From a bacterium (GTDB taxonomy: Bacteria > Hinthialibacterota > Hinthialibacteria > Hinthialibacterales > Hinthialibacteraceae): 64,000 bases of DNA. The stretch lies in contig CAXXMV010000002.1 of the NCBI GenBank assembly GCA_963662285.2, forward strand, positions 1,536,001 through 1,600,000. The letters are read 5' to 3'. Within the stretch, counting starts at the first letter, position 1. Each line of letters opens with the position of its first letter. The notes under the pieces are model-generated. The model was not told where the DNA came from, searched no databases, and was given only the letters and a program-made list of their open reading frames with translations. This document shows, in pieces, positions 1 to 64,000 of the stretch. The position numbers and the translations under genes were made by a program.

Positions 1-13
1 AAATCCCTCTGGA

Positions 14-1723
14 TTAACTGGTCTCGCGGGAAACGGTTGGTACAAAGGGTACCGGCCTGGCGATTCGAGTCAGCCCCAGAAGATCACGGGCGCGATTCAG
101 CGAGTCATCGATATTACCAAACATATTGTCTTCGCCGATTTCATCGATCAGTCCGGATCGATGTAGGGTAAAGAGGGGCTGAGCGTGAACTCCGGAGAGG
201 AGGAGGGTTGTCCCGTCGCGTTGACAGCGTTGATGGAATTCGCGCAATACATGAAGCCCTGTTGCATCGATGGCGAAGACATTGCGGAGGCGCAGGATAA
301 TAACCTGTACGGGTTTGTCGATAAGACGCATGGTCTCCTTGAAGCGATCCGCCGCGCCAAAAAAGAAAGATCCTTGAATTTCAAAAACTTCTACGCCGAG
401 AGGTACTTCGCGTAGTGCGATGGCGTTAGGATCGTCTGGTTCATCACTGTCACCCGAAAGTTCGCGGGTAATCATACTGACATTACTCACCTCGGACATG
501 CGGCGAATAAAGAGGAGTGAAGCCAGAACGACTCCCACTTCGACGGCAACGGTCAGGTCAACGAAAACGGTCAGGGTAAAGGTTGTGAGAAGAACCATCA
601 CATCGCTGCGAGGCGCCTTGAAAATCCGGATAAAATTATGAATTTCGCTCATGTTATAACTGACTACTACCAGAATTCCGGCGAGAGAAGCCAGGGGGAT
701 TTTTTTTGCCATGGGGGCAAACAGTAATAGCAGCAGCGCCAGAGTGATGGCATGGATGATGCCGGCAACCGGGGTTTTGGCGCCGCTTTTCACATTGGTT
801 GCAGTGCGGGCGATGGCGCCCGTAGCTGGAATTCCTCCGAATAACACCGAGGCTATATTGGCTATTCCCTGAGCGACCAGTTCCATATTGGGGCGGTGGC
901 GGCCTCCGATCATTCCGTCTGCAACCGTCGCCGAGAGAAGCGATTCAATAGCCGCCAACAGGCCAATCGTGAAGGAAGGGGCGATCAAGTTTTTCAGTTG
1001 ATCCCAAGGAATGGAGGGCAGCGATGGTCTCGGTAGAACTCGAGGTAAATCGCCAAAACGGCTGCCTATGGTATCAATATCCAGTTGAAGAATTGACGCC
1101 GCCAAGGTTGCTACGATCATTCCCATGAGTATCGCCGGGAGGCGGGGGAAAAAGCGCCGGAGTAGCACGATGAATAAAATCGTGCCTAATCCAATGGCGG
1201 TGGCGGATAAATTGTATGAACCGGAATTATGGATATATGATGTCCATTTTTCGATAAATTCGGCTGGGGGCGATTCCATGCGCAAACCGAATAAATCCTT
1301 AACTTGGGTTGAAAAAATAACGACCGCAATTCCCGTCGTAAAACCAGTGGTGACGGGAAAGGGAATGAACTTGATTAATCCCCCCATCTGGAAAACGCCA
1401 AGAGCGATGAGAAATCCCCCCGCAAGCAGCGTACAGCAGACAAGCCCTTCGTATCCATACTGATTGACAATCCCCGCGACAATTATCACAAACGCGCCCG
1501 TCGGGCCGCCGATCTGAACGCGGCTTCCTCCCAACAAGGAAATCAGAAATCCTGCAACGATGGCTGTGAATATCCCGCGTTCGGGAGGGATTCCACAGGC
1601 AATCGCAAATGCCATAGCCAAGGGAAGAGCCACGACGCCTACGGTAATCCCCGCGAAGAGGTCAGACATGAAGAGAGACGAATTATAGGTTTTAAGGTAT
1701 GTCAGTAATTTGGGTTTTAACAT
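14..1723 (-). CDS. SulP/SLC26 family anion permease with C-terminal STAS domain
   Basis: DLFAGITVGVVALPLAMAFAIA, GGSRVQIGGPTGAF, FGGIPATGAIARTATNV motifs; STAS motif IDATGL. Confidence 0.95.
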   Translation of the reverse strand: MLKPKLLTYLKTYNSSLFMSDLFAGITVGVVALPLAMAFAIACGIPPERGIFTAIVAGFLISLLGGSRVQIGGPTGAFVIIVAGIVNQYGYEGLVCCTLLAGGFLIALGVFQMGGLIKFIPFPVTTGFTTGIAVVIFSTQVKDLFGLRMESPPAEFIEKWTSYIHNSGSYNLSATAIGLGTILFIVLLRRFFPRLPAILMGMIVATLAASILQLDIDTIGSRFGDLPRVLPRPSLPSIPWDQLKNLIAPSFTIGLLAAIESLLSATVADGMIGGRHRPNMELVAQGIANIASVLFGGIPATGAIARTATNVKSGAKTPVAGIIHAITLALLLLLFAPMAKKIPLASLAGILVVVSYNMSEIHNFIRIFKAPRSDVMVLLTTFTLTVFVDLTVAVEVGVVLASLLFIRRMSEVSNVSMITRELSGDSDEPDDPNAIALREVPLGVEVFEIQGSFFFGAADRFKETMRLIDKPVQVIILRLRNVFAIDATGLHVLREFHQRCQRDGTTLLLSGVHAQPLFTLHRSGLIDEIGEDNMFGNIDDSLNRARDLLGLTRIARPVPFVPTVSRETS

Positions 1724-1940
1724 TGGTTTAAGAGAAACAAAGCCGCAATTTATGAATTAAACTTCTTAACGATGTCACTCTAAACGAAATCGATTTCGTG
1801 CAGGAAATGGCATACTATTTGATGATCACTTTATTATTATCATTGATGATTTTGGAGATGCAATCCCCTTGTAGAGTACTGTATGAAATTTAATGAATAA
1901 TTTTCAATCGATTCTGATTGCTTCACCTTATTTCTAAAAT

Positions 1941-3221
1941 CTACTTCCAAAACTGAACTTTTTTATAAATCTGAAATAGTGGATTGTTGCGGATGCTTTC
2001 CAGGTCGTGTTGCAGGGCGTCCTTCTGGTGCTGTAATAGATCTATGTTTTGCTGCATCTGCTTGATTTGTTGTTCGCGTTCACGGGTGCGGGCGTCGAAG
2101 AATGATGGAGACGGTAGGCGCTTGGTTGGGTTTTCCAGCCATTTCATTAGGTGATCGACGTGTGAATCATCGGATATTTTGGTGGAAACAACCTGGGCGC
2201 CCCGGCGTTTGCCTACGATATCGACTCTTTCAAGAGCAATCTCTTTGATCAGCGCTTTTAATTGTTTTTGCGCGTCATAAGCGATAACCCACCCGGCGTT
2301 ATGCTCTTTGATCCAATCCGCCCAGGGCGACTGGGGAGAGACGATGCAGGGAACCCCAGCCCATAAAGCTGTTCCAGTGCGCAGGTCGGATGACAGGCGT
2401 CGTTCTTCGGTTGGTTTGCACAGATCAATAGCCACAGCGCAACGTTTTAACTCGGTGACGTATTCGTTAAAATTAAGCGATCCGATCCATGAGACGTGGG
2501 GATGATCGGCGTAGGCGCTATCCATACCGCCGGTGCATTCCCGGTCGCTGGCGCCGGCTACTACCATTTGGCCTTTGCGGAAATGACTCATGGTTTCCAG
2601 GATAGTCTCAAAAGCCAGTGTTCGATCCTGCCAGGGCCAGAACATGCCGCCCCAGAAGAAAAGCGGCTCGTCTTCGGCGTGACCTTGGCGTGAGATGGGC
2701 ATTTCGTGGGATATAAATGGAGTAACGGCAAGCCTTTGCGCATCCGGCGCCACCCCGGCCCATATCAGCCAGGCGTCATAATATCCCCGCTGCCGTTCAA
2801 GGGCGCAGGTGAAATAGTCGGCGCGTGACAAACATTCAACTTTATCTACCACATGCTGGAAGAAATTCTCTTTATCCCGCCAGACGTATTCCAACGCCAG
2901 GGGTCCGGGAAGGTCGACCAAGATAGGTATATCAAGCGGTTCCCATAGAAAAGTCATGGGCTGCCATTGCTCGAATAGCACCGCATCATAATTACCGTTT
3001 TGAATTTCTTGATGCAATAGTTCGGGCTTGAATAATTTGATAGGCGTATTTGATGGAAGGTTTTCAGTTCCCGAAGCGTTTTGGCTGATCAAATAGGTAC
3101 ACTGCAGGCCGCGTCTGCGTAACGCTTCGCCCAGACCCCAAATGCGTACTCCACCACCGGCGCAGGGTTGTTTGAAGCAGGGCAGCGTCTCAGTTGTTAT
3201 TAATGCCAGGTGTTGAACCAT
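1941..3221 (-). CDS. Glycosyltransferase, GT4-like (GT-B fold) with C-terminal coiled coil
   Basis: GGGVRIWGLGEAL N-terminal motif, FFWGGMFWPW, ALWAGVPCIVS. Start moved to ATG 3221 (MVQHLALI) because the longer ORF-track start runs into the 6S RNA and its hairpin. Confidence 0.7.
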   Translation of the reverse strand: MVQHLALITTETLPCFKQPCAGGGVRIWGLGEALRRRGLQCTYLISQNASGTENLPSNTPIKLFKPELLHQEIQNGNYDAVLFEQWQPMTFLWEPLDIPILVDLPGPLALEYVWRDKENFFQHVVDKVECLSRADYFTCALERQRGYYDAWLIWAGVAPDAQRLAVTPFISHEMPISRQGHAEDEPLFFWGGMFWPWQDRTLAFETILETMSHFRKGQMVVAGASDRECTGGMDSAYADHPHVSWIGSLNFNEYVTELKRCAVAIDLCKPTEERRLSSDLRTGTALWAGVPCIVSPQSPWADWIKEHNAGWVIAYDAQKQLKALIKEIALERVDIVGKRRGAQVVSTKISDDSHVDHLMKWLENPTKRLPSPSFFDARTREREQQIKQMQQNIDLLQHQKDALQHDLESIRNNPLFQIYKKVQFWK

Positions 3222-3318
3222 AAGAAGGTAAGTTCTGATGAATAAATATTCGGTTTTGCCTTTAAAAAGACCATTTAACGCGCTTTTTATAAGACGAGAC
3301 GTAAGGTAGTAAATAATT

Positions 3319-3358
3319 GGGAAATAACGACTTTCGGCAAAGAGAGTCGTTATTTCCC
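3319..3358 (-). terminator. Hairpin directly after 6S RNA (probable terminator)
   Basis: GGGAAATAACGACT...AGTCGTTATTTCCC perfect 14-bp inverted repeat. Confidence 0.65.
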
Positions 3359-3360
3359 GA

Positions 3361-3537
3361 ACTCCGCATTTGCCGTGTGTCAAAGCGTTTTGTTAAGACC
3401 TGACTCAGCAGGTGGGATCCCTGGCCCAAACCTCAGCCTCCCTCGCATGGAGGTATGACATCAATTGGGGATTGAGAGCCCGAGTAATGCTCATTATAGC
3501 CTTAAAACAACTTTAACCATCACCAACAACGCAGAGC
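3361..3537 (-). ncRNA. ssrS: 6S RNA
   Basis: ~177 nt. 5' GCUCUGCGUUGUUGGUGAUGGUUAAAG pairs with 3' CUUUGACACACGGCAAAUGCGGAGU. Internal GGGAGGCUGA and CCCACCUGCUGAGUCAGGUC segments and the CACACGGCA end are typical of 6S RNAs. Followed by a hairpin. Confidence 0.8.
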
Positions 3538-3930
3538 GATTAAACAAATGATAGGCAATTATTGCCTGAGATTGATATTGTATCTCATTCATTTTATATT
3601 TTCAATTATCATTTCGATTAAGGAATGATGTTTTAGAGTGATTGATGTAAAATATTCATTGCGGCGTTTCGACAAAGCCAGTAAAGATTGGCTTTATCGA
3701 AGACTAAAGGCAATCTTTAACTAATATCATTTTGACTACCTCTCTAATGGAAAACAAAAAAAGTGATTTAACTTTTGCTATTCAGGGAAAAACAATAATA
3801 ATATTATGATAAGAGTATGATTTTGTGAGCAAAGTAGACAAAAGAAGATGCACTTGACTACTATTACTTATAATCTCATGATGAAACTCAATAGAATGAA
3901 GCATGCTTTTTTGAAAGGAGTGGTTTTAAA

Positions 3931-4452
3931 ATGAAAACCAACCGAATCCTAGTTGTTTTAGCTTGTCTTTCCGTGGTGATTGTTGGAGCGTGGGCGATTG
4001 ACAATCAGAATAACGCCGCCAGCGTCTCTCCGGCTGATTTTAATCCGGGTAATCCTAATGATTATCCTGTTCTCACAGATATTGATATCGATTTCATGGG
4101 TTTGGGTGACGTCGGCGAGATTTATATGATCGAAGGCATTGAAAATATGACCTCGGTTGAATTTAAAACAAATAAATATACCGCAGGCCCAACCTCATAT
4201 TCCCGTCTGGTTATGCATGGCGTCTTTGATAAAATTATGCGTGATTGGCGTGATACCATCATCGCGGGAACTACGACTAGACATGACATCGAACTGAATC
4301 TAAACAATAAAACCGGTAAACGCGTCCTACGCATTACCTTCTACGATGCGTTTCCAGTCAGTTTTTCCATCCCCCCTTTATCGGTTGATAACAACACGCG
4401 CTATATGGAGCGGATAGAATTCGTTTATACCGATTTCGACATCACTAATTAA
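3931..4452 (+). CDS. Phage tail-tube-like protein (T4 gp19 / eCIS Afp1 family) with N-terminal Sec signal peptide
   Basis: AGPTSYSRLVMHGV..MRDWRDTIIAG..RHDIELNLNNKTGKRVLRITFYDAFPVSFSIPPLSVDNN..MERIEFVY matches the gp19 tube consensus (PG..y..itL.rG..l..W...v..G...r.n.si.l.d..g....rw.f..awP.....p.l.....E.iel). Signal MKTNRILVVLACLSVVIVGAWA; RBS AAGGAG. Confidence 0.75.
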   Translation: MKTNRILVVLACLSVVIVGAWAIDNQNNAASVSPADFNPGNPNDYPVLTDIDIDFMGLGDVGEIYMIEGIENMTSVEFKTNKYTAGPTSYSRLVMHGVFDKIMRDWRDTIIAGTTTRHDIELNLNNKTGKRVLRITFYDAFPVSFSIPPLSVDNNTRYMERIEFVYTDFDITN

Positions 4453-4482
4453 CGCGAGCATTGATTTGACGAGGTGTCTCTC

Positions 4483-5709
4483 ATGAAAAAGATATTGTCT
4501 TTATGTCTGGCAATAATAGCAACGCTCGCGGTGACAGGATGGTCCGCGACGCCCAAAGCCGTAGATATGGTGGTGATTGATGGTGAATCGTCAGTATATG
4601 TTTTATATGATGACGGTTTTATTCAAACCACTGGTTTCGCGGTATCATTTGGTTATCCGGGAAATGCAGATGCCATTAGTCTTGCCATGACCAATACCAA
4701 AAGCGGGTATTATGTTCTGGAAAGCGATGGTACTTTGCATTCGTTTGGCGATGCAGTCGTTATCCCGAATCCTATGAAGGATAATGGCAAAAATCCATAC
4801 GTTGATATGGAATTGTATCAATATACCAATAGCCCCTATTTTCTGCGTCAGGACGGTTCCATCGAAGTATCCGGCGAGGCGGTTTTTTATGGCGAATTGT
4901 TGCGAAACAAGAAAGCCGTTGATTTGGAATTGACTAGAGATGGACTGGGTTATTACGTCCTCTACGAAGATGGTCATATCGCTTTCTTTGGAACAGCTGT
5001 CGATAGGGGATTCACCATATCCAGTTCAATCAAAGCAGTCGATCTCGAACTGGATGGAGATGGATACTTTGTCTGCCTGGAAGATGGCGGCATCCTTTCT
5101 TTTGGTTCTGCTGCGCAGATGCCTTTCCGCACCCGGCCATCAGAAGATGTCGTCAATATGACCATAACCCAGCAGGGATATCGCATCCTGACTGAATCCG
5201 GCGAAGTGGAGAGTTTTATCCGCGTGGATGCCCAGGGAATTTCAAATTGGTATGCTAAAGTATCAGCGCGAACGGTTAAGCCTCAGGCTACTAATACCCC
5301 GACTCCTACTCAGACGCCCAAACAGGATGTCAACTACTTTACCTATGAAGAGTCTGGATTTGCGGAAAAAATCATTGGTAAAATACCCGAAACGGCTTCT
5401 CTGCCGGTATCACTAAACAGCGGTTTCGCCAGCCTATATGGCGGCGGGCTTTTTGTTGCTGTTGCTGATGGAGAAGAGCAGCCGGTTCGCAAGATTCTGC
5501 TTTATAGCGTGGAAGAATCCACTGGCGCTGATTCGACTGGCGCGGTCTTCGCCCAGTTGTCTCCAGAACGCGGAGACGCCGTAATCCGTGGGATTTCATA
5601 CAGCAGCGTTGGACTCTATGTTGTTGTTCAAGATGTTAGCGGATTGTTTATATTCCTTATTGAAGGAAATTTTGAATCATCCGACATCAACGCTTTTTCT
5701 TTGTATTAA
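4483..5709 (+). CDS. Secreted repeat protein (GYYVLxxDGxxxxFGxA repeats, probable beta-propeller), PT linker, C-terminal domain ending in a putative sorting motif
   Basis: Signal peptide; ~6 repeats such as SGYYVLESDGTLHSFGDA, GYYVLYEDGHIAFFGTA, GYFVCLEDGGILSFGSA; TNTPTPTQTP linker; ends SSDINAFSLY. Confidence 0.7.
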   Translation: MKKILSLCLAIIATLAVTGWSATPKAVDMVVIDGESSVYVLYDDGFIQTTGFAVSFGYPGNADAISLAMTNTKSGYYVLESDGTLHSFGDAVVIPNPMKDNGKNPYVDMELYQYTNSPYFLRQDGSIEVSGEAVFYGELLRNKKAVDLELTRDGLGYYVLYEDGHIAFFGTAVDRGFTISSSIKAVDLELDGDGYFVCLEDGGILSFGSAAQMPFRTRPSEDVVNMTITQQGYRILTESGEVESFIRVDAQGISNWYAKVSARTVKPQATNTPTPTQTPKQDVNYFTYEESGFAEKIIGKIPETASLPVSLNSGFASLYGGGLFVAVADGEEQPVRKILLYSVEESTGADSTGAVFAQLSPERGDAVIRGISYSSVGLYVVVQDVSGLFIFLIEGNFESSDINAFSLY

Positions 5710-5732
5710 CCTTGAAAACATTTGAGTTATGT

Positions 5733-5776
5733 AAACGGGGCGGGCTAGCCGCATTACGGCTGCCCGCCCCGTGTTT
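5733..5776 (+). terminator. Intrinsic terminator after the tube/propeller gene pair
   Basis: ACGGGGCGGGC...GCCCGCCCCGT stem followed by GTTTATT. Confidence 0.7.
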
Positions 5777-5860
5777 ATTCATGTCTCATCTTTTATCCTA
5801 AAGACGGTAGTTAATTTTGGTGAGTATGTGAGGCTGACTCACCCCGCGTAGGTGATCTTT

Positions 5861-5905
5861 ATCAACCCTCTCCTAACCTCTCCCAGTCTTGGGAGAGGAA
5901 TGTCT
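5861..5905. repeat. CCCTCTCCTAACCTCTCCC-N-GGGAGAGG palindromic intergenic repeat
   Basis: ATCAACCCTCTCCTAACCTCTCCCAGTCTTGGGAGAGGAATGT. Near-identical reverse-complement copy at 14985-15028; related copies near 5960-6000, 29192-29226, 30626-30655 and 63320-63345. Confidence 0.75.
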
Positions 5906-6064
5906 AACCAGAGTTTTTTGAATAACTTAGTTATATCATATAACTGGCGCCATTTCCAAAATCCCTATCCCCCAAGTTGGGGGAGAATTTAAGAGGGGTC
6001 GTTTTCTACAACTATGGATGTTCTATTTGACTTTATAATGATAACCTAACTGCTATTATTAGGA

Positions 6065-8037
6065 TTATTGCATCGCTTTCAATAAATCCTGGGCTTGTTT
6101 GTTATCGGGATCTAGTTCGATGGCTTTTTGTAGATGAGTCAGCGCTTTATCTTTCTGTTCCTGGCGCTGATAGACCATTCCCATAAATATATGCGTTTGG
6201 ACGTTGTCTGGGTCTTTATCAAGGACGAACTGAAAATCGGATAACGCTCCTTTTAAGTCTCCACCGAACGCTTCAGGAGTGAAGAACCGAACCGCTCCAC
6301 GTCCAATATGCCCGCCGATGTTTTCGGGATCAACTTCAAGCGCTTTTTCAAATACTTTGCCAATCTGCATTCCATATACCATTTTATCCATGGGTTCAGA
6401 CAGTTCCGTCAATTGTCCAAGGATGTCTCCCTTTTGGACATACAATTCAGCATTGTTGGGATTCTGGTTAATCGACTTATCCATCTCTTTCAGATCATCT
6501 TTTAACTGTTGGATAATCTTCTTGGTCTCTTCATCCAATGGTTTTTGCGGAGGGAAGGGCGACATCCCTGGAGGAGGACCGCCTTGTCCATCTTGCATAA
6601 ATGGTGGAGGGCCGCCGGGGTCACCGGGTCTTGGGCCGCCTGGCGGGGGGCCGCCCGGTTGGCCGAATATGAAACTGTCAATCTGGTCGCCTTCTTTTTC
6701 ACCGGCCAATTGCGCTTTGACCGATGCAATACGTTGTTCAACGAACGGCTTGAGGCCGATGATCTGCTGGCTGAAGATGAAAGCCTGTGGTTTGACCGGA
6801 CCTTCCATACTCTTCTGGAAATCCTCGAATGAAAATACCGGCTTGGAGTCGGCTTGCACAGAATCTTTGATATGCGAATATAAACGGTCTATATCGGCGT
6901 TCATGGCTGTTGGATTGAAGAAATCCCGAATGAATGAACTGAGGTAAAATTCAAAAATCACCCGGTATTTTTCGATATCCAGAATGCGCTGGATCATGAT
7001 TTTGTCGCCCATATAAGGCTTTTTGATATCAAAATTGAGTATCTTCTCCGGCGATACCACTTGCAGGTTGCCGAATGCTTCGTTGACATCCCAGGGGATA
7101 AATTCAAAACGGCTTGAAGCGGTGTTGTAATACAGATACCAGTTATGCCCCAATCCGGCGTAACTATCCAGATCGGTCAACAGGGTATTGACCGCCAGCG
7201 ACGCCAGAAAGCGGTCGACGTTCAGTTTCTGCTCGATTTTCGAGGTGAATTCCTTATCAGATGCATCATTCAGAAACTTGATGAACTTAATCAATTGTTT
7301 TGCGTCATCAATGCCGCCGGATTTTAATTCGTGGTCATGGGCGTATTCTTCCCAATCATCCCCCCGGTATTCCAGATCACGCATGATCTCGAACTTAAAC
7401 AGACCACCATCAGAGTTGCCGAAACGGTCTTCCAGGAAAGGACGGTTGACTTGTTCGACCACCACGAAGAAACCCAGATGCTATTGGGGCTTGCCTTCAA
7501 TGTTCAAATAGATATTGGCGAAATGGCGCGCGGCGCCGGTACCGCTGCTTTTTGGTATAAATCATAAGTCAACTTATCTCGCAGCATGGATGGATCGCGG
7601 AAGCAGTTGATGAAATTCAGTTTGGTGAATCCATGAAAAATCTGTTCATCATTGTATCGGTTAAAATCTATTTTCAACGGCTTCTTCCCGTCAGGGGGGA
7701 TCATCATGATTGAAGCGTTGCCCCGGTAGCGCACGCCGACGCCTTCGTAAACCGCGCCGCCGCAGGTTACCGTTGCCGGGACGTAGGGAAACTCTTGAGA
7801 GAACATACTGCGCGAGCTCATTTTGGTCATATCGCGCTGTTGGGGCTTGGGTTGCATGTTCTGGAAATTTTCCGCCGTCATCTCGATGGTGAAAGTGAGA
7901 ATTTCCTGATTTTCGAAGACATAATTGTAATCCGCCACTGTCGCAGCGCTGCTGTTCATTGGTATAGTTAGGCTTAAAACCAATGCCAGAGCGGTAAAAC
8001 AGATTGCTTGATGCTTGGTTGAGCAGTAATGTCGCAT
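6065..8037 (-). pseudogene. Secreted CotH-family kinase with Pro/Gly linker and C-terminal TPRs, split into two ORFs
   Basis: VGVRYRGNAS, KKPLKIDFN, DPSMLRDKL, DSY.GLGHNWYLY, IPWDVNEAFG are CotH motifs. Frameshift near 7520 plus an in-frame TAG at 7481-7483; may be a sequencing error. Confidence 0.75.
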
Positions 8038-8287
8038 TTCGTTTCTTCTCTCCTTGGGAAGGTCGGTGATAATAAGACGCAGTTATAGCATACAATAATA
8101 TACGATATTGGGATGGAGTTTATTTAATATAAAAAAGGTTGTTCGAGTGGCTGGAAAGAAAAAGAGTTGATAGCAACCCTCTATGTTTACGTAGTTAGCC
8201 CAAATGCAATAATTATCTAAGCAAAAAAAAATCCTGCGAATCCTTCAATCCGGGGAATCCAGATTCAGACAAAAGAACGATAAGATC

Positions 8288-8373
8288 AAGGTGAAGATAG
8301 TTTTTAAGGGATATTAAAAATCATAGGTGATAGCATCAAGGGCTGACCGCATTGCGGTCTTGCCCTTGGCGCC
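8288..8373. repeat. REP-like palindromic element, long form
   Basis: AAGGTGAAGA..TAAGGGATA..AAAATCATA.GTGATAGCATCAAGGGCTGACCGCATTGCGGTCTTGCCCTTGGCGCC; closely similar to 11665-11750. Confidence 0.85.
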
Positions 8374-8393
8374 CTCCCTTGGCGCCTTGCATC

Positions 8394-9200
8394 TTATTTA
8401 ACTTTTCTTTCCGGGATGTAGAAATCTTCCTTGGAAAGGTTGCATTTTTGGGCGACTCTCTTGCAATAGGCTAAACGTCCTGCATTTTTATTGCGGGCAT
8501 CGGAGCCGAAGGTAAATTTTAATCCTTGTTCTTTGGCCATATTAATGAATTTATCATGAGGCGTGTGGGACATATCGTTTATTTCAATGGCGATATTTCT
8601 TTTTTTGACAGCCGTAATTATTTGCTGCATCCGTTCCTGCGTCCACAATGTATAGTAGTCGCGGGCGATGCATACCGGCAGAAACAGCGGCCATGCAAAT
8701 ATGGTCATAGGTTCGTTTTCCAGGATTTCCATAGTGTAATCCATGTATCGCGCCATGAATTCTTCCGTATCCTCCACATAAGTATCAAATTCCCAGATGC
8801 TCAACCTTTCACCATTTCCCATAGGCACTCTTTGGGGATCCATTAGTATGTAATCGAGTTGGGCTAACAGTTCTGGCGAGAATTTTTTGGACCACCCAAG
8901 ATCGATGGGTTGCAATCCAATATAGACAGGATATTGCCGTAGTTTATCGATATAGTTTTTCAGGTCATCATCGTTTTTAATAGCCCATTCGGCGGGATGT
9001 TCAACGATGCCGAATTGAACATTTCTTTCTTTTGCGATATCCATTATATGTTCAATTGTAAATTGCCGGGTAGTGTGGACATGCATATCTATCAAGGGGA
9101 AATCATATTCATTCTTAGCAGCAGTATTGCCTAAAACTGGTGATGCAGCTATTGCTCCAAGAATAATACTTGAGTTTTTAATAAAGCTTCGTCTTTTCAT
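8394..9200 (-). CDS. Tat-exported PHP-domain (histidinol-phosphatase-like) metallohydrolase
   Basis: KRRSFIK Tat motif; IDMHVHT, GIVEH, IEIND, TFGSDAR PHP motifs. Confidence 0.8.
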   Translation of the reverse strand: MKRRSFIKNSSIILGAIAASPVLGNTAAKNEYDFPLIDMHVHTTRQFTIEHIMDIAKERNVQFGIVEHPAEWAIKNDDDLKNYIDKLRQYPVYIGLQPIDLGWSKKFSPELLAQLDYILMDPQRVPMGNGERLSIWEFDTYVEDTEEFMARYMDYTMEILENEPMTIFAWPLFLPVCIARDYYTLWTQERMQQIITAVKKRNIAIEINDMSHTPHDKFINMAKEQGLKFTFGSDARNKNAGRLAYCKRVAQKCNLSKEDFYIPERKVK

Positions 9201-9388
9201 GGTTTTTCCTTTTTTTAGTTCTAAAGTTAATCCTGCAAGTGAGTCGCGCTATTTTATCGACTTGAGATGCATCAATGATTTTGCAAACGTTAGTGATACT
9301 AACATATATTGATTGATTGATGAAGTCAATTTTGGTATGAAAAGGACAGGGGGGGAGTATTGAGGCTGAGAGTTAACTTATAATGTCA

Positions 9389-9435
9389 GTGATAGCATCA
9401 AGGGCTGAACGCATTACGGTCTTGCCCTTGGCGCC
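9389..9435. repeat. REP-like palindromic element, core
   Basis: GTGATAGCATCAAGGGCTGAACGCATTACGGTCTTGCCCTTGGCGCC. Confidence 0.8.
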
Positions 9436-9704
9436 AGGCTTGCGAGGGTGTCATTTCTGCTTTGCGGTTAGACCCTGACCTTTCTGCTTTGCGGTAACAC
9501 TTTGTTTGGAAAATAATTGACAATATCCAATATTCCATAGATAATAGATTACTCCAAATGAAATAAGAGCAGAATCTGAGTTGCCTCGGATAAAACTCAA
9601 TCGAAGCGGGGCATGGGCGCTCATAGCCCAGGGATGTTCATTCGCATCGAATGAGTGGGGGATTATCCTGATAAAAGATGGAAATAGAAAATGAACACAC
9701 GTAA

Positions 9705-10748
9705 ATGAACGTATCCATGAACGAGGCATCAGAAATTTCAGTTCCATCGCAGATTCCATTGGACGCCGGCCCTGAAGACGCGGATCGGTTGGCGATCCGG
9801 ACTAAACACCTGACGAAGATCTACTCGCAGAGTAACATCGCGGTCAACGATATGAACCTGGAGGTTCCCAAAGGTTCAGTGTTTGCATTGCTTGGGCCAA
9901 ACGGCGCTGGCAAGACGACAACCCTAAGGCTTATTCTCGGTCTACAGCGTCCCAGTGCTGGAAAGGCGGAAGTGTTCGGGCGTAAATGCGGCCCCAATGC
10001 CGTCGATGTCCGCTCCCGCATAGGTTATTTGCCCACTAATCCGAAATTGCCCGCACATCTCAAACCCATCGAGTATCTGGATCTGTTAGGAAGATTGTGT
10101 GGTCTGACATCCCAGGCCCGGAAGCCGGTGATTGCTTCGTTGCTTCGCGCGGTGGGATTGCTGGGAGCAACCAATCAGCGAATTGGAACGTTCTCCACCG
10201 GGATGTGTACGCGGCTGGGGATTGCAGCATCACTTGTCGGCGATCCGCCCTTGCTGATATGGGATGAACCTACCGCAGGTCTCGATCCATCGGCCAGACG
10301 CTTCACGCTGGATTTTATTCGTGAACTGGGAAAGACCAAAACAATTGTAGTGGCTACTCACATTTTGAGCGACATCGATCAGGTATCCGACTATCTTGGA
10401 GTGATGCATGAGGGGCGAATGATCTACACCGGTTCGATGGCCGATATGAGAAAGCGTCTTCTTTATGACGAATTCAGACTGGACCTGGATGGCGAGTCTG
10501 AGAACATCCGGAATCTAAGCAATAAGGTTGCCATGAAAGACGGCGTCGAGGTTCGGATTGAAGGCGATCGAATTCTTCACGTCAGAATCGCCGATGGGCA
10601 TAACCGTTCAGGCGTCCTTGCAGGTATCTTAAGCATGATCGAGGGAGACAATATATCTCTGGCGGCGATCCGCTCTGGACAGAACACAACCGAGGACGCG
10701 TATCTTCAATTGCTGCAGGAGGACCAAGCCCATGGCTTCGACCGTTAG
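9705..10748 (+). CDS. ABC-2 type transporter ATP-binding protein
   Basis: Walker A GPNGAGKTT, signature FSTGM, Walker B LLIWDEPTAGLDP, H-loop ATHILSD. Confidence 0.92.
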   Translation: MNVSMNEASEISVPSQIPLDAGPEDADRLAIRTKHLTKIYSQSNIAVNDMNLEVPKGSVFALLGPNGAGKTTTLRLILGLQRPSAGKAEVFGRKCGPNAVDVRSRIGYLPTNPKLPAHLKPIEYLDLLGRLCGLTSQARKPVIASLLRAVGLLGATNQRIGTFSTGMCTRLGIAASLVGDPPLLIWDEPTAGLDPSARRFTLDFIRELGKTKTIVVATHILSDIDQVSDYLGVMHEGRMIYTGSMADMRKRLLYDEFRLDLDGESENIRNLSNKVAMKDGVEVRIEGDRILHVRIADGHNRSGVLAGILSMIEGDNISLAAIRSGQNTTEDAYLQLLQEDQAHGFDR

Positions 10749-11646
10749 TAATTCTAATCTCGCCGTGCGGCTAGATCCTTATCTGGCAATATGCCAGTAT
10801 GACCTGCGCGGCCTATGGCAGAGCCGGTTGATCCGGCTTTGGTTGGCTGTAGCCGTGGTTCTGACGCTGCTAATAATGTTGAGCAACTGGGAACAAATGC
10901 CGGATGCTCCTTTGATTGCAGTGATTTTGATCCCGTATCTGGTCTTTCCTTGGCCTTTCGTGGTGATAATACTGAGCGTCACCCCTGTCTCAGATGCACG
11001 AACCGATACGCTTGCCGACGGAATTCTCAGCAGGCCAGTGACCCGTCACGGTTACCTGCTTGCAATCTGGGCAGCCCGGCTTATTGCAGTGCTGGGCGTC
11101 TACCTGGTGGGTACCGTCCCGGCAATCGCAATGCTCACTTTGGCGCAGCGTCCTGCGCCCCAGGATTATGTTACTCTATATGGAATAATCACTTCTCTGT
11201 TTGTAGTGGGGCTGGTGCTTTCCTTGATTGTGTCATTGGGTTTCCTGGCCGGAACGCTCTTGCGAAAACCTTTGCTGGCAGTGGTGGTTCTGGTTTTTGT
11301 GTGGTATCCAGTCAATCTTGTCTTGAGCGCTTTTTCGCTCGAAGAGTTTTCGCCCATCAGTTTGAGCCGGGCTATACCCATACAACTGCAAATGAAATTA
11401 TTTAGATTCGAATAGTCCGATCAAGATGAGGCTGTGAATATAGGAGGCCTTGAAGCTGTCACCGATATTTTGTCCGATTTCGGTAAGACCTTTTCCACGC
11501 CTAAAACCAGTGATAAATACTTCGAGACGGATAAATTCGAGGACTTTTCTTTGCTTCGAGTCACTCTGGGATACGCCCTGTCGTCATTGATTGCGGTGGC
11601 TATTATCTCTCATTTGCTTCTATTGGCGGGATTTGTGATGGAGTGA
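10732..11646 (+). pseudogene. ABC-2 transporter permease, interrupted
   Basis: Multi-TM protein with ILSRPVTRHGYLLA motif. TAG at 11413-11415 is in frame with ORF 11434-11646. A further probable indel near 11610 would restore a ...CFYWRDL end. Confidence 0.7.
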
Positions 11647-11664
11647 ATGTCCGGCGCGAATGTT

Positions 11665-11750
11665 AAGGTGAAGACAGCGCTTAAGGGATAGTCAAAATCA
11701 TAAGTGATAGCATCAAGGGCTGACCGCAATGCGGTCTTGCCCTTGGCACC
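11665..11750. repeat. REP-like palindromic element, long form
   Basis: Second long copy: ...GTGATAGCATCAAGGGCTGACCGCAATGCGGTCTTGCCCTTGGCACC. Confidence 0.85.
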
Positions 11751-11859
11751 CGAATCGTGACAAATTGTCACGGGTAGAAATCCTTATCCGCCCATTATTT
11801 CACCAATCCCCCCAACTCAGCCTATGCAATATATCTATTGCATTTAAAATCTGTTTACT

Positions 11860-13049
11860 ATGAAAGAGATCAGACCTGACAACGGGATTCCTGTATATTT
11901 GTATATCGATCAGATCGAAGATGGAGCGTTGGAGCAGGCGGAGATGTGTTCGCGGCTGCCTCATGCTTTTCATCATATCGCCATCATGCCCGATTCTCAT
12001 CAGGGTTACGCCATGCCGGTGGGCGGGGTGATGGCTATGCAGGGCGCGGTGATGCCCAATGCGGTGGGGGTTGATATCGGCTGCGGCATGGTCGCCGCCC
12101 GCACTGACGCCCCGGCGGTTCAGGTTCGTCCCCGGTTGGAAGCGTTGGCTGAGGAGATATTCTATCGCATCCCGGTGGGCTTCGATTGGCACAAACAGCC
12201 TCAAGAAGGCGAAGCGATAGACCGTATCAAGGCGAAAGGTAAAGCCAAGCGCCAATTGAAAGAGCGTATGCCGGTGGTTATGCAGAGAGCCGATGACGCG
12301 GCGCGTCAACTTGGCACCCTGGGCGGGGGGCAATCACTTTATCGAGTTGGCAGATTGATGAGGATGGCCTGTTGTGGGTGATGCTCCATTCCGGGTCGCG
12401 CAACATAGGTCTGCAAATCGCCAATCATTACCATAAAATCGCCAAACAGTATTGCTCCAGTCTGGGCATGGGGCTGCCCAAGGATTACGCTTTTCTACCT
12501 TTGATACTGCCCGAAGCGCAACAGTATCTGGCCGAAATGCAGTGGGCTATGGATTTTGCTATGGAGAACCGCCTCCATATGATGGATCGCGTTTTTGAAG
12601 CCATGAACGATATCCTGGGGCGGGCGGTTCGCAATACTCTTGAAGTGCGCACCCACCATAACTACGCCGCCTGGGAAAACCATTTCGGTGAAAAAGTCCT
12701 GGTGCATCGCAAAGGCGCGGTTCGTGCGGCGCCGGGTGAATTGGTCACCATCCCCGGATCGATGGGAACCTCCAGTTATATCGGGCGGGGCATGGGATGC
12801 GCTGATGCTTTCCTGTCATGCTCGCATGGCGCCGGACGCGCTTTAGGCCGTAAGCAGGCCAAAAAGCAGATATCACGGGATGATTTTGAAGAGCAGGTTA
12901 AGGATATTATCGTCATGAGCCCCAAGCGAAGCGCTATAATCGATGAAGCGCCCGGCGCTTATAAGGATATCGAAGACGTGATGCGCCAGCAGCAGGAATT
13001 GGTGACTATAGAATTTCGTTTAAAGCCATTGGCGGTGATTAAAGGGTAA
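11860..13049 (+). pseudogene. rtcB: RtcB RNA ligase, frameshifted near 12325-12350
   Basis: IMPDSHQGYAMPVGGV, VGVDIGCGM, QLGTLGGG(NHFIE), MLHSGSRNIG, HHNYA, VHRKGA, IPGSMGT, SCSHGAGR, DEAPGAYK. Removing two extra Gs restores LGGGNHFIELQIDEDG. Confidence 0.9.
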
Positions 13050-13084
13050 TGGGTGATAATCTTAATTCGCCCTCGCCCCAGCCC

Positions 13085-13146
13085 CAATATCATTAAGTTA
13101 AGGAATTTCATACTATCGTTAGTGGCTTGATCAAGGGCTGAGCGCA
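13085..13146 (+). mobile_element. Truncated copy (left end) of the IS4-type MITE
   Basis: CAATATCATTAAGTTAAGGAATTTC...GTGGCTTGATCAAGGGCTGAGCGCA matches 30453-30514. Confidence 0.7.
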
Positions 13147-13366
13147 TGGGAGTAGGTGGTTGCATTGATTGGTGTATTTTTCTCGCATCGGGTATGGATC
13201 AAATATATGTGATCATAAAGCGCGTAAAGATGGGTTTTTTGATCATAAAAGGTTATGATAAATAAATATCTTGTAGTTAACCGATCAATTGGCTATCTTT
13301 AGAGTGGTTATTACAATAGTCATTATATGGTCGCCGTATTAATAGATTATTATCAGGAGATTATTT

Positions 13367-14962
13367 ATGAGTAATCCGGCCGGGTATCTTTCGCTCGTTT
13401 TACATGCGCATCTTCCATTCATCCGTCATCCAGAACATGAAGAGTTTTTAGAAGAAGACTGGCTCTTCGAAGCGATGAGCGAGACGTATATTCCATTACT
13501 GGACGTATATGAGCGTCTGCTCAATGATGGAGTGGATTTCCGCATTACTATGTCGCTCACGCCTCCCTTGTGTGAGATGCTGGCCGACCCGACTCTGCAA
13601 GACCGCTATGAGCGCCGTTTGGAAAAGCACGCCGAATTAGCTCAGAAGGAACTGGTTCGTACATCCAAAAAATCAGCAGCTGAATTTCATGAAACAGCCC
13701 AGATGCATCATGACATCGTAAAAACGTCGTTACGCGTGTTTCGCGATGAACATAAACGAAATCTGGTTAGTGGTTTTAAGCGCTTGCAGGATGAAGGCGT
13801 TTTAGAAGTTATAACCTGCGGCGCCACGCATGGTTTCCTGCCTCTGATGACAACCAAAAACGCTCAGCGTGCTCAGATTCAAATAGCTAAAACTAATTAT
13901 GAGAAACATTTCGGGCGTTCGCCTCGCGGCATCTGGTTGGCCGAATGCGCTTATGCTGCTGGAGTTGATGATCTTCTGGCCGAAGCGGGCATCAATCATT
14001 TCTTCGTCGATTCACATGGCATCCTGTTTGGCGAGCCTCGTCCTAAGTATGGCGTTTTCGCCCCGGTATTGTGTCCATCAAACGTGGCCGCTTTTGCGCG
14101 GGATATGGAATCTTCCAAACAGGTGTGGAGCCGCGACGCCGGGTATCCCGGTGATGTGGAATACCGTGAATTCTACCGCGACCTGGGTTATGATGCGCCC
14201 TATGAAGATATTCAGCCATACTTGCAGAGTGATGGAGTGCGGCGCAATCTTGGTTTTAAGTATCACCGGATTACGGGAGATGTTGACCTGTCAGAGAAAG
14301 AACCTTATCGTCCAGGCGCAGCCCGTAAAAGGGCTGCTGAACATGCAGGTAACTTTATTTATAACCGCCAGAAACAGATAAAATATCTGAAGAAATTTAT
14401 GGATCGGCCTCCATTGATCATTGCTCCTTATGATGCGGAACTATACGGCCATTGGTGGTTTGAAGGCCCAATGTTTATCGAGTCTCTATTCCGTAGAATG
14501 CATCAGAGTAAGAATAAACTTTCATCTATCACTCCCTTCGAATACATGAAAAAACATCCGGTTATTCAATCGGTGCAGCCTGCTCCATCATCATGGGGCG
14601 ACAAGGGATTTTATGAAGTATGGCTTAATGGCTCCAATGATTGGATTTACCGTCACCTTAATCAATGTGAAGAACGGATGGTGGAACTGACAGCGACGCG
14701 TCCCGCAGCGGATGGGATTGAAGAACGGGCGCTTAACCAGGCGGCGCGTGAATTGGTCTTGGCGCAAAGCAGCGACTGGGCTTTCATTATGACCACTGCC
14801 ACCGCCGTACCTTACGCCAATCGGCGTACGCGTGAACATGTCTATCGTTTCAATGTTTTATACGACCAGATTAAGAGTGGTCAAATCGATGAGGTTTTCC
14901 TGAAAGATATTGAATGGAAAGATTCCATCTTCCAGGAGATCGATTACAAAGTGTATGCATAG
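13367..14962 (+). CDS. GH57 family 1,4-alpha-glucan branching enzyme (DUF1957 C-terminal domain)
   Basis: LVLHAHLPFIRHP, EDWLFEAMSETYIP, ATHGFLP, GIWLAEC, PYDAELYGHWWFEG, AQSSDWAF. Confidence 0.93.
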   Translation: MSNPAGYLSLVLHAHLPFIRHPEHEEFLEEDWLFEAMSETYIPLLDVYERLLNDGVDFRITMSLTPPLCEMLADPTLQDRYERRLEKHAELAQKELVRTSKKSAAEFHETAQMHHDIVKTSLRVFRDEHKRNLVSGFKRLQDEGVLEVITCGATHGFLPLMTTKNAQRAQIQIAKTNYEKHFGRSPRGIWLAECAYAAGVDDLLAEAGINHFFVDSHGILFGEPRPKYGVFAPVLCPSNVAAFARDMESSKQVWSRDAGYPGDVEYREFYRDLGYDAPYEDIQPYLQSDGVRRNLGFKYHRITGDVDLSEKEPYRPGAARKRAAEHAGNFIYNRQKQIKYLKKFMDRPPLIIAPYDAELYGHWWFEGPMFIESLFRRMHQSKNKLSSITPFEYMKKHPVIQSVQPAPSSWGDKGFYEVWLNGSNDWIYRHLNQCEERMVELTATRPAADGIEERALNQAARELVLAQSSDWAFIMTTATAVPYANRRTREHVYRFNVLYDQIKSGQIDEVFLKDIEWKDSIFQEIDYKVYA

Positions 14963-14984
14963 TCATATAAAGCACTGTGGATAA

Positions 14985-15028
14985 ACATTCCTCTCCCAAG
15001 ATTGGGAGAGGTTAGGAGAGGGTTGATA
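14985..15028. repeat. Palindromic intergenic repeat (reverse-complement copy of 5861-5905)
   Basis: ACATTCCTCTCCCAAGATTGGGAGAGGTTAGGAGAGGGTTGAT. Confidence 0.75.
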
Positions 15029-15266
15029 TCAGCAATCTTTGCAGAAGAATAATCAACAATAAGCTATTTCCAATCAACATTATCGATAATCACTGATTCT
15101 ATCTAATGGCGCCACTTCCATTCCAAGCGAATGGCGCCACAATTCTAAGAATTATTTCAAAATTATCTGATTTCGGTGAGATATTCTGTACTATTAGATA
15201 ACTCATTATTTAATTCCCTAATTTAATTTGAATTATTCATTTAGTAATACGAAGGAGACTAAACAA

Positions 15267-16358
15267 ATGACTGACCGGATATTTAATTTCAGCGCTGGAC
15301 CGGCGGTTCTGCCGCTTTCAGTTTTGGAAAAAGCGCAAAGTGAACTGGTGAATTATGCGGGATGCGGCATGTCCGTTATGGAGATGAGCCACCGCTCCAA
15401 AGAGTTCAGCGGCATTATAGAACGGGCGGATTCTGGAATGCGCCAGGCGTTGAATATACCGGACGATTATGCAGTGCTCTTTTTACAGGGCGGCGCCAGT
15501 TTGCAGTTCGCTATGGTTCCAATGAACCTGTATCAGGCAGGCAAGCCGGTCGATATTATCCACACTGGCAGCTGGACCAAGAAAGCCATCGCCGAACATA
15601 AGAAACTGTCTGAATATAGATTGGCGGCTACGACTGAAGAAGACAGGTTTTTGCGTTTGCCCAAACCGGAAGAGATCAATTTAAGCGGCGATGCATCGTA
15701 TGTCTATATGTGCTCGAACAACACTATTGCTGGAACCCAGTTTAAGCAGTTTCCTGATACGGGCGACATTCCACTAGTGGCTGATATGTCGTCGGATATC
15801 CTTTCCCGACAACTTGATATATCCAAATTCGGATTGATCTTCGCTGGCGCTCAGAAGAACATCGGGCCATCCGGCGTGACATTAGTGATTATCCGCAAAG
15901 ACCTGGCTGATAGAGCCGCAGAGACGCTGCCCACTATGATGCAGTATCGCACTCATATCGCAGGTGGATCACTGTATAACACTCCGCCAACTTACGGCAT
16001 CTATATCGCGATGTTAGTGGTTGAGTGGATTAATGAACAAGGCGGCGTTTCTGTGATGGAAAAGATAAATGCAGATAAAGCGCAGATACTTTATGACGCC
16101 ATAGATCAGAATGATTTCTTCTACTGCCCGATTCCAGCCGCAGACCGTTCGCCGATGAACGTCGTTTTCCGCGTGACGGGCGACAAAGAAGATGTAGAGA
16201 AAACTTTTGTCGAGCAAGCAACGGCTGCTGGATTAAGCGGGCTGAAAGGCCACCGTTCAGTCGGTGGACTACGCGCTTCGATTTATAATGCGCACCCCGT
16301 TGAGGGCGTTAAGGCGTTGGTCTCGTTCATGAATGATTTTGCCAAACTGAACAGATAA
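15267..16358 (+). CDS. serC: Phosphoserine aminotransferase
   Basis: FNFSAGPAVLP, MSVMEMSHRS, FLQGGASLQF, AGAQKNIGPSG, KGHRSVGGLRASIYNA; RBS AAGGAG before ATG 15267. Confidence 0.97.
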   Translation: MTDRIFNFSAGPAVLPLSVLEKAQSELVNYAGCGMSVMEMSHRSKEFSGIIERADSGMRQALNIPDDYAVLFLQGGASLQFAMVPMNLYQAGKPVDIIHTGSWTKKAIAEHKKLSEYRLAATTEEDRFLRLPKPEEINLSGDASYVYMCSNNTIAGTQFKQFPDTGDIPLVADMSSDILSRQLDISKFGLIFAGAQKNIGPSGVTLVIIRKDLADRAAETLPTMMQYRTHIAGGSLYNTPPTYGIYIAMLVVEWINEQGGVSVMEKINADKAQILYDAIDQNDFFYCPIPAADRSPMNVVFRVTGDKEDVEKTFVEQATAAGLSGLKGHRSVGGLRASIYNAHPVEGVKALVSFMNDFAKLNR

Positions 16359-16382
16359 TTTTTATTCATACAAACTGGTAAT

Positions 16383-16424
16383 CAGAAAGGGCGATCTTCG
16401 GGACGCCCTTTCTGCGTTTGTTTT
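16383..16424 (+). terminator. Intrinsic terminator after serC
   Basis: CAGAAAGGGCG...CGCCCTTTCTG stem, then GTTTGTTTT. Confidence 0.75.
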
Positions 16425-16677
16425 ACGCAATTGAATAAAAATGGAATCGGTTGTTCTGTTATATGTACAAGTAATATTAATAGAATATTGTTGACTTGTA
16501 TTTTAGAGTATCTTTGCAGTGTTGAATTAAAGAGAAAAAACACTGCCATATTTTTGAAAGGAGGTGGATTTCTTAATAACTCATTGAAATGTCGAGTATC
16601 TAAGAATTTTCATATTCGATATTTGGGTAATCGATATATGTTGATGTGTCTAAACAAACATACTTTTGGAGGATTAC

Positions 16678-18097
16678 ATGAAATTAATAACAATAAGTTT
16701 ACTTCTGGTTTGTCTTTTTGCGCTTCCAGTTATGTCGCAGGATGTAGAAATTAAGCCGGTTTTTGAGCATCTGGCCAAAAACGGCGTTCCCGGATTTCCC
16801 TTCATGGTGGCTCAGCAGGGTTTAAACGATGATTCTTCAGAAGGCCATGCAGACTATGACATGATTAGTTCATTTGTGCGGTATGATGAAAACCGTTTGC
16901 TACTCTATGTAGTTGAAAACGGAATCGATGAATCCGCCGCTGATCATGACGCCGCCATGGCAGCGGAATTTCCCGACCGCACTATCTGGTGGATAAATCC
17001 AGTGACTGGCGCTCCGATGGGTATTGCGCTTAACGTGGGATTGGAACCATGGCCTAATTCCGACTTTTATATTCAAAAGACGACAGGCCAGCATCCTGAC
17101 GGTCCTACTAGTGATCGTAGTTGGGCTTTGGTTGACGTTTATCCCGTTATTTCAGTTGATGGAGATGGATATCTATATCTGGGTAATGTTCATAACATTA
17201 TTCGCTACACCCTGGAAGGCGACCAATTCGGCAACCCCGAAAAAGTATGGAACCGTCCCGAAGAAGAGACCACCAACCAGCATTACCGGGCATGGCGCAT
17301 TTGGGATATGAATGTCATTGGTTCGGGAAACAACAAGAAAATGACCATTGACGCCAAGTATTGGATTGACTTGGGTGGAACGTGGTATCTATCTTCTACA
17401 GATGGCGGTAAGAGCTGGACATGGGAAGATGAGTTCAATAGCGGCGGCGGTTCGAGCGTACCAGTTGAATTTGAGTTGTTTGGAGACAATCTGGAACTGG
17501 TTTTCAACACTGCTTTTCCCTGGACGTGATGGTGGAAGAGGCAACACGCCGCTACGCCGTTATTTACGTCCGGTAGGTTCGCCTGAGGAATTCCAGGAAG
17601 AAGTCGCCGAACTTTGGAAACCGACGCGTGATCCAGCGATTGAAGATATGCCAGAACCTGATTCGGTGACATCCTTATATCAGGGTTGGTCCAAATGCGA
17701 CGTAGCCGCTTATCCGGGGATACCATACATAACGGTTTGCACCATTCCCCGTTGGCAGAGCCGTTTGGATGACTATGGCGACCAGGCTTTTCCAACCGCA
17801 TGGTTGGCGCTTCACAGCATCGATGAAGATTTGAATGGTGATGGCGCTGAAGGCGACTTTGTTGCTGGTTACTCAATCGAGCATTTTGATGCCGATGAAC
17901 CGGGTATGATGGATGCCGGAGCGCCTACCGATCCCTGGGTTAATATCTATTTGAGTGAAGTTAATATGTATGTCCCTGAAGGTTTCACCAATGGCGCTTT
18001 TGAAATTCTATGGAGCGGTGGTGGAATCGGATATGGCCGTTATGTTGTCGGCGATGTTGAAATTCCGACTGAATTAATGAATTGGCAACTGTTCTAA
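16678..18097 (+). CDS. Secreted hypothetical protein with a BNR/Asp-box-like motif and C-terminal sorting-like motif; one +1 indel near 17518
   Basis: Signal peptide MKLITISLLLVCLFALPVMS; STDGGKSW Asp-box. Removing one C in TTTCCCTGG fuses the two ORFs (..TAFPGRDGG..). Ends PTELMNWQLF. Confidence 0.7.
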
Positions 18098-18124
18098 GTT
18101 TTAAGAAGTGAAAAGATGTAATTA

Positions 18125-18150
18125 AAAGGGGGCCTCGCGGCCCCCTTTTC
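18125..18150 (+). terminator. Intrinsic terminator
   Basis: AAAAGGGGGCC-TCGC-GGCCCCCTTTT. Confidence 0.8.
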
Positions 18151-18378
18151 TCATTGTGAAGAGTTGTGTATAAAACGCGATTTTAATGAATATGATTTTC
18201 AAATATCTTTCTAATTACTTATTAGGTGAATCTGATAACAAATTCTTTCTATAAGGATTACACCGTTGATAAGCTGCCCTACAATCTATTACGATAAGAT
18301 AATAAGGGGGGTATGAATATGAATGTTTTATGAATCCCTCTCTAACATTAATTTAAACCTATAATATTCAGATAAATA

Positions 18379-19770
18379 ATGGCTATTCTATTTAAATCTC
18401 GTCCCAAAAATCCCGGCGGCTTTCGAGAGTTTCTGGTGATTGCATTTCCACTGGTAATCAGTAATGCTTCTATTACCATGATGCATTTCATCGACCGCTT
18501 GATGCTCTCATGGTCCAGCCCTGAAGAAATAGCCGCCTGCATCCCGGCGGGCATTTTCGCATGGATGCTGCTTGCTTTGTTTATTGGAATAAGTGAATAT
18601 ACCAATACATTCATAGCTCAGTTTTTTGGCGCCAAGCGCTATTTCTCTATCGGCGCCGCAACCTGGCAGGGGATTTTCTTCTCGTTGATTTGTGGAATCG
18701 CCAGTCTCTCTCTACTGCCGCTTGGCATAAAAATATTTGATTGGATCGGGCATCCGGCTGATATTATCCAATACGAAAAAGCCTATTATGCGATAATATT
18801 CTCTGGTGGAACTTTCATCATCCTCAAAGAATCATTGAGCAGTTTCTATTCAGGACGCGGCAAGACGCTAGTGGTGATGACCGTCAATATTCTCGCCAAT
18901 ATCTTCAATGCCGTGCTGGATTACGCATTAATCTTCGGGGCTTGGGGTTTCCCATGCATGGGAATTCGAGGCGCTGCTTTGGCGACGGTTATATCCACTG
19001 TTATTACCTGCATAATATTTTTTGTATTATTTCTGTCTCCCCGCAATGCGCATAGATATAACACGCGGAAGATGCGGTTTAATTGGACGCTTATGAAGCG
19101 CATGATACGCTTCGGGGCGCCTTCGGGAATCCATTTTTTCCTTGAAGTGAGCGCTTTCACCGCATTTGTTTTTATCATCGGTAATATTGGGAAACTGGAA
19201 CTGGCGGCCAGCAATATCGCGCTGGCTCTCAACAGTCTGGCATGGCTGCCCATGTTGGGCGCCGGAATGGCCACCGCAACCATTGTTGGACAATATATTG
19301 GCAAAAAAGATATTAAAACCGCCGAAAAAAGCGCTTATACAGCTGTGATTACTGTTGAAATCTATATGATCTTTTTTGCCATAGTTTATATCTGTTTTCC
19401 TACGATGTTGCTTAGTCTTTTTCAGGGTGACTCAGTCAATATCGATGTCCCATTCTCGGAAATTCAACGTTACGGCAGAATAATTCTGCTTTTAGTGGCG
19501 GTTTATCAAATATCGGATGCGATGAACATAACCTTCTCTGGAGCTTTGCGAGGCGCGGGCGACACCAGATTCGCTATGTGGGCTAATATTGTTTTCGCCT
19601 GGTTATTGTTTATTCCCGGTACGTTGATCACTGTTTTATATTTAAAGCAGGGATTAATTGGCGCCTGGTGCTGGGCGACGGCGTATATTTCTATGTTGGG
19701 CGTCGCCTATTTGATACGTTTCCGCTTAGGGCATTGGAAACGCATTAAGTTAATCTCTAATCATGAATGA
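18379..19770 (+). CDS. MATE family efflux transporter
   Basis: About 12 TM; MGIRGAALATVIS, RFGAPSG, GALRGAGDTRFAM. Confidence 0.92.
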   Translation: MAILFKSRPKNPGGFREFLVIAFPLVISNASITMMHFIDRLMLSWSSPEEIAACIPAGIFAWMLLALFIGISEYTNTFIAQFFGAKRYFSIGAATWQGIFFSLICGIASLSLLPLGIKIFDWIGHPADIIQYEKAYYAIIFSGGTFIILKESLSSFYSGRGKTLVVMTVNILANIFNAVLDYALIFGAWGFPCMGIRGAALATVISTVITCIIFFVLFLSPRNAHRYNTRKMRFNWTLMKRMIRFGAPSGIHFFLEVSAFTAFVFIIGNIGKLELAASNIALALNSLAWLPMLGAGMATATIVGQYIGKKDIKTAEKSAYTAVITVEIYMIFFAIVYICFPTMLLSLFQGDSVNIDVPFSEIQRYGRIILLLVAVYQISDAMNITFSGALRGAGDTRFAMWANIVFAWLLFIPGTLITVLYLKQGLIGAWCWATAYISMLGVAYLIRFRLGHWKRIKLISNHE

Positions 19771-19860
19771 TTCAGTGCAAATATCAAAGCGCATCTTCCC
19801 CAATGGCGCAAAATAACATACGGTGTAAGTAAAAATTCGGGATGGTATGGCAGCGTTATC

Positions 19861-21396
19861 GTGAATGAACCAACTCTTTCAACCATAATATTGAGCGCTT
19901 TGATGGATTGCTGCGATGGATCAGTCATTCTTTTATTGATTGCATCTTGCGCCGTATCTATTCGATTCAGGATGTTCCGGTTTCTGACGCCTTTGATTCT
20001 ATCAGGAGTCATCATTGCCGAAGCGTTGATCAATATACCTTTTTTTGTCTCTATGGTTGGAGCGAAATGGCTTTTTGTCTTATGGGGACCGGGTTTGTCG
20101 TTGATCATTTATTCTACGTACAAGAAGATTAAGGGTATGGCGATAGAGCATACTGGCGACTATCCTCCTTTAATCTTCGTTCTGGCTGGGCACGGGATCG
20201 CTCTGGCTGGATTTTTCTCAATATTACTCCTTATTTATCAACAAGTTAAATCAGGTCAGGCTATCGACTGGCCGCGAATCAATGCTTATGGAGTGGTCGT
20301 TCTCTCTTTTTACCTGCTCTTCGAAATTGCGCCCTGGCGTCTGTTGCCTATCCGATCGCCGAAAGATATCGCATGCATCTTATTACTGGTTGCGGTGGGG
20401 CTCTTTGTTCTGCGGGGAGGTATGTGGTGTTACGGACTTTTTAATGCATCAGTTAAAGAGCGTCCCGGCAGTTTCCGCCTTAAGGGACTCATATATAGCG
20501 AAGAATTGGCCAGTGGATGGCGTTTTAACCGCCTGAAAGAACTGACAGACCAATATTGGCGCTATATAGTTCATCCATTGATGGTTAAACAAGAGCCTCC
20601 ATTTGTCAGGAATGAAGCGTTCTTATGGGATGGATTGCAAAAAGCGGAGGATTTCCGCCAGAGCCTGTTGGTTCCAGATGAAAATGGATTCACCCGCGCC
20701 GAACTGATTGCAATGGCGATAGTTGAGTTCAAGAATTCGGCTGAAATGTTATTGGAAGACCACGTATCGCTGAAGCGATTCAAGTTTGACGCCTATGATC
20801 TATTAGAACAAATCAATGGAAATGAGTTTGAAATAGACAGTAAAGGCGCGTTTGATGAATTTATCGGGCGTTGGTATGGAATCTGGGATAAGTCGCCTGT
20901 AAATCACCATTGGAGGCCTTTGGAATATTTCGAACCAGTATTGACTATTCCAGGTGAAAATTCTATGCAACTGAGGATGAGACAATATTGCTGGATCGGT
21001 GATGGCTTTGGCTGGAACGCTATCGCTTCAATTCCATCTGCTGCAGATGCGAACAAAACTAAAGAGAATATATTAGGGATTGTCTATCATGTCAAAGATA
21101 AAAAGGTAGATAGCATTACTGGGATTAGGCCTCATATCGGTCTGGTAGTGGGCTATGGTCAACTGATTTGGATAACTGATGGAGAGATATTTTTAGAAGA
21201 GGTTATTACATACAAGAATAAAAGCCATAACTATTATGCTATAACTGGTTTTAATTATATTATTGATAATAATACACTTATGAATAATGGAGATTTATTT
21301 CAGGCGGTATATTCCCGATTAGCAAAGAACAGAACCGCTTTCTTTAAATCGAATTTCAAACTCTCAATCTCAGTTGATGCTGTTCCCTATAATTAA
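19861..21396 (+). CDS. Hypothetical membrane protein (N-terminal TM helices plus soluble C-terminal domain)
   Basis: Long ORF with ~6 hydrophobic segments in the first 190 aa; no family recognised; start uncertain. Confidence 0.6.
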   Translation: MNEPTLSTIILSALMDCCDGSVILLLIASCAVSIRFRMFRFLTPLILSGVIIAEALINIPFFVSMVGAKWLFVLWGPGLSLIIYSTYKKIKGMAIEHTGDYPPLIFVLAGHGIALAGFFSILLLIYQQVKSGQAIDWPRINAYGVVVLSFYLLFEIAPWRLLPIRSPKDIACILLLVAVGLFVLRGGMWCYGLFNASVKERPGSFRLKGLIYSEELASGWRFNRLKELTDQYWRYIVHPLMVKQEPPFVRNEAFLWDGLQKAEDFRQSLLVPDENGFTRAELIAMAIVEFKNSAEMLLEDHVSLKRFKFDAYDLLEQINGNEFEIDSKGAFDEFIGRWYGIWDKSPVNHHWRPLEYFEPVLTIPGENSMQLRMRQYCWIGDGFGWNAIASIPSAADANKTKENILGIVYHVKDKKVDSITGIRPHIGLVVGYGQLIWITDGEIFLEEVITYKNKSHNYYAITGFNYIIDNNTLMNNGDLFQAVYSRLAKNRTAFFKSNFKLSISVDAVPYN

Positions 21397-22205
21397 AGTA
21401 GTTGTTAATGTTAATTGCGTATAAAACGTTATTGCAAAGTTATATATTGCATTAATTTATATCAATAACGGCATTCCTTGCTATATAATTTCATTGTAAT
21501 TTTTGTAAATGACATTTATGTCAGTATTTAAAGTAATTTCTTGTCAAAAATGTCATTAATTAAATTATAAGCAATTTTTATTGAAATTAAAAAGATGATT
21601 ACCTATGTTTTATAGATGTTTTTTTATCTATTATGTCATTGATAACATTTGATTTGCATTATCGTTAACTTCCATCAACGTTTTTTAATAGGTATTTTTT
21701 ATGATTGGTATATTGATTGCTATATATTAAATTGTACGTTGTATTGAACACCATTGATTTTGCATCCAATCACATCATGATATTTTCATCCAGTACGACA
21801 ACTATGTTTTCATCGTTGCATGGCATCGTGTTTAACATGCAAGAGTAATTTGTTTAGAGAACGCACCATTGCATTTCATCTTTTGTCTTCTCCTATACAG
21901 CGTGCGACATTGGGGTAAGAAGGAATACACCGAGGCGGCAGCATTTTCGTTTTCTTTCAGCATTGTCCATCAGCATAGTTTGAAAGCGTATGATTACATT
22001 ATAAGGTTCTAGACCTAGGTTTTTTTTTCACCAAAGTTGAATAAACACACCCGGTATTGCATCATTTCATCAAGGCTATACAACTCAGTGAGTCATCACA
22101 TCTTTGGTTATCAGGTGAGTTTCACAAGCGGTTAGTTCAGCAAAAGCACTTTTTCAACAATTCGCCCGTACCTTTATCTAGCCTGTATAATATTTCCTCT
22201 TACTC

Positions 22206-22233
22206 AAAAAGGCTCTCGCAAGAGAGCCTTTTT
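22206..22233. terminator. Bidirectional intrinsic terminator
   Basis: AAAAAGGCTCTC-GCAA-GAGAGCCTTTTT. Confidence 0.85.
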
Positions 22234-22305
22234 CATTGTTTAAATAAATGGTTAATTCATGTTTTTATGGAATAGTTTTGTGGATGATAGGGCATTGGTT
22301 TTGTT

Positions 22306-24084
22306 TTAGATAGCGGCGGGCAAGTGTATTGAGAAGGTTGAGCCTGAGCCGTATTCACTGGTAACGGTGACATATCCCCCATGAGTTTGGGTGATGTGTT
22401 TTACAATGGCTAATCCCAGGCCGGTGCCGCCAAGTTTGCGGCTGCGGGCTTTATCTACTCGATAGAAACGTTCAAATATTCGCGGTAGATGCTCTTCCAT
22501 TATACCGCATCCCCAATCCTGGACGTTGATTGATATCAGGTCATTTTTACATGTAACTTCGATTTGGATCTGGCTGCCGGATTCGCTGTATTTCACTGCG
22601 TTATCAATCAAGTTCACAACCGCCTGTTCAAGCAAAGGAGGATTAATATTGGCGATAATATCCTCTTGGTTAACGATTATGATGTTAATATTCTTCTCTT
22701 GCGAATTGTTCTTGCAGCATTCAATAGCAGATTGAATTAAATTATTGATAGAAGAATGTTCTTTGGGAATGCTATCTTGTTCTTTGCCCTGTTCCACGCG
22801 GGAAAGGCTGAGAAGGTCTTCAATAATGGCATTTAAGCGGTCAGTTTGTCTGGCGATGATGCCCAGAAAACGCATGGCGTCATCGCGGTCGTCCAGAGCG
22901 CCTTCCATTAGCGTTTCGACGAAGCCTTTGATGGAAGTGATCGGCGTTTTGAGTTCATGTGATACATTGGCGACGAAGTCACGTCGTAGGTTTTCCAACC
23001 GTCGGACGGTAGTTACGTCATGAAGCACGATTACCGAACCGATTTGAGCGCCGTTGGAATCCTGCATAGCAGCGCCATGCGCTTTCAAGAAACGGCGTTC
23101 CTGATTAGTTATAACAATTTCACCCTCAATTATTTCATGATTTAATAACGCTTGTTTAATTACCTGATATAGTTCGGGATTGGCGATCACTTCATCAATG
23201 CGCTTATTTGTAATATCATCGGATTTCACATCAAGCAGTTGAGCGGCGGCATAATTAAGGCTGATCAGTCTATTGTCTTTGTCAACGGCGATGACGCCTT
23301 CAACCATACTGGCGAAAATTGCTTCCTGTTGTTTACGTTGGTGGTTGATGGTTTTGATGCGGGCGTCAAGCTGTTCGGCCATGTAGTTCATGGCCTTGGC
23401 CAGGTGGCTTATTTCTTCCGAGTTAGAAACATTGAGGCGCATAGAAAAGTCGCCGCGGGCAAAGCGGTCGGCGACTTGTTTCATTTTATGAAGCGGCTGA
23501 CTGATGCGGTGCGAAACAAATAAGCATATCAATGCAGCGATCAATGCAACTACTACGCCTACTATTACTATATTGAAATAGACAATTCCTAAGGTATATT
23601 CTATGGCGCTGGTAGAAATAGAGGTTCGAATAACTGCTGAAACATTGCGGTTATGGTCGGAAAGCGGAATGGCGATGTACATCATGCTTTTACTAAGGGT
23701 ATTGCTGTATCGAATCGATTTACCCAGGGCGCCATTCAGCGCCTTTTGAATTTCCGGGCGTTTTAGATGGTTTTCCATTTCCAGAGGATTTTCATCAGAT
23801 TCACCTATCACTTCTCCAGAGGGAAGTACGATTGTTATACGGCATTTCATGACCTGAGCCAATTTCTTGCACAGTGTGTCTATCTTGCTAACTTCTATAT
23901 CAAGATTATCTTCCAGCATACGGTTTTCAACAGTTCGCGCCCGGGTTTTCAGTTCTTCTTCGAGGGTTCCCAAATAGAATCCTCTTAATTCCCGTGTGGA
24001 ATACCAGGTAATTGCGATCAGTGATAATAACGTGATAACTAGATATGAAGGATATAGTTGCCAGATTAGTCGTTTTTGGGACAC
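22306..24084 (-). CDS. phoR: Phosphate regulon sensor histidine kinase (HAMP-PAS-HisKA-HATPase)
   Basis: MENHLKRPEI periplasmic motif, RRDFVANVSHELKTPITSIKG, RIFERFYRVDKARSRKLGGTGLGLAIVKH. Confidence 0.9.
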   Translation of the reverse strand: MSQKRLIWQLYPSYLVITLLSLIAITWYSTRELRGFYLGTLEEELKTRARTVENRMLEDNLDIEVSKIDTLCKKLAQVMKCRITIVLPSGEVIGESDENPLEMENHLKRPEIQKALNGALGKSIRYSNTLSKSMMYIAIPLSDHNRNVSAVIRTSISTSAIEYTLGIVYFNIVIVGVVVALIAALICLFVSHRISQPLHKMKQVADRFARGDFSMRLNVSNSEEISHLAKAMNYMAEQLDARIKTINHQRKQQEAIFASMVEGVIAVDKDNRLISLNYAAAQLLDVKSDDITNKRIDEVIANPELYQVIKQALLNHEIIEGEIVITNQERRFLKAHGAAMQDSNGAQIGSVIVLHDVTTVRRLENLRRDFVANVSHELKTPITSIKGFVETLMEGALDDRDDAMRFLGIIARQTDRLNAIIEDLLSLSRVEQGKEQDSIPKEHSSINNLIQSAIECCKNNSQEKNINIIIVNQEDIIANINPPLLEQAVVNLIDNAVKYSESGSQIQIEVTCKNDLISINVQDWGCGIMEEHLPRIFERFYRVDKARSRKLGGTGLGLAIVKHITQTHGGYVTVTSEYGSGSTFSIHLPAAI

Positions 24085-24249
24085 AATAGGTTCTTTTTTT
24101 TATGTTTTTGGTATGACTGATGAGTCGGTAAAAAGTGAATGAAAGACGAAACTCAAGTTATATCTTGTATATAAGTAAATTAATATCCGCAAATTATTAT
24201 TGAGGTCATAAAACAAGTTTTGGATTTTTTACTGTTTCGTCATAACTGG

Positions 24250-24936
24250 TTAATCCTTAAATCGATAGCCGACGCCACGGACTGTTTCAATATACTCTCC
24301 ACAAGCGCCCAGTTTCTTACGTAATCCAACCACTTGAACATCTACCGAGCGTTCTGTGACCGGGTAATCATCACCGTGAACGGCGTCGATAATTTGATTT
24401 CTGGTGAAAACCCAACCTGGTCTTTTGATCAGGAAATGAAGGATGCGGTATTCCGTCAATGTCAGGTCGAGTAATTGTTCGTTGATTGATACTTCATGAC
24501 GTCCGGGATGAATAAATATCTCATGCAGTTTGATGTATTTGGTTTCATCGATGGCGCCAGCCGTATTACGTCTGATAACGGCTTTGATTCTGGCTTTGAG
24601 GATGTTGGGGCTGAATGGTTTGGTGATGTAATCGTCCGCTCCCATTTCTAGTCCTCTAACTACATCGGATTCTTCGCCTTTTGCGGTCAGCATCACAATC
24701 GGGATAGAGTTGGTTGATGCATCCTGCTTAAGAAAATGGCAGATTTGCAAACCGTCTATTCCAGGAAGCATGAGGTCTAACACGATCAAGTCGGGAGACA
24801 TGGTTTTCGCCAGTTCCAAGGCATTCTCACCGGAAGTAACGCATGTGACTTTATAACCTACTTTTACCAGGTTGTATTCAACTAAACAAAGAATATCTTC
24901 CTCATCATCGACAACCAGGATGTTTTCGTGAGCCAT
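24250..24936 (-). CDS. phoB: OmpR-family response regulator PhoB/PhoP
   Basis: ILVVDDE, LDLMLPGIDG, MLTAKGEESD, GADDYITKPFS, IETVRGVGYRF; adjacent to phoR. Confidence 0.88.
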   Translation of the reverse strand: MAHENILVVDDEEDILCLVEYNLVKVGYKVTCVTSGENALELAKTMSPDLIVLDLMLPGIDGLQICHFLKQDASTNSIPIVMLTAKGEESDVVRGLEMGADDYITKPFSPNILKARIKAVIRRNTAGAIDETKYIKLHEIFIHPGRHEVSINEQLLDLTLTEYRILHFLIKRPGWVFTRNQIIDAVHGDDYPVTERSVDVQVVGLRKKLGACGEYIETVRGVGYRFKD

Positions 24937-24990
24937 TCTTCTCTCCTATGTATATTATTTTATGTTCAGGGTATTAATATACATAGTCCG

Positions 24991-25019
24991 TATTAGCGTT
25001 ATGTTAGGGAATTGTTAAT
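24991..25019 (-). promoter_or_regulatory. Putative Pho box upstream of phoB
   Basis: Minus strand reads TTAACA-N5-CTAACA-N5-CTAATA, an 11-bp periodicity resembling the PhoP-type TT(A/T/C)ACA box. Confidence 0.55.
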
Positions 25020-25105
25020 ATATTATACTGATTCCAAAACTTTGTAATATATTACCTTTGATAAAGCAGGATTTTTGAAAAGAATTGATTGCATATCGCT
25101 CTAAA

Positions 25106-25138
25106 CAAAGGGTGAAGGATTATCTCCTTCACCCTTTG
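25106..25138 (-). terminator. Hairpin/terminator after the oxidoreductase gene
   Basis: CAAAGGGTGAAGGA-TTATC-TCCTTCACCCTTTG. Confidence 0.7.
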
Positions 25139-25174
25139 AGCATCTGATTATTAAGTGGTTGTTATAGAAATGCT

Positions 25175-26548
25175 CTATACCAGTTTCCAGCCCTTCCGGT
25201 ATTCACGCCGGATAAGGGGATCTGCTTCCGGGGCATTGGTTGCTTTCATCTGCTTCTCGTCCCACTCCAGTTTCTTTCCAACGCGGTAGGCCACATTACC
25301 CAAGTGGTTGGCTTCGGTCAGCCATCCGGCGTATTCGAAGTTGCAGGTGGTGGGTGCGCCAGTCTTGCATGCGTGAATCCATTCGGCGTGATGACCTAAT
25401 GATTTAGGGATGAACTGATCGGGACGCTTGAAATCTTTGAACTTATCTTCGGGCAGCAGCATGTGTTTGCCGTAGTCCGCCAAGAGCATGCCTTTGTCGC
25501 CTATGAAAAGTACTGCGCTGTCCCATTTGGGAATGGCGCCATCTTTCCAGATTTTGGGCTTATTGGTTCCCTGGTACCAGGTGAGTTCCAGAGGCGGCAT
25601 GTCGCCCCGTGCGCCGTAGGTGTACTTGGCTTGCATGGAAGCCGGGGCGATTTCGGCGTTAACCGGAGGGCCTTCCGCTTCGATGGTCAATGGGTGATCC
25701 AGTTTCAACGCCCAGAAGGGTAAGTCGATCCAGTGGCTGCCGAGGTCTGACATGGTGCCATTGCCGAAATCCCACCAGCGGTACCACTTGGGTCCTGGAA
25801 AATATACATTATTGAAAGGACGCATCGGCGCCGGGCCTATCCACATATCCCAGTCTAATCCGGCTGGGATTGGATCTACGGTTTTGGGGCGCTCCTGAAC
25901 GAAAACAATATCATTGGCTTTTTTACAATCGGCCTCAGAGGCATGCCAGCCCCAGGCGCGTGATACCCAGACATGAGTTTCGCTTACTGATCCGATGGCG
26001 CCGGACTGGATCAACTCAACCACCCGGCGGTAGTTATCGCCAGCGTGAATCTGGGTTCCCATCTGGGTGGCTACTTTCGCTTTATTGGCAGCTTCGCGGA
26101 TTATGCGCGCTTCCCACACGCTGTGGGTCAGAGGCTTCTCGCAATATACATGCTTGCCCAGTTGCAGCGCTGGTAGCGTGGCGAATGCGTGGGTGTGTTC
26201 GCAGGTGCTTACAACTACCGCGTCGAATTCTTTTTCATGATCATAAAGTTTATGGAAATCGTTCACCTGCCGGGCTTTGGGATGCTTGGCAGCAGCTGCA
26301 TCCAGGCCTTTTTGGTTTACATCGCTTAAGGCAACGATGTTCTCTGAACTTACTGATCCTAAATTGCTTCCCCCGCGACCTCCCGCGCCGATGATGGCGA
26401 TGTTGAGGCGGTCGTTCAGGTTACTGGCGCGTGCAATATATGGCGCCCCCAGCGTCACTGAACCAGCCGCAACAGCCGTTGCGCCCAAGAAATGCCGCCT
26501 GGTGATGGAGAGATTTTTGTTTTTTGAATTAGAGCGATTCTTCTGCAT
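25175..26548 (-). CDS. Tat-exported Gfo/Idh/MocA family oxidoreductase
   Basis: TRRHFLG Tat motif; [35 protein letters not shown]. Confidence 0.92.
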
Positions 26549-26647
26549 GGTTGCGATATCCTTTCGCGATTAAGTGAATCTATTTAAGCAGTATTAACTT
26601 GAAAAATCAAAAAATTTGTACGGTTTAACGGTTGATTCTCTTTATGC

Positions 26648-28612
26648 TTATTTAATCGATTCGATCCATAATTGATGAATCTTTTGTTTCTTCCCGTCTT
26701 GTGAGGCGCCGTATTCCTCCATTAATTTAACGAATCCATTATAGACTCTTTGGGCTGTATCGTGATAACTTTGATCAGCCGCGATTTGAGATTTTTCCGG
26801 CAATGGCGCCAGGTTTAACTTGGAACGTTCGGTGATAACGTTGAAGCATTTAATCCCCAAACGGCAATGCGCCGCCTCGTAACTCTTATCAAGTTGATTC
26901 TTTTTCAGCGCCTGATGCATCTTGAGCAGTTTTTCGCCATTAGCGCTTAAATTTGAACTAGATAGCGAACTTTTCTTAACCTTTTTATCAGGAATATCTC
27001 CTACTCCATCACCCAATGAAATATGGATATCAGAACGGGGTGAAAGGCTCTCATAAGGCAGTTTCACAGATTTTGCGTCAAAATTTGCCCATGATTTTCC
27101 GTTGATGGTGACTTTGCTGATATCGCCTGAGCCGCTGGTGGATAGATAGAGTTGTTTTTCGCCTGTCCGTATGGGGAATTTTTGCTGGAATTGTTTTATG
27201 GCGTTTGGTATATGGGGAATCAGTTTAACGCCTTCGGCGTTATAAATGTATTCAAACAAACCGCGAATTATGGCCGCCGAAGGACCAAATGTATCGTAAC
27301 ATAAGTTGATCGGCTCCTTGGGTTGGTATACCTTGGCGCCAAAATCAACCAGCGGATTATCCATGCGGAACTGGCGGGCGAAAGTCAGCAGATGCTTCAT
27401 AGAGCGGCGGTTATCTTCATATTTGCCGAGACGGCTGTAGCCCATCATCATCCGCGCTTCGCATGTGGACCAATGTCCTCCATTAACCCATGTTCCGAAA
27501 CTCCACAACCAGTTTCCGGTTGGATTGATATACATATCATCCAGTCCGGGGTAATTGGCGATGATGAAATCATGGGGGCGGAGTCCGGGGATGGACTTGA
27601 TTTTTTGATAGATTTTTTCGGCCTGCGCGTCGTCAACAACGCGGAAAGCGATGGCGTCGTGATTGGGCGAGGCTTCGAAATAACCATGTTTATCAGCCCC
27701 ATAAACGCCATGACGGGTTCCATTGGGATCAATGGATTTTACAAAATAACCGTCTTTGGTCATAAGAGATGGTAAGCCTTGTTTGGCTAATTCACGCCGT
27801 TTTGAGTAGAGTTCGATTTTATCTGTTCTACTCAGCATTTTTTCCAACTCAATTAAACGATCCAAAGCGGCGATGGTGGTGATGGAAAGACCAGCCAGGT
27901 AGGCTTGGGCGAATGTCCCATCCTCTTTCTTATATCCCGCATAACTGGGCGCCAGAAGGTTGCTGGCCGGACCGCCGAGAAACAGGTTGTTTTCCGGGTC
28001 TCTGCGGGTTTCAAGGAAATTGGCGCAGCGTTCCAACTTGGGCAGGTACAGGGCTATGGCTTCTTTATCGCGGCTGACCAATAGCAACTCCGCTTGCATT
28101 AGTAAACCAGCGGCGGTAAATTCCATGCCCCAGTCGTGTATATCCGTACGTCCGTCGCCTTGTTTGGCGATGAAATCATTGGGACGGGCGGCGTCGCATA
28201 GGGAGCCATCCGGTGGAATCCACTTAAAATCCCGGTGGGGCCTAACCGTATGGCCATCGCCCATCTGACTGAACCAGAGGTCTTGCGAGTTCTGTAGAAA
28301 TGTTATAAATGGCTCCTGAAGAAAAGGAAGAGAGCAGTAAGTGGTTCCATAACTATTTTGAATCCACCATGCATCCCAGGTCGGGCCTTCCACCAGGCCG
28401 TTCCAGGACGGGGTGTACATCATCGACATGTTCTGGAACTCAGGATCGGGTTCAAACATGCGCCGGGCGATATCCAGCAACTCAAGATATTCCACGTCGC
28501 CTTCGCCGGAAAAGTATTGCCCATCAAATGATTGCGCTTGAGCGTATCCAACAGTGATAGCAATAGACAGTATGAACAGGCTAATACAAAAACAATAGAT
28601 AAATCGTTTCAT
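26648..28612 (-). CDS. Secreted protein, probable six-hairpin glycosidase-like fold
   Basis: Signal peptide; aromatic/acidic motifs (HDWGMEF, WVNGGHW) and helical core; family not pinned down. Confidence 0.5.
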   Translation of the reverse strand: MKRFIYCFCISLFILSIAITVGYAQAQSFDGQYFSGEGDVEYLELLDIARRMFEPDPEFQNMSMMYTPSWNGLVEGPTWDAWWIQNSYGTTYCSLPFLQEPFITFLQNSQDLWFSQMGDGHTVRPHRDFKWIPPDGSLCDAARPNDFIAKQGDGRTDIHDWGMEFTAAGLLMQAELLLVSRDKEAIALYLPKLERCANFLETRRDPENNLFLGGPASNLLAPSYAGYKKEDGTFAQAYLAGLSITTIAALDRLIELEKMLSRTDKIELYSKRRELAKQGLPSLMTKDGYFVKSIDPNGTRHGVYGADKHGYFEASPNHDAIAFRVVDDAQAEKIYQKIKSIPGLRPHDFIIANYPGLDDMYINPTGNWLWSFGTWVNGGHWSTCEARMMMGYSRLGKYEDNRRSMKHLLTFARQFRMDNPLVDFGAKVYQPKEPINLCYDTFGPSAAIIRGLFEYIYNAEGVKLIPHIPNAIKQFQQKFPIRTGEKQLYLSTSGSGDISKVTINGKSWANFDAKSVKLPYESLSPRSDIHISLGDGVGDIPDKKVKKSSLSSSNLSANGEKLLKMHQALKKNQLDKSYEAAHCRLGIKCFNVITERSKLNLAPLPEKSQIAADQSYHDTAQRVYNGFVKLMEEYGASQDGKKQKIHQLWIESIK

Positions 28613-28830
28613 TGTTTATCTCCCCATTTATGAAATATGTACTAACCTATCATGTAACGATTTGATTTTGTAGTACTGCGTCCATCAGTGAAGCTGATGG
28701 TATAGAGGAGGATGGTGGGGATAAAGATGACAGACTCTTCGGCTTTGAGGTTAATCGGTGTAATCTTATATGTGAAATGTGATGAATGGATTACTTGACG
28801 TATGGTTTGATATGATGAGGTCGCCCTATT

Positions 28831-29079
28831 TTGATAGATAAACAAATTCAAGAAATGTTGGATAAAGCCTGTAAACTTTTTAATCGAATACAAAATGCAT
28901 TAGAACGAGAGAGGAAGATATCTCTCGATTTAACGGAATGCGTTTATGTTTTGCAACAAATGAAAATATCCGTTATTTATCGTATAAAAGATAGTAGATA
29001 TTCGAAAGAAGACCTTGCCGCGATTAATGAAATCAGCCTTATGGCGATGAATGCAGAGAATATAATTAAAGAATTATAG
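28831..29079 (+). CDS. Small hypothetical protein
   Basis: 82-aa helical-looking ORF with GAGGT upstream; no family recognised. Confidence 0.4.
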   Translation: MIDKQIQEMLDKACKLFNRIQNALERERKISLDLTECVYVLQQMKISVIYRIKDSRYSKEDLAAINEISLMAMNAENIIKEL

Positions 29080-29263
29080 AGTATTTTTCATGACATAGTT
29101 CTATTTCACGATTCGAAAAAGCCGGAAAAGACCGGCTTCAGAAACGTTTGATCTGTCAGGAATCTCAAATCTGATTGATTAGTCGAAATGTAATCCCACT
29201 CTAACTCCCCCAAACCTGGGGGGATAATTTGTCGCGTCATACAGCTAAACTTTTACCGTTATC

Positions 29264-30328
29264 TTAATCTATGCATGAGTATTTTTTCTCAGGAACCATG
29301 GCATGTCCCCAGCCTAGCAGTTCTTCATTTTTTAAGCCCTTTTTCATCTTCAAGAAGCCTGTTTCTACCAAAGCGCCAATATGGAAATAGACCGCATCAA
29401 CGTCTGAAGCAGGATTATCGGGATAATGACTGAAACCTCCATCCGGTTTTCTGCACTGCAATATCCACTTGTTGGCTTTGTTATAAACCTTTTTCAGTCG
29501 TGGATCATTCGGGTCGCCCAATTGGCGCAGGATAAATAGTGCGTCGAAAGCAGCGTGGACATCCCAATCAGGTGGATGAAGATGCCAGGAACCGTCATCT
29601 TTTTGATCATTGATCACGCGGTCAACCATGGCTTGGGCTTTGGGGGTGGGCTGCCCGATGAGACGGAAATAATGAGCGGCGTGGAAAGTCGAAGCGACGT
29701 GATTTCTTAGATAGCCATCTTCCGTCTGTTCGCTCAATATCAATTGGCGCATTTTTTCATCAATCCGGGCGGGCATTTTTTCGCCTAAAGCATTGAAAAA
29801 ATGCGGAAAGAAACTGGTGGTGTAGAGCGGTAGTTCCTTGAATCCACTGCCCTGGAAAAAATGTTCGATAACCGGCATGGGGTCATACTTGGGTTTGGCG
29901 CCTAACAGGCGCAGAGTTACTAACCCCTGGACGGTATTATAAAGTTTGGCCAAAGGAGCATTTGGGTCTAAATCGCCGGTTACAGCGTAAAAGGCGCCAT
30001 CCGGTTTTTGCAGAGAGAGCATGAACTTTTTAGTTTTATCGGGGTAGGGAAGCGACCAACCGAAAGTCTGGCAAAGAATCGTGGCGTAGGTTGGCGCGGC
30101 TATGCCGGATAAAAAAGTATCCGAATTACCTTTATAATCTGGATCAATCCCCGGTCTGAACGAGCCGTCTTGGTCAGCCACCTGGTAGAGGAATGATTTT
30201 ACGCCCTCAAGAATTTTTGCCGGGCTTACATCCTCTGGATTTTGCGCACTTGAGGCCAGGGCGAAAGAATATGCGCCTGTACATAGAGCGCATTTTTTTA
30301 TGAATTGTCGGCGGTTTGCATGGATCAT
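29264..30328 (-). CDS. Tat-exported prenyltransferase/squalene-oxidase-repeat protein
   Basis: NRRQFIK; repeats LQKPDGAF, EQTEDGY, DQKDDGSW, CRKPDGGF. Confidence 0.8.
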   Translation of the reverse strand: MIHANRRQFIKKCALCTGAYSFALASSAQNPEDVSPAKILEGVKSFLYQVADQDGSFRPGIDPDYKGNSDTFLSGIAAPTYATILCQTFGWSLPYPDKTKKFMLSLQKPDGAFYAVTGDLDPNAPLAKLYNTVQGLVTLRLLGAKPKYDPMPVIEHFFQGSGFKELPLYTTSFFPHFFNALGEKMPARIDEKMRQLILSEQTEDGYLRNHVASTFHAAHYFRLIGQPTPKAQAMVDRVINDQKDDGSWHLHPPDWDVHAAFDALFILRQLGDPNDPRLKKVYNKANKWILQCRKPDGGFSHYPDNPASDVDAVYFHIGALVETGFLKMKKGLKNEELLGWGHAMVPEKKYSCID

Positions 30329-30452
30329 GATTAGACTTTACGCTGCTTAATATTTCGCAGTTTCCCCTTCATATTCATAATAACAAATAGAACAGTAGTG
30401 TGACCAATCCGTTTTGTCGGGAGTTGTTATTATTTACCCCTCACCCTACCCC

Positions 30453-30625
30453 CAATGTCATTAAGTTAAGGAATTTCGCCCCATCGTTGGTGGCTTAATC
30501 AAGGGCTGAGCGCAATGCGCTCTTGCCCTTGGCACCCATACAATGTCATTGATGACTTCAGTTATTGGAATATCCCTCTCTCCCGGTGCTGGAGAGGGGA
30601 CAAGACGGCTAACTTAATGACATTG
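30453..30625. mobile_element. Non-autonomous IS4-family-like MITE (173 bp) carrying a REP-like palindrome
   Basis: Perfect 16-bp TIRs CAATGTCATTAAGTTA / TAACTTAATGACATTG; flanking 10-bp near-duplication ACCCTACCCC / ACCCTAACCC. Confidence 0.8.
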
Positions 30626-30689
30626 ACCCTAACCCTCTCCCGGCGGGAGAGGGAATTTTGTTACCTGACATTATTTGTTGGACATAGTA

Positions 30690-31655
30690 CTAGTGAATTT
30701 CCCAGTGATCCACGGAGGTTACCAGGTCTGAATCGATTCCGGTTGCGAAGCCCATGCGATAAGCGCCGGTTGTTTCATGCTTCCCGGAACGCCACATTTT
30801 GAATTGTCCATTGCCATCATACACAACGCTGGGATGGTAGTTGCGATTACCGTTCCATGAATCGATTGGTCCGGCGCCGCCTACTACCCCGACCGGGTCT
30901 TCAATCACATCAAATTCTAATCCATCGGTAGAGCGCAGATATTGAATACCGGGAACATCATAAGCCCGGAAACCCCAGGCCCGGTAATCATTCTCGCTAA
31001 TCTGTATAACAGCGGTAATGTGTAGTCCATCATAGAAAACGGCGAAGTCGTACCATTGCCATGTGATTCCATCGTTAGATTCCATGATGGATGTCTCGGT
31101 TCCTGTTTTTACAAACATGCGGTATGGCGCCCCAGGGAAATCAGGGTTGTATAAAACTGCATGTCCGTCGGGAGAACTGAGAGATTGGCCTTCTTCGGTT
31201 GCGTCGGACATATCAAGGGCCTGGTTGTTTTCCCAGGCGACGCCGTCTTTGGATTCAGCAAATCTGACATGATCGCCCAAGTCGCCCCCACGTCCAAAAA
31301 AGTAGGCTTTGTATGGTGATTCCCAGCCAGTATTGTACAAAATGAAACCACGGCCTACTTGAAATTCTTCGAATTTAATGCCGGTGGTCAATGTCTCATT
31401 GACCCAGTTGACGCCGTCATCGGATTCAGCATAGGTGACCAAGTCAATGCTGCCCTGCTCGTACCATATCTGATATTTCTGCAAATCCGGATTCCAGATG
31501 ATATTCGCCATATACGAACGGTCGCCATCCGGCATGGGCATGTCCAGAGGATTGTCGGGATAATCGGTCCATACGATTTCGGCCTGTGATGGACAGATGT
31601 ATAATAGCGATAAACCTAATACAGCGATTCCTAAGACAAAACATTTTTTAATCAT
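30690..31655 (-). CDS. Secreted five-bladed beta-propeller glycoside-hydrolase-like protein with C-terminal sorting-like motif
   Basis: Signal peptide from MIKKCFVLG (RBS GGAGG); repeated YAESDDGVNW, FAESKDGVAW, ESNDGITW, RSTDGLEF; YHPSVVYD; ends VTSVDHWEIH. Confidence 0.65.
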   Translation of the reverse strand: MIKKCFVLGIAVLGLSLLYICPSQAEIVWTDYPDNPLDMPMPDGDRSYMANIIWNPDLQKYQIWYEQGSIDLVTYAESDDGVNWVNETLTTGIKFEEFQVGRGFILYNTGWESPYKAYFFGRGGDLGDHVRFAESKDGVAWENNQALDMSDATEEGQSLSSPDGHAVLYNPDFPGAPYRMFVKTGTETSIMESNDGITWQWYDFAVFYDGLHITAVIQISENDYRAWGFRAYDVPGIQYLRSTDGLEFDVIEDPVGVVGGAGPIDSWNGNRNYHPSVVYDGNGQFKMWRSGKHETTGAYRMGFATGIDSDLVTSVDHWEIH

Positions 31656-31798
31656 TGTGCATGTTCCTCCTGATGAATACAGAGTTTGAGATAAACGGAA
31701 TATTTCTACACGCTTTGTGTATGAATAAATCATTATCCCTCAAAAGGTTGCATCTTGTCAAACATGGCAAGGCATTATTTATTATTATTCGCAAAGAT

Positions 31799-32719
31799 TT
31801 ATTCTGGCGCCGATATGTCTACATCCCGAACCAAGCGAATACCCAGCCAATGATAACCATTGTTGGGACTGGTGAAATTGCGTCGACCAGACTGACACCA
31901 CTGAGCTTCTCCATTCCAGGGGCCTCCACGGAATATTATGGCGCCATCTTTTGCGGGGCCTTGTGGATCAACTTGAGGCTCGCTGCTATAAGGAGCGAAA
32001 ACATCACTGCACCATTCGTATACATTGGCGTGCATGTCATGCAGTCCCCAGGGATTAGGCAGTTTTTGGCCAATGGGCATAGGGCCTCTCATGGCGGTTT
32101 CGAGGTTTCCGCCCCACCACATGTATTGGTTGGCTAGTTGGCTCCATTCTTTGTTGATGCATTCGGGAGCATTACCGAATGAAAAGCGGGTTGTTGTGCC
32201 TGCGCGACAGGCGTATTCCCATTCGGCTTCGGTAGGTAAGCGGAAAGTTCCCACGTTCAGCTGGTTCATCTGGGATATGAATCTTCTGGTATTATGGAAA
32301 TTGATGCTTACGACAGGATTATTGGGGTCACTCTGAAATGCAGAATGATTGTATCCCATGATTGTTTCAAATTGCACTTGTGAAATTTCGTATTTACCGA
32401 TGTAAAACGGTCTGGTGATGGTTACTTCATGTTGGGGGGTATTATATTTATCGTCTCTGTCTTCAATAATCTCATCTTCAGAAAGCCCCATCATGAATTT
32501 ACCTGCTGGTATCAAAACCATCTCTAAAGCAGTGGCGCTTTTGGGGAGTTGGGCAATTTGAATGGTGATGGTTGGAAAACCATTTGCTGTCGGCTCGCCT
32601 TGGATGATAGTTGCGGTAATATCCTGGGGTGGCGCAGGAATTATTTTGGGTTGATGTACAACAATATTACATCCTGCACAAATCAATAGCGCGATCGAAA
32701 TACAGAAGAAATGTTTCAT
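31799..32719 (-). CDS. Formylglycine-generating enzyme (FGE/SUMF1) domain lipoprotein
   Basis: Lipobox ICAGC; MVLIPAGKFMMG, PQHEVTITRPFYIGKYE, FRLPTEAEWEYACRAG, PNPWGLHDMHANVYEWC, GIRLV. Confidence 0.88.
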   Translation of the reverse strand: MKHFFCISIALLICAGCNIVVHQPKIIPAPPQDITATIIQGEPTANGFPTITIQIAQLPKSATALEMVLIPAGKFMMGLSEDEIIEDRDDKYNTPQHEVTITRPFYIGKYEISQVQFETIMGYNHSAFQSDPNNPVVSINFHNTRRFISQMNQLNVGTFRLPTEAEWEYACRAGTTTRFSFGNAPECINKEWSQLANQYMWWGGNLETAMRGPMPIGQKLPNPWGLHDMHANVYEWCSDVFAPYSSEPQVDPQGPAKDGAIIFRGGPWNGEAQWCQSGRRNFTSPNNGYHWLGIRLVRDVDISAPE

Positions 32720-32723
32720 CGGC

Positions 32724-34931
32724 TCATCCTGTTTCCATTGGAATATTTAATTCCAGGTCTTCGTTGATGAAGAATTGTATTTCATGAATTTGATAATTAG
32801 GAGCGGTGATTGTCATGGTGTGTTCACCCTCCTCTATGCTATCTATATAATAAAAACCACTGCTGTTGCTGGTGGTTTCCTTGTCTCCAATTTTCACTAC
32901 GGCATTGGGAATCAGATTGTAATATACGGCGTCGAAGATAAACCCATACACTGTTGAGGTCGAATAATCCGGCGTGGGACTGGGAGTAGGCGTGGGCGTC
33001 GGCGGCGCGGGCAACAAGCGAATATTCATATTCTGATTCTTGGAGAAGAACCGGGTTAAGGTAAATTCATAATATCCCTCCGCCTGCGCCAGAATCGTAT
33101 ACACATCCGCATTAGGTAAAATGAGTTGATATTCCCCGTTCCATCCGCTGTGGGTAACCTCATCGCCTGCTGAGATTCTGGCGCCCTCAATCGCCTGACC
33201 GCCGATCAAACCCCGCACTTTGCCGGTAATATAGATTTCATCGCCGGTTAGAATTGGCGTGGTTGGTGTGATGGTCGGCGTGTAGGTTGGTACTGGAGTA
33301 TACCCGATTGGAGTAGGCGTCGGGTCGAATCCCTGTAAAAACTGAACTGGTCCCTGCGGTTCGAAGGGACCGTAAAAGATCGGGTGTCCCGTCCTGGTAA
33401 TACAATAAACTTTGAATTCATAGGTTCGATTAAACACTGGACCGTTATGGAAACGGGGCGCCAGCCGGGGCGTTGCATCTCTCCATTCCAGATACTCTTT
33501 GGCGCCGTCAGCCGTCCGGCCTAAATAGGTATACTGCCCGGACTGATTCTCTCGAACGTATACATGAACGTCGGAGATATCATTTGGATTAATTCCGGCT
33601 TGAGCGTAGTTCCATCGGATAACCAGGGCGCGGTCATTCATGCCGTCGTAGTCCATCCCGTTGCTAAGGTCGCTCATGGTGGATAGGTCGTCGGTTATGA
33701 TTACAGTCGATCCAGTTGGATAGGTCGGCGTAATGGTTGGCGTAGCGTTAGCACCGAGAGTGGGCGTACTGGTTGGAATCGGAGTTGGATCGTCGCCATG
33801 AAGAAATTCCACCGGACCGGAATTATTGTATGGTCCATAGAAAAACGGAAAACCGGATAGGGTTAAGAAAAACACTTTGAACTGGTATTCCTGATTGAAT
33901 GAAGGACCGCTCTTGTAGGGATTGGCAATCCGGGGTGCGTCTTTCCTCCATTCGAAATATGTCGCTGAACCGCTCGCGGTCCGTCCCAGGTAATCATAAT
34001 TCTGATTGTCACGTTTCACCCAGACATGAATATCTAAAATCTCGTTGGGATCAACGGGAGCGTTTGCGAAATCCCAGCGGACGACCAAACACCGGTCGGT
34101 CGCGTCATCATAATCCCGCCCGTTGCTTAGATCGCTCATAGTGGTTAGATCGTCGGTTACGATAACCGTCTCGCCTGCGGCAAAGGTTGGCGTAGGCGTT
34201 GGAAGAACTGTGGTGGGAGACGGCGTATTGGTTGGCGTGGGCGTTTCTATTTCCGTGGGAGACGGCGTCACGTCGGGCAGTTCGCTGGGCGTGGGAGTTG
34301 GCGATAGCGTCGGGGTGGGCGATTCTTCCGGAGTGGGCGTTGGAGTAATTCCACTATGGGTAATGCGAACCGATCCGTTCTGCAAGGTCAGGGTGATATG
34401 CCCGTCATTGAGTTGGGTGACTTTTGTACCGGTGGTTTTGAAGGTTAGTGGAACCACTTGATCGGGCGCATCGTCTTTAACGCGCAACTTTAATTTCACC
34501 AGCGTTCCGCTGCCCTCAACCGCTATATATCCAGCGCCATTGATCAGGACTGCTTCCGATAAACGGTTGCCCTGGGTTTTTGAGGCATCGTTTTCATAAG
34601 TAGACCACCCCTTGCACAAGGTTCCGTTCACGGATGAACTGCCGGAGACGAATTCCAGCGGGTATTCCGGCGTGGTGTTGGGTAGATCGATGACAATGCT
34701 GAAACCCAATAATCCTTCTACATTTTCAACGCCTACCTGAACCCAAAATTCCTGGCCGGGGTGCGCGGTTTCTTCGCCGGGCAATGATAGCGTTGTTTGT
34801 CCATGCGCGTTAACGGGTGTTATCGCAAATGCGAGAAGGAGTATGATGGAAAGGAGAATCCATTGATTATTCAGGTTTCTACCTTTATTAAAATGCATGC
34901 TCATGTCAACTACCCTTTCATACAGTTTCAC
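32724..34931 (-). CDS. Secreted modular protein: cohesin, PT linkers, two copies of an unnamed ~125-aa domain, two carboxypeptidase-regulatory-like Ig domains
   Basis: LSLPGEETAHPGQEFWVQVGVENVEGLLGFSIVI..GSGTLVKLKLRVKDDA..LNDG (cohesin-like); TVIVTDDLTTMSDLSNGRDYD x2; ITGKVRG..IEGARISAG..GEY. Real start probably near 34898. Confidence 0.72.
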   Translation of the reverse strand: MKLYERVVDMSMHFNKGRNLNNQWILLSIILLLAFAITPVNAHGQTTLSLPGEETAHPGQEFWVQVGVENVEGLLGFSIVIDLPNTTPEYPLEFVSGSSSVNGTLCKGWSTYENDASKTQGNRLSEAVLINGAGYIAVEGSGTLVKLKLRVKDDAPDQVVPLTFKTTGTKVTQLNDGHITLTLQNGSVRITHSGITPTPTPEESPTPTLSPTPTPSELPDVTPSPTEIETPTPTNTPSPTTVLPTPTPTFAAGETVIVTDDLTTMSDLSNGRDYDDATDRCLVVRWDFANAPVDPNEILDIHVWVKRDNQNYDYLGRTASGSATYFEWRKDAPRIANPYKSGPSFNQEYQFKVFFLTLSGFPFFYGPYNNSGPVEFLHGDDPTPIPTSTPTLGANATPTITPTYPTGSTVIITDDLSTMSDLSNGMDYDGMNDRALVIRWNYAQAGINPNDISDVHVYVRENQSGQYTYLGRTADGAKEYLEWRDATPRLAPRFHNGPVFNRTYEFKVYCITRTGHPIFYGPFEPQGPVQFLQGFDPTPTPIGYTPVPTYTPTITPTTPILTGDEIYITGKVRGLIGGQAIEGARISAGDEVTHSGWNGEYQLILPNADVYTILAQAEGYYEFTLTRFFSKNQNMNIRLLPAPPTPTPTPSPTPDYSTSTVYGFIFDAVYYNLIPNAVVKIGDKETTSNSSGFYYIDSIEEGEHTMTITAPNYQIHEIQFFINEDLELNIPMETG

Positions 34932-34970
34932 TTGTTACTGATATAACACATATTTACAAGGATTGAAAGA

Positions 34971-35013
34971 AGCGGGAGTTTCATTGTTCAATATTTGTCA
35001 AGAAACTCCCGCT
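34971..35013 (-). promoter_or_regulatory. Conserved array stem-loop 1
   Basis: AGCGGGAGTTTC...GAAACTCCCGCT just 3' of gene 35032-38064. Confidence 0.65.
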
Positions 35014-35031
35014 CGTTATTTAATTTCAATA

Positions 35032-38000
35032 CTATTCAGGGTAATTCAGGTTGATTCTGATTTGCCCGTCATTTACCAGCGTCTGTTGTTCGTCGACTTG
35101 AATTAGTAGCGGTTCTGTCAGGGCGCCTGATAAGTCGAACTTCACCGACATCAGGTTGCTTTGGCCTTGTTGCAATGGCGTTCCCAAGGCGCCTGACAGG
35201 ATTAGGCGGCCTGGTTCGGAGTCGTTGACGGCCAGCAACCCTGATGGAACCAGCCATCCGCTTGCCGCCCCGTTGAATTGCAGCTGTTCTGGATTGTACG
35301 ACAGGTCTATGCGTAAACCTTGTACATCATCCGCATTATCGATTTGGAAGGTTACAATCCATGAACTATCCTGCTGCTCGAAGAGCACATTCATGTTTCG
35401 GGCGGTTTGGCGTTTTGATACTTTGCCAGCTGGCAACGGCTCATCCGGCCCCCATTGATCGTGATCTGTATCAGCAGGGAACCAATCAATCAGCAACGCG
35501 TATTTTTGCAGAACCAGCGAGGCGTCCAGCGTTCCCGCTACATCATCGTCGTTCACATCAGCTGCTATCGGGAAATTGAGCCAAGGCTGCATAGGATCAG
35601 GATAGTATTCAGGATAATCGAGCACCGGATAGCCAGGGAAACTGTCTATCAATTCAGCGTTGAATTGCAGCAATAGCGATGCATCGACTGAGCCTGCCTG
35701 AGCGTTGTCGTTGAGGTCGCCCCACATGAAGGGGATGTAAATCTTTATCACAAACTGTTGAGCAGGCGAGTGGTTGATTCCACCGTTGGCGATGCCGCCG
35801 CTGTCGAATAGAGTTGCGGTTGCATCAAACACGCCGTGTGTATTCACATTTGGCGTGAAGCGCAAGGTTCCACCTGCATCGATGGTTGGCGATGCCGAGA
35901 ACAATTCGGGGTTGCTGGTTTCAACGTCGAACCAAACTATCTGAGATGATTCGTTCGCCGGACCAGTGCTGATCGCAGTCGCCCATGCGGGAAATGTATG
36001 CTGCCCGCCAGTGGCGTTGAGAACCACCGCAGTAGCGCCCGCGATGAAGGATGGAGCGTCGTTGACCGGATCGGCGGTAATGCTGAAAATGTAAGGCGTC
36101 GAACTATCGATGCCGCCGTTGGCGGTTCCACCTGAGTCATGCAGAACGGCGGTGGCGTTGCAAATACCGTACTCGTCGCTAGCCAATGTATAACGTAACG
36201 CTCCGGACGCATCGATGGTTGGTTGAACAAAGAACAGCGATGCATTATCAATATCCAACGTGAAATTCAAATCCTGCCAAGATTCATAGGCTATGCCTGG
36301 GCTGATGTCAGTAGCCCAGCCAATGATTTCATGGGCGCCGGAATCTTCCAGCACAACTTCGTTGGCGCCGCCCGTGAAGGTCGGGATATGGTTTGGACCG
36401 AGAACTGTGGCGCTCCAGATTTCTGTACTGTAAGCGATAGCGTCTTCGTTCAAACTTGTTAGCGGAGTGAAACTAACAGATATAGGCGTAAAGTCGGCTA
36501 ACGTCTCGTTGACATGCAGTTGGAATTTCATCAACGACCCTGCACCGCTCGCTAAAGCATCCGTAGCGCTGGCGCAGGTGAAGATGGCTATTTCGGGGCT
36601 GGAACTGTTTACAACCAAAGGCCCCCAACCGTTTTCTGTGGAGGTTCCAACCTTGGTCGCTGAACCTGGAACGTAAGTTACTTTGCTTGGGTCGAGGTCT
36701 AGGGCTATGCGGTAGCCGACGACGCCTGATGCGTCGGAGATGTTGATGGCTATTTCTACGTCTTGATTTCGGTTGACGTTGATTTCGCTCGGTTCGAGGG
36801 AGAGGATGGGAACAGATGCAGGTTCAGCAAAAAACATCCGCCCATACGCACCACTACCAGAACCATCTTGAGGATAACTCGTATAGGCAAAGGCTATATT
36901 TCCATTATCATTCATATCAATATCATAAGGTGCATGCGTATCATAATTTGTATATGCATTTACATAAAATTCGTCTCCTATAGGATTTCCAATTGGATCG
37001 AAACGTTGAGCATACATACCCCTTGCATATCCATCTTGATCAGTACTCTGCCAACCAATAATGAAATTACCATAATTATCTATAGCAATGCAGGGAGTTG
37101 ATTGATCATTTGTTGTATAGGTATTGACCAGAATTTCTGATCCAAGAGTATTACCATTTGAATCAAATCGTTGAGCCTTCACATCATAATCGGATAAAGA
37201 ATTATCTTGCCAAGTAATCACATAACTCCCACTATCATTCATTGCAATACGTGGACCACTTTGATGTCCAGTGGTTGTAGAATTGATTAGAGTTTCGGAA
37301 CCAACCTCATTACCATTTGAATCATATCGTTGAGAATATACACCATAACCTGATCCATCTTGCCCATCACTCTGCCAAACGGTAATAAAATTACCCGAGG
37401 AATTCATCGCGATGCCTGAGGACATTTGATAACCCGTAGTGTATGTGTTGACTTGAAATTCAGTGCCAACTTTGTTTCCATTACTGTCAAACCGTTGCGC
37501 ATACACACCACGGTCTGATCCATCTTGCCCGTTGCTATCCCATATAATAATGAAATCACCCGAAGAATTCATGGCGATATCTCTGGGAAATTGATTATCC
37601 GAAATGTATGTGTTGACTTGAAATTCAGCACCTATTTTGTTTCCATTACTGTCAAACCGTTGTGCGTATACTCCCTCCCCTGAACCATCTTGTCCATCAC
37701 TTACCCAAGTAATAACAAAATCACCAGTAGTTTTATTGATTGCAATTTGAGCACTCCTTTGATAACTGCTAGAGTAAGTATTTACTTTTATTTCACCCGT
37801 TAATGGTGTTGCATCGCTATCAAAAATTCTTGTATAGACACTATCCTGTGAACCATCTTGCCAATCACTTTGCCATGTATAAACAACTCGCCCATTGTTA
37901 TCCATCGCACAAGACGGATAACCTTGATGACTTGAAATATACGTATTTAGCTGAAATTCGTTTCCGACTGTTATCAGTTCAGAAGCACACACATTCATTG

Positions 38001-38064
38001 AACTAACAACAATTCCAATAACTGCCACAATATTCATGTACTTTGATAGAATTAGCCGTTTCAT
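35032..38064 (-). CDS. Array member 6: 7x EFQVNTY-repeat propeller plus cohesin-cadherin2-dockerin-cohesin stalk
   Basis: Signal peptide from MKRLILSK (RBS AAGGAGG); seven EF(Q/Y)VNTY..W.S.GQDGS..GVYAQRFD-type repeats; shared stalk ~35032-36810. Confidence 0.85.
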   Translation of the reverse strand: MKRLILSKYMNIVAVIGIVVSSMNVCASELITVGNEFQLNTYISSHQGYPSCAMDNNGRVVYTWQSDWQDGSQDSVYTRIFDSDATPLTGEIKVNTYSSSYQRSAQIAINKTTGDFVITWVSDGQDGSGEGVYAQRFDSNGNKIGAEFQVNTYISDNQFPRDIAMNSSGDFIIIWDSNGQDGSDRGVYAQRFDSNGNKVGTEFQVNTYTTGYQMSSGIAMNSSGNFITVWQSDGQDGSGYGVYSQRYDSNGNEVGSETLINSTTTGHQSGPRIAMNDSGSYVITWQDNSLSDYDVKAQRFDSNGNTLGSEILVNTYTTNDQSTPCIAIDNYGNFIIGWQSTDQDGYARGMYAQRFDPIGNPIGDEFYVNAYTNYDTHAPYDIDMNDNGNIAFAYTSYPQDGSGSGAYGRMFFAEPASVPILSLEPSEINVNRNQDVEIAINISDASGVVGYRIALDLDPSKVTYVPGSATKVGTSTENGWGPLVVNSSSPEIAIFTCASATDALASGAGSLMKFQLHVNETLADFTPISVSFTPLTSLNEDAIAYSTEIWSATVLGPNHIPTFTGGANEVVLEDSGAHEIIGWATDISPGIAYESWQDLNFTLDIDNASLFFVQPTIDASGALRYTLASDEYGICNATAVLHDSGGTANGGIDSSTPYIFSITADPVNDAPSFIAGATAVVLNATGGQHTFPAWATAISTGPANESSQIVWFDVETSNPELFSASPTIDAGGTLRFTPNVNTHGVFDATATLFDSGGIANGGINHSPAQQFVIKIYIPFMWGDLNDNAQAGSVDASLLLQFNAELIDSFPGYPVLDYPEYYPDPMQPWLNFPIAADVNDDDVAGTLDASLVLQKYALLIDWFPADTDHDQWGPDEPLPAGKVSKRQTARNMNVLFEQQDSSWIVTFQIDNADDVQGLRIDLSYNPEQLQFNGAASGWLVPSGLLAVNDSEPGRLILSGALGTPLQQGQSNLMSVKFDLSGALTEPLLIQVDEQQTLVNDGQIRINLNYPE

Positions 38065-38208
38065 AACATCTCCTCCTTTTGTTTTTTGGATAATCAAAAT
38101 TATCCTATTATCACTATGGTTTATATGCGGATAAAACATATGTTTTTTTGATCATTATCAATTTTTGACTTATGAAACTTGATCTTCTCTTCCTTGGATA
38201 AGAAATTA

Positions 38209-38243
38209 AGCAGGAGATTTCATGCGAATAGAAACCTCCCACT
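38209..38243 (-). promoter_or_regulatory. Conserved array stem-loop 2
   Basis: AGCAGGAGATTTC...GAAACCTCCCACT; mismatches become G-U pairs on the minus strand. Confidence 0.6.
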
Positions 38244-38265
38244 CGTTATTCAATTGATTTCAATA

Positions 38266-41200
38266 CTATTCAGGGTAATTCAGGTTGATTCTGATTTGCC
38301 CGTCATTTACCAACGTCTGTTCTTCATCGACTTGAATTAGTAGCGGTTCTGTCTGGGCGCCTGCTAAGTCGAACTTCACTGACATCAGGTTGCTTTGGCC
38401 TTGTTGCAATGGCGTTCCCAAGGCGCCTGAAAGAATCAAGCGGCCTGGCTCTGAATCGTTGACGGCTAGCAACCCTGATGGAACCAGCCATCCGCTTGCC
38501 GCCCCGTTGAATTGCAGCTGTTCTGGATTGTACGACAGGTCTATGCGTAAACCTTGTACATCATCCGCATTATCGATTTGGAAGGTTACAATCCATGAAC
38601 TATCCTGCTGCTCGAAGAGCACATTCATGTTTCGGGCGGTTTGGCGTTTTGATACTTTGCCCGCAGGCAGCGGCTCATCCGGCCCCCATTGATCACAATT
38701 CAAATCGGCGGGGAAGCAATCAATCAGCAACGCGTATTTTTGCAGAACCAGCGATGCGTCCAGCGTTCCCGCCACATCATCGTCGTTCACATCGGCTGCT
38801 ATCGGGAAATTAAGCCAAGGCTGCATAGGATCGGGATAGTACTCTGGATAATCGAGCACCGGATAGCCAGGGAAACTGTCTATCAATTCAGCGTTGAATT
38901 GCAGCAGCAGCGATGCATCGACCGAGCCGGCTTGAGCGTTATCATTGAGGTCGCCCCACATGAAGGGGATGTATATCTTTATCACAAACTGTTGAGCAGG
39001 CGAGTGGTTGATTCCACCGTTGGCGATGCCGCCGCTGTCGAATAGAGTTGCGGTTGCATCAAACACGCCGTGAGTATTCAGGTTTGGCGTAAAGCGCAAG
39101 GTTCCACCTGCATCGATGGTTGGCGATGCCGAGAACAATTCGGGGTTGCTGGTTTCGACGTAGAAGAACCAAACGCTCTGATCGGATTCGTTGGCCGGTC
39201 CAACGCTGATGGATGTCGCCCATCCTGGGAATGTATGCTGCCCGCCAGTTGCGTTGAGAACCACCGCAGTGGCGCCCGCGATGAAGGATGGAGCGTCGTT
39301 GACCGGATCGGCGGTAATGCTGAAAATGTAAGGCGTCGAACTATCGATGCCGCCGTTGGCGGTTCCACCTGAGTCATGCAGAACGGCGGTGGCGTTGCAA
39401 ATACCGTACTCGTCGCTAGCCAATGTATAACGTAACGCTCCGGACGCATCGATGGTTGGTTGAACAAAGAACAGCGATGCATTATCAATATCCAACGTGA
39501 AATTCAAATCCTGCCAAGATTCATAGGCTATACCTGGGCTGATGTCAGTAGCCCAGCCAATGATTTCATGGGCGCCGGAATCTTCCAAAACAACTTGGTT
39601 CGCTCCACCTATAAAATACGGCTGATGGTTTGGACCAAGCACGGTGGCGCTCCAGATTTCTGTACTGAAAGCGATGGCATCTTCGTTCAAACTTGTTAGC
39701 GGAGTGAAGCTGACAGATATAGGCGTGAAGTCGGCTAACGTCTCGTTGACATGCAGTTGGAATTTCATCAACGACCCTGCACCGCTCGCTAAAGCATCCG
39801 TAGCGCTGGCGCAGGTGAAGATGGCTATTTCGGGGCTGGAACTGTTTACAACCAAAGGCCCCCAACCGTTTTCTGTGGAGGTTCCAACCTTGGTCGCTGA
39901 ACCTGGAACGTAAGTTACTTTGCTTGGGTCGAGGTCTAGGGCTATGCGGTAGCCGACAATGTCTGAAGCATCGGAGATGTTGACGGTGATTTCTACTCCT
40001 TGATTTCGGTGGACGTTGAGGTCTGTGGGGTTGAAGTCGATTGTTGGTAGTGGCTTATTATCGATTATGAAATTCCCAATCGATTCTGGCCCATCACCTA
40101 CCCAAAAAGAATTGATGACACTATTAGTTTCAGTATCAATTACTGAAACTGAATCATCATTGTTATTAGTCACATAAATACGGGATCCATTGTTGTTTAT
40201 CGATATCCCATGCGGAGCATCTCCAACAGGAATAGTTGTAATAACCATATTCGATAGAGTGTTTATAACCAAAACATTATCATCATCTCGATTTATAACA
40301 TATAATAAATTCTTTGTAGGATGCGCCACAAGACTAATTGGTGTATTACAAACGCTGATTGTATGCAAAGTGCTATAATTCATTGTATCGACAACTGCCA
40401 CAATACCTGCACTGTCACTAGCTATATAGAGACGCGAATCGTCAGCGGATGTTTCAAACGCCAATAATGAAAATGGTACAGTGAATGATGTTTTAATACT
40501 GTTGGTTATTGCATTGATTACATAAACTCGATTCGTATTTCTATCTCCAACATAAACATTCTCTCCTGCATAATCTGTACAGACGCCAATAGGGTATGAT
40601 CCAGCAGAGATTGTTGTTATTACTGAATTGTTACTTGTATCGACGACTAATACATAAGAAGGACTTTGAGTAACAATATAAAGCTGATTTCCGTTGGGGT
40701 TGACAGCCAAATGCAAGGGGATTCCAGATATAGAAATAGTATCAATAACAGTATTTGTTATGGTATCTATAACTGAAACATCACCACTATTTGCGTTAGA
40801 CACATAAACACGATTCATTTTGGGATTTGCAGCAACACACCTTGGAAATGTTCCGACTGGAATTGTTTGAATAACAGAATTGTCATCAAAATCAACGAGA
40901 GATACCTCATTTGAATTTGTCAATGGAATGTATCCAAGAATCTGTGGAATGATCGTTTCCTGAACAACAAATTCATATGCGCCAATATCGTATGCCGATC
41001 CTTGAGGACGCGACACTCCTCTCTGATCAACTGCAAGACCTGTTGGGGCATAATCAATAGCAGGACTTCCTGTCAATAGTGCATGAGTTTGAGTTGGTCC
41101 GCCATTATCTGCTAAAGAATCAAATAAAGGATCAATTCCTACCATGTTTCCATTAACACCATCAGGCACTCCTCCTGTGCCAACAATATTATACTGAGAA

Positions 41201-42027
41201 GTTGTAATAGAACCTTGGATATCCTTATTTGAATTTGTTGCTGAATTACCATAAACAATACTATTTATTAAACTATTGCCTGAACTACCCCATAATAGAA
41301 TTCCACCACCACCATACGCAGTTGCGGAATTTCCAGTGATAGTACAATTTGAAATAGAGACATTAGTGTTCCCGTCCACTCCACCCCCTTTTTCTGCTGA
41401 GTTTCCTGTAATAGTACAATTCGATAAATTGATAGATGAAGCAGAATACTGATCACCGAATACTCCACCACCATCTTTTGCTGTATTTCCAGAAATCAAG
41501 CAATTAAAGGCATTCAAGGTCCCGGAAACATATATCCCTCCACCCCAATCATTGGTCGTCCTACAATTAAGTATGGCGCAATTTTCTAATGTAAGTACGG
41601 AATTAACATAAATGCCAATACCCCCACCTTTTCCATAACCTCCATTACCATTTTGCATTGTCAAATTACGTATCGTAACAGTTGAATTTTGCGTTATTGT
41701 AAAAATACTGACGCTATCATTTCCGTCCAATGCTAAGGTATCTGCTCCAAGACCATCAATAGTTATTGCTTTGCCACTTATATACAATTGCGAATTCAAA
41801 TATATAATCTGACTGGATAATGAAGAATCAAAAACAATTGTATCACCACTAACTGAATCTGTGATTGCCTGCCTTAGTGATCCAGCACCACTGTCATTCG
41901 TATTAGTAACTGTTAGCGAGTACGAATTTTGCGTTAACAATACTACGCAACACATCACAGATAACAAAACAAATAATACCTTTTTTAATGCTAATCTTCC
42001 ATGTTCTGATACGTTATCTTTGTTCAT
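38266..42027 (-). CDS. Array member 5: beta-helix/choice-of-anchor-Q plus YVTN (YncE-like) propeller plus shared stalk
   Basis: VTNTNDSGAGSLRQAI, GGGI repeats, LADNGGPTQTHALLTGSPAID..DQRG..DIGAYE; YVTNNNDDSVSVIDT-type repeats; stalk ~38266-40045. Confidence 0.87.
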   Translation of the reverse strand: MNKDNVSEHGRLALKKVLFVLLSVMCCVVLLTQNSYSLTVTNTNDSGAGSLRQAITDSVSGDTIVFDSSLSSQIIYLNSQLYISGKAITIDGLGADTLALDGNDSVSIFTITQNSTVTIRNLTMQNGNGGYGKGGGIGIYVNSVLTLENCAILNCRTTNDWGGGIYVSGTLNAFNCLISGNTAKDGGGVFGDQYSASSINLSNCTITGNSAEKGGGVDGNTNVSISNCTITGNSATAYGGGGILLWGSSGNSLINSIVYGNSATNSNKDIQGSITTSQYNIVGTGGVPDGVNGNMVGIDPLFDSLADNGGPTQTHALLTGSPAIDYAPTGLAVDQRGVSRPQGSAYDIGAYEFVVQETIIPQILGYIPLTNSNEVSLVDFDDNSVIQTIPVGTFPRCVAANPKMNRVYVSNANSGDVSVIDTITNTVIDTISISGIPLHLAVNPNGNQLYIVTQSPSYVLVVDTSNNSVITTISAGSYPIGVCTDYAGENVYVGDRNTNRVYVINAITNSIKTSFTVPFSLLAFETSADDSRLYIASDSAGIVAVVDTMNYSTLHTISVCNTPISLVAHPTKNLLYVINRDDDNVLVINTLSNMVITTIPVGDAPHGISINNNGSRIYVTNNNDDSVSVIDTETNSVINSFWVGDGPESIGNFIIDNKPLPTIDFNPTDLNVHRNQGVEITVNISDASDIVGYRIALDLDPSKVTYVPGSATKVGTSTENGWGPLVVNSSSPEIAIFTCASATDALASGAGSLMKFQLHVNETLADFTPISVSFTPLTSLNEDAIAFSTEIWSATVLGPNHQPYFIGGANQVVLEDSGAHEIIGWATDISPGIAYESWQDLNFTLDIDNASLFFVQPTIDASGALRYTLASDEYGICNATAVLHDSGGTANGGIDSSTPYIFSITADPVNDAPSFIAGATAVVLNATGGQHTFPGWATSISVGPANESDQSVWFFYVETSNPELFSASPTIDAGGTLRFTPNLNTHGVFDATATLFDSGGIANGGINHSPAQQFVIKIYIPFMWGDLNDNAQAGSVDASLLLQFNAELIDSFPGYPVLDYPEYYPDPMQPWLNFPIAADVNDDDVAGTLDASLVLQKYALLIDCFPADLNCDQWGPDEPLPAGKVSKRQTARNMNVLFEQQDSSWIVTFQIDNADDVQGLRIDLSYNPEQLQFNGAASGWLVPSGLLAVNDSEPGRLILSGALGTPLQQGQSNLMSVKFDLAGAQTEPLLIQVDEEQTLVNDGQIRINLNYPE

Positions 42028-42053
42028 TTTGGCCTCCTATAACTATTATATTT

Positions 42054-42087
42054 AGCAGGAACTTCAATATAAAAAGAAGTTCCTGCT
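42054..42087 (-). promoter_or_regulatory. Conserved array stem-loop 3
   Basis: AGCAGGAACTTC...GAAGTTCCTGCT. Confidence 0.65.
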
Positions 42088-42099
42088 TGATACTTAATA

Positions 42100-45000
42100 C
42101 TATTCAGGGTAATTCAGGTTGATTCTGATTTGCCCATCGTTAACTTGCGTCTGTTGTTCGTTGACTTGAATTAGTAGCGGCTCTGTCTGGTCGCCTACTA
42201 AGTCGAACTTTACCGACATCAGGTTGCTTTGGCCTTGTTGCAATGGCGTTCCCAAGGCGCCTGACAGGATTAGTCGGCCTGGTTCGGAGTCGTTGACGGC
42301 CAGCAACCCTGATGGAACCAGCCATCCGCTTGCCGCCCCGTTGAATTGCAGATGTTCTGGATTGTACGACAGGTCTATGCGTAAACCTTGTACATCATCC
42401 GCATTATCGATTTGGAAGGTTACAATCCATGAACTACCCTGCTGTTCGAAGAAGACATTCATGTTTCGGGTGGTTTGGCGTTTTGATACTTTGCCAGCTG
42501 GCAACGGCTCATCAGGGCCCCATTGATCGTGATCGGTATCAGCAGGGAACCAATCAATCAGCAACGCGTATTTTTGCAGAACAAGCGATGCATCCAGCGT
42601 TCCCGCCACATCATCGTCGTTCACATCGGCTGCTATCGGGAAATTAAGCCAAGGCTGCATAGGATCGGGATAGTACTCTGGATAATCGAGCACCGGATAG
42701 CCAGGGAAACTGTCTATCAATTCAGCGTTGAATTGCAGCAGCAGCGATGCATCGACTGAGCCTGCCTGAGCGTTGTCGTTGAGGTCGCCCCACATGAAGG
42801 GGATGTAAATCTTTATCACAAACTGTTGAGCAGGCGAGTGGTTGATTCCACCGTTGGCGACGCCGCCGCTGTCGTAGAGAGTCGCGGTTGCATCAAACAC
42901 GCCGTGGGTATTCAGGTTTGGCGTGAAGCGCAAGGTCCCACCTGCGTCGATGGTTGGCGAGGCCGAGAACAATTCGGGGTTGCTGGTTTCGACGTAGAAG
43001 AACCAAACGCTCTGATCGGATTCGTTGGCTGGTCCAACGCTGATGGATGTCGCCCAACCTGGGAATGTATGCTGCCCGCCAGTGGCGTTGAGAACCACCG
43101 CAGTAGCGCCCGCGATGAAGGATGGAGCGTCGTTGACCGGATCAACCGTAATGCTGAACACGTAAGGCGTCGAACTATCGATGCCGCCGTTGGCGGTTCC
43201 ACCGGAGTCATGCAGAACGGCGGTGGCGTTGCAAATACCATACTCGTCGGAAGCCAGTGTATAACGCAATGCTCCTGATGCATCAATGGTTGGCTGGCTG
43301 AAGAATAACGATGTATTATCAATATCCAATGTAAAATTCAAATCCTGCCAAGATTCATAGGCTATGCCTGGGCTGATGTCAGTAGCCCAGCCAATGATTT
43401 CATGGGCGCCGGAATCTTCCAACACAACTTGGTTTGCTCCACCATTAAACGACGGCTGATGGTTAGGACCAAGCACGGTGGCGCTCCAGATTTCTGTACT
43501 GAAAGCAATGGCATCTTCGTTCAAACTTGTTAGCGCATTAAAGGTTACCGAAATAGGCGTGAAGTCGGCCAGTGTATCATTAACGTGCAACTGGAATTTC
43601 ATCAACGATCCAGGGCCGCTCGCTAAAGCATCCGTAGCGCTGGCGCAGGTGAAGATGGCTAACGCAGGGCTGACGCTGTTTACTACCAATGGCCCCCAAC
43701 CGTTTTCCGTTGAGGTTCCAACCTTGGTCGCTGAACCGTCGACGTAGGTTACTTTGCTTGGATCGAGGTCTAGGGCTACTCGGTAGCCGATGATGCCTGA
43801 AGTGTCGGAGATGTTGACGGCTATTTCGATATCTTGGCTGCGGTGGACGTTTAGGTTGGTGGGTTGAAATGATAAAACTATGCCTTGCTGAGTGAAATCA
43901 TAGGGATCATGATTATTTTGAGGACTATAGGCAAATCCAGAAAGTAAGTTATTCCATTCATCAAAAACAGGAACGCCTATCCTACTACGTAAAACCATGA
44001 CATCATTCCAGTCATCTTGCTCCAAATCATTATTTTCGATATTTACTACATCTCCGGCGCTTAACCCTGCATTAGCAACGAAACTTGAAATATCGGAGAT
44101 ATGATTGTGGTCGCATATGAGTTTTATTAAATTACTGTTATTTGTAACATCCAGACTGGTTAATTGATTGTTATAGCAATATAGATAATTCAAATCTGGA
44201 TTCTGGGATATATCCATATTGGTCAATTGATTTTCTGAACATGAAAGAGAATATAGATCAATGTTTTGAGAAACATCTAAACTTGTTAATTGATTACTGT
44301 GGCATAGTAAATGCGTTAAAACAGCGTTATTTGAAACATTCAAACTTACCAATTGATTTAACTGAGTTTCCAAGTTCATTAAATTACCATTTGATGAAAG
44401 ATCGAGACTCGTCAATTGGTTCCCGCCACAAACAAAATGCGTCAAAGCAATATTCTGAGAGAGGTCTATATTCGTTATTTGATTATTTCCACAATTGAAA
44501 TGTAATAACGCACTGTTCTGAGAAACATCTAAACTAGTCAGTTGGTTAACAAAACAATATAGAGTTCCCAATAATGTGTTATGACTGACGTTCAAATTGG
44601 ATATTTGATTAAAATCACAATTCAAATATGTAAGTGTAGTGTTTTGGGATATGTCTAAACCAGTTAATTGATTTCCACTACAATTAAAAGTTGTCAAGCC
44701 AGTGAAAAACTCGATACCTGATGCGCTAGCAATATTCTTCGAAGATACATCCATAGAAGTTATCTGTGCTGCATCTGTTGCGGTAAAAACCTCTCCTGAA
44801 CTAACTCCCATGATGATTTCAACCGCTGCGCGGAAATTGGGATCAGGGAAATTTTCGGGTGTGTTGATATTTTCACTACTATAATGCAAGATTGTTCCGC
44901 CTACTCCTACAGAGAAGACATCGTTGCCTGAGTTTCCCCACACTCCATAAAGTTGTTGAGTCGTGCCGCTGCTCATAGCGTTCCAACTCGTTCCATCGAA

Positions 45001-46593
45001 ATAGAGGATTGCGCCGTTGGTTCCCACGGCAAAAACATCACTACCTGAATTCCCCCACACGCCATTAAGACCTTCAGTAGTGCCACTGCTCATGGCGTTC
45101 CAACTGCTGCCGTCGTAATGCCTTATCATTCCTGAATGCTCCAAGGCAAACACATCGCTGCCAGAACTTCCCCACACGCTATTAAAGTTTTCAGCCGTAC
45201 CACTACTCATGGTGCTCCAACTCGATCCATCGTAATGCAGGATCGTGCCGCTCAATCCTACGGCAAAGACATCGCTGCCCGAACTCCCCCACACACTTTG
45301 AAGATTTTGAGCCGTACTGCTGCTCATGGCGCTCCAATTCGTTCCATTGAAATGCAGGATCGTGCCACTGTACCCCACAGAAAATACATCACTGCCCGAA
45401 CTCCCCCATACGTCTCTAAGGTCTTGAGTCGTGCCGCTGCTCATGGCGCTCCAATTCGTTCCATTGAAATGAAGGATCGTGCCACTGTACCCCACGGCAA
45501 ATACATCACTGCTCGAACTCCCCCACACTCCTCTAAGGATTTGAGCCGTGCCACTGCTCATGGTGTTCCAATCCGCACCATCGTAATGCAGGATCGTTCC
45601 ATTGTACCCCATGGCAAACACATCACTGTCAGAACTCCCCCATATACCGTAAAGGTGTTGAGTCGTGCCGTTATTCATGATGGACCAACTCGAACCGTTG
45701 AAATGCGGGATCGTACAATTTTCCCCCACGGCAAAGACATCGCCGCCCGAAGTTCCCCACACTCCTCTAAGTATTTTAGTAGTGCCGCTGCTCATGGCGC
45801 TCCAACTCGATCCATCATAATGAAAGATCGTACCACTGAATCCCACAGCAAACACATCATTGCCCGTGTCTCCCCACACTCCTGTAAGATTTTGAGCCGT
45901 GTTGCTGCTCATGGAGTTCCAACTAGATCCATCGTAATGCAGAATTGTTCCATTATACCCCGCGATAAAGACATCACTGCCTGATATCCCCGACACATCA
46001 TAAAGGATTTGAGTAGTGCCGCTGCTCATGGCGCTCCAACTCGCCCCATCGTAATGCAAGATAGTACCAGTATGCCCCACAGCAAAAACATCGCTTCCCG
46101 AACTTCCCCAAACTCCATAAAGGTGTTGAGCCGTACCACTGCTCATGGTGCTCCAACTCGCCCCATCGTAATGTAAGATCGTGCCAGTATATCCCACAGC
46201 AAAGACATTGTTGCTCGAAATCCCACACAATCCAAAAATATGTTGAGTCGTACCGCTGCTCATGGCGCTCCATGTTGATCCATCGTAATGAAGGATCGTA
46301 CCGTATTCACCTACGGCAAACACATCGCTCCCTGAAGTCCCCCAAACCCCTTGGAGGTTTGTCGTCGCTCCGCTGCTCATGGCCATCCACTTCGATCCAT
46401 CGTAATGCAGGATCGAGCCGCTATCACCTACAGCAAATACATCGCTGCCCGAAATCCCCCACACTCCTTGAAGGTTATTTTCTGTCGGCATTGGGCTCTG
46501 CCATTCCCACTCTTCAGCAATAACCAGGGATGAGATAAATAAAAATGATACGAATACGGTAAAAATCACAGTGAATCTGGCTTTGTTTGTCAT
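42100..46593 (-). CDS. Array member 4: 14x 41-aa GVWGSSGSDVFAVG repeats (YCF48/WD40-like double propeller), internalin-type LRRs, shared stalk
   Basis: Signal peptide; 14 counted repeats; FPDPNFRAAV LRR cap and NQLTSLDVSQN LRRs; stalk ~42100-43880. Confidence 0.87.
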   Translation of the reverse strand: MTNKARFTVIFTVFVSFLFISSLVIAEEWEWQSPMPTENNLQGVWGISGSDVFAVGDSGSILHYDGSKWMAMSSGATTNLQGVWGTSGSDVFAVGEYGTILHYDGSTWSAMSSGTTQHIFGLCGISSNNVFAVGYTGTILHYDGASWSTMSSGTAQHLYGVWGSSGSDVFAVGHTGTILHYDGASWSAMSSGTTQILYDVSGISGSDVFIAGYNGTILHYDGSSWNSMSSNTAQNLTGVWGDTGNDVFAVGFSGTIFHYDGSSWSAMSSGTTKILRGVWGTSGGDVFAVGENCTIPHFNGSSWSIMNNGTTQHLYGIWGSSDSDVFAMGYNGTILHYDGADWNTMSSGTAQILRGVWGSSSSDVFAVGYSGTILHFNGTNWSAMSSGTTQDLRDVWGSSGSDVFSVGYSGTILHFNGTNWSAMSSSTAQNLQSVWGSSGSDVFAVGLSGTILHYDGSSWSTMSSGTAENFNSVWGSSGSDVFALEHSGMIRHYDGSSWNAMSSGTTEGLNGVWGNSGSDVFAVGTNGAILYFDGTSWNAMSSGTTQQLYGVWGNSGNDVFSVGVGGTILHYSSENINTPENFPDPNFRAAVEIIMGVSSGEVFTATDAAQITSMDVSSKNIASASGIEFFTGLTTFNCSGNQLTGLDISQNTTLTYLNCDFNQISNLNVSHNTLLGTLYCFVNQLTSLDVSQNSALLHFNCGNNQITNIDLSQNIALTHFVCGGNQLTSLDLSSNGNLMNLETQLNQLVSLNVSNNAVLTHLLCHSNQLTSLDVSQNIDLYSLSCSENQLTNMDISQNPDLNYLYCYNNQLTSLDVTNNSNLIKLICDHNHISDISSFVANAGLSAGDVVNIENNDLEQDDWNDVMVLRSRIGVPVFDEWNNLLSGFAYSPQNNHDPYDFTQQGIVLSFQPTNLNVHRSQDIEIAVNISDTSGIIGYRVALDLDPSKVTYVDGSATKVGTSTENGWGPLVVNSVSPALAIFTCASATDALASGPGSLMKFQLHVNDTLADFTPISVTFNALTSLNEDAIAFSTEIWSATVLGPNHQPSFNGGANQVVLEDSGAHEIIGWATDISPGIAYESWQDLNFTLDIDNTSLFFSQPTIDASGALRYTLASDEYGICNATAVLHDSGGTANGGIDSSTPYVFSITVDPVNDAPSFIAGATAVVLNATGGQHTFPGWATSISVGPANESDQSVWFFYVETSNPELFSASPTIDAGGTLRFTPNLNTHGVFDATATLYDSGGVANGGINHSPAQQFVIKIYIPFMWGDLNDNAQAGSVDASLLLQFNAELIDSFPGYPVLDYPEYYPDPMQPWLNFPIAADVNDDDVAGTLDASLVLQKYALLIDWFPADTDHDQWGPDEPLPAGKVSKRQTTRNMNVFFEQQGSSWIVTFQIDNADDVQGLRIDLSYNPEHLQFNGAASGWLVPSGLLAVNDSEPGRLILSGALGTPLQQGQSNLMSVKFDLVGDQTEPLLIQVNEQQTQVNDGQIRINLNYPE

Positions 46594-46623
46594 CGTAATA
46601 AAATCTCCTTTATTGAATGAATA

Positions 46624-46659
46624 AAGCAGGAACTTCTATCCACATAGAAGTTCCTGCTT
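46624..46659 (-). promoter_or_regulatory. Conserved array stem-loop 4
   Basis: AAGCAGGAACTTCTA...TAGAAGTTCCTGCTT. Confidence 0.65.
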
Positions 46660-46672
46660 ACGTATTTATTTC

Positions 46673-49600
46673 TTACTCATAAATCGAATAATCAAAGTTC
46701 ATCCAAATTTGCCCGTCGTTGATCAGCGTCTGTTCTTCATCGACTTGGATTAGTAGCGGTTCTGTCAGGTCGCCTACTAAGTCGAACTTTACCGACATCA
46801 GGTTGCTTTGGCCTTGTTGCAATGGCGTTCCCAAGGCGCCTGAAAGAATCAAGCGGCCTGGCTCGGAGTCGTTGACGGCCAGCAACCCTGATGGAACCAG
46901 CCATCCGCTTGCCGCCCCGTTGAATTGCAGCTGTTCTGGATTGTACGACAGGTCTATGCGTAAACCTTGCACGTCTTCTGCGTCGTCGATTTGGAAGGTT
47001 ACAATCCATGAACTATCCTGCTGCTCGAAGAGCACATTCATGTTTCGGGCGGTTTGGCGTTTGGATACTTTGCCAGCTGGCAGCGGCTCATCCGGCCCCC
47101 ATTGATCGTGATCGGTATCTGCGGGGAACCAATCAATCAGCAAGGCGTATTTTTGCAGAACAAGCGATGCATCCAGCGTTCCCGCCACATCATCGTCGTT
47201 CACATCGGCTGCTATCGGGAAATTAAGCCAAGGCTGCATAGGATCGGGATAGTATTCAGGATAATCGAGCACTGGATATCCAGGGAAACTGTCTATCAAT
47301 TCAGCGTTGAATTGCAGCAATAGCGATGCATCGACTGAGCCTGCCTGAGCGTTGTCGTTGAGGTCGCCCCACATGAAGGGGATGTAAATCTTTATCACAA
47401 ACTGTTGAGCAGGCGAGTGGTTGATTCCACCGTTGGCGACGCCGCCGCTGTCGTAGAGAGTCGCGGTTGCATCAAACACGCCGTGAGTATTCAGGTTTGG
47501 CGTGAAGCGCAAGGTTCCACCTGCATCGATGGTTGGCGAAACCGAGAACAATTCGGGATTGCTGGTTTCAACGTCGAACCACAACGACTGAGCTGATTCG
47601 TTAGCCGGACCAGCGCTGATATCAGTCGCCCAACCTGGGAATGTATGCTGCCCGCCAGTGGCGTTGAGAACCACCGCAGTGGCGCCCGCGATGAAGGAAG
47701 GCGCGTCGTTGACCGGATTGGCTGTGATGCTGAATACGTAAGGCGTTGAACTATCGATGCCGCCGTTAGCGGTTCCGCCGGAGTCATGCAGCACGGCGGT
47801 GGCGTTGCAAATACCATATTCGTCGGAAGCCAGCGTATAACGCAGCGTTCCTGACGGATCGATGGTTGGTTGAACAAAGAACAGCGATGCATTATCAATA
47901 TCCAAAGTGAAATTCAAAGCCTGCCACGATTCATAGGCTATACCGGGGCTGATGTCCGTAGCCCAACCAATAATTTCATGAGCGCCGGAATCTTCCAACA
48001 CAACTTGGTTTGCTCCACCCGTGAAGGTCGGGATGTGGTTGGGACCGAGAACAGTGGCGCTCCAGATTTCTGAACTGAAAGCGATGGCATCTTCATTCAA
48101 ACTTGTAAGCGCATTGAAGGTAACTGAAATAGGCGTAAAGTCGTCTAGCGTATCATTGACGTGCAGTTGGAATTTCATCAACGACCCTGCGCCGCTCGCT
48201 AAAGCTTCCGTAGCGCTGGCGCAAGTGAAGATGGCTATTTCGGGGCTGGCGCTATTAACAACCAAAGGCCCCCAACCGTTTTCTGTAGAGGTTCCCACCT
48301 TGGTCGCTGAACCTGGGATGTAGGTTACTTTGCTAGGGTCGAGGTCTAGGGCTACTCGGTAGCCGACTACTCCTGAAGCGTCGGAGATGTTGACGGCGAT
48401 TTCGATGTCTTGGCTTCGGTGGACGTTTAGTTCTGTGGGGTTGAGAGAGAGTAAGGTAGAAGAAGGATTGGAATTGGACGTAATTCGAATTTGATCGATT
48501 TTCGGGCTGTAGATGGGCGAAAGTGAATGTAATTTCGCCTTCCATCGGAGATCATTGCCTGTGGTTGGGAAATCGAATTGCACGCCCGATTTCACTTGGA
48601 AGAATTGGCTGCCGCCGTTATTGCTCAGGTAATAATCCACGCTGGTATTAGTTGGCAGCGAACTAAGCGTTGAGGTTAGAGTCGCATTGATGATGTCGTC
48701 GGTTTCCGTATCAATTTCAAGCGAGACGCCTGTTCCCTGAGTGGTGTTAAAGAGATTGTGTGGATTTTGTTTATTCAAATACAGGCGATTGGGTTGGCTT
48801 TGATTCCCCGCGATTATATCCAAATCTCCATCATTATCAAAATCTCCAAGGGCTGCTACCCGTGTATTATGAGTATCGGATGTAATATCTGATCCGGTTA
48901 CGCTGTTGAATGGAGCCGACGTTCCGCTGTTAAGATAGAGTCGATTGATTTGGTTTCCATAATTACCCGCAATCAGATCCAAGTCCCCATCTTCATCTAC
49001 ATCTCCCAAGGCGACTGAATAAGTACTGTGAGAATCGGAAGTAATGTCCGAGCCTGTGATGCCATTGAAGGGAGCCGCCGTTCCGTTATTAAGATACAGT
49101 CGATTAATTTGGTTATTAAAATTCCCCGCAATTAGATCTAAATCCCCGTCTCCATCCATATCTCCCAAGGCTACTGAAATAGTATCATGAAAATCCGATG
49201 TAATGTCCGAGCCAGTGACGCCGTTGAAGGGAGCCGACGTTCCGTTATTAAGATAGAGTCGATTGATTTGGTTTCCATAATTACCCGCAATCAGATCTAA
49301 ATCCCCGTCTCCATCCACATCTCCCAAAACTACCGAATAAGTATTATGAGAATCCGAGGTAATGTCCGAGCCTGTGACGCCATTGAAGGGAGCCGCTGTT
49401 CCGTTATTAAGATACAGTCGATTAATTTGGTTGTCATAATTCCCCGCAATCAGATCTAAATCCCCGTCTCCATCCATATCTCCCAAGGCCACTGACAGAG
49501 AATCAGAAACATCCAAAGTAATATCCGAACCAGTGACGCTGTTGAATGGATCCGCTGTTCCGTTGTTAAGGTACAGACGATTGGTTTGGTTACCATAATT

Positions 49601-51202
49601 CCCTGCAATCAGGTCCAAATCCCCATCTCCATCAATATCTCCTAAAGCAACTGAATAAGTATTATGAGAATCCGAGGTAATGTCCGAGCCACTAACGCCA
49701 TCGAAAGGAGCCACCGTTCCATTGTTCAAATACAAACGATTGACTGTGTTGTAATTATTCCCCACAATTAGATCCAAATCCCCGTCTCCATCCATATCTC
49801 CTATAGCGAAAGAAAAAGTCTGATTAACATCTGAGGTAATGTCCGATCCTGTAATGCCATGGAAGGGGTCATCAGTGGCATTGTTCAAATACAGACGATT
49901 AGTTTGGTTTAGGTTACCCGCAATCAGATCTAAATCCCCATCTCCATCCATATCTCCTAAGGCAACTGGCCGAGTATTATAATCATCCGAGGTAATGTCC
50001 GATCCGGATATGCCATTGAAGGGCGCCGCAGTACCGTTGTTTAAATACAGACGATTGATTTGGCCGTAATTCCCTGCGATCAGATCCAAATCCCCGTCTT
50101 CATCTACATCGCCCAAAGTTACAGAACAAGTATCGTGAGAATCCGAGGTAATGTCTAAGCCGAGGATTCCGTTGAAGGGAGTCGCCGTTCCGTTGTTAAA
50201 ATACAGATGATTGATTCCATTGTCCCCAGTGACCAGATCCAAATCCCCGTCTCCATCTAAATCTCCCAAGACTACTGAAGAAGTTACATAAGCATCCGAT
50301 GTAATATTTGAGCCGGTAACTCCGTTGAAAGGATCTGCCGTTCCATTGTTCAAATATAGACGAGTGCTCTCAAAAAGATTCCCCGTAATCAAATCCAAAT
50401 CACCATCTCCATCCATATCTCCTAAGATGATTGATCGAGAATTATGAGAATCTAAAGTAATGTCTGATCCGGTGACTCCATTGAAGGGATCTGTTGTTCC
50501 GTTGTTTAAATATAAGCGATTGGTTTGGTATCTATTACCTTCGACCAGATCCAAGTCACCATCTCCATCTACATCTCCCAGAGTTACTGACCAAGTATCA
50601 TGAAAATCCGAGGTAATATTCGAACCAGTGATGTTGTTGAAAGGATCCGCAGTTCCATTATTCAAATACAGACGATTGATTTGGCCGAAATTCCCTGCGA
50701 TCAGATCCAAATCCCCGTCTTCATCTACATCTCCTACAGTTACTGACGTAGTATCATGATTATCTGTGGTGATATCTGAGCCAGTGACACCGCTGAAGGG
50801 AGTTGTCGTTCCGTTATTTAAATATAGACGATTGATTTGTCCATTATTTCCGGCAATCAGATCCAAATCTCCGTCTCCATCTACATCTCCCAAAGCAATA
50901 GCAGGAGTATTATTTGTATCCGAAGTAATGTCCAAGCCAGTGGTGGTGGATACGGAGAACGCGCCGTACTTGGCTTTACGCCAGGCTAGGATAAGTTGTT
51001 GTTCGTCCGTCGACCAATTGGCGTTGGTTGCTGCGTTATCTTTCAAAGCATCCGTCGAAAAATCTTCAGTAAACGGTAATCCTGGAGTTGCTGCATCGCT
51101 TTTCCCCGGAATAACAGCCAGCAATAAACACAGCGGTAATAAAAGATCAATCCAAAATCTGTGTGATGAAATATGACAGAGAGGTAACGCTAACTTTTTC
51201 AT
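46673..51202 (-). CDS. Array member 3: 14x FG-GAP/VCBS (GDxDGDGDLDLIAGN) repeats plus shared stalk
   Basis: Start MKKLALP with RBS AAGGAG; 14 counted ~53-aa repeats; stalk ~46673-48455; ends NFDYSIYE. Confidence 0.87.
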   Translation of the reverse strand: MKKLALPLCHISSHRFWIDLLLPLCLLLAVIPGKSDAATPGLPFTEDFSTDALKDNAATNANWSTDEQQLILAWRKAKYGAFSVSTTTGLDITSDTNNTPAIALGDVDGDGDLDLIAGNNGQINRLYLNNGTTTPFSGVTGSDITTDNHDTTSVTVGDVDEDGDLDLIAGNFGQINRLYLNNGTADPFNNITGSNITSDFHDTWSVTLGDVDGDGDLDLVEGNRYQTNRLYLNNGTTDPFNGVTGSDITLDSHNSRSIILGDMDGDGDLDLITGNLFESTRLYLNNGTADPFNGVTGSNITSDAYVTSSVVLGDLDGDGDLDLVTGDNGINHLYFNNGTATPFNGILGLDITSDSHDTCSVTLGDVDEDGDLDLIAGNYGQINRLYLNNGTAAPFNGISGSDITSDDYNTRPVALGDMDGDGDLDLIAGNLNQTNRLYLNNATDDPFHGITGSDITSDVNQTFSFAIGDMDGDGDLDLIVGNNYNTVNRLYLNNGTVAPFDGVSGSDITSDSHNTYSVALGDIDGDGDLDLIAGNYGNQTNRLYLNNGTADPFNSVTGSDITLDVSDSLSVALGDMDGDGDLDLIAGNYDNQINRLYLNNGTAAPFNGVTGSDITSDSHNTYSVVLGDVDGDGDLDLIAGNYGNQINRLYLNNGTSAPFNGVTGSDITSDFHDTISVALGDMDGDGDLDLIAGNFNNQINRLYLNNGTAAPFNGITGSDITSDSHSTYSVALGDVDEDGDLDLIAGNYGNQINRLYLNSGTSAPFNSVTGSDITSDTHNTRVAALGDFDNDGDLDIIAGNQSQPNRLYLNKQNPHNLFNTTQGTGVSLEIDTETDDIINATLTSTLSSLPTNTSVDYYLSNNGGSQFFQVKSGVQFDFPTTGNDLRWKAKLHSLSPIYSPKIDQIRITSNSNPSSTLLSLNPTELNVHRSQDIEIAVNISDASGVVGYRVALDLDPSKVTYIPGSATKVGTSTENGWGPLVVNSASPEIAIFTCASATEALASGAGSLMKFQLHVNDTLDDFTPISVTFNALTSLNEDAIAFSSEIWSATVLGPNHIPTFTGGANQVVLEDSGAHEIIGWATDISPGIAYESWQALNFTLDIDNASLFFVQPTIDPSGTLRYTLASDEYGICNATAVLHDSGGTANGGIDSSTPYVFSITANPVNDAPSFIAGATAVVLNATGGQHTFPGWATDISAGPANESAQSLWFDVETSNPELFSVSPTIDAGGTLRFTPNLNTHGVFDATATLYDSGGVANGGINHSPAQQFVIKIYIPFMWGDLNDNAQAGSVDASLLLQFNAELIDSFPGYPVLDYPEYYPDPMQPWLNFPIAADVNDDDVAGTLDASLVLQKYALLIDWFPADTDHDQWGPDEPLPAGKVSKRQTARNMNVLFEQQDSSWIVTFQIDDAEDVQGLRIDLSYNPEQLQFNGAASGWLVPSGLLAVNDSEPGRLILSGALGTPLQQGQSNLMSVKFDLVGDLTEPLLIQVDEEQTLINDGQIWMNFDYSIYE

Positions 51203-51376
51203 GATGCAAATCTCCTTATGATAAATATGTTTTTTACTCATTATTAACTTTTGTTTTATGAAACTTGATCTTCCCCTTCATCGATGGAAAACATCAAGTG
51301 TCAGAAGGCGTGATTCCACTGATCTTTCTATTAATACTGTAATCATTGTAATAACATAACAAATGAATAAGAGAAT

Positions 51377-51412
51377 GAGCAGGAGTTTCTAAGTTAATAG
51401 AAACTCCCACTC
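51377..51412 (-). promoter_or_regulatory. Conserved array stem-loop 5
   Basis: GAGCAGGAGTTTCTA...TAGAAACTCCCACTC; G-U pairs on the minus strand. Confidence 0.6.
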
Positions 51413-51433
51413 GTTATTCAATTGATTTCAATA

Positions 51434-54400
51434 CTATTCGGGGTAATTCAGGTTGATTCTGATTTGCCCATCGTTAACTTGCGTCTGTTGTTCGTTGACT
51501 TGAATTAGTAGCGGTTCTGTCTGGGCGCCTGCTAAGTCGAACTTCACTGACATCAGGTTGCTTTGGCCTTGTTGCAATGGCGTTCCCAAGGCGCCTGAAA
51601 GAATCAAGCGGCCTGGCTCTGAATCGTTGACGGCCAGCAACCCTGATGGAACCAGCCATCCGCTTGCCGCCCCGTTGAATTGCAGTTGTTCTGGATTGTA
51701 CGACAGGTCTACGCGTAAACCTTGTACATCATCCGCATTATCGATTTGGAAGGTTACAATCCATGAACTATCCTGTTGCTCGAAGAGCACATTCATGTTT
51801 CGGGCGGTTTGGCGTTTTGATACTTTGCCAGCTGGCAGCGGTTCATCCGGCCCCCATTGATCGTGATCGGTATCCGCCGGGAACCAATCAATCAGCAAGG
51901 CGTATTTTTGCAGAACCAGCGATGCGTCCAGCGTTCCCGCTACATCATCGTCGTTCACATCGGCTGCTATCGGGAAATTAAGCCAAGGCTGCAAAGGATC
52001 GGGATAGTATTCAGGATAATCTAGTACTGGATAGCCAGGGAAACTGTCTATTAATTCAGCGTTGAATTGCAGCAATAGCGATGCATCGACTGAGCCTGCT
52101 TGGGCGTTGTCATTGAGGTCGCCCCACATGAAGGGGATGTATATCTTTATCACAAACTGTTGAGCAGGTGAGTAGTTGATCCCGCCATTGGCGACGCCGC
52201 CGCTGTCGAATAGAGTTGCGGTTGCATCAAACACGCCGTGAGTATTCAGGTTTGGCGTGAAGCGCAAGGTTCCACCTGCATCGATGGTTGGCGATGCCGA
52301 GAACAATTCGGGATTACTGGTTTCAACGTCGAACCAAACTATCTGAGATGATTCGTTCGCCGGACCAGTGCTGATATCTGTCGCCCATGCGGGAAATGTA
52401 TGCTGCCCGCCAGTGGCGTTGAGAACCACCGCAGTAGCGCCCGCGATGAAGGATGGAGCGTCATTAACCGGATCGACTGTGATGCTGAATACAAACGGCG
52501 TCGAACTATCAATGCCGCCGTTAGTGGTTCCACCGGAGTCATGCAGCACGGCGGTGGCGTTGCAAATACCATACTCGTCGGAAGCCAGCGTATAACGCAG
52601 CGTTCCTGACGCATCGATGGTTGGTTGAACAAAGAACAGCGATGTATTATCAATATCCAATGTAAAATTCAAATCCTGCCAAGATTCATAGGCTATACCG
52701 GGGCTGATGTTCGTAGCCCAACCAATGATTTCATGAGCGCCGGAATCTTCCAAAACAACTTGGTTCGCTCCACCTATAAAATACGGCTGATGGTTTGGAC
52801 CAAGCACGGTGGCGCTCCAGATTTCTGTACTGAAAGCGATGGCATCTTCGTTGAGACTTGTTAGCGGAGTGAAGCTGACAGATATAGGCGTAAAGTCGGC
52901 TAACGTCTCGTTGACATGTAATTGGAATTTCATCAACGACCCAGGGCCGCTCGCTAAAGCCTCCGTAGCGCTGGCGCAGGTAAAAATGGCTATTTCAGGG
53001 CTGGCGCTATTAACAACCAAAGGCCCCCAACCGTTTTCTGTAGAGGTTCCCACCTTGGTCGCTGAACCTGGGACGTAGGTTACTTTGCTAGGATCAAGGT
53101 CTAGGGCTATGCGGTAGCCGACGATGTCTGAAGCATCGGAGATGTTAACGGTGATTTCTACGTCTTGATTTCGGTGGACGTTGAGGTTGGTGGGTTGGAG
53201 AGTGAGTATGGGATCATCTGAAGATAAAGACATAATCCATGTATCATCATGCCATATTCCACTATCATCTGCGCCACCATATAGAATCAGCTGATCATTA
53301 GCAGAATCATAGACCATTGGTGCATAATATCTTTCAGGTCCATTGTCTGTCAGCAATTCCCATTGTGTTCCATCCCATACCCACGTTTCAGATTTCATAT
53401 CAAAGTTCGGATAATTACTTGCGCCTCCATAAAGTATTATCCTATCTTTGTGACTATCATATGCCATTGAGGGAGCATAAAGATCGCCAGGAGTTTCATC
53501 GGGTATCAAATTCCAATTATTTCCATCCCACAGCCAAGTACTTTCTACATAAGAAGAATCCATTCCACCATATAAAACAGTGTTATTATTAATCATATCA
53601 TAAGACATGCCGAAAACGCTTCGGGCGGATGGCCCCGTATTGGTTGGATTATACCACTGTGCGCCATCCCATTCCCACGTATCACCTAAACGTCCAACAG
53701 CATTGCCGCCACCGAAAAGAACAATCTTTTCTCTTACTGGATCGTGAGTAATTTGGAAAAAGGTACGAGGTGTTGGTTTAATTCCGACAGGGGTAAGATC
53801 GATCCAATTATAACCATTCCATATCCATAAATCATTCAAATAATTTTGATTTGGATAAGTCCCGCCGAACATAACTACTTGATTTCCTGTCGAATCGTAG
53901 GTCATCCCTTGACCATATCGTATATGTGGAATTGTAGATGGAAATAATTGTTCCCATTGAGCTCCATTCCATTGCCATGTGTTTTGCATTGCATTTCCAT
54001 TAGAAATGGAAGCCCCTCCAAAGAGAATAACTTCTTCGCTTGACTCATCATATGACATATTAGCCCAGCGAACACCTGGGCCAGTTGTTGATACTAACTG
54101 CCACACATAGTGGGGTTGAACTGTGATGCTGGCGCCGGTGATGGATGATGGAGTGATATCGTTGCCATTCGTATCCGCCAAATCTATTATTTCCAGAGTT
54201 ATATCCGTTTGGCCAATCGAGAGGGCGGTCAAATTGATCGTGGCCACGTTTATGATTCCTGTTGGAGCCGACATGCTTCCGGTGTTGACATCCAGAAAGA
54301 TCGCTTCACCTGGCGTGGTTAGATTGACCTGGTTGGGCGCGCCGAATTCGGTCGCCGTACCAGCGGTGATGGAATCGACTGTGAGAATGCTATCATCCCA

Positions 54401-54589
54401 TGTCAACCGCGCACGATAATTCCCCAGTGCGCTTGCGCCAACATCGAAGACTAGCGAAACATCACCAGATGCGCCATTCACCAGGCTTAGCGAGCCGGGA
54501 GTAAGGCTTCCGGTTGCGGCATAGGTTGTTATTGATAAACCAATAACCAACGAAAATATCAAGGAAAATATACGAGATGCTGTATTCAT
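51434..54589 (-). CDS. Array member 2: extra N-terminal cohesin, Kelch-type propeller, shared stalk
   Basis: LGNYRARLTWDDSILTV..NVATINLTAL..DLADTNG (cohesin-like); six M.YD....V.LFGG....DTW.WDG..W repeats; stalk ~51434-53210. Confidence 0.85.
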   Translation of the reverse strand: MNTASRIFSLIFSLVIGLSITTYAATGSLTPGSLSLVNGASGDVSLVFDVGASALGNYRARLTWDDSILTVDSITAGTATEFGAPNQVNLTTPGEAIFLDVNTGSMSAPTGIINVATINLTALSIGQTDITLEIIDLADTNGNDITPSSITGASITVQPHYVWQLVSTTGPGVRWANMSYDESSEEVILFGGASISNGNAMQNTWQWNGAQWEQLFPSTIPHIRYGQGMTYDSTGNQVVMFGGTYPNQNYLNDLWIWNGYNWIDLTPVGIKPTPRTFFQITHDPVREKIVLFGGGNAVGRLGDTWEWDGAQWYNPTNTGPSARSVFGMSYDMINNNTVLYGGMDSSYVESTWLWDGNNWNLIPDETPGDLYAPSMAYDSHKDRIILYGGASNYPNFDMKSETWVWDGTQWELLTDNGPERYYAPMVYDSANDQLILYGGADDSGIWHDDTWIMSLSSDDPILTLQPTNLNVHRNQDVEITVNISDASDIVGYRIALDLDPSKVTYVPGSATKVGTSTENGWGPLVVNSASPEIAIFTCASATEALASGPGSLMKFQLHVNETLADFTPISVSFTPLTSLNEDAIAFSTEIWSATVLGPNHQPYFIGGANQVVLEDSGAHEIIGWATNISPGIAYESWQDLNFTLDIDNTSLFFVQPTIDASGTLRYTLASDEYGICNATAVLHDSGGTTNGGIDSSTPFVFSITVDPVNDAPSFIAGATAVVLNATGGQHTFPAWATDISTGPANESSQIVWFDVETSNPELFSASPTIDAGGTLRFTPNLNTHGVFDATATLFDSGGVANGGINYSPAQQFVIKIYIPFMWGDLNDNAQAGSVDASLLLQFNAELIDSFPGYPVLDYPEYYPDPLQPWLNFPIAADVNDDDVAGTLDASLVLQKYALLIDWFPADTDHDQWGPDEPLPAGKVSKRQTARNMNVLFEQQDSSWIVTFQIDNADDVQGLRVDLSYNPEQLQFNGAASGWLVPSGLLAVNDSEPGRLILSGALGTPLQQGQSNLMSVKFDLAGAQTEPLLIQVNEQQTQVNDGQIRINLNYPE

Positions 54590-54648
54590 TTTTATAATCC
54601 TTTCAGAAATATAATTATTCTAAACAGGTTCAAGAATTAAAAAACAAT

Positions 54649-54813
54649 TTATGATAAAGTCGATCTTAATCCGACTAAATATTGTCCAAGGATCATGGCG
54701 TCGGTTGTGTCGATATCACCATCGCTGTCAATATCACCTCTTTCTTGCGCATGAGTGAGAGAGGGGATTAAGATAAGCGCCAGTAACATACATAAAACGA
54801 TACGTGTCTTCAT
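54649..54813 (-). CDS. 54-aa secreted mini-protein: signal peptide plus a single dockerin-type Ca-loop/helix (below the ORF-track cutoff)
   Basis: Hand translation MKTRIVLCMLLALILIPSLTHAQERGDIDSDGDIDTTDAMILGQYLVGLRSTLS*; RBS GGAAGGAGGA; paralogous to the 5' end of 54961-55875. Confidence 0.75.
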   Translation of the reverse strand: MKTRIVLCMLLALILIPSLTHAQERGDIDSDGDIDTTDAMILGQYLVGLRSTLS

Positions 54814-54960
54814 GGGATAATCCTCCTTCCATGATTGAGGATGTTTTCAATCTTCTAACCACCTGTATGTCTATATTTTTTCGTATTAAGTTCTTGTTCA
54901 GTTTTCAATTCCATTGGTTTATTGCACAAAATCATTGCCATGTGTCTAAGAGAATAAGCG

Positions 54961-55875
54961 TCAAGGATGCAACCTCAGGAGCCGGATTCCAAACTGGGTG
55001 TCGTGGTAGAGGGGCGTGATTTGGTAGCGATAAGCCGACTGTAAGGCTCCCCCGGCACCGGTGGAGGTCCAGCAGCCACCGCGAGCGACACGGTTCGAGC
55101 CTGATGAAGAACCTTGAGGATCAGTTTGATTACTAGACGTATAACTTTCATACCAGTTCTGGCACCACTCAAAAACATTGCCGCTCATGTCAAATAAGCC
55201 CCATGGATTGGGCAATTTTAGTCCTACTGGTTGAGTTCCATGTTCTTCTGCGTGGGGTAATGTCCAATTAGGAGAACGTGCATTATTCTGATACCAGCAG
55301 TATTGTTTTATGATGTCTTCCGCGTCGCTGTAACCCCAATAATGGATATCTGTAGTCCCCGCACGGCAGGCGTACTCCCATTCCGCCTCCGTTGGTAAGC
55401 GAAATGTACCTAACCCCAGTTGGTTTAGATTAGTAATAAACACTTGGCTATCATCCCAAGATACTGTTTCAACTGGGTTGTTCGGATTTCCGCTGAAACC
55501 GGAAGGATTACTGCCCATTACGGCTTGCCACTGCGCCTGGGTAACTTCGTATTTTCCTAAGTAAAAATTCTGCGTAAGAGTGACTTGATGCTGTGGCCCA
55601 TATGTTGGCGATCCCATAATGAACGTCCCCGCAGGAATCAGTGTCATTTCTAGCGCTATCGCTTCAACTGGGAGGTTTGGAATATTGATTACGATTGTCT
55701 CGAGAGCAGGAGCAGACAATGAATCTCGAAGCCCTACCAAATATTGTTCGAGTATCATGGCGTCGGTGGTGTCGATATCACCGTCTCCGTCAATATCTCC
55801 GTTGACTTGTGCCTGAGTGAGAGAGGGAATTAAGATAAGCGCCAGTAATATACATAAAACGATACGAATCTTCAT
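54961..55875 (-). CDS. Secreted single-dockerin-motif plus FGE/SUMF1 domain protein
   Basis: MKIRIVLC signal; GDIDGDGDIDTTDAMILEQYLVG; FRLPTEAEWEYACRAG, PNPWGLFDMSGNVFEWC, FGIRL. Confidence 0.85.
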   Translation of the reverse strand: MKIRIVLCILLALILIPSLTQAQVNGDIDGDGDIDTTDAMILEQYLVGLRDSLSAPALETIVINIPNLPVEAIALEMTLIPAGTFIMGSPTYGPQHQVTLTQNFYLGKYEVTQAQWQAVMGSNPSGFSGNPNNPVETVSWDDSQVFITNLNQLGLGTFRLPTEAEWEYACRAGTTDIHYWGYSDAEDIIKQYCWYQNNARSPNWTLPHAEEHGTQPVGLKLPNPWGLFDMSGNVFEWCQNWYESYTSSNQTDPQGSSSGSNRVARGGCWTSTGAGGALQSAYRYQITPLYHDTQFGIRLLRLHP

Positions 55876-55931
55876 AATAAAATCCTCTTTAAATAAGTTT
55901 GCATGTCTAATGGACATAATTGTGTTTAACT

Positions 55932-58900
55932 TTAATGGATCATCCACTCACGAACATCCGTCGGGCTGCTTACATCAATAACTTGTATGCTAACAGATGT
56001 AAGTTGAATCTGACCATCATTAATTTGCGTCATTTCCTCATCGATGTTGATCAGAATTGATCCTACCGCATTTTCCTTTCTGTCGAATTTGACCAGGATC
56101 AAATCACTCGCGCCTTCACCCAGGGGCGCCATCAAGGCGCCTGCTATTATGAAGCGGCCTGGTTCGAGGTTATTGGTGACTATCATGCCGTTGGGGATCA
56201 GCCATTGGGTTTCTGGTTCGTCTACGTTTACTTGGGATGGATCGTAGCGCAGGACGAGACGGACTCCGCTGAGTTGATCTGCATTGTCAATTTTGAAATT
56301 GATAAAATATGAATCGCCGACCGTATCTACTGAAACGCTCATGGTTCTCGCAACGCTGCGCATACCGACTTTGCCCGCTGGCAGTGGAGCATCCGGCCCC
56401 CAATCGTCGTGATCGGTATCTGCGGGGAACCAATCAATCAACAGAGCGTATTGCTGCATGATCAGTGAGGCGTCTACGGTTCCGGCAATATCATCGTTAT
56501 TTACATCAGCTGCGGCGGGGAAATTGAGCCACGGGTGGATCGGGTCTGGATAGTATTCGGGATACTGCGCAACCGGATAACCGGGGAAAGCATCGACCAA
56601 TTCAGCGTCGAATTGCAGCAGCAGCGATGCATCAACCGAACCGGCCTGCGCGTTGTCATTCAAGTCGCCCCACATAAACGGGATGTAGATTTTGGTTACG
56701 TAATACTGAGGCGCGGAGGTTTCAACTCCTCCATTAGCGGTTCCGCCTCCGTCATTCATCACCACTGTTGCGCTGACGACGCCATGCGCTCCAACGTATG
56801 GCGTGAACTGTAATGCGCCTGACGCGTCTATGGTCGGCGTAGCGGAGAATATTTCGGCTTGTTCCGTCTGAACTATGAAAGAGGGAACCTGGCTAGATTC
56901 GTTGGGCGGCCCAACATTGATTCCCGTAATCCAGTTATACAATGTATGCTGACCGCCAGTGGCGTTGAGCACAACCGGCGTCGCTCCAACGATGAATGAA
57001 GGCTGGTCGTTGACCGGCAAAATTTCTATGGTGAAATGATATGGCGTTGACTGGTCGATTCCACCATAGGCCGTCCCGCCGTCGTCATGCAGAATGGCGG
57101 TAGCATCGCAGACGCCAAACGCATTTGCAGAGGGAGTATAATACAATGCGCCCGATATCGGATCGATCCAGGGAGATTCTGAGAATAAACCGGGATTGCT
57201 GTTATCGACGGTGAAATAGACCGATTGTCCTGATTCACTTGATGGCCCCGGCTCGATATTGGTAGCCCAATTAGCATGATTTATTTGCGGAGAATCTTCC
57301 AGCGCGATCTGATTAGGGCCGCCGTCAAAGGTTGGCGGTTGGTTTGGTCCGAGAACAGTTGCATTCCAGATATCCGCCTTAAAAGCCATGGCGTCTTCGT
57401 TGAGGCTGGTCAGGGGATTAAATGAAATAGTGATATTTTCGAGAGATGTAAAACTATCTTCTACATGAACCTGAAATTTCATAAGCGTTGCAGAATCACT
57501 GGAAATTGCTCCGCTGGCGCTGGCGCATGCAAAAATGGCAAGCGCCGGATTGGAGTCATTAACAAATATGGGGCCCCAGCCCGTTTCAGTTGATGTACCA
57601 ACCTTGGTCGCCGAACCGGGGACGTAAGTCACCTTGTTTGGATCAAGGTCCAGGGCGACGCGGTAGCCCACGGTAGAAGAGATATTGTTGGTTAACCGTA
57701 TGGTCAACTCTATGTTCTGATCAGGATTGACGGTAATGTCATCTGGTTCCAACGATAATTCGGGAATTGTAAAAGCATAGACCGAACCTGCATCAACGAC
57801 TCCATCAACATTATCAAGGCGGGCGCTAACCAGCGCGATGCCTCCAGAGAGTGTAACCACTCCAAACAAGTCGTTAGTTCCAAGATCATCGGGTTCCAGA
57901 ATAAGATTCGGGTAATGGATGCTTTGACTTTCCCAACCTGAATCCGGTTTTCTAAAAAGATACGCTATACCCTTTGAAGCATAGGTCGGGGCGCCGATAA
58001 GGACTGCATTATCATCAATTGAATTTGAATACCCGAACTTACCTCCAACAGCGCTGGACGGGTCTTTTTGTAATTGAGCGGTCTCCGTCATATCCGTCCA
58101 GCCGCTTGCGGGCTTCTCAAAAAGATATGTCGTGTTTTCATCAACAGAGGAATCACTGGCCGCTGATACGATGACAGTATTATTATCAATTGCAACATCG
58201 TAGCCGAACTGATCACCGGTTATGCCATCAGAAGCCGTTAAGGTCGCATCGGGGAACAAGGTTCCAGACCACCCGCCGCCTGGTTTAACAAATATATATG
58301 ACTTGCCATTGCCCGAATCATCAACTTGAGGAGAACCAATGACGACTGTATCTCCTGATATATCTACTTCCCAACCAAATTCATCTTTAGATTGCAGACC
58401 AATGACTGATAACGACGCATTCTCAGTAAGCGTTCCAGACCATCCCGTTATAGGTTTTTGGAATATATAAGCGCCCCCGGCGTCACTATTTTCCCCATAG
58501 GCGCCAATAACAACTGTGTCGCCAGACATCGATACTGATTTCCCAAAATCATCATTTCCGGGAAAAGTTGATAACAAGGTTGCATCTGCTATCAAGGTTC
58601 CAGACCAACCGCCCGAAGGTTTAGTAAAGATATATGCATATCCCTTGTAATTAACCGTATTCTTTTTATATGGAACTCCAACGCAAATCACATCACTGGA
58701 AATGGCGACGGCGCGTCCAAATTGGTCATTCGTAACAGGAGAGGGATTAATCAGGGTTGCGGATTTTATCCAATCGCCATTGCTCCGGGTATACACATAC
58801 GCTATTCCGGCATTTATTATGGTATTGAAATCCTTGAGAGGTTCACCGATTACCGCGATATCGCCTTCAATTGACAACTCATGACCGAACCGGGCGTTGG

Positions 58901-59060
58901 TCTCAGGAGGATCGGAAAGAATCTTTAAATCGGGCGCTATTATTTCCGCATCACAATATGCTGACAATGAAAAACTCAAAACCATTGTAAGGCATATAAT
59001 TGAAATTCTCATAAATTCATATTTTTCGATCTTTGAGATCATGATAATTATCCCTTTCAT
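55932..59060 (-). CDS. Array member 1: 7x FG-GAP (integrin-alpha-like) propeller, diverged stalk, C-terminal sorting-like motif
   Basis: Seven FG..V.ISGD.VVIGA-type blades; same cohesin/cadherin/dockerin/cohesin order; extended C-terminus ..IDVSSPTDVREWMIH. Exact start uncertain. Confidence 0.85.
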   Translation of the reverse strand: MKGIIIMISKIEKYEFMRISIICLTMVLSFSLSAYCDAEIIAPDLKILSDPPETNARFGHELSIEGDIAVIGEPLKDFNTIINAGIAYVYTRSNGDWIKSATLINPSPVTNDQFGRAVAISSDVICVGVPYKKNTVNYKGYAYIFTKPSGGWSGTLIADATLLSTFPGNDDFGKSVSMSGDTVVIGAYGENSDAGGAYIFQKPITGWSGTLTENASLSVIGLQSKDEFGWEVDISGDTVVIGSPQVDDSGNGKSYIFVKPGGGWSGTLFPDATLTASDGITGDQFGYDVAIDNNTVIVSAASDSSVDENTTYLFEKPASGWTDMTETAQLQKDPSSAVGGKFGYSNSIDDNAVLIGAPTYASKGIAYLFRKPDSGWESQSIHYPNLILEPDDLGTNDLFGVVTLSGGIALVSARLDNVDGVVDAGSVYAFTIPELSLEPDDITVNPDQNIELTIRLTNNISSTVGYRVALDLDPNKVTYVPGSATKVGTSTETGWGPIFVNDSNPALAIFACASASGAISSDSATLMKFQVHVEDSFTSLENITISFNPLTSLNEDAMAFKADIWNATVLGPNQPPTFDGGPNQIALEDSPQINHANWATNIEPGPSSESGQSVYFTVDNSNPGLFSESPWIDPISGALYYTPSANAFGVCDATAILHDDGGTAYGGIDQSTPYHFTIEILPVNDQPSFIVGATPVVLNATGGQHTLYNWITGINVGPPNESSQVPSFIVQTEQAEIFSATPTIDASGALQFTPYVGAHGVVSATVVMNDGGGTANGGVETSAPQYYVTKIYIPFMWGDLNDNAQAGSVDASLLLQFDAELVDAFPGYPVAQYPEYYPDPIHPWLNFPAAADVNNDDIAGTVDASLIMQQYALLIDWFPADTDHDDWGPDAPLPAGKVGMRSVARTMSVSVDTVGDSYFINFKIDNADQLSGVRLVLRYDPSQVNVDEPETQWLIPNGMIVTNNLEPGRFIIAGALMAPLGEGASDLILVKFDRKENAVGSILINIDEEMTQINDGQIQLTSVSIQVIDVSSPTDVREWMIH

Positions 59061-59427
59061 ATTTCCGGTTCATGGCTGGATCGTAAACATGGATATCTAT
59101 AAAAAAATGATAAATTCGATGCTTACGAACCAATGCGATATTGTTCTGATTTTTTAATAATTATGGGTATAACAAAATAAGTAAAATAGGAAACAGAGGA
59201 GAATATTTGGTGAAAGCCAGCCCCATTTTATTAAGTAATGGTTAATACAGAGATCTAATTTAACGCCTAAACGTATCAATCGCAAAAATAATACTAGATT
59301 AATAGAACGAAATAGTGCAAAATTATACAAAAACGTAAAGAATACAGAATCACTAATAATATATATTTTATAATATAAGTAAATATTTTAGTCAAGAGCA
59401 ATTATATAAATTAACTATAATTTAATC

Positions 59428-59455
59428 TTTAGTATTTAGTATTTAGTATTTAGTA
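59428..59455. repeat. (TTTAGTA)4 tandem repeat in the AT-rich divergent intergenic region
   Basis: TTTAGTATTTAGTATTTAGTATTTAGTA. Confidence 0.8.
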
Positions 59456-59630
59456 TGTATAAGGTTGTAAAGTTAGATTATTATTAATAGAAGTGTTCTG
59501 ATTTTCGGAGCAAACGCACCAAGAAGTAAACTTTGGTCTAAGATTTGGATTTGTATTAGAACGCCTTCCGGAATCATATTCATTATCAATATCATATATT
59601 CTCGCCCTCTCTCACCTTATCATAAATATG

Positions 59631-59730
59631 CCAACAATTGTGTTGCCAACAAAATTGTTGCAGAAATATATTGACAAACTCGATACACCGATGTATTATA
59701 CCAACATAATTGTTGCCAACAGATTTGTTG
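59631..59730 (+). promoter_or_regulatory. Sigma70 promoter flanked by four 15-bp palindromic operators
   Basis: CCAACA-N4-TGTTG at 59631, 59646, 59701 and 59716; TTGACA 59671-59676 and TATTAT 59694-59699 (17-bp spacer). Confidence 0.8.
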
Positions 59731-59742
59731 GAGGTGAATGAA

Positions 59743-60989
59743 ATGAGTACTCAACCAAAGAAACTTAAACAGGCGTGTGGAAATTGGGTAACTGGCGAAC
59801 GATTTTGGGATCGTAAAGAAGATATTGCTTTATTAATGGATCGCATCTCACAAGGCGCTCATCTAAATATGGTTGCTCAACGCCGCATGGGCAAGACCAG
59901 CCTGATGAAAGAAGTCGCTGAACGCTTTAAGGATCATTATATCTGTCTCTTTGTTGATTTCCAGAAATCTAAAGACGCCCCCGACGCGATTGCTGAACTG
60001 AGCCTTGCTCTCCAACCATATACGCCTCTATTCAACAGAATTAAGAAGATTTTCTCTAATGTATTCAATCATGTCGAAAAAATCGGGTATGGGGATATTG
60101 GAATTACCCTTCGCTCTGGATTAACCGCAGGAACCTGGCCAGATAAGGGAGATAAACTCTTCAATATACTGGCCGCTGCCGAGAAACCTGTCCTGCTCTT
60201 ACTTGATGAAGTACCCATATTGGTAAATCGAATGCTCAAAGATGACGATTCCAAAATTACCCCGGAACGGAGAGCGCAGACGGACGAGTTTATGTCGTGG
60301 TTGCGCCACAACAGCATTACCCATAAAGAGAAAGTACGCATTGTACTCTCTGGCAGCATAGGTTTTGAGCCGGTTCTGAATCAAGCCAACCTAAGCGCTA
60401 CGATCAATAATTTCGTTCCTTTCGAATTAAAACCTTGGCCGAACGAATCGGCCATCGCTTGTATCGAAGCTTTGGCGAATGAGAGCGGCGTGATATTTGA
60501 GGATGGCGCACCTGCCGAAATGGTGAAGAAACTAGGTTGTTGCATTCCTCATCATGTTCAGATGTTTTTCTCCCGCGTATATGACCGTTGCAAGCGGCGA
60601 AATAAGATGCACGTCTTAAAAAAGAGATCAGGGACATTTATAAAAACGAAATGCTTGGTACGCGAGGATTAGTAGAATTGACTCACTATGAGGAACGTCT
60701 TAAAAGCGTACTCGACGCGGATCGCTTCACCCTGGCTATATCTATGCTTTCAGAAGCGGCGGTCGTTGGTAAATTAACGCGCGAAGCCTTGGCCGCTCTG
60801 CAAGATGAATTTTCATTTTCCGATAAAAATACAACCGGGATTCAACGGGAAATATTGCAGGTTCTCGAACACGATGGTTATCTTGAACAACGCCCTAGAG
60901 GTTATGTCTATGTTTCCAAGCTGTTGCGTGATTGGTGGAAACAGCGTTATGAGAATTTTTATACTCCAATCCTATCGAAGAAAGCGTAA
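59743..60989 (+). CDS. P-loop ATPase (archaeal-ATPase/STAND-like) with C-terminal winged-helix-like region; one indel near 60620
   Basis: GNWVTGERFWDR, Walker A AQRRMGKTS, Walker B LLLLDE, VLSGSIG, PHHVQ. Second ORF LEHDGYL..LLRDWW continues after the A-run; RBS GGAGGTG. Confidence 0.78.
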
Positions 60990-60992
60990 ACC

Positions 60993-63215
60993 ATGCCTAC
61001 TAAAATAATGAAATATAATCCCGCCTTTCTGAGCGAGAAGGAACTGATCGACTCGTTCGTAGTGCGTCATACTGATTTTGAACTTATTACTGATATTGTG
61101 CGTGATAACGTTGATCCGTCTAATCAGCATGTTTTGGTGATTGGTCCGCGCGGTATCGGCAAGACTACCCTGGTTTTGCGCGTGGCCGCTGGAATTTCGC
61201 AGGATAAGGAACTCTCTGAACAATGGTATCCGCTGGTGTTCGGCGAAGAGAGTTACGGGGTGTGCACGCCGGGGGAATTCTGGCTGGAGGCGCTTTTTCA
61301 TCTGGGTCGGCAAACCGGGGAAGCGCGTTGGGAAAAGACTTACAATGAACTGCGTGAGATTAAAGATGAAGATACGCTCCGTGAAAGCGCCCTGGCCCAG
61401 CTGATGGATTTCGCCGATGAAAAGAACAAGAGGATTTTGCTGATCGTCGAAAATCTTCATCAATTACTCGGCGACCAGATCAGCGACGACGAGGCCTGGA
61501 CGCTGCGCCATACCCTGCAGCACGAACCGCGCGTCATGATACTGGCCACCGCCACTACCCGCTTTGAAGAGATCGAAAACCAGGGTAAAGCCATGTTTGA
61601 ACTCTTCAAGACGCATGACCTCAAACCGCTGGACACCGATGACTGCCGGAAAATATGGCAAGCCAACACCGGCAACGCATTCGACAACGAGTTAATCCGC
61701 CCCATCCAGATTCTGACCGGAGGCAACCCACGGCTTATCACTATTATTTCCCAATGCGCCAAGGATATTTCCCTGCAAAACCTTTTGGAAAACCTGATTG
61801 AGCTGGTGGACGACCATACCGAATATTTCAAAACCCATCTGGATAACCTGGCGCCGGTTGAGCGCAAGGTGTATCTGGCGCTGGCCGAAATCTGGGAACC
61901 GGCCACCGCCAAAGACGTGGCCGCCGCCGCCCGTCTGGATGTTAACAAAACCAGTTCTCTGCTGGGCAGACTTATAAAAAATGGCGCCGCCGTGGTTATA
62001 GACGACCGCAAGCGCACTAAGAAATATTACGTAGCCGAACGGATGTATAACATCTACTACCTGATGCGAAGAAGAGGCGGCCCCTCCAGCCGGGTCAAAG
62101 CGGTCATACGTTTTCTGGTTCCCTTTTATGGGCATAAAAAAACATTGGAACTTATCACAGACGAAGCATGCCGCCTCTCACCCGAATTACGTAAAGATCA
62201 TTATGCAGCGTATGAAATCCTACTTGATGAGAGTCCTGATAAGTTACGAAAAGAGTTATTGAAATCTACGCCCGCTCAGTTTATTGAAGCGGAAGATATT
62301 CCCGATGCGCTTAAGAAGCGAATTACATCCGAACTTAAAAACGATTCTGATTATAAAGTTAAAGAATTAAGATTGAAATCTAATGAGTTATTTAACAAAG
62401 GAGACTATAAACAAGCAGAAAAAATTGAAAGACAGATTATTAATATTTATCCAGATAAAGAAAGCGCTTGGTACAATCTAGGTTTATTGTTAAAGAATCA
62501 AAAATGCTATGAAGAAGCTGAAAAAGTATATCGCAAAGCTATCACGATAAAACCGGATTACGTTAATGCCTTGTACAATCTAGGAGTATTGTTATATGAT
62601 CAAAGGCGCTATGACGAGGCAGAAAAATTATATTGCAAAGTAATCGCTTTAAAACCTAGTTACATAGATGCTAGGCTATATCTAGGCTTATTGCTATATA
62701 AACAGAAGCGTTATGACGAATCTAAAAAAGCATATATCGAAGTTCTTGAGATACAACCTGATAACATTAATGCCTGGAACAATCTTGCCTGTCTTTTCCT
62801 TGAAACCAAAAGATACGAAGAAGCCGAAATGTATTCCAGGAAGTCATTGGAACTTTCACCTGACAATTCTACTTTTAAACATACACTGGCATTGATATTA
62901 GTTGAGATAGGCAAGATTGATGAAGCGTTTGAATTGACCAAATCATTGATTAATGATGCTGCATTGATTGATGATTTTAACAATGATGTTAATGAGTTAA
63001 TTATTGCGCTTGCTGCGAAGGGGGGGGCTACTCAGTCTATTGAAATTCTGCAAGACTCTTGCTGCGCTGAGAAGTTGGAGCCTTTGATTGTTGGTTTGCG
63101 TTTGTATATGGGTGAGGATGAGCGGGATATCCGGACACCTTTGGAGGTTTTAGAAATTGGGAAGGATGTTAGGAAGCGGATTGAAGAGCGTATGGCGAGT
63201 GGAGATAATGATTAA
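60993..63215 (+). CDS. STAND-like ATPase - winged helix - TPR protein
   Basis: KYNPAFLS, Walker A GPRGIGKT, variant Walker B LLIVENL, TGGNPR, HTH ATAKDVAAAARLDVNKTSSLLGRL, ~6 TPRs (AWYNLG, ALYNLG, AWNNLA). Confidence 0.82.
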   Translation: MPTKIMKYNPAFLSEKELIDSFVVRHTDFELITDIVRDNVDPSNQHVLVIGPRGIGKTTLVLRVAAGISQDKELSEQWYPLVFGEESYGVCTPGEFWLEALFHLGRQTGEARWEKTYNELREIKDEDTLRESALAQLMDFADEKNKRILLIVENLHQLLGDQISDDEAWTLRHTLQHEPRVMILATATTRFEEIENQGKAMFELFKTHDLKPLDTDDCRKIWQANTGNAFDNELIRPIQILTGGNPRLITIISQCAKDISLQNLLENLIELVDDHTEYFKTHLDNLAPVERKVYLALAEIWEPATAKDVAAAARLDVNKTSSLLGRLIKNGAAVVIDDRKRTKKYYVAERMYNIYYLMRRRGGPSSRVKAVIRFLVPFYGHKKTLELITDEACRLSPELRKDHYAAYEILLDESPDKLRKELLKSTPAQFIEAEDIPDALKKRITSELKNDSDYKVKELRLKSNELFNKGDYKQAEKIERQIINIYPDKESAWYNLGLLLKNQKCYEEAEKVYRKAITIKPDYVNALYNLGVLLYDQRRYDEAEKLYCKVIALKPSYIDARLYLGLLLYKQKRYDESKKAYIEVLEIQPDNINAWNNLACLFLETKRYEEAEMYSRKSLELSPDNSTFKHTLALILVEIGKIDEAFELTKSLINDAALIDDFNNDVNELIIALAAKGGATQSIEILQDSCCAEKLEPLIVGLRLYMGEDERDIRTPLEVLEIGKDVRKRIEERMASGDND

Positions 63216-63433
63216 AATTATTGGTTTTTTTTATACCCGGAGAGGAATTTGGGCTACGTTGGCGCTTTTAGCCCATTCTACTCGATGAGTAAGAGATGAA
63301 CTTGAAAACAGTGGTTATTATCAACCCTCACCTTGCCTCTCCCAAGTTTAACTTTTTGCTTTTCAATAATCATCTTGCCGCTCTATATTTAAATCAAATT
63401 TTTTAAGTATCTTAAAAAAAGTACATTATTACA

Positions 63434-63461
63434 TTGACTATCTTTTCAAATGTAATATAAT
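63434..63461 (+). promoter_or_regulatory. Sigma70 promoter for the T-box leader
   Basis: TTGACT-N16-TATAAT. Confidence 0.65.
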
Positions 63462-63482
63462 TCCCGTCTACAAGTAATACAA

Positions 63483-63736
63483 AAGGCTATGAAGAGGAGT
63501 AGTAAGTGGATTATCGGGAATCAAGAGAGCTGGTGGTTGCTGCAAACCAGTATCCCGAAACGCTGAACTCGCCTTGGAGCTGTCTCTGCGAAAGCCGCAT
63601 CAGCGGTTAATAGTCGGGATCGGAACGCGACCGTTATAACGCGGAAACGAGGGCGGCAAAATCATCGCCGCTAAAACAGGGTGGTACCACGGGTCAATTC
63701 AACGCCCCGTCCCTGATCAGGGACGGGGCGTTTTTA
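63483..63736 (+). promoter_or_regulatory. Leucine T-box riboswitch with terminator
   Basis: Stem I elements AGTA, AGAGA, GGTGG..TGCAA; specifier GAA-CUC (Leu) at 63568-63570; CCGTTA; T-box AAAACAGGGTGGTACCACGG; terminator AACGCCCCGTCCCTGATCAGGGACGGGGCGTTTTT. Confidence 0.92.
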
Positions 63737-63908
63737 TATCTACCCCGAAATAAATATTGCATCTGAAAGGAGGTGGTGAGCGTGTCTGGCCTAACCGCCG
63801 AAGAAAGCGATCTCAGTGATCTCAAAGCGAATTTAACCGGAACTGGAACGAAAACCAATGCTGGCGGAAAACCAAACGCCGCCGCCCAAATGAAAAGGAT
63901 AAACAATC

Positions 63909-64000
63909 ATGAGTGAGAAAATTATAATCTTTGATACTACCTTGCGTGATGGAGAGCAGGCCCCTGGATTCAGTATGAATATACCTGAGAAGGTTGAACT
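63909..64000 (+). CDS. leuA: 2-isopropylmalate synthase (5' fragment, runs off the window)
   Basis: [30 protein letters not shown], downstream of a Leu T-box. Confidence 0.88.

Follow-up and report, generated by a model that had tools for sequence, protein, structure and literature searches.

Organisation of the locus

The window, by which we mean the whole 64,000-nucleotide stretch of DNA that was analysed, contains six co-oriented genes on the minus strand (A–F, 35032–59060; Table 1), and all of the genes named in the initial annotation are present where it had placed them. The six proteins have in common a C-terminal module of ~590–600 aa, recognised earlier as a shared stalk of ~590 aa, in which a cohesin (cohesin 1), two cadherin-like Ig domains, a divergent dockerin and a second cohesin (cohesin 2) follow one another from the N- to the C-terminus. 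Each chain carries two to three cohesins and one dockerin. At the protein level, the stalks of A–E are 89–93% identical in pairwise comparison, and that of F is 58–59% identical to them. At the DNA level, blastn finds ~1750 bp at 90–94% identity common to A–E; the sole match of F to these genes is 329 bp at 80% against D. Sharing of this kind is far beyond chance. The stalk is also kept under purifying selection, with dN/dS of 0.04–0.17 at dS of 0.22–0.44 for the stalk domains of A–E. The dockerin, at 0.04, is the most constrained of them; it is 98% identical among A–E and 83% to F, while the corresponding values for cohesin 2 are 92.5% and 40%.

Table 1. Features of the locus, all on the minus strand; stalk domains were placed with our own profiles (Coh, cohesin; Doc, dockerin).
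Feature	Position	Strand	Description
Possible GH32/43/130-like propeller	30690–31733	–	347 aa, secreted; tail ends W-E-I-H
Second FGE-sulfatase-fold protein	31799–32719	–	Pfam E 1.3e-39; lipoprotein-like N-terminus (by eye); no dockerin
Partner	32724–34931	–	735 aa; signal peptide, N-terminal cohesin (34374–34796), Pro/Thr linkers, two ~100-aa repeats, two CarboxypepD_reg
Gene A	35032–38139	–	1035 aa; signal-peptide-like N-terminus, ~55-aa-repeat head, stalk
Gene A stalk	Coh1 36394–36810, Ig1 36064–36393, Ig2 35734–36063, Doc 35440–35733, Coh2 35038–35406	–	
Gene B	38266–42027	–	1253 aa; beta-helix, choice-of-anchor Q domain, YncE-type propeller head, stalk
Gene B stalk	Coh1 39631–40047, Ig 38968–39630, Doc 38674–38967, Coh2 38272–38640	–	
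Gene C	42100–46593	–	1497 aa; 12 copies of 39-aa repeat + LRR head, stalk
Gene C stalk	Coh1 43465–43878, Ig 42802–43464, Doc 42508–42801, Coh2 42106–42477	–	
Gene D	46673–51241	–	1522 aa; FG-GAP/VCBS repeat head (15 stretches; Pfam FG-GAP_3 E 7e-101), stalk
Gene D stalk	Coh1 48041–48454, Ig 47381–48040, Doc 47087–47380, Coh2 46688–47053	–	
Gene E	51434–54589	–	1051 aa; extra N-terminal cohesin (54158–54481), Kelch propeller head, stalk
Gene E stalk	Coh1 52796–53212, Ig 52136–52795, Doc 51842–52135, Coh2 51440–51808	–	
54-aa ORF	54649–54813	–	remnant copy of 54961 signal peptide + dockerin repeat
FGE-sulfatase-fold protein	54961–55947	–	signal peptide; one dockerin repeat (55708–55803); Pfam FGE-sulfatase E 7e-45
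Gene F	55932–59060	–	1042 aa; FG-GAP_2 head (Pfam E 3e-54), diverged stalk, ~21-aa tail (55935–55997) ending W-M-I-H
Gene F stalk	Coh1 57345–57767, Ig 56682–57344, Doc 56388–56681, Coh2 55989–56354	–	

Neither Pfam nor NCBIfam places any of the six heads in a catalytic family, and the same searches give no CAZyme, CBM or SLH domain in the six proteins, in agreement with the earlier reading that they contain no catalytic CAZyme domain; a sortase anchor was likewise not found. Here and in related loci, the heads consist of binding-type repeats only (propellers, LRR, beta-helix). The head of B matches Beta_helix and YNCE in Pfam, together with NF041518 (E 4e-26) and TIGR02276 in NCBIfam, and that of C matches LRR_4 (E 7e-13) and, far below its cut-off, an NCBIfam internalin-like LRR model. 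In E, Pfam detects Kelch (E 3e-23) and Cohesin in two stretches (E 2.5e-13), and our own profile finds the extra N-terminal cohesin at 1.6e-4. For the head of A, neither Pfam nor NCBIfam yields a family, and the Atlas has no named cluster; its ~55-aa repeats were recognised by motif count, as was the repeat number in C. The signal peptides of the locus proteins were judged by eye only.

The neighbouring genes are also of interest. Both FGE-fold proteins proposed earlier are borne out by Pfam (Table 1), the one at 31799 being separated by 4 bp from the partner gene upstream of it. The other, 54961, had been listed as a dockerin-motif protein, and it does contain such a motif, though as one repeat only: Dockerin_1 scores 22.3 bits against a cut-off of 22.9 over residues 50–71 (profile positions 2–23 of 57), and our own DOC profile gives 2e-4. 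The ORF at 54649, which had been listed with it, is instead a remnant duplicate, with 158 bp that are 84% identical to 55733–55890 at the 5′ end of 54961. In other genomes the FGE-sulfatase domain is fused to the stalk as its head (P0016–P0018), whereas here it resides in a separate protein with a dockerin repeat. This switch, along with the choice-of-anchor Q domain of gene B, was counted in favor of the adhesive-layer explanation given below. The "GH-like propeller" at 30690 is a lead only: it has an Atlas score of 0.88 to glycosylase clusters but no Pfam, NCBIfam or PDB sequence match. Its C-terminal tail is like that of F; such a tail occurs on F and most relatives, and A–E are without it.

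Identity of the modules

The initial annotation had named PF00963 and PF00404 as the families by which the cohesins and dockerins could be checked. Cohesin 1 reaches the Pfam cut-off for PF00963 in A, C, D and E (four of the six proteins) and narrowly misses it in F (23.2 vs 24.1 bits), and B gives no PF00963 row at E ≤ 0.01. PF00404, on the other hand, misses the dockerins of the window, which return zero Pfam matches even at E ≤ 10. A profile built from the 42-member dockerin family nevertheless matches 30 sequences in the PDB (best 4uyq_B, E 6e-10), the top ones being named dockerins or dockerin-bearing enzymes, and 30 of the 42 members match PF00404 individually. Positions 1, 3, 5 and 12 of the calcium loop are conserved, with Asp12 in both repeats of every member (42/42). 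The family has a long insert between the repeats and an extra motif, D-x-[ND]-x-D-G-x-G-P-[DE].

Foldseek relates the fold of cohesin 1 to solved cohesins (6kgf_C and relatives, TM 0.74–0.76). For cohesin 2, which stays below threshold in Pfam (18.1 and 16 bits), the Foldseek matches listed are cohesins nearly throughout. This domain has diverged strongly (branch length 2.49); its clade has support of 100/100 in the tree, and that of the partner N-terminal cohesin 98/99. Together, the folds, the PDB matches and the PF00404 matches of the family members uphold the assignment of these modules as cohesin and dockerin relatives. The Ig pair has weak Pfam matches to Big_9/Cadherin_5 (E 0.013–0.099), and its fold resembles cadherins and RTX-adhesin repeats in Foldseek.

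The dockerin–cohesin 2 unit

With a 52-sequence alignment, AlphaFold2 predicts the dockerin and cohesin 2 as a single compact unit (pLDDT 92.5, pTM 0.90), and the five models agree in quality (pLDDT 91.2–92.5) and contain helices at 24–34 and 77–87. In a model of the whole stalk made from a 15-sequence alignment, the dockerin is unfolded, with pLDDT <50 at residues 362–392 and 415–468. The two domains stand side by side in 76 matched stretches, six of which are the window's own, and the linker between them has a median length of 17 residues (range 5–30, 77 units). The compact predicted unit and the tightly conserved linker length argue that docking within one chain is favored. The AlphaFold2 prediction points away from a branched polymer and toward intramolecular binding, with the proviso that within-chain contacts are indistinguishable in such models from contacts swapped between chains.

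This bears directly on the model of the initial annotation, in which the dockerin of one chain would bind cohesin 1 or 2 of another to give a head-to-tail or branched, calcium-dependent surface mesh. One dockerin and several cohesins on each chain suit such a mesh, the predicted contact could really be a swapped one, and A–E, having no tail, may depend on another subunit to carry them. The closed unit favored by the short, length-constrained linker and the pTM of 0.90 speaks against it, as does the occurrence of mostly one stalk gene per locus in related genomes, and we regard polymerisation as unlikely. The accompanying premise that dockerins sit only on enzymes is too simple, since primary and adaptor scaffoldins bear cohesins plus a dockerin. 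Amy4 of Ruminococcus bromii, too, has both modules according to the available text (PMC4611034). There, the dockerin binds the protein's own cohesin and multimerisation has been proposed, which provides a precedent for the mesh in the accessible parts of these sources (PMC4611034; 10.1101/2025.03.31.646359).

The partner protein and the distribution of the stalk

The cohesin-only protein reported at 32724 is confirmed by our own cohesin profile (1e-13), with Pfam Cohesin at 20.3 bits, under the cut-off. Compared by hhalign, the profile of its cohesin is closer to that of cohesin 1 (96.8%, E 2.7e-10); against cohesin 2 it reaches 49.6% (E 1.7e-4). Pfam also detects CarboxypepD_reg (E 2e-14), and these domains are like those in NF052345, a model for an anammox S-layer protein, which the partner matches at E 5e-15, far below the cut-off. 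No recognised membrane or wall anchor is found in it. The earlier reading treated this protein as a side item, which underweights it: comparison of related loci, as had been suggested, shows that it is the sole gene keeping its place beside the stalk, directly downstream both here and in five of eight related loci (L001, L002, L003, L005 and L008). Seven relatives of the partner were found by search. It is missing within 10 kb in L004 and L007, yet a relative (P0385) lies on the contig of L007.

The dockerin and/or cohesin 2 part was found in ~175 cluster representatives among 1.84 billion proteins, the only named carrier of stalk modules being an Omnitrophota MAG (L008). For a housekeeping gene of the host, the closest relatives with a name are Candidatus Omnitrophota (74–75% identity); judged by this one gene and by L008, the host is probably a member of that phylum. 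Most related genomes have one stalk gene per locus rather than an array; relatives carry 2–6 Ig copies. Of the 32 stretches with the dockerin only, 13 reach to within 5 residues of the C-terminus, and such solitary C-terminal dockerins indicate that the module can work without a neighboring cohesin.

These data bear on a hierarchical arrangement, in which the six dockerins would plug in trans into the cohesin of the partner, which would act as an anchoring scaffoldin and bear the stalk proteins like primary scaffoldins, and the stalk cohesins would recruit further dockerin-tagged proteins. The conserved gene pair and the dockerin-only relatives fit this arrangement, as do the long Pro/Thr linkers and S-layer-like CarboxypepD_reg domains of the partner. 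Strong constraint on the dockerin would be expected if all copies serve one receptor encoded once, and its far greater conservation than that of cohesin 2 is more readily explained by a common partner outside the chain than by a private one. We nonetheless consider trans docking rather improbable: the predicted unit and constrained linker suggest that the dockerin is already occupied, two loci are without a nearby partner, and a single partner cohesin, on a protein with no recognised anchor, would have to serve six ligands.

Proposed function

The locus looks like surface attachment equipment, not a cellulose-digesting machine. The explanation that we favor, if tentatively, is that the family comprises Sec-exported, non-enzymatic surface proteins with swappable ligand-binding heads on one conserved stalk, which would form a multi-specific adhesive layer. 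The heads (Kelch, FG-GAP and YncE-type propellers, LRR, beta-helix) would be interchangeable and mounted on a calcium-stiffened stalk, in which the dockerin, by prediction, packs onto the cohesin 2 of the same chain and makes a rigid base module. Cohesin 1 and the partner N-terminal cohesin may then remain free to receive other proteins that carry a dockerin, for instance 54961 with its FGE fold or proteins that have this dockerin type at the C-terminus. Attachment to the cell envelope could be through the partner, the ~20-aa C-terminal tail, or both. Such a layer would serve to hold on to particles, hosts or prey and not to degrade polysaccharides. Against this explanation weigh the unfolded dockerin in the whole-stalk model, the much stronger conservation of the dockerin than of cohesin 2, the solitary C-terminal dockerins of other proteins and the lack of the tail in A–E.

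A simpler possibility is that the cohesin- and dockerin-like modules are structural spacers and a calcium clasp in plain adhesins that act singly, the neighboring gene being separate. Cohesin-fold domains do occur in adhesion molecules without dockerins, such as TMEM132, in the available text of PMC6030884; the failure of Pfam to match the window's dockerin and the long branch of cohesin 2 are in keeping with such a role. This is quite unlikely, however, as a dockerin and three distinct cohesin types are kept with one another in different genomes by purifying selection, other proteins bear this type of dockerin at their C-termini, and the FGE domain, a stalk head in some genomes, here belongs to a separate protein with a dockerin repeat of its own.

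Relation to known systems

Systems that come close to this one include the primary and adaptor scaffoldins of cellulosomes, such as CipA of C. thermocellum and ScaA/ScaB of A. cellulolyticus, whose cohesins and dockerins head the PDB matches of the dockerin profile and of cohesin 2. Both systems place cohesins and a two-repeat, calcium-binding dockerin on a secreted non-catalytic chain, with a cohesin-bearing protein encoded nearby. Unlike in the scaffoldins, no CBM, dockerin-tagged CAZymes, SLH or sortase anchor were found here, and each chain brings a binding head of its own. Flanked by the Ig domains and a cohesin on which it is predicted to sit, the dockerin has its long inter-repeat insert and extra motif; the host is uncultured and not a Firmicute.

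That cohesin and dockerin can share a chain outside cellulosomes is already known. PDB 2xdh, Foldseek rank 37 for cohesin 2, presumably belongs with the Archaeoglobus fulgidus-type non-cellulosomal modules. These resemble the stalk in having no cellulose-degrading context, in sometimes sharing a polypeptide and in the obscure function of their proteins. Their domain order is different, and they are not known to have Ig spacers, variable heads or a conserved partner gene. Such modules, including those of A. fulgidus, were reportedly described by Peer et al. in 2009, Bayer et al. in 1999 and Voronov-Goldman et al. in 2011. For the stalk architecture, as the initial annotation had supposed, and for the partner gene and the C-terminal tail, no description was found in the literature searched.

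In the amylosome, Amy4 (Sca1) likewise has a cohesin and a dockerin besides its functional N-terminal part; the dockerin recognises the cohesin of the same protein, and self-association has been proposed. As far as the available text goes, Amy4 is an amylase of family GH13, and the starch-degrading complex to which it belongs is anchored by sortase scaffoldins (PMC4611034). The stalk proteins, known here from sequence and models, have non-enzymatic heads, two cohesin types and Ig spacers.

The two Ig domains of the stalk are of the repeat type found in Tandem-95/Big_9/Cadherin_5 adhesins. Most of the listed matches to the stalk query align over the Ig span: 102 of the 120 listed cover <60% of it, mostly 35–45%, about the span of the Ig pair, and these 102 have no alignment to the cohesin or dockerin parts.

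Finally, Omnitrophota encode "dockerin-type" giant proteins, and non-cellulosomal dockerins occur in giant ORFs; these proteins have at least 30,000 aa, numerous repeats of the dockerin and TSP3 types, and CBM35-like barrels, in the accessible parts of these sources (10.1101/2023.11.21.568195; PMC10066038; 10.64898/2026.06.07.730766). The word "cohesin" has 0 occurrences in the available text of the last of these (10.64898/2026.06.07.730766). The stalk proteins with their cohesins are, by comparison, ~1,000–1,500 aa long; such stalks, the partner gene and the tail go unmentioned in the accessible parts of these three sources. For the giant proteins, too, the dockerin repeats are interpreted as a means of attachment, one of the preprints describes, in its accessible text, dockerin-like helices packed on a beta-barrel within a single chain, and the stalk carrier L008 is also a member of the Omnitrophota.

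Results and Discussion

The eleven ORFs noted between positions 30690 and 59060 all lie on the minus strand with intergenic gaps of -16 to 192 bp, and every full-length protein encoded there (10 of 10) begins with a hydrophobic, signal-peptide-like N-terminus, as judged by eye. In six of these genes, designated A–F, a variable N-terminal head gives way at a sharp boundary to a common C-terminal stalk comprising a first cohesin (cohesin 1), two cadherin-like Ig domains, a dockerin, and a second cohesin (cohesin 2). At the protein level, the stalks of A–E are 89–93% identical pairwise, and that of F is 58–59% identical to them. At the DNA level, blastn finds ~1750 bp at 90–94% identity common to A–E; the F stalk is too diverged to be aligned by blastn, except for 329 bp against D. 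These identities, together with the domain analyses below, bear out the initial annotation, in which six proteins were described as sharing a cohesin/dockerin stalk. Between E and F lies a small ORF (54649–54813) that is a truncated copy of the 5′ end of 54961, the gene of an FGE-sulfatase-fold protein with one dockerin repeat. The copy retains the signal peptide and the one dockerin repeat (158 bp, 84% identical), and from its sequence it is probably a duplication scar.

Coordinates of the stalk genes, the partner gene, and the C-terminal tails
Feature	Coordinates	Strand	Description
Stalk gene A	35032–38139	minus	common C-terminal ~590–600 aa
Stalk gene B	38266–42027	minus	common C-terminal ~590–600 aa
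Stalk gene C	42100–46593	minus	common C-terminal ~590–600 aa
Stalk gene D	46673–51241	minus	common C-terminal ~590–600 aa
Stalk gene E	51434–54589	minus	common C-terminal ~590–600 aa
Stalk gene F	55932–59060	minus	common C-terminal ~590–600 aa
Partner gene	32724–34931	minus	signal peptide, N-terminal cohesin, Pro/Thr linkers, ~100-aa repeats, two CarboxypepD_reg domains
Tail of F	55935–55997	minus	
Tail of the 30690 protein	30693–30755	minus	

Cohesin 1 scores above the curated cut-off of the Pfam cohesin family PF00963 (24.1 bits) in four of the six proteins (A, 33.6; C, 27.9; D, 24.2; E, 50.9 bits). The domain of F falls just under it at 23.2 bits, and that of B gives no PF00963 row at E ≤ 0.01, though it is ~90% identical to A. 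Residues 1–140, which hold cohesin 1, are modeled by AlphaFold2 with a pLDDT of about 88–96, and Foldseek recognizes the cohesin β-sandwich in the model (6kgf_C, 6kge_A, and 6kgd_A; target TM 0.74–0.76, rmsd 3.0–3.2). Cohesin 2, the C-terminal ~120 aa, stays under the PF00963 cut-off (A, 18.1 bits, E 0.003; F, 16 bits, E 0.015) and matches cohesin 1 of the same proteins weakly. Its fold is that of a cohesin by Foldseek against the PDB, where the best 25 of the matches listed are all cohesins, with two CBM chains lower; the best match is 5k39_A (E 1e-7), and target TM values range from 0.38 to 0.68. The Ig pair gives weak Big_9/Cadherin_5 matches in Pfam, and a Foldseek search with the AlphaFold2 model of the whole stalk recovers solved cohesins together with cadherins and a repeat of an RTX adhesin. 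When 34 cohesin domains are placed in a tree, the 13 rows of cohesin 2 and the 6 rows of the partner cohesin each occupy one side of a branch, with support of 100/100 and 98/99, respectively; cohesin 1 needs two changes. In hhalign profile comparisons, the partner cohesin scores 96.8% (E 2.7e-10) against cohesin 1 and 49.6% (E 1.7e-4) against cohesin 2, and so is nearer to the former.

The dockerins in the window, represented by the A and F regions, match neither PF00404 nor any other Pfam family, even at E ≤ 10. Relatives were therefore sought at the level of the family, using the last 242 aa of the stalk as the query among 1.84 billion cluster representatives, which returned 175 sequences at E ≤ 1e-3, of which 64 pass E ≤ 1e-10 and 23 pass E ≤ 1e-30. 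With a profile built from a 42-member alignment of the dockerin stretch, 30 PDB sequences are retrieved at E ≤ 1, led by the dockerins of ScaB (4uyq_B, 6e-10) and CelD (7e-10), and 30 of the 42 members match PF00404 individually (best 4.9e-15). Through this profile and these intermediates, the module of the window is assigned to the dockerin superfamily. The Pfam test proposed in the initial annotation thus came out divided, positive with PF00963 for cohesin 1 (four of six) and negative for cohesin 2 and, with PF00404, for the dockerins of the window; the domain calls themselves were right, as the Foldseek matches and the family profile show.

The alignment and the model indicate that the dockerin keeps two F-hand-type Ca-binding loops with their helices, and Ca binding itself is predicted. 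Asp fills loop position 12 in all 42 members in both repeats; at position 1, 37 members have it in one repeat and 41 in the other. Positions 3 and 5 are N/D/S and D/N, and at position 9 Gly mostly takes the place of Asn/Asp. AlphaFold2 predicts helices at 24–34 and 77–87, each behind a loop, as expected for a dockerin. The repeats are separated by an insert of 10–50 residues that contains a conserved P-E-Y or P-D-F (all six dockerins, e.g., 35440–35733, and the alignment), and the module ends in a TSP3-like motif, its third, of the form D-x-[ND]-x-D-G-x-G-P-[DE]. Among relatives there are 32 stretches with a dockerin only, of which 13 end within 5 residues of the protein C-terminus, mostly directly behind G-P-[DE]; by sequence, the dockerin type of the stalk also exists without an adjoining cohesin.

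The initial annotation had described the locus as non-cellulolytic, with no catalytic CAZyme domain in the six stalk proteins, and Pfam and NCBIfam scans agree: no CAZyme family is found in the window in A–F or in the dockerin-repeat protein 54961. The heads of A–F contain no recognized enzyme family, and none of the 11 locus proteins matches a CBM, SLH, or LPXTG family in Pfam or NCBIfam. The secreted 30690 protein, which lacks a dockerin, is possibly glycosylase-like, a lead only. We considered and rejected a cellulosome as an explanation of the locus, given the lack of CAZymes, CBM, and SLH.

In the AlphaFold2 model of the whole stalk (15-sequence alignment, mean pLDDT 79.3), confidence is high for cohesin 1 and the two Ig domains and falls under 50 in the dockerin region. 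For the dockerin, this model is superseded by one of the last two domains based on a 52-sequence alignment, with a pLDDT of 92.5 and a pTM of 0.90. In the latter, the dockerin is predicted to sit on cohesin 2 of its own chain, the two forming a fixed unit folded as one body. Dockerin and cohesin 2 lie side by side in 76 matched stretches, to which the window contributes six, and the linker between the two has a median of 17 residues with a narrow spread of 5–30 (77 units). What the model shows as a contact within one chain may in reality be swapped between two, so the branched, Ca-dependent polymer of stalk proteins proposed in the initial annotation keeps a place among the readings, as a distinctly unlikely one; taken as a whole, the interpretation offered there finds partial support.

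The dS values of 0.22–0.44 among the stalks of A–E, combined with a low dN/dS of 0.04–0.17, argue that the stalk is kept by selection, not by recent copying alone, and on this ground we rejected recent gene conversion by itself as an explanation of its identity. The dockerin is the most constrained part (dN/dS 0.04; 98% identity within A–E and 83% to F); cohesin 2 is 92.5% identical within A–E and just 40% to F. The extreme conservation of the dockerin favors what we regard as the main rival to docking within the chain, namely that all six dockerins plug into the single cohesin of the partner, which we consider rather improbable in the face of the predicted own-chain contact. Within each of the six genes, GC3 changes from 0.24–0.44 in the heads to 0.53–0.57 in the stalks (A, 0.255 versus 0.566; B, 0.240 versus 0.566), with two other genes of the window at about 0.46. 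This break inside each gene suggests that recombination brought the heads together with the stalk cassette.

A tail of ~20 aa ending in W-M-x-[Y/H/F] follows the dockerin-cohesin 2 unit at the C-terminus of 28 of the 36 relatives in which this unit ends near the C-terminus, and its broader consensus is (P)T-x-(V/I)-x-x-W-(M/F/E)-x-(Y/H/Q/W). In the window, F carries the tail, and A–E have none at the C-terminus. It is also present on the stalk proteins of seven related loci from other genomes (L001–L005, L007, and L008), and it ends two secreted proteins that have no stalk, the 30690 protein and a CotH/β-helix protein in L004 (L004:1–2418). A search of F and the 30690 protein for known sorting signals, among them the -CTERM models and the T9SS CTD, matched 0 NCBIfam families at E ≤ 0.01, and a hydrophobic helix is absent from the tail when read by eye. 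We regard the tail as a candidate tag of a new kind, for sorting or anchoring.

With the stalk as the query, 18 of the 120 matches listed span 60% or more of it, six of these 18 being the window's own; the remaining matches align to the Ig repeats only. The 12 foreign full-stalk relatives among the matches listed carry Kelch, FG-GAP_2, NHL, or FGE-sulfatase heads. Scanning one genome per species yielded 10 loci, of which eight have one stalk protein each with 2–6 Ig repeats, and two are ordinary Ruminococcus dockerins. The synteny comparison suggested in the initial annotation was thereby productive, with the stalk in eight loci and a partner orthologue directly downstream of the stalk gene in five of the eight (the L006 locus ends at a contig edge), as the partner gene of the window lies directly downstream of A. 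No other conserved neighbor was found beside the stalk gene in L001–L008. The partner proteins of the window and of L001–L003, L005, and L008 contain 2–8 copies of a ~100-aa repeat (…DLSNG-x-D-x-D…LVIRW…YLGRT…GP-x-F…) that gives weak fn3_4 or DUF7359 matches in Pfam. In the MAG of L002, a type I-C-like CRISPR-Cas set (Cas3, Cas5d, Csd1, and Cas7; L002:14776–20291) lies directly downstream of the partner gene and is not kept in other loci. The L008 locus belongs to a Candidatus Omnitrophota bacterium (MAG SURF_12), and its stalk gene (L008:5779–10834) occupies two overlapping ORFs, one with an SBBP propeller head and cohesin 1, the other with six Ig repeats, dockerin, cohesin 2, and tail; the split is a frameshift or assembly error. 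For the GH57 branching enzyme of the window, encoded by a housekeeping gene, the nearest named relatives are from Candidatus Omnitrophota (74–75% identity), and the next named lie at 60–66% in other phyla; we tentatively place the source bacterium in Omnitrophota.

We propose that the dockerin docks onto cohesin 2 of its own chain, and that a calcium-stiffened rod would stand on this unit as its base. Cohesin 1 and the partner cohesin may be open sockets for other dockerin-tagged proteins, with 54961 as a candidate client; three foreign stalk proteins (P0016–P0018) have a fused FGE domain for a head. The heads would bind external ligands, and the tail, the partner, or both would fasten the assembly to the envelope. 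The choice-of-anchor Q domain identified in B fits an anchor role of the stalk. The mechanism as a whole, with its closed dockerin-cohesin 2 base, open sockets, enzyme-free ligand-binding heads, and fixing to the envelope, is our tentative preference, somewhat short of probable. That the cohesin and dockerin modules are structural only, with no plug-and-socket assembly, seems to us very unlikely; if they were mere spacers, the locus would be one more set of large adhesins. An unlikely but more far-reaching reading is a self-assembling, calcium-dependent "adhesosome", a modular coat that small, host-dependent Omnitrophota would assemble from plugs and sockets of the cellulosome type, with changeable receptor-binding heads for the capture of host or prey and not for holding enzymes. 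Heads would be recombined onto a portable stalk cassette, in line with the GC3 break, and the base would be fixed by a novel ~20-aa C-terminal sorting tag ending in W-M-x-Y.

Cohesin-dockerin pairs are the textbook case of programmable protein assembly, and scaffoldins ordinarily combine cohesins with a dockerin in a single polypeptide. To our knowledge, nearly all that is known of these pairs stems from fiber-degrading Firmicutes, and the Omnitrophota are a phylum of tiny, probably host-dependent bacteria. Non-cellulosomal cohesin and dockerin modules were reportedly cataloged by Peer et al. in 2009. Like A–F, R. bromii Amy4 combines a cohesin and a dockerin in one protein, and it binds its own cohesin (PMC4611034; preprint 10.1101/2025.03.31.646359). 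Giant ORFs of Omnitrophota are noted to have dockerin repeats, read as adhesins, in PMC10066038 and in the preprints 10.1101/2023.11.21.568195 and 10.64898/2026.06.07.730766, and a cellulosome-like enzyme complex is inferred for Cloacimonadota in PMC8542988. A cohesin and a dockerin on one chain are thus already known; the architecture of the stalk, the partner gene, and the tail are apparently new, no description of them having been found in the main texts of the literature searched. If the proposed mechanism is true, cohesin-dockerin parts would serve cell attachment via a conserved stalk that carries binding heads. The locus would supply clonable modules (cohesins of three types, a single type of dockerin, and perhaps a sorting tag) for asking how uncultured cells hold their partners, and would add a dockerin-on-own-cohesin unit to the toolbox of protein engineers.

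Elsewhere in the window, two genes look split by changes of frame: RtcB lies in two ORFs (11860–13049) that overlap at 12372–12381, and a CotH kinase-like gene (6065–8037) breaks near 7465–7506; the cause is decay or assembly indels. At 3931–5709, one ORF encodes a T4 gp19-like tail-tube domain (E 2e-10) and the next, of 411 aa, has no family; this may be a contractile-injection or prophage remnant, unrelated to the stalk locus as far as seen. Finally, just outside the locus, 29264–30328 encodes a prenyltransferase/squalene-cyclase-like α/α-toroid protein with a twin-arginine-like N-terminus (RRQFIKK, by eye).
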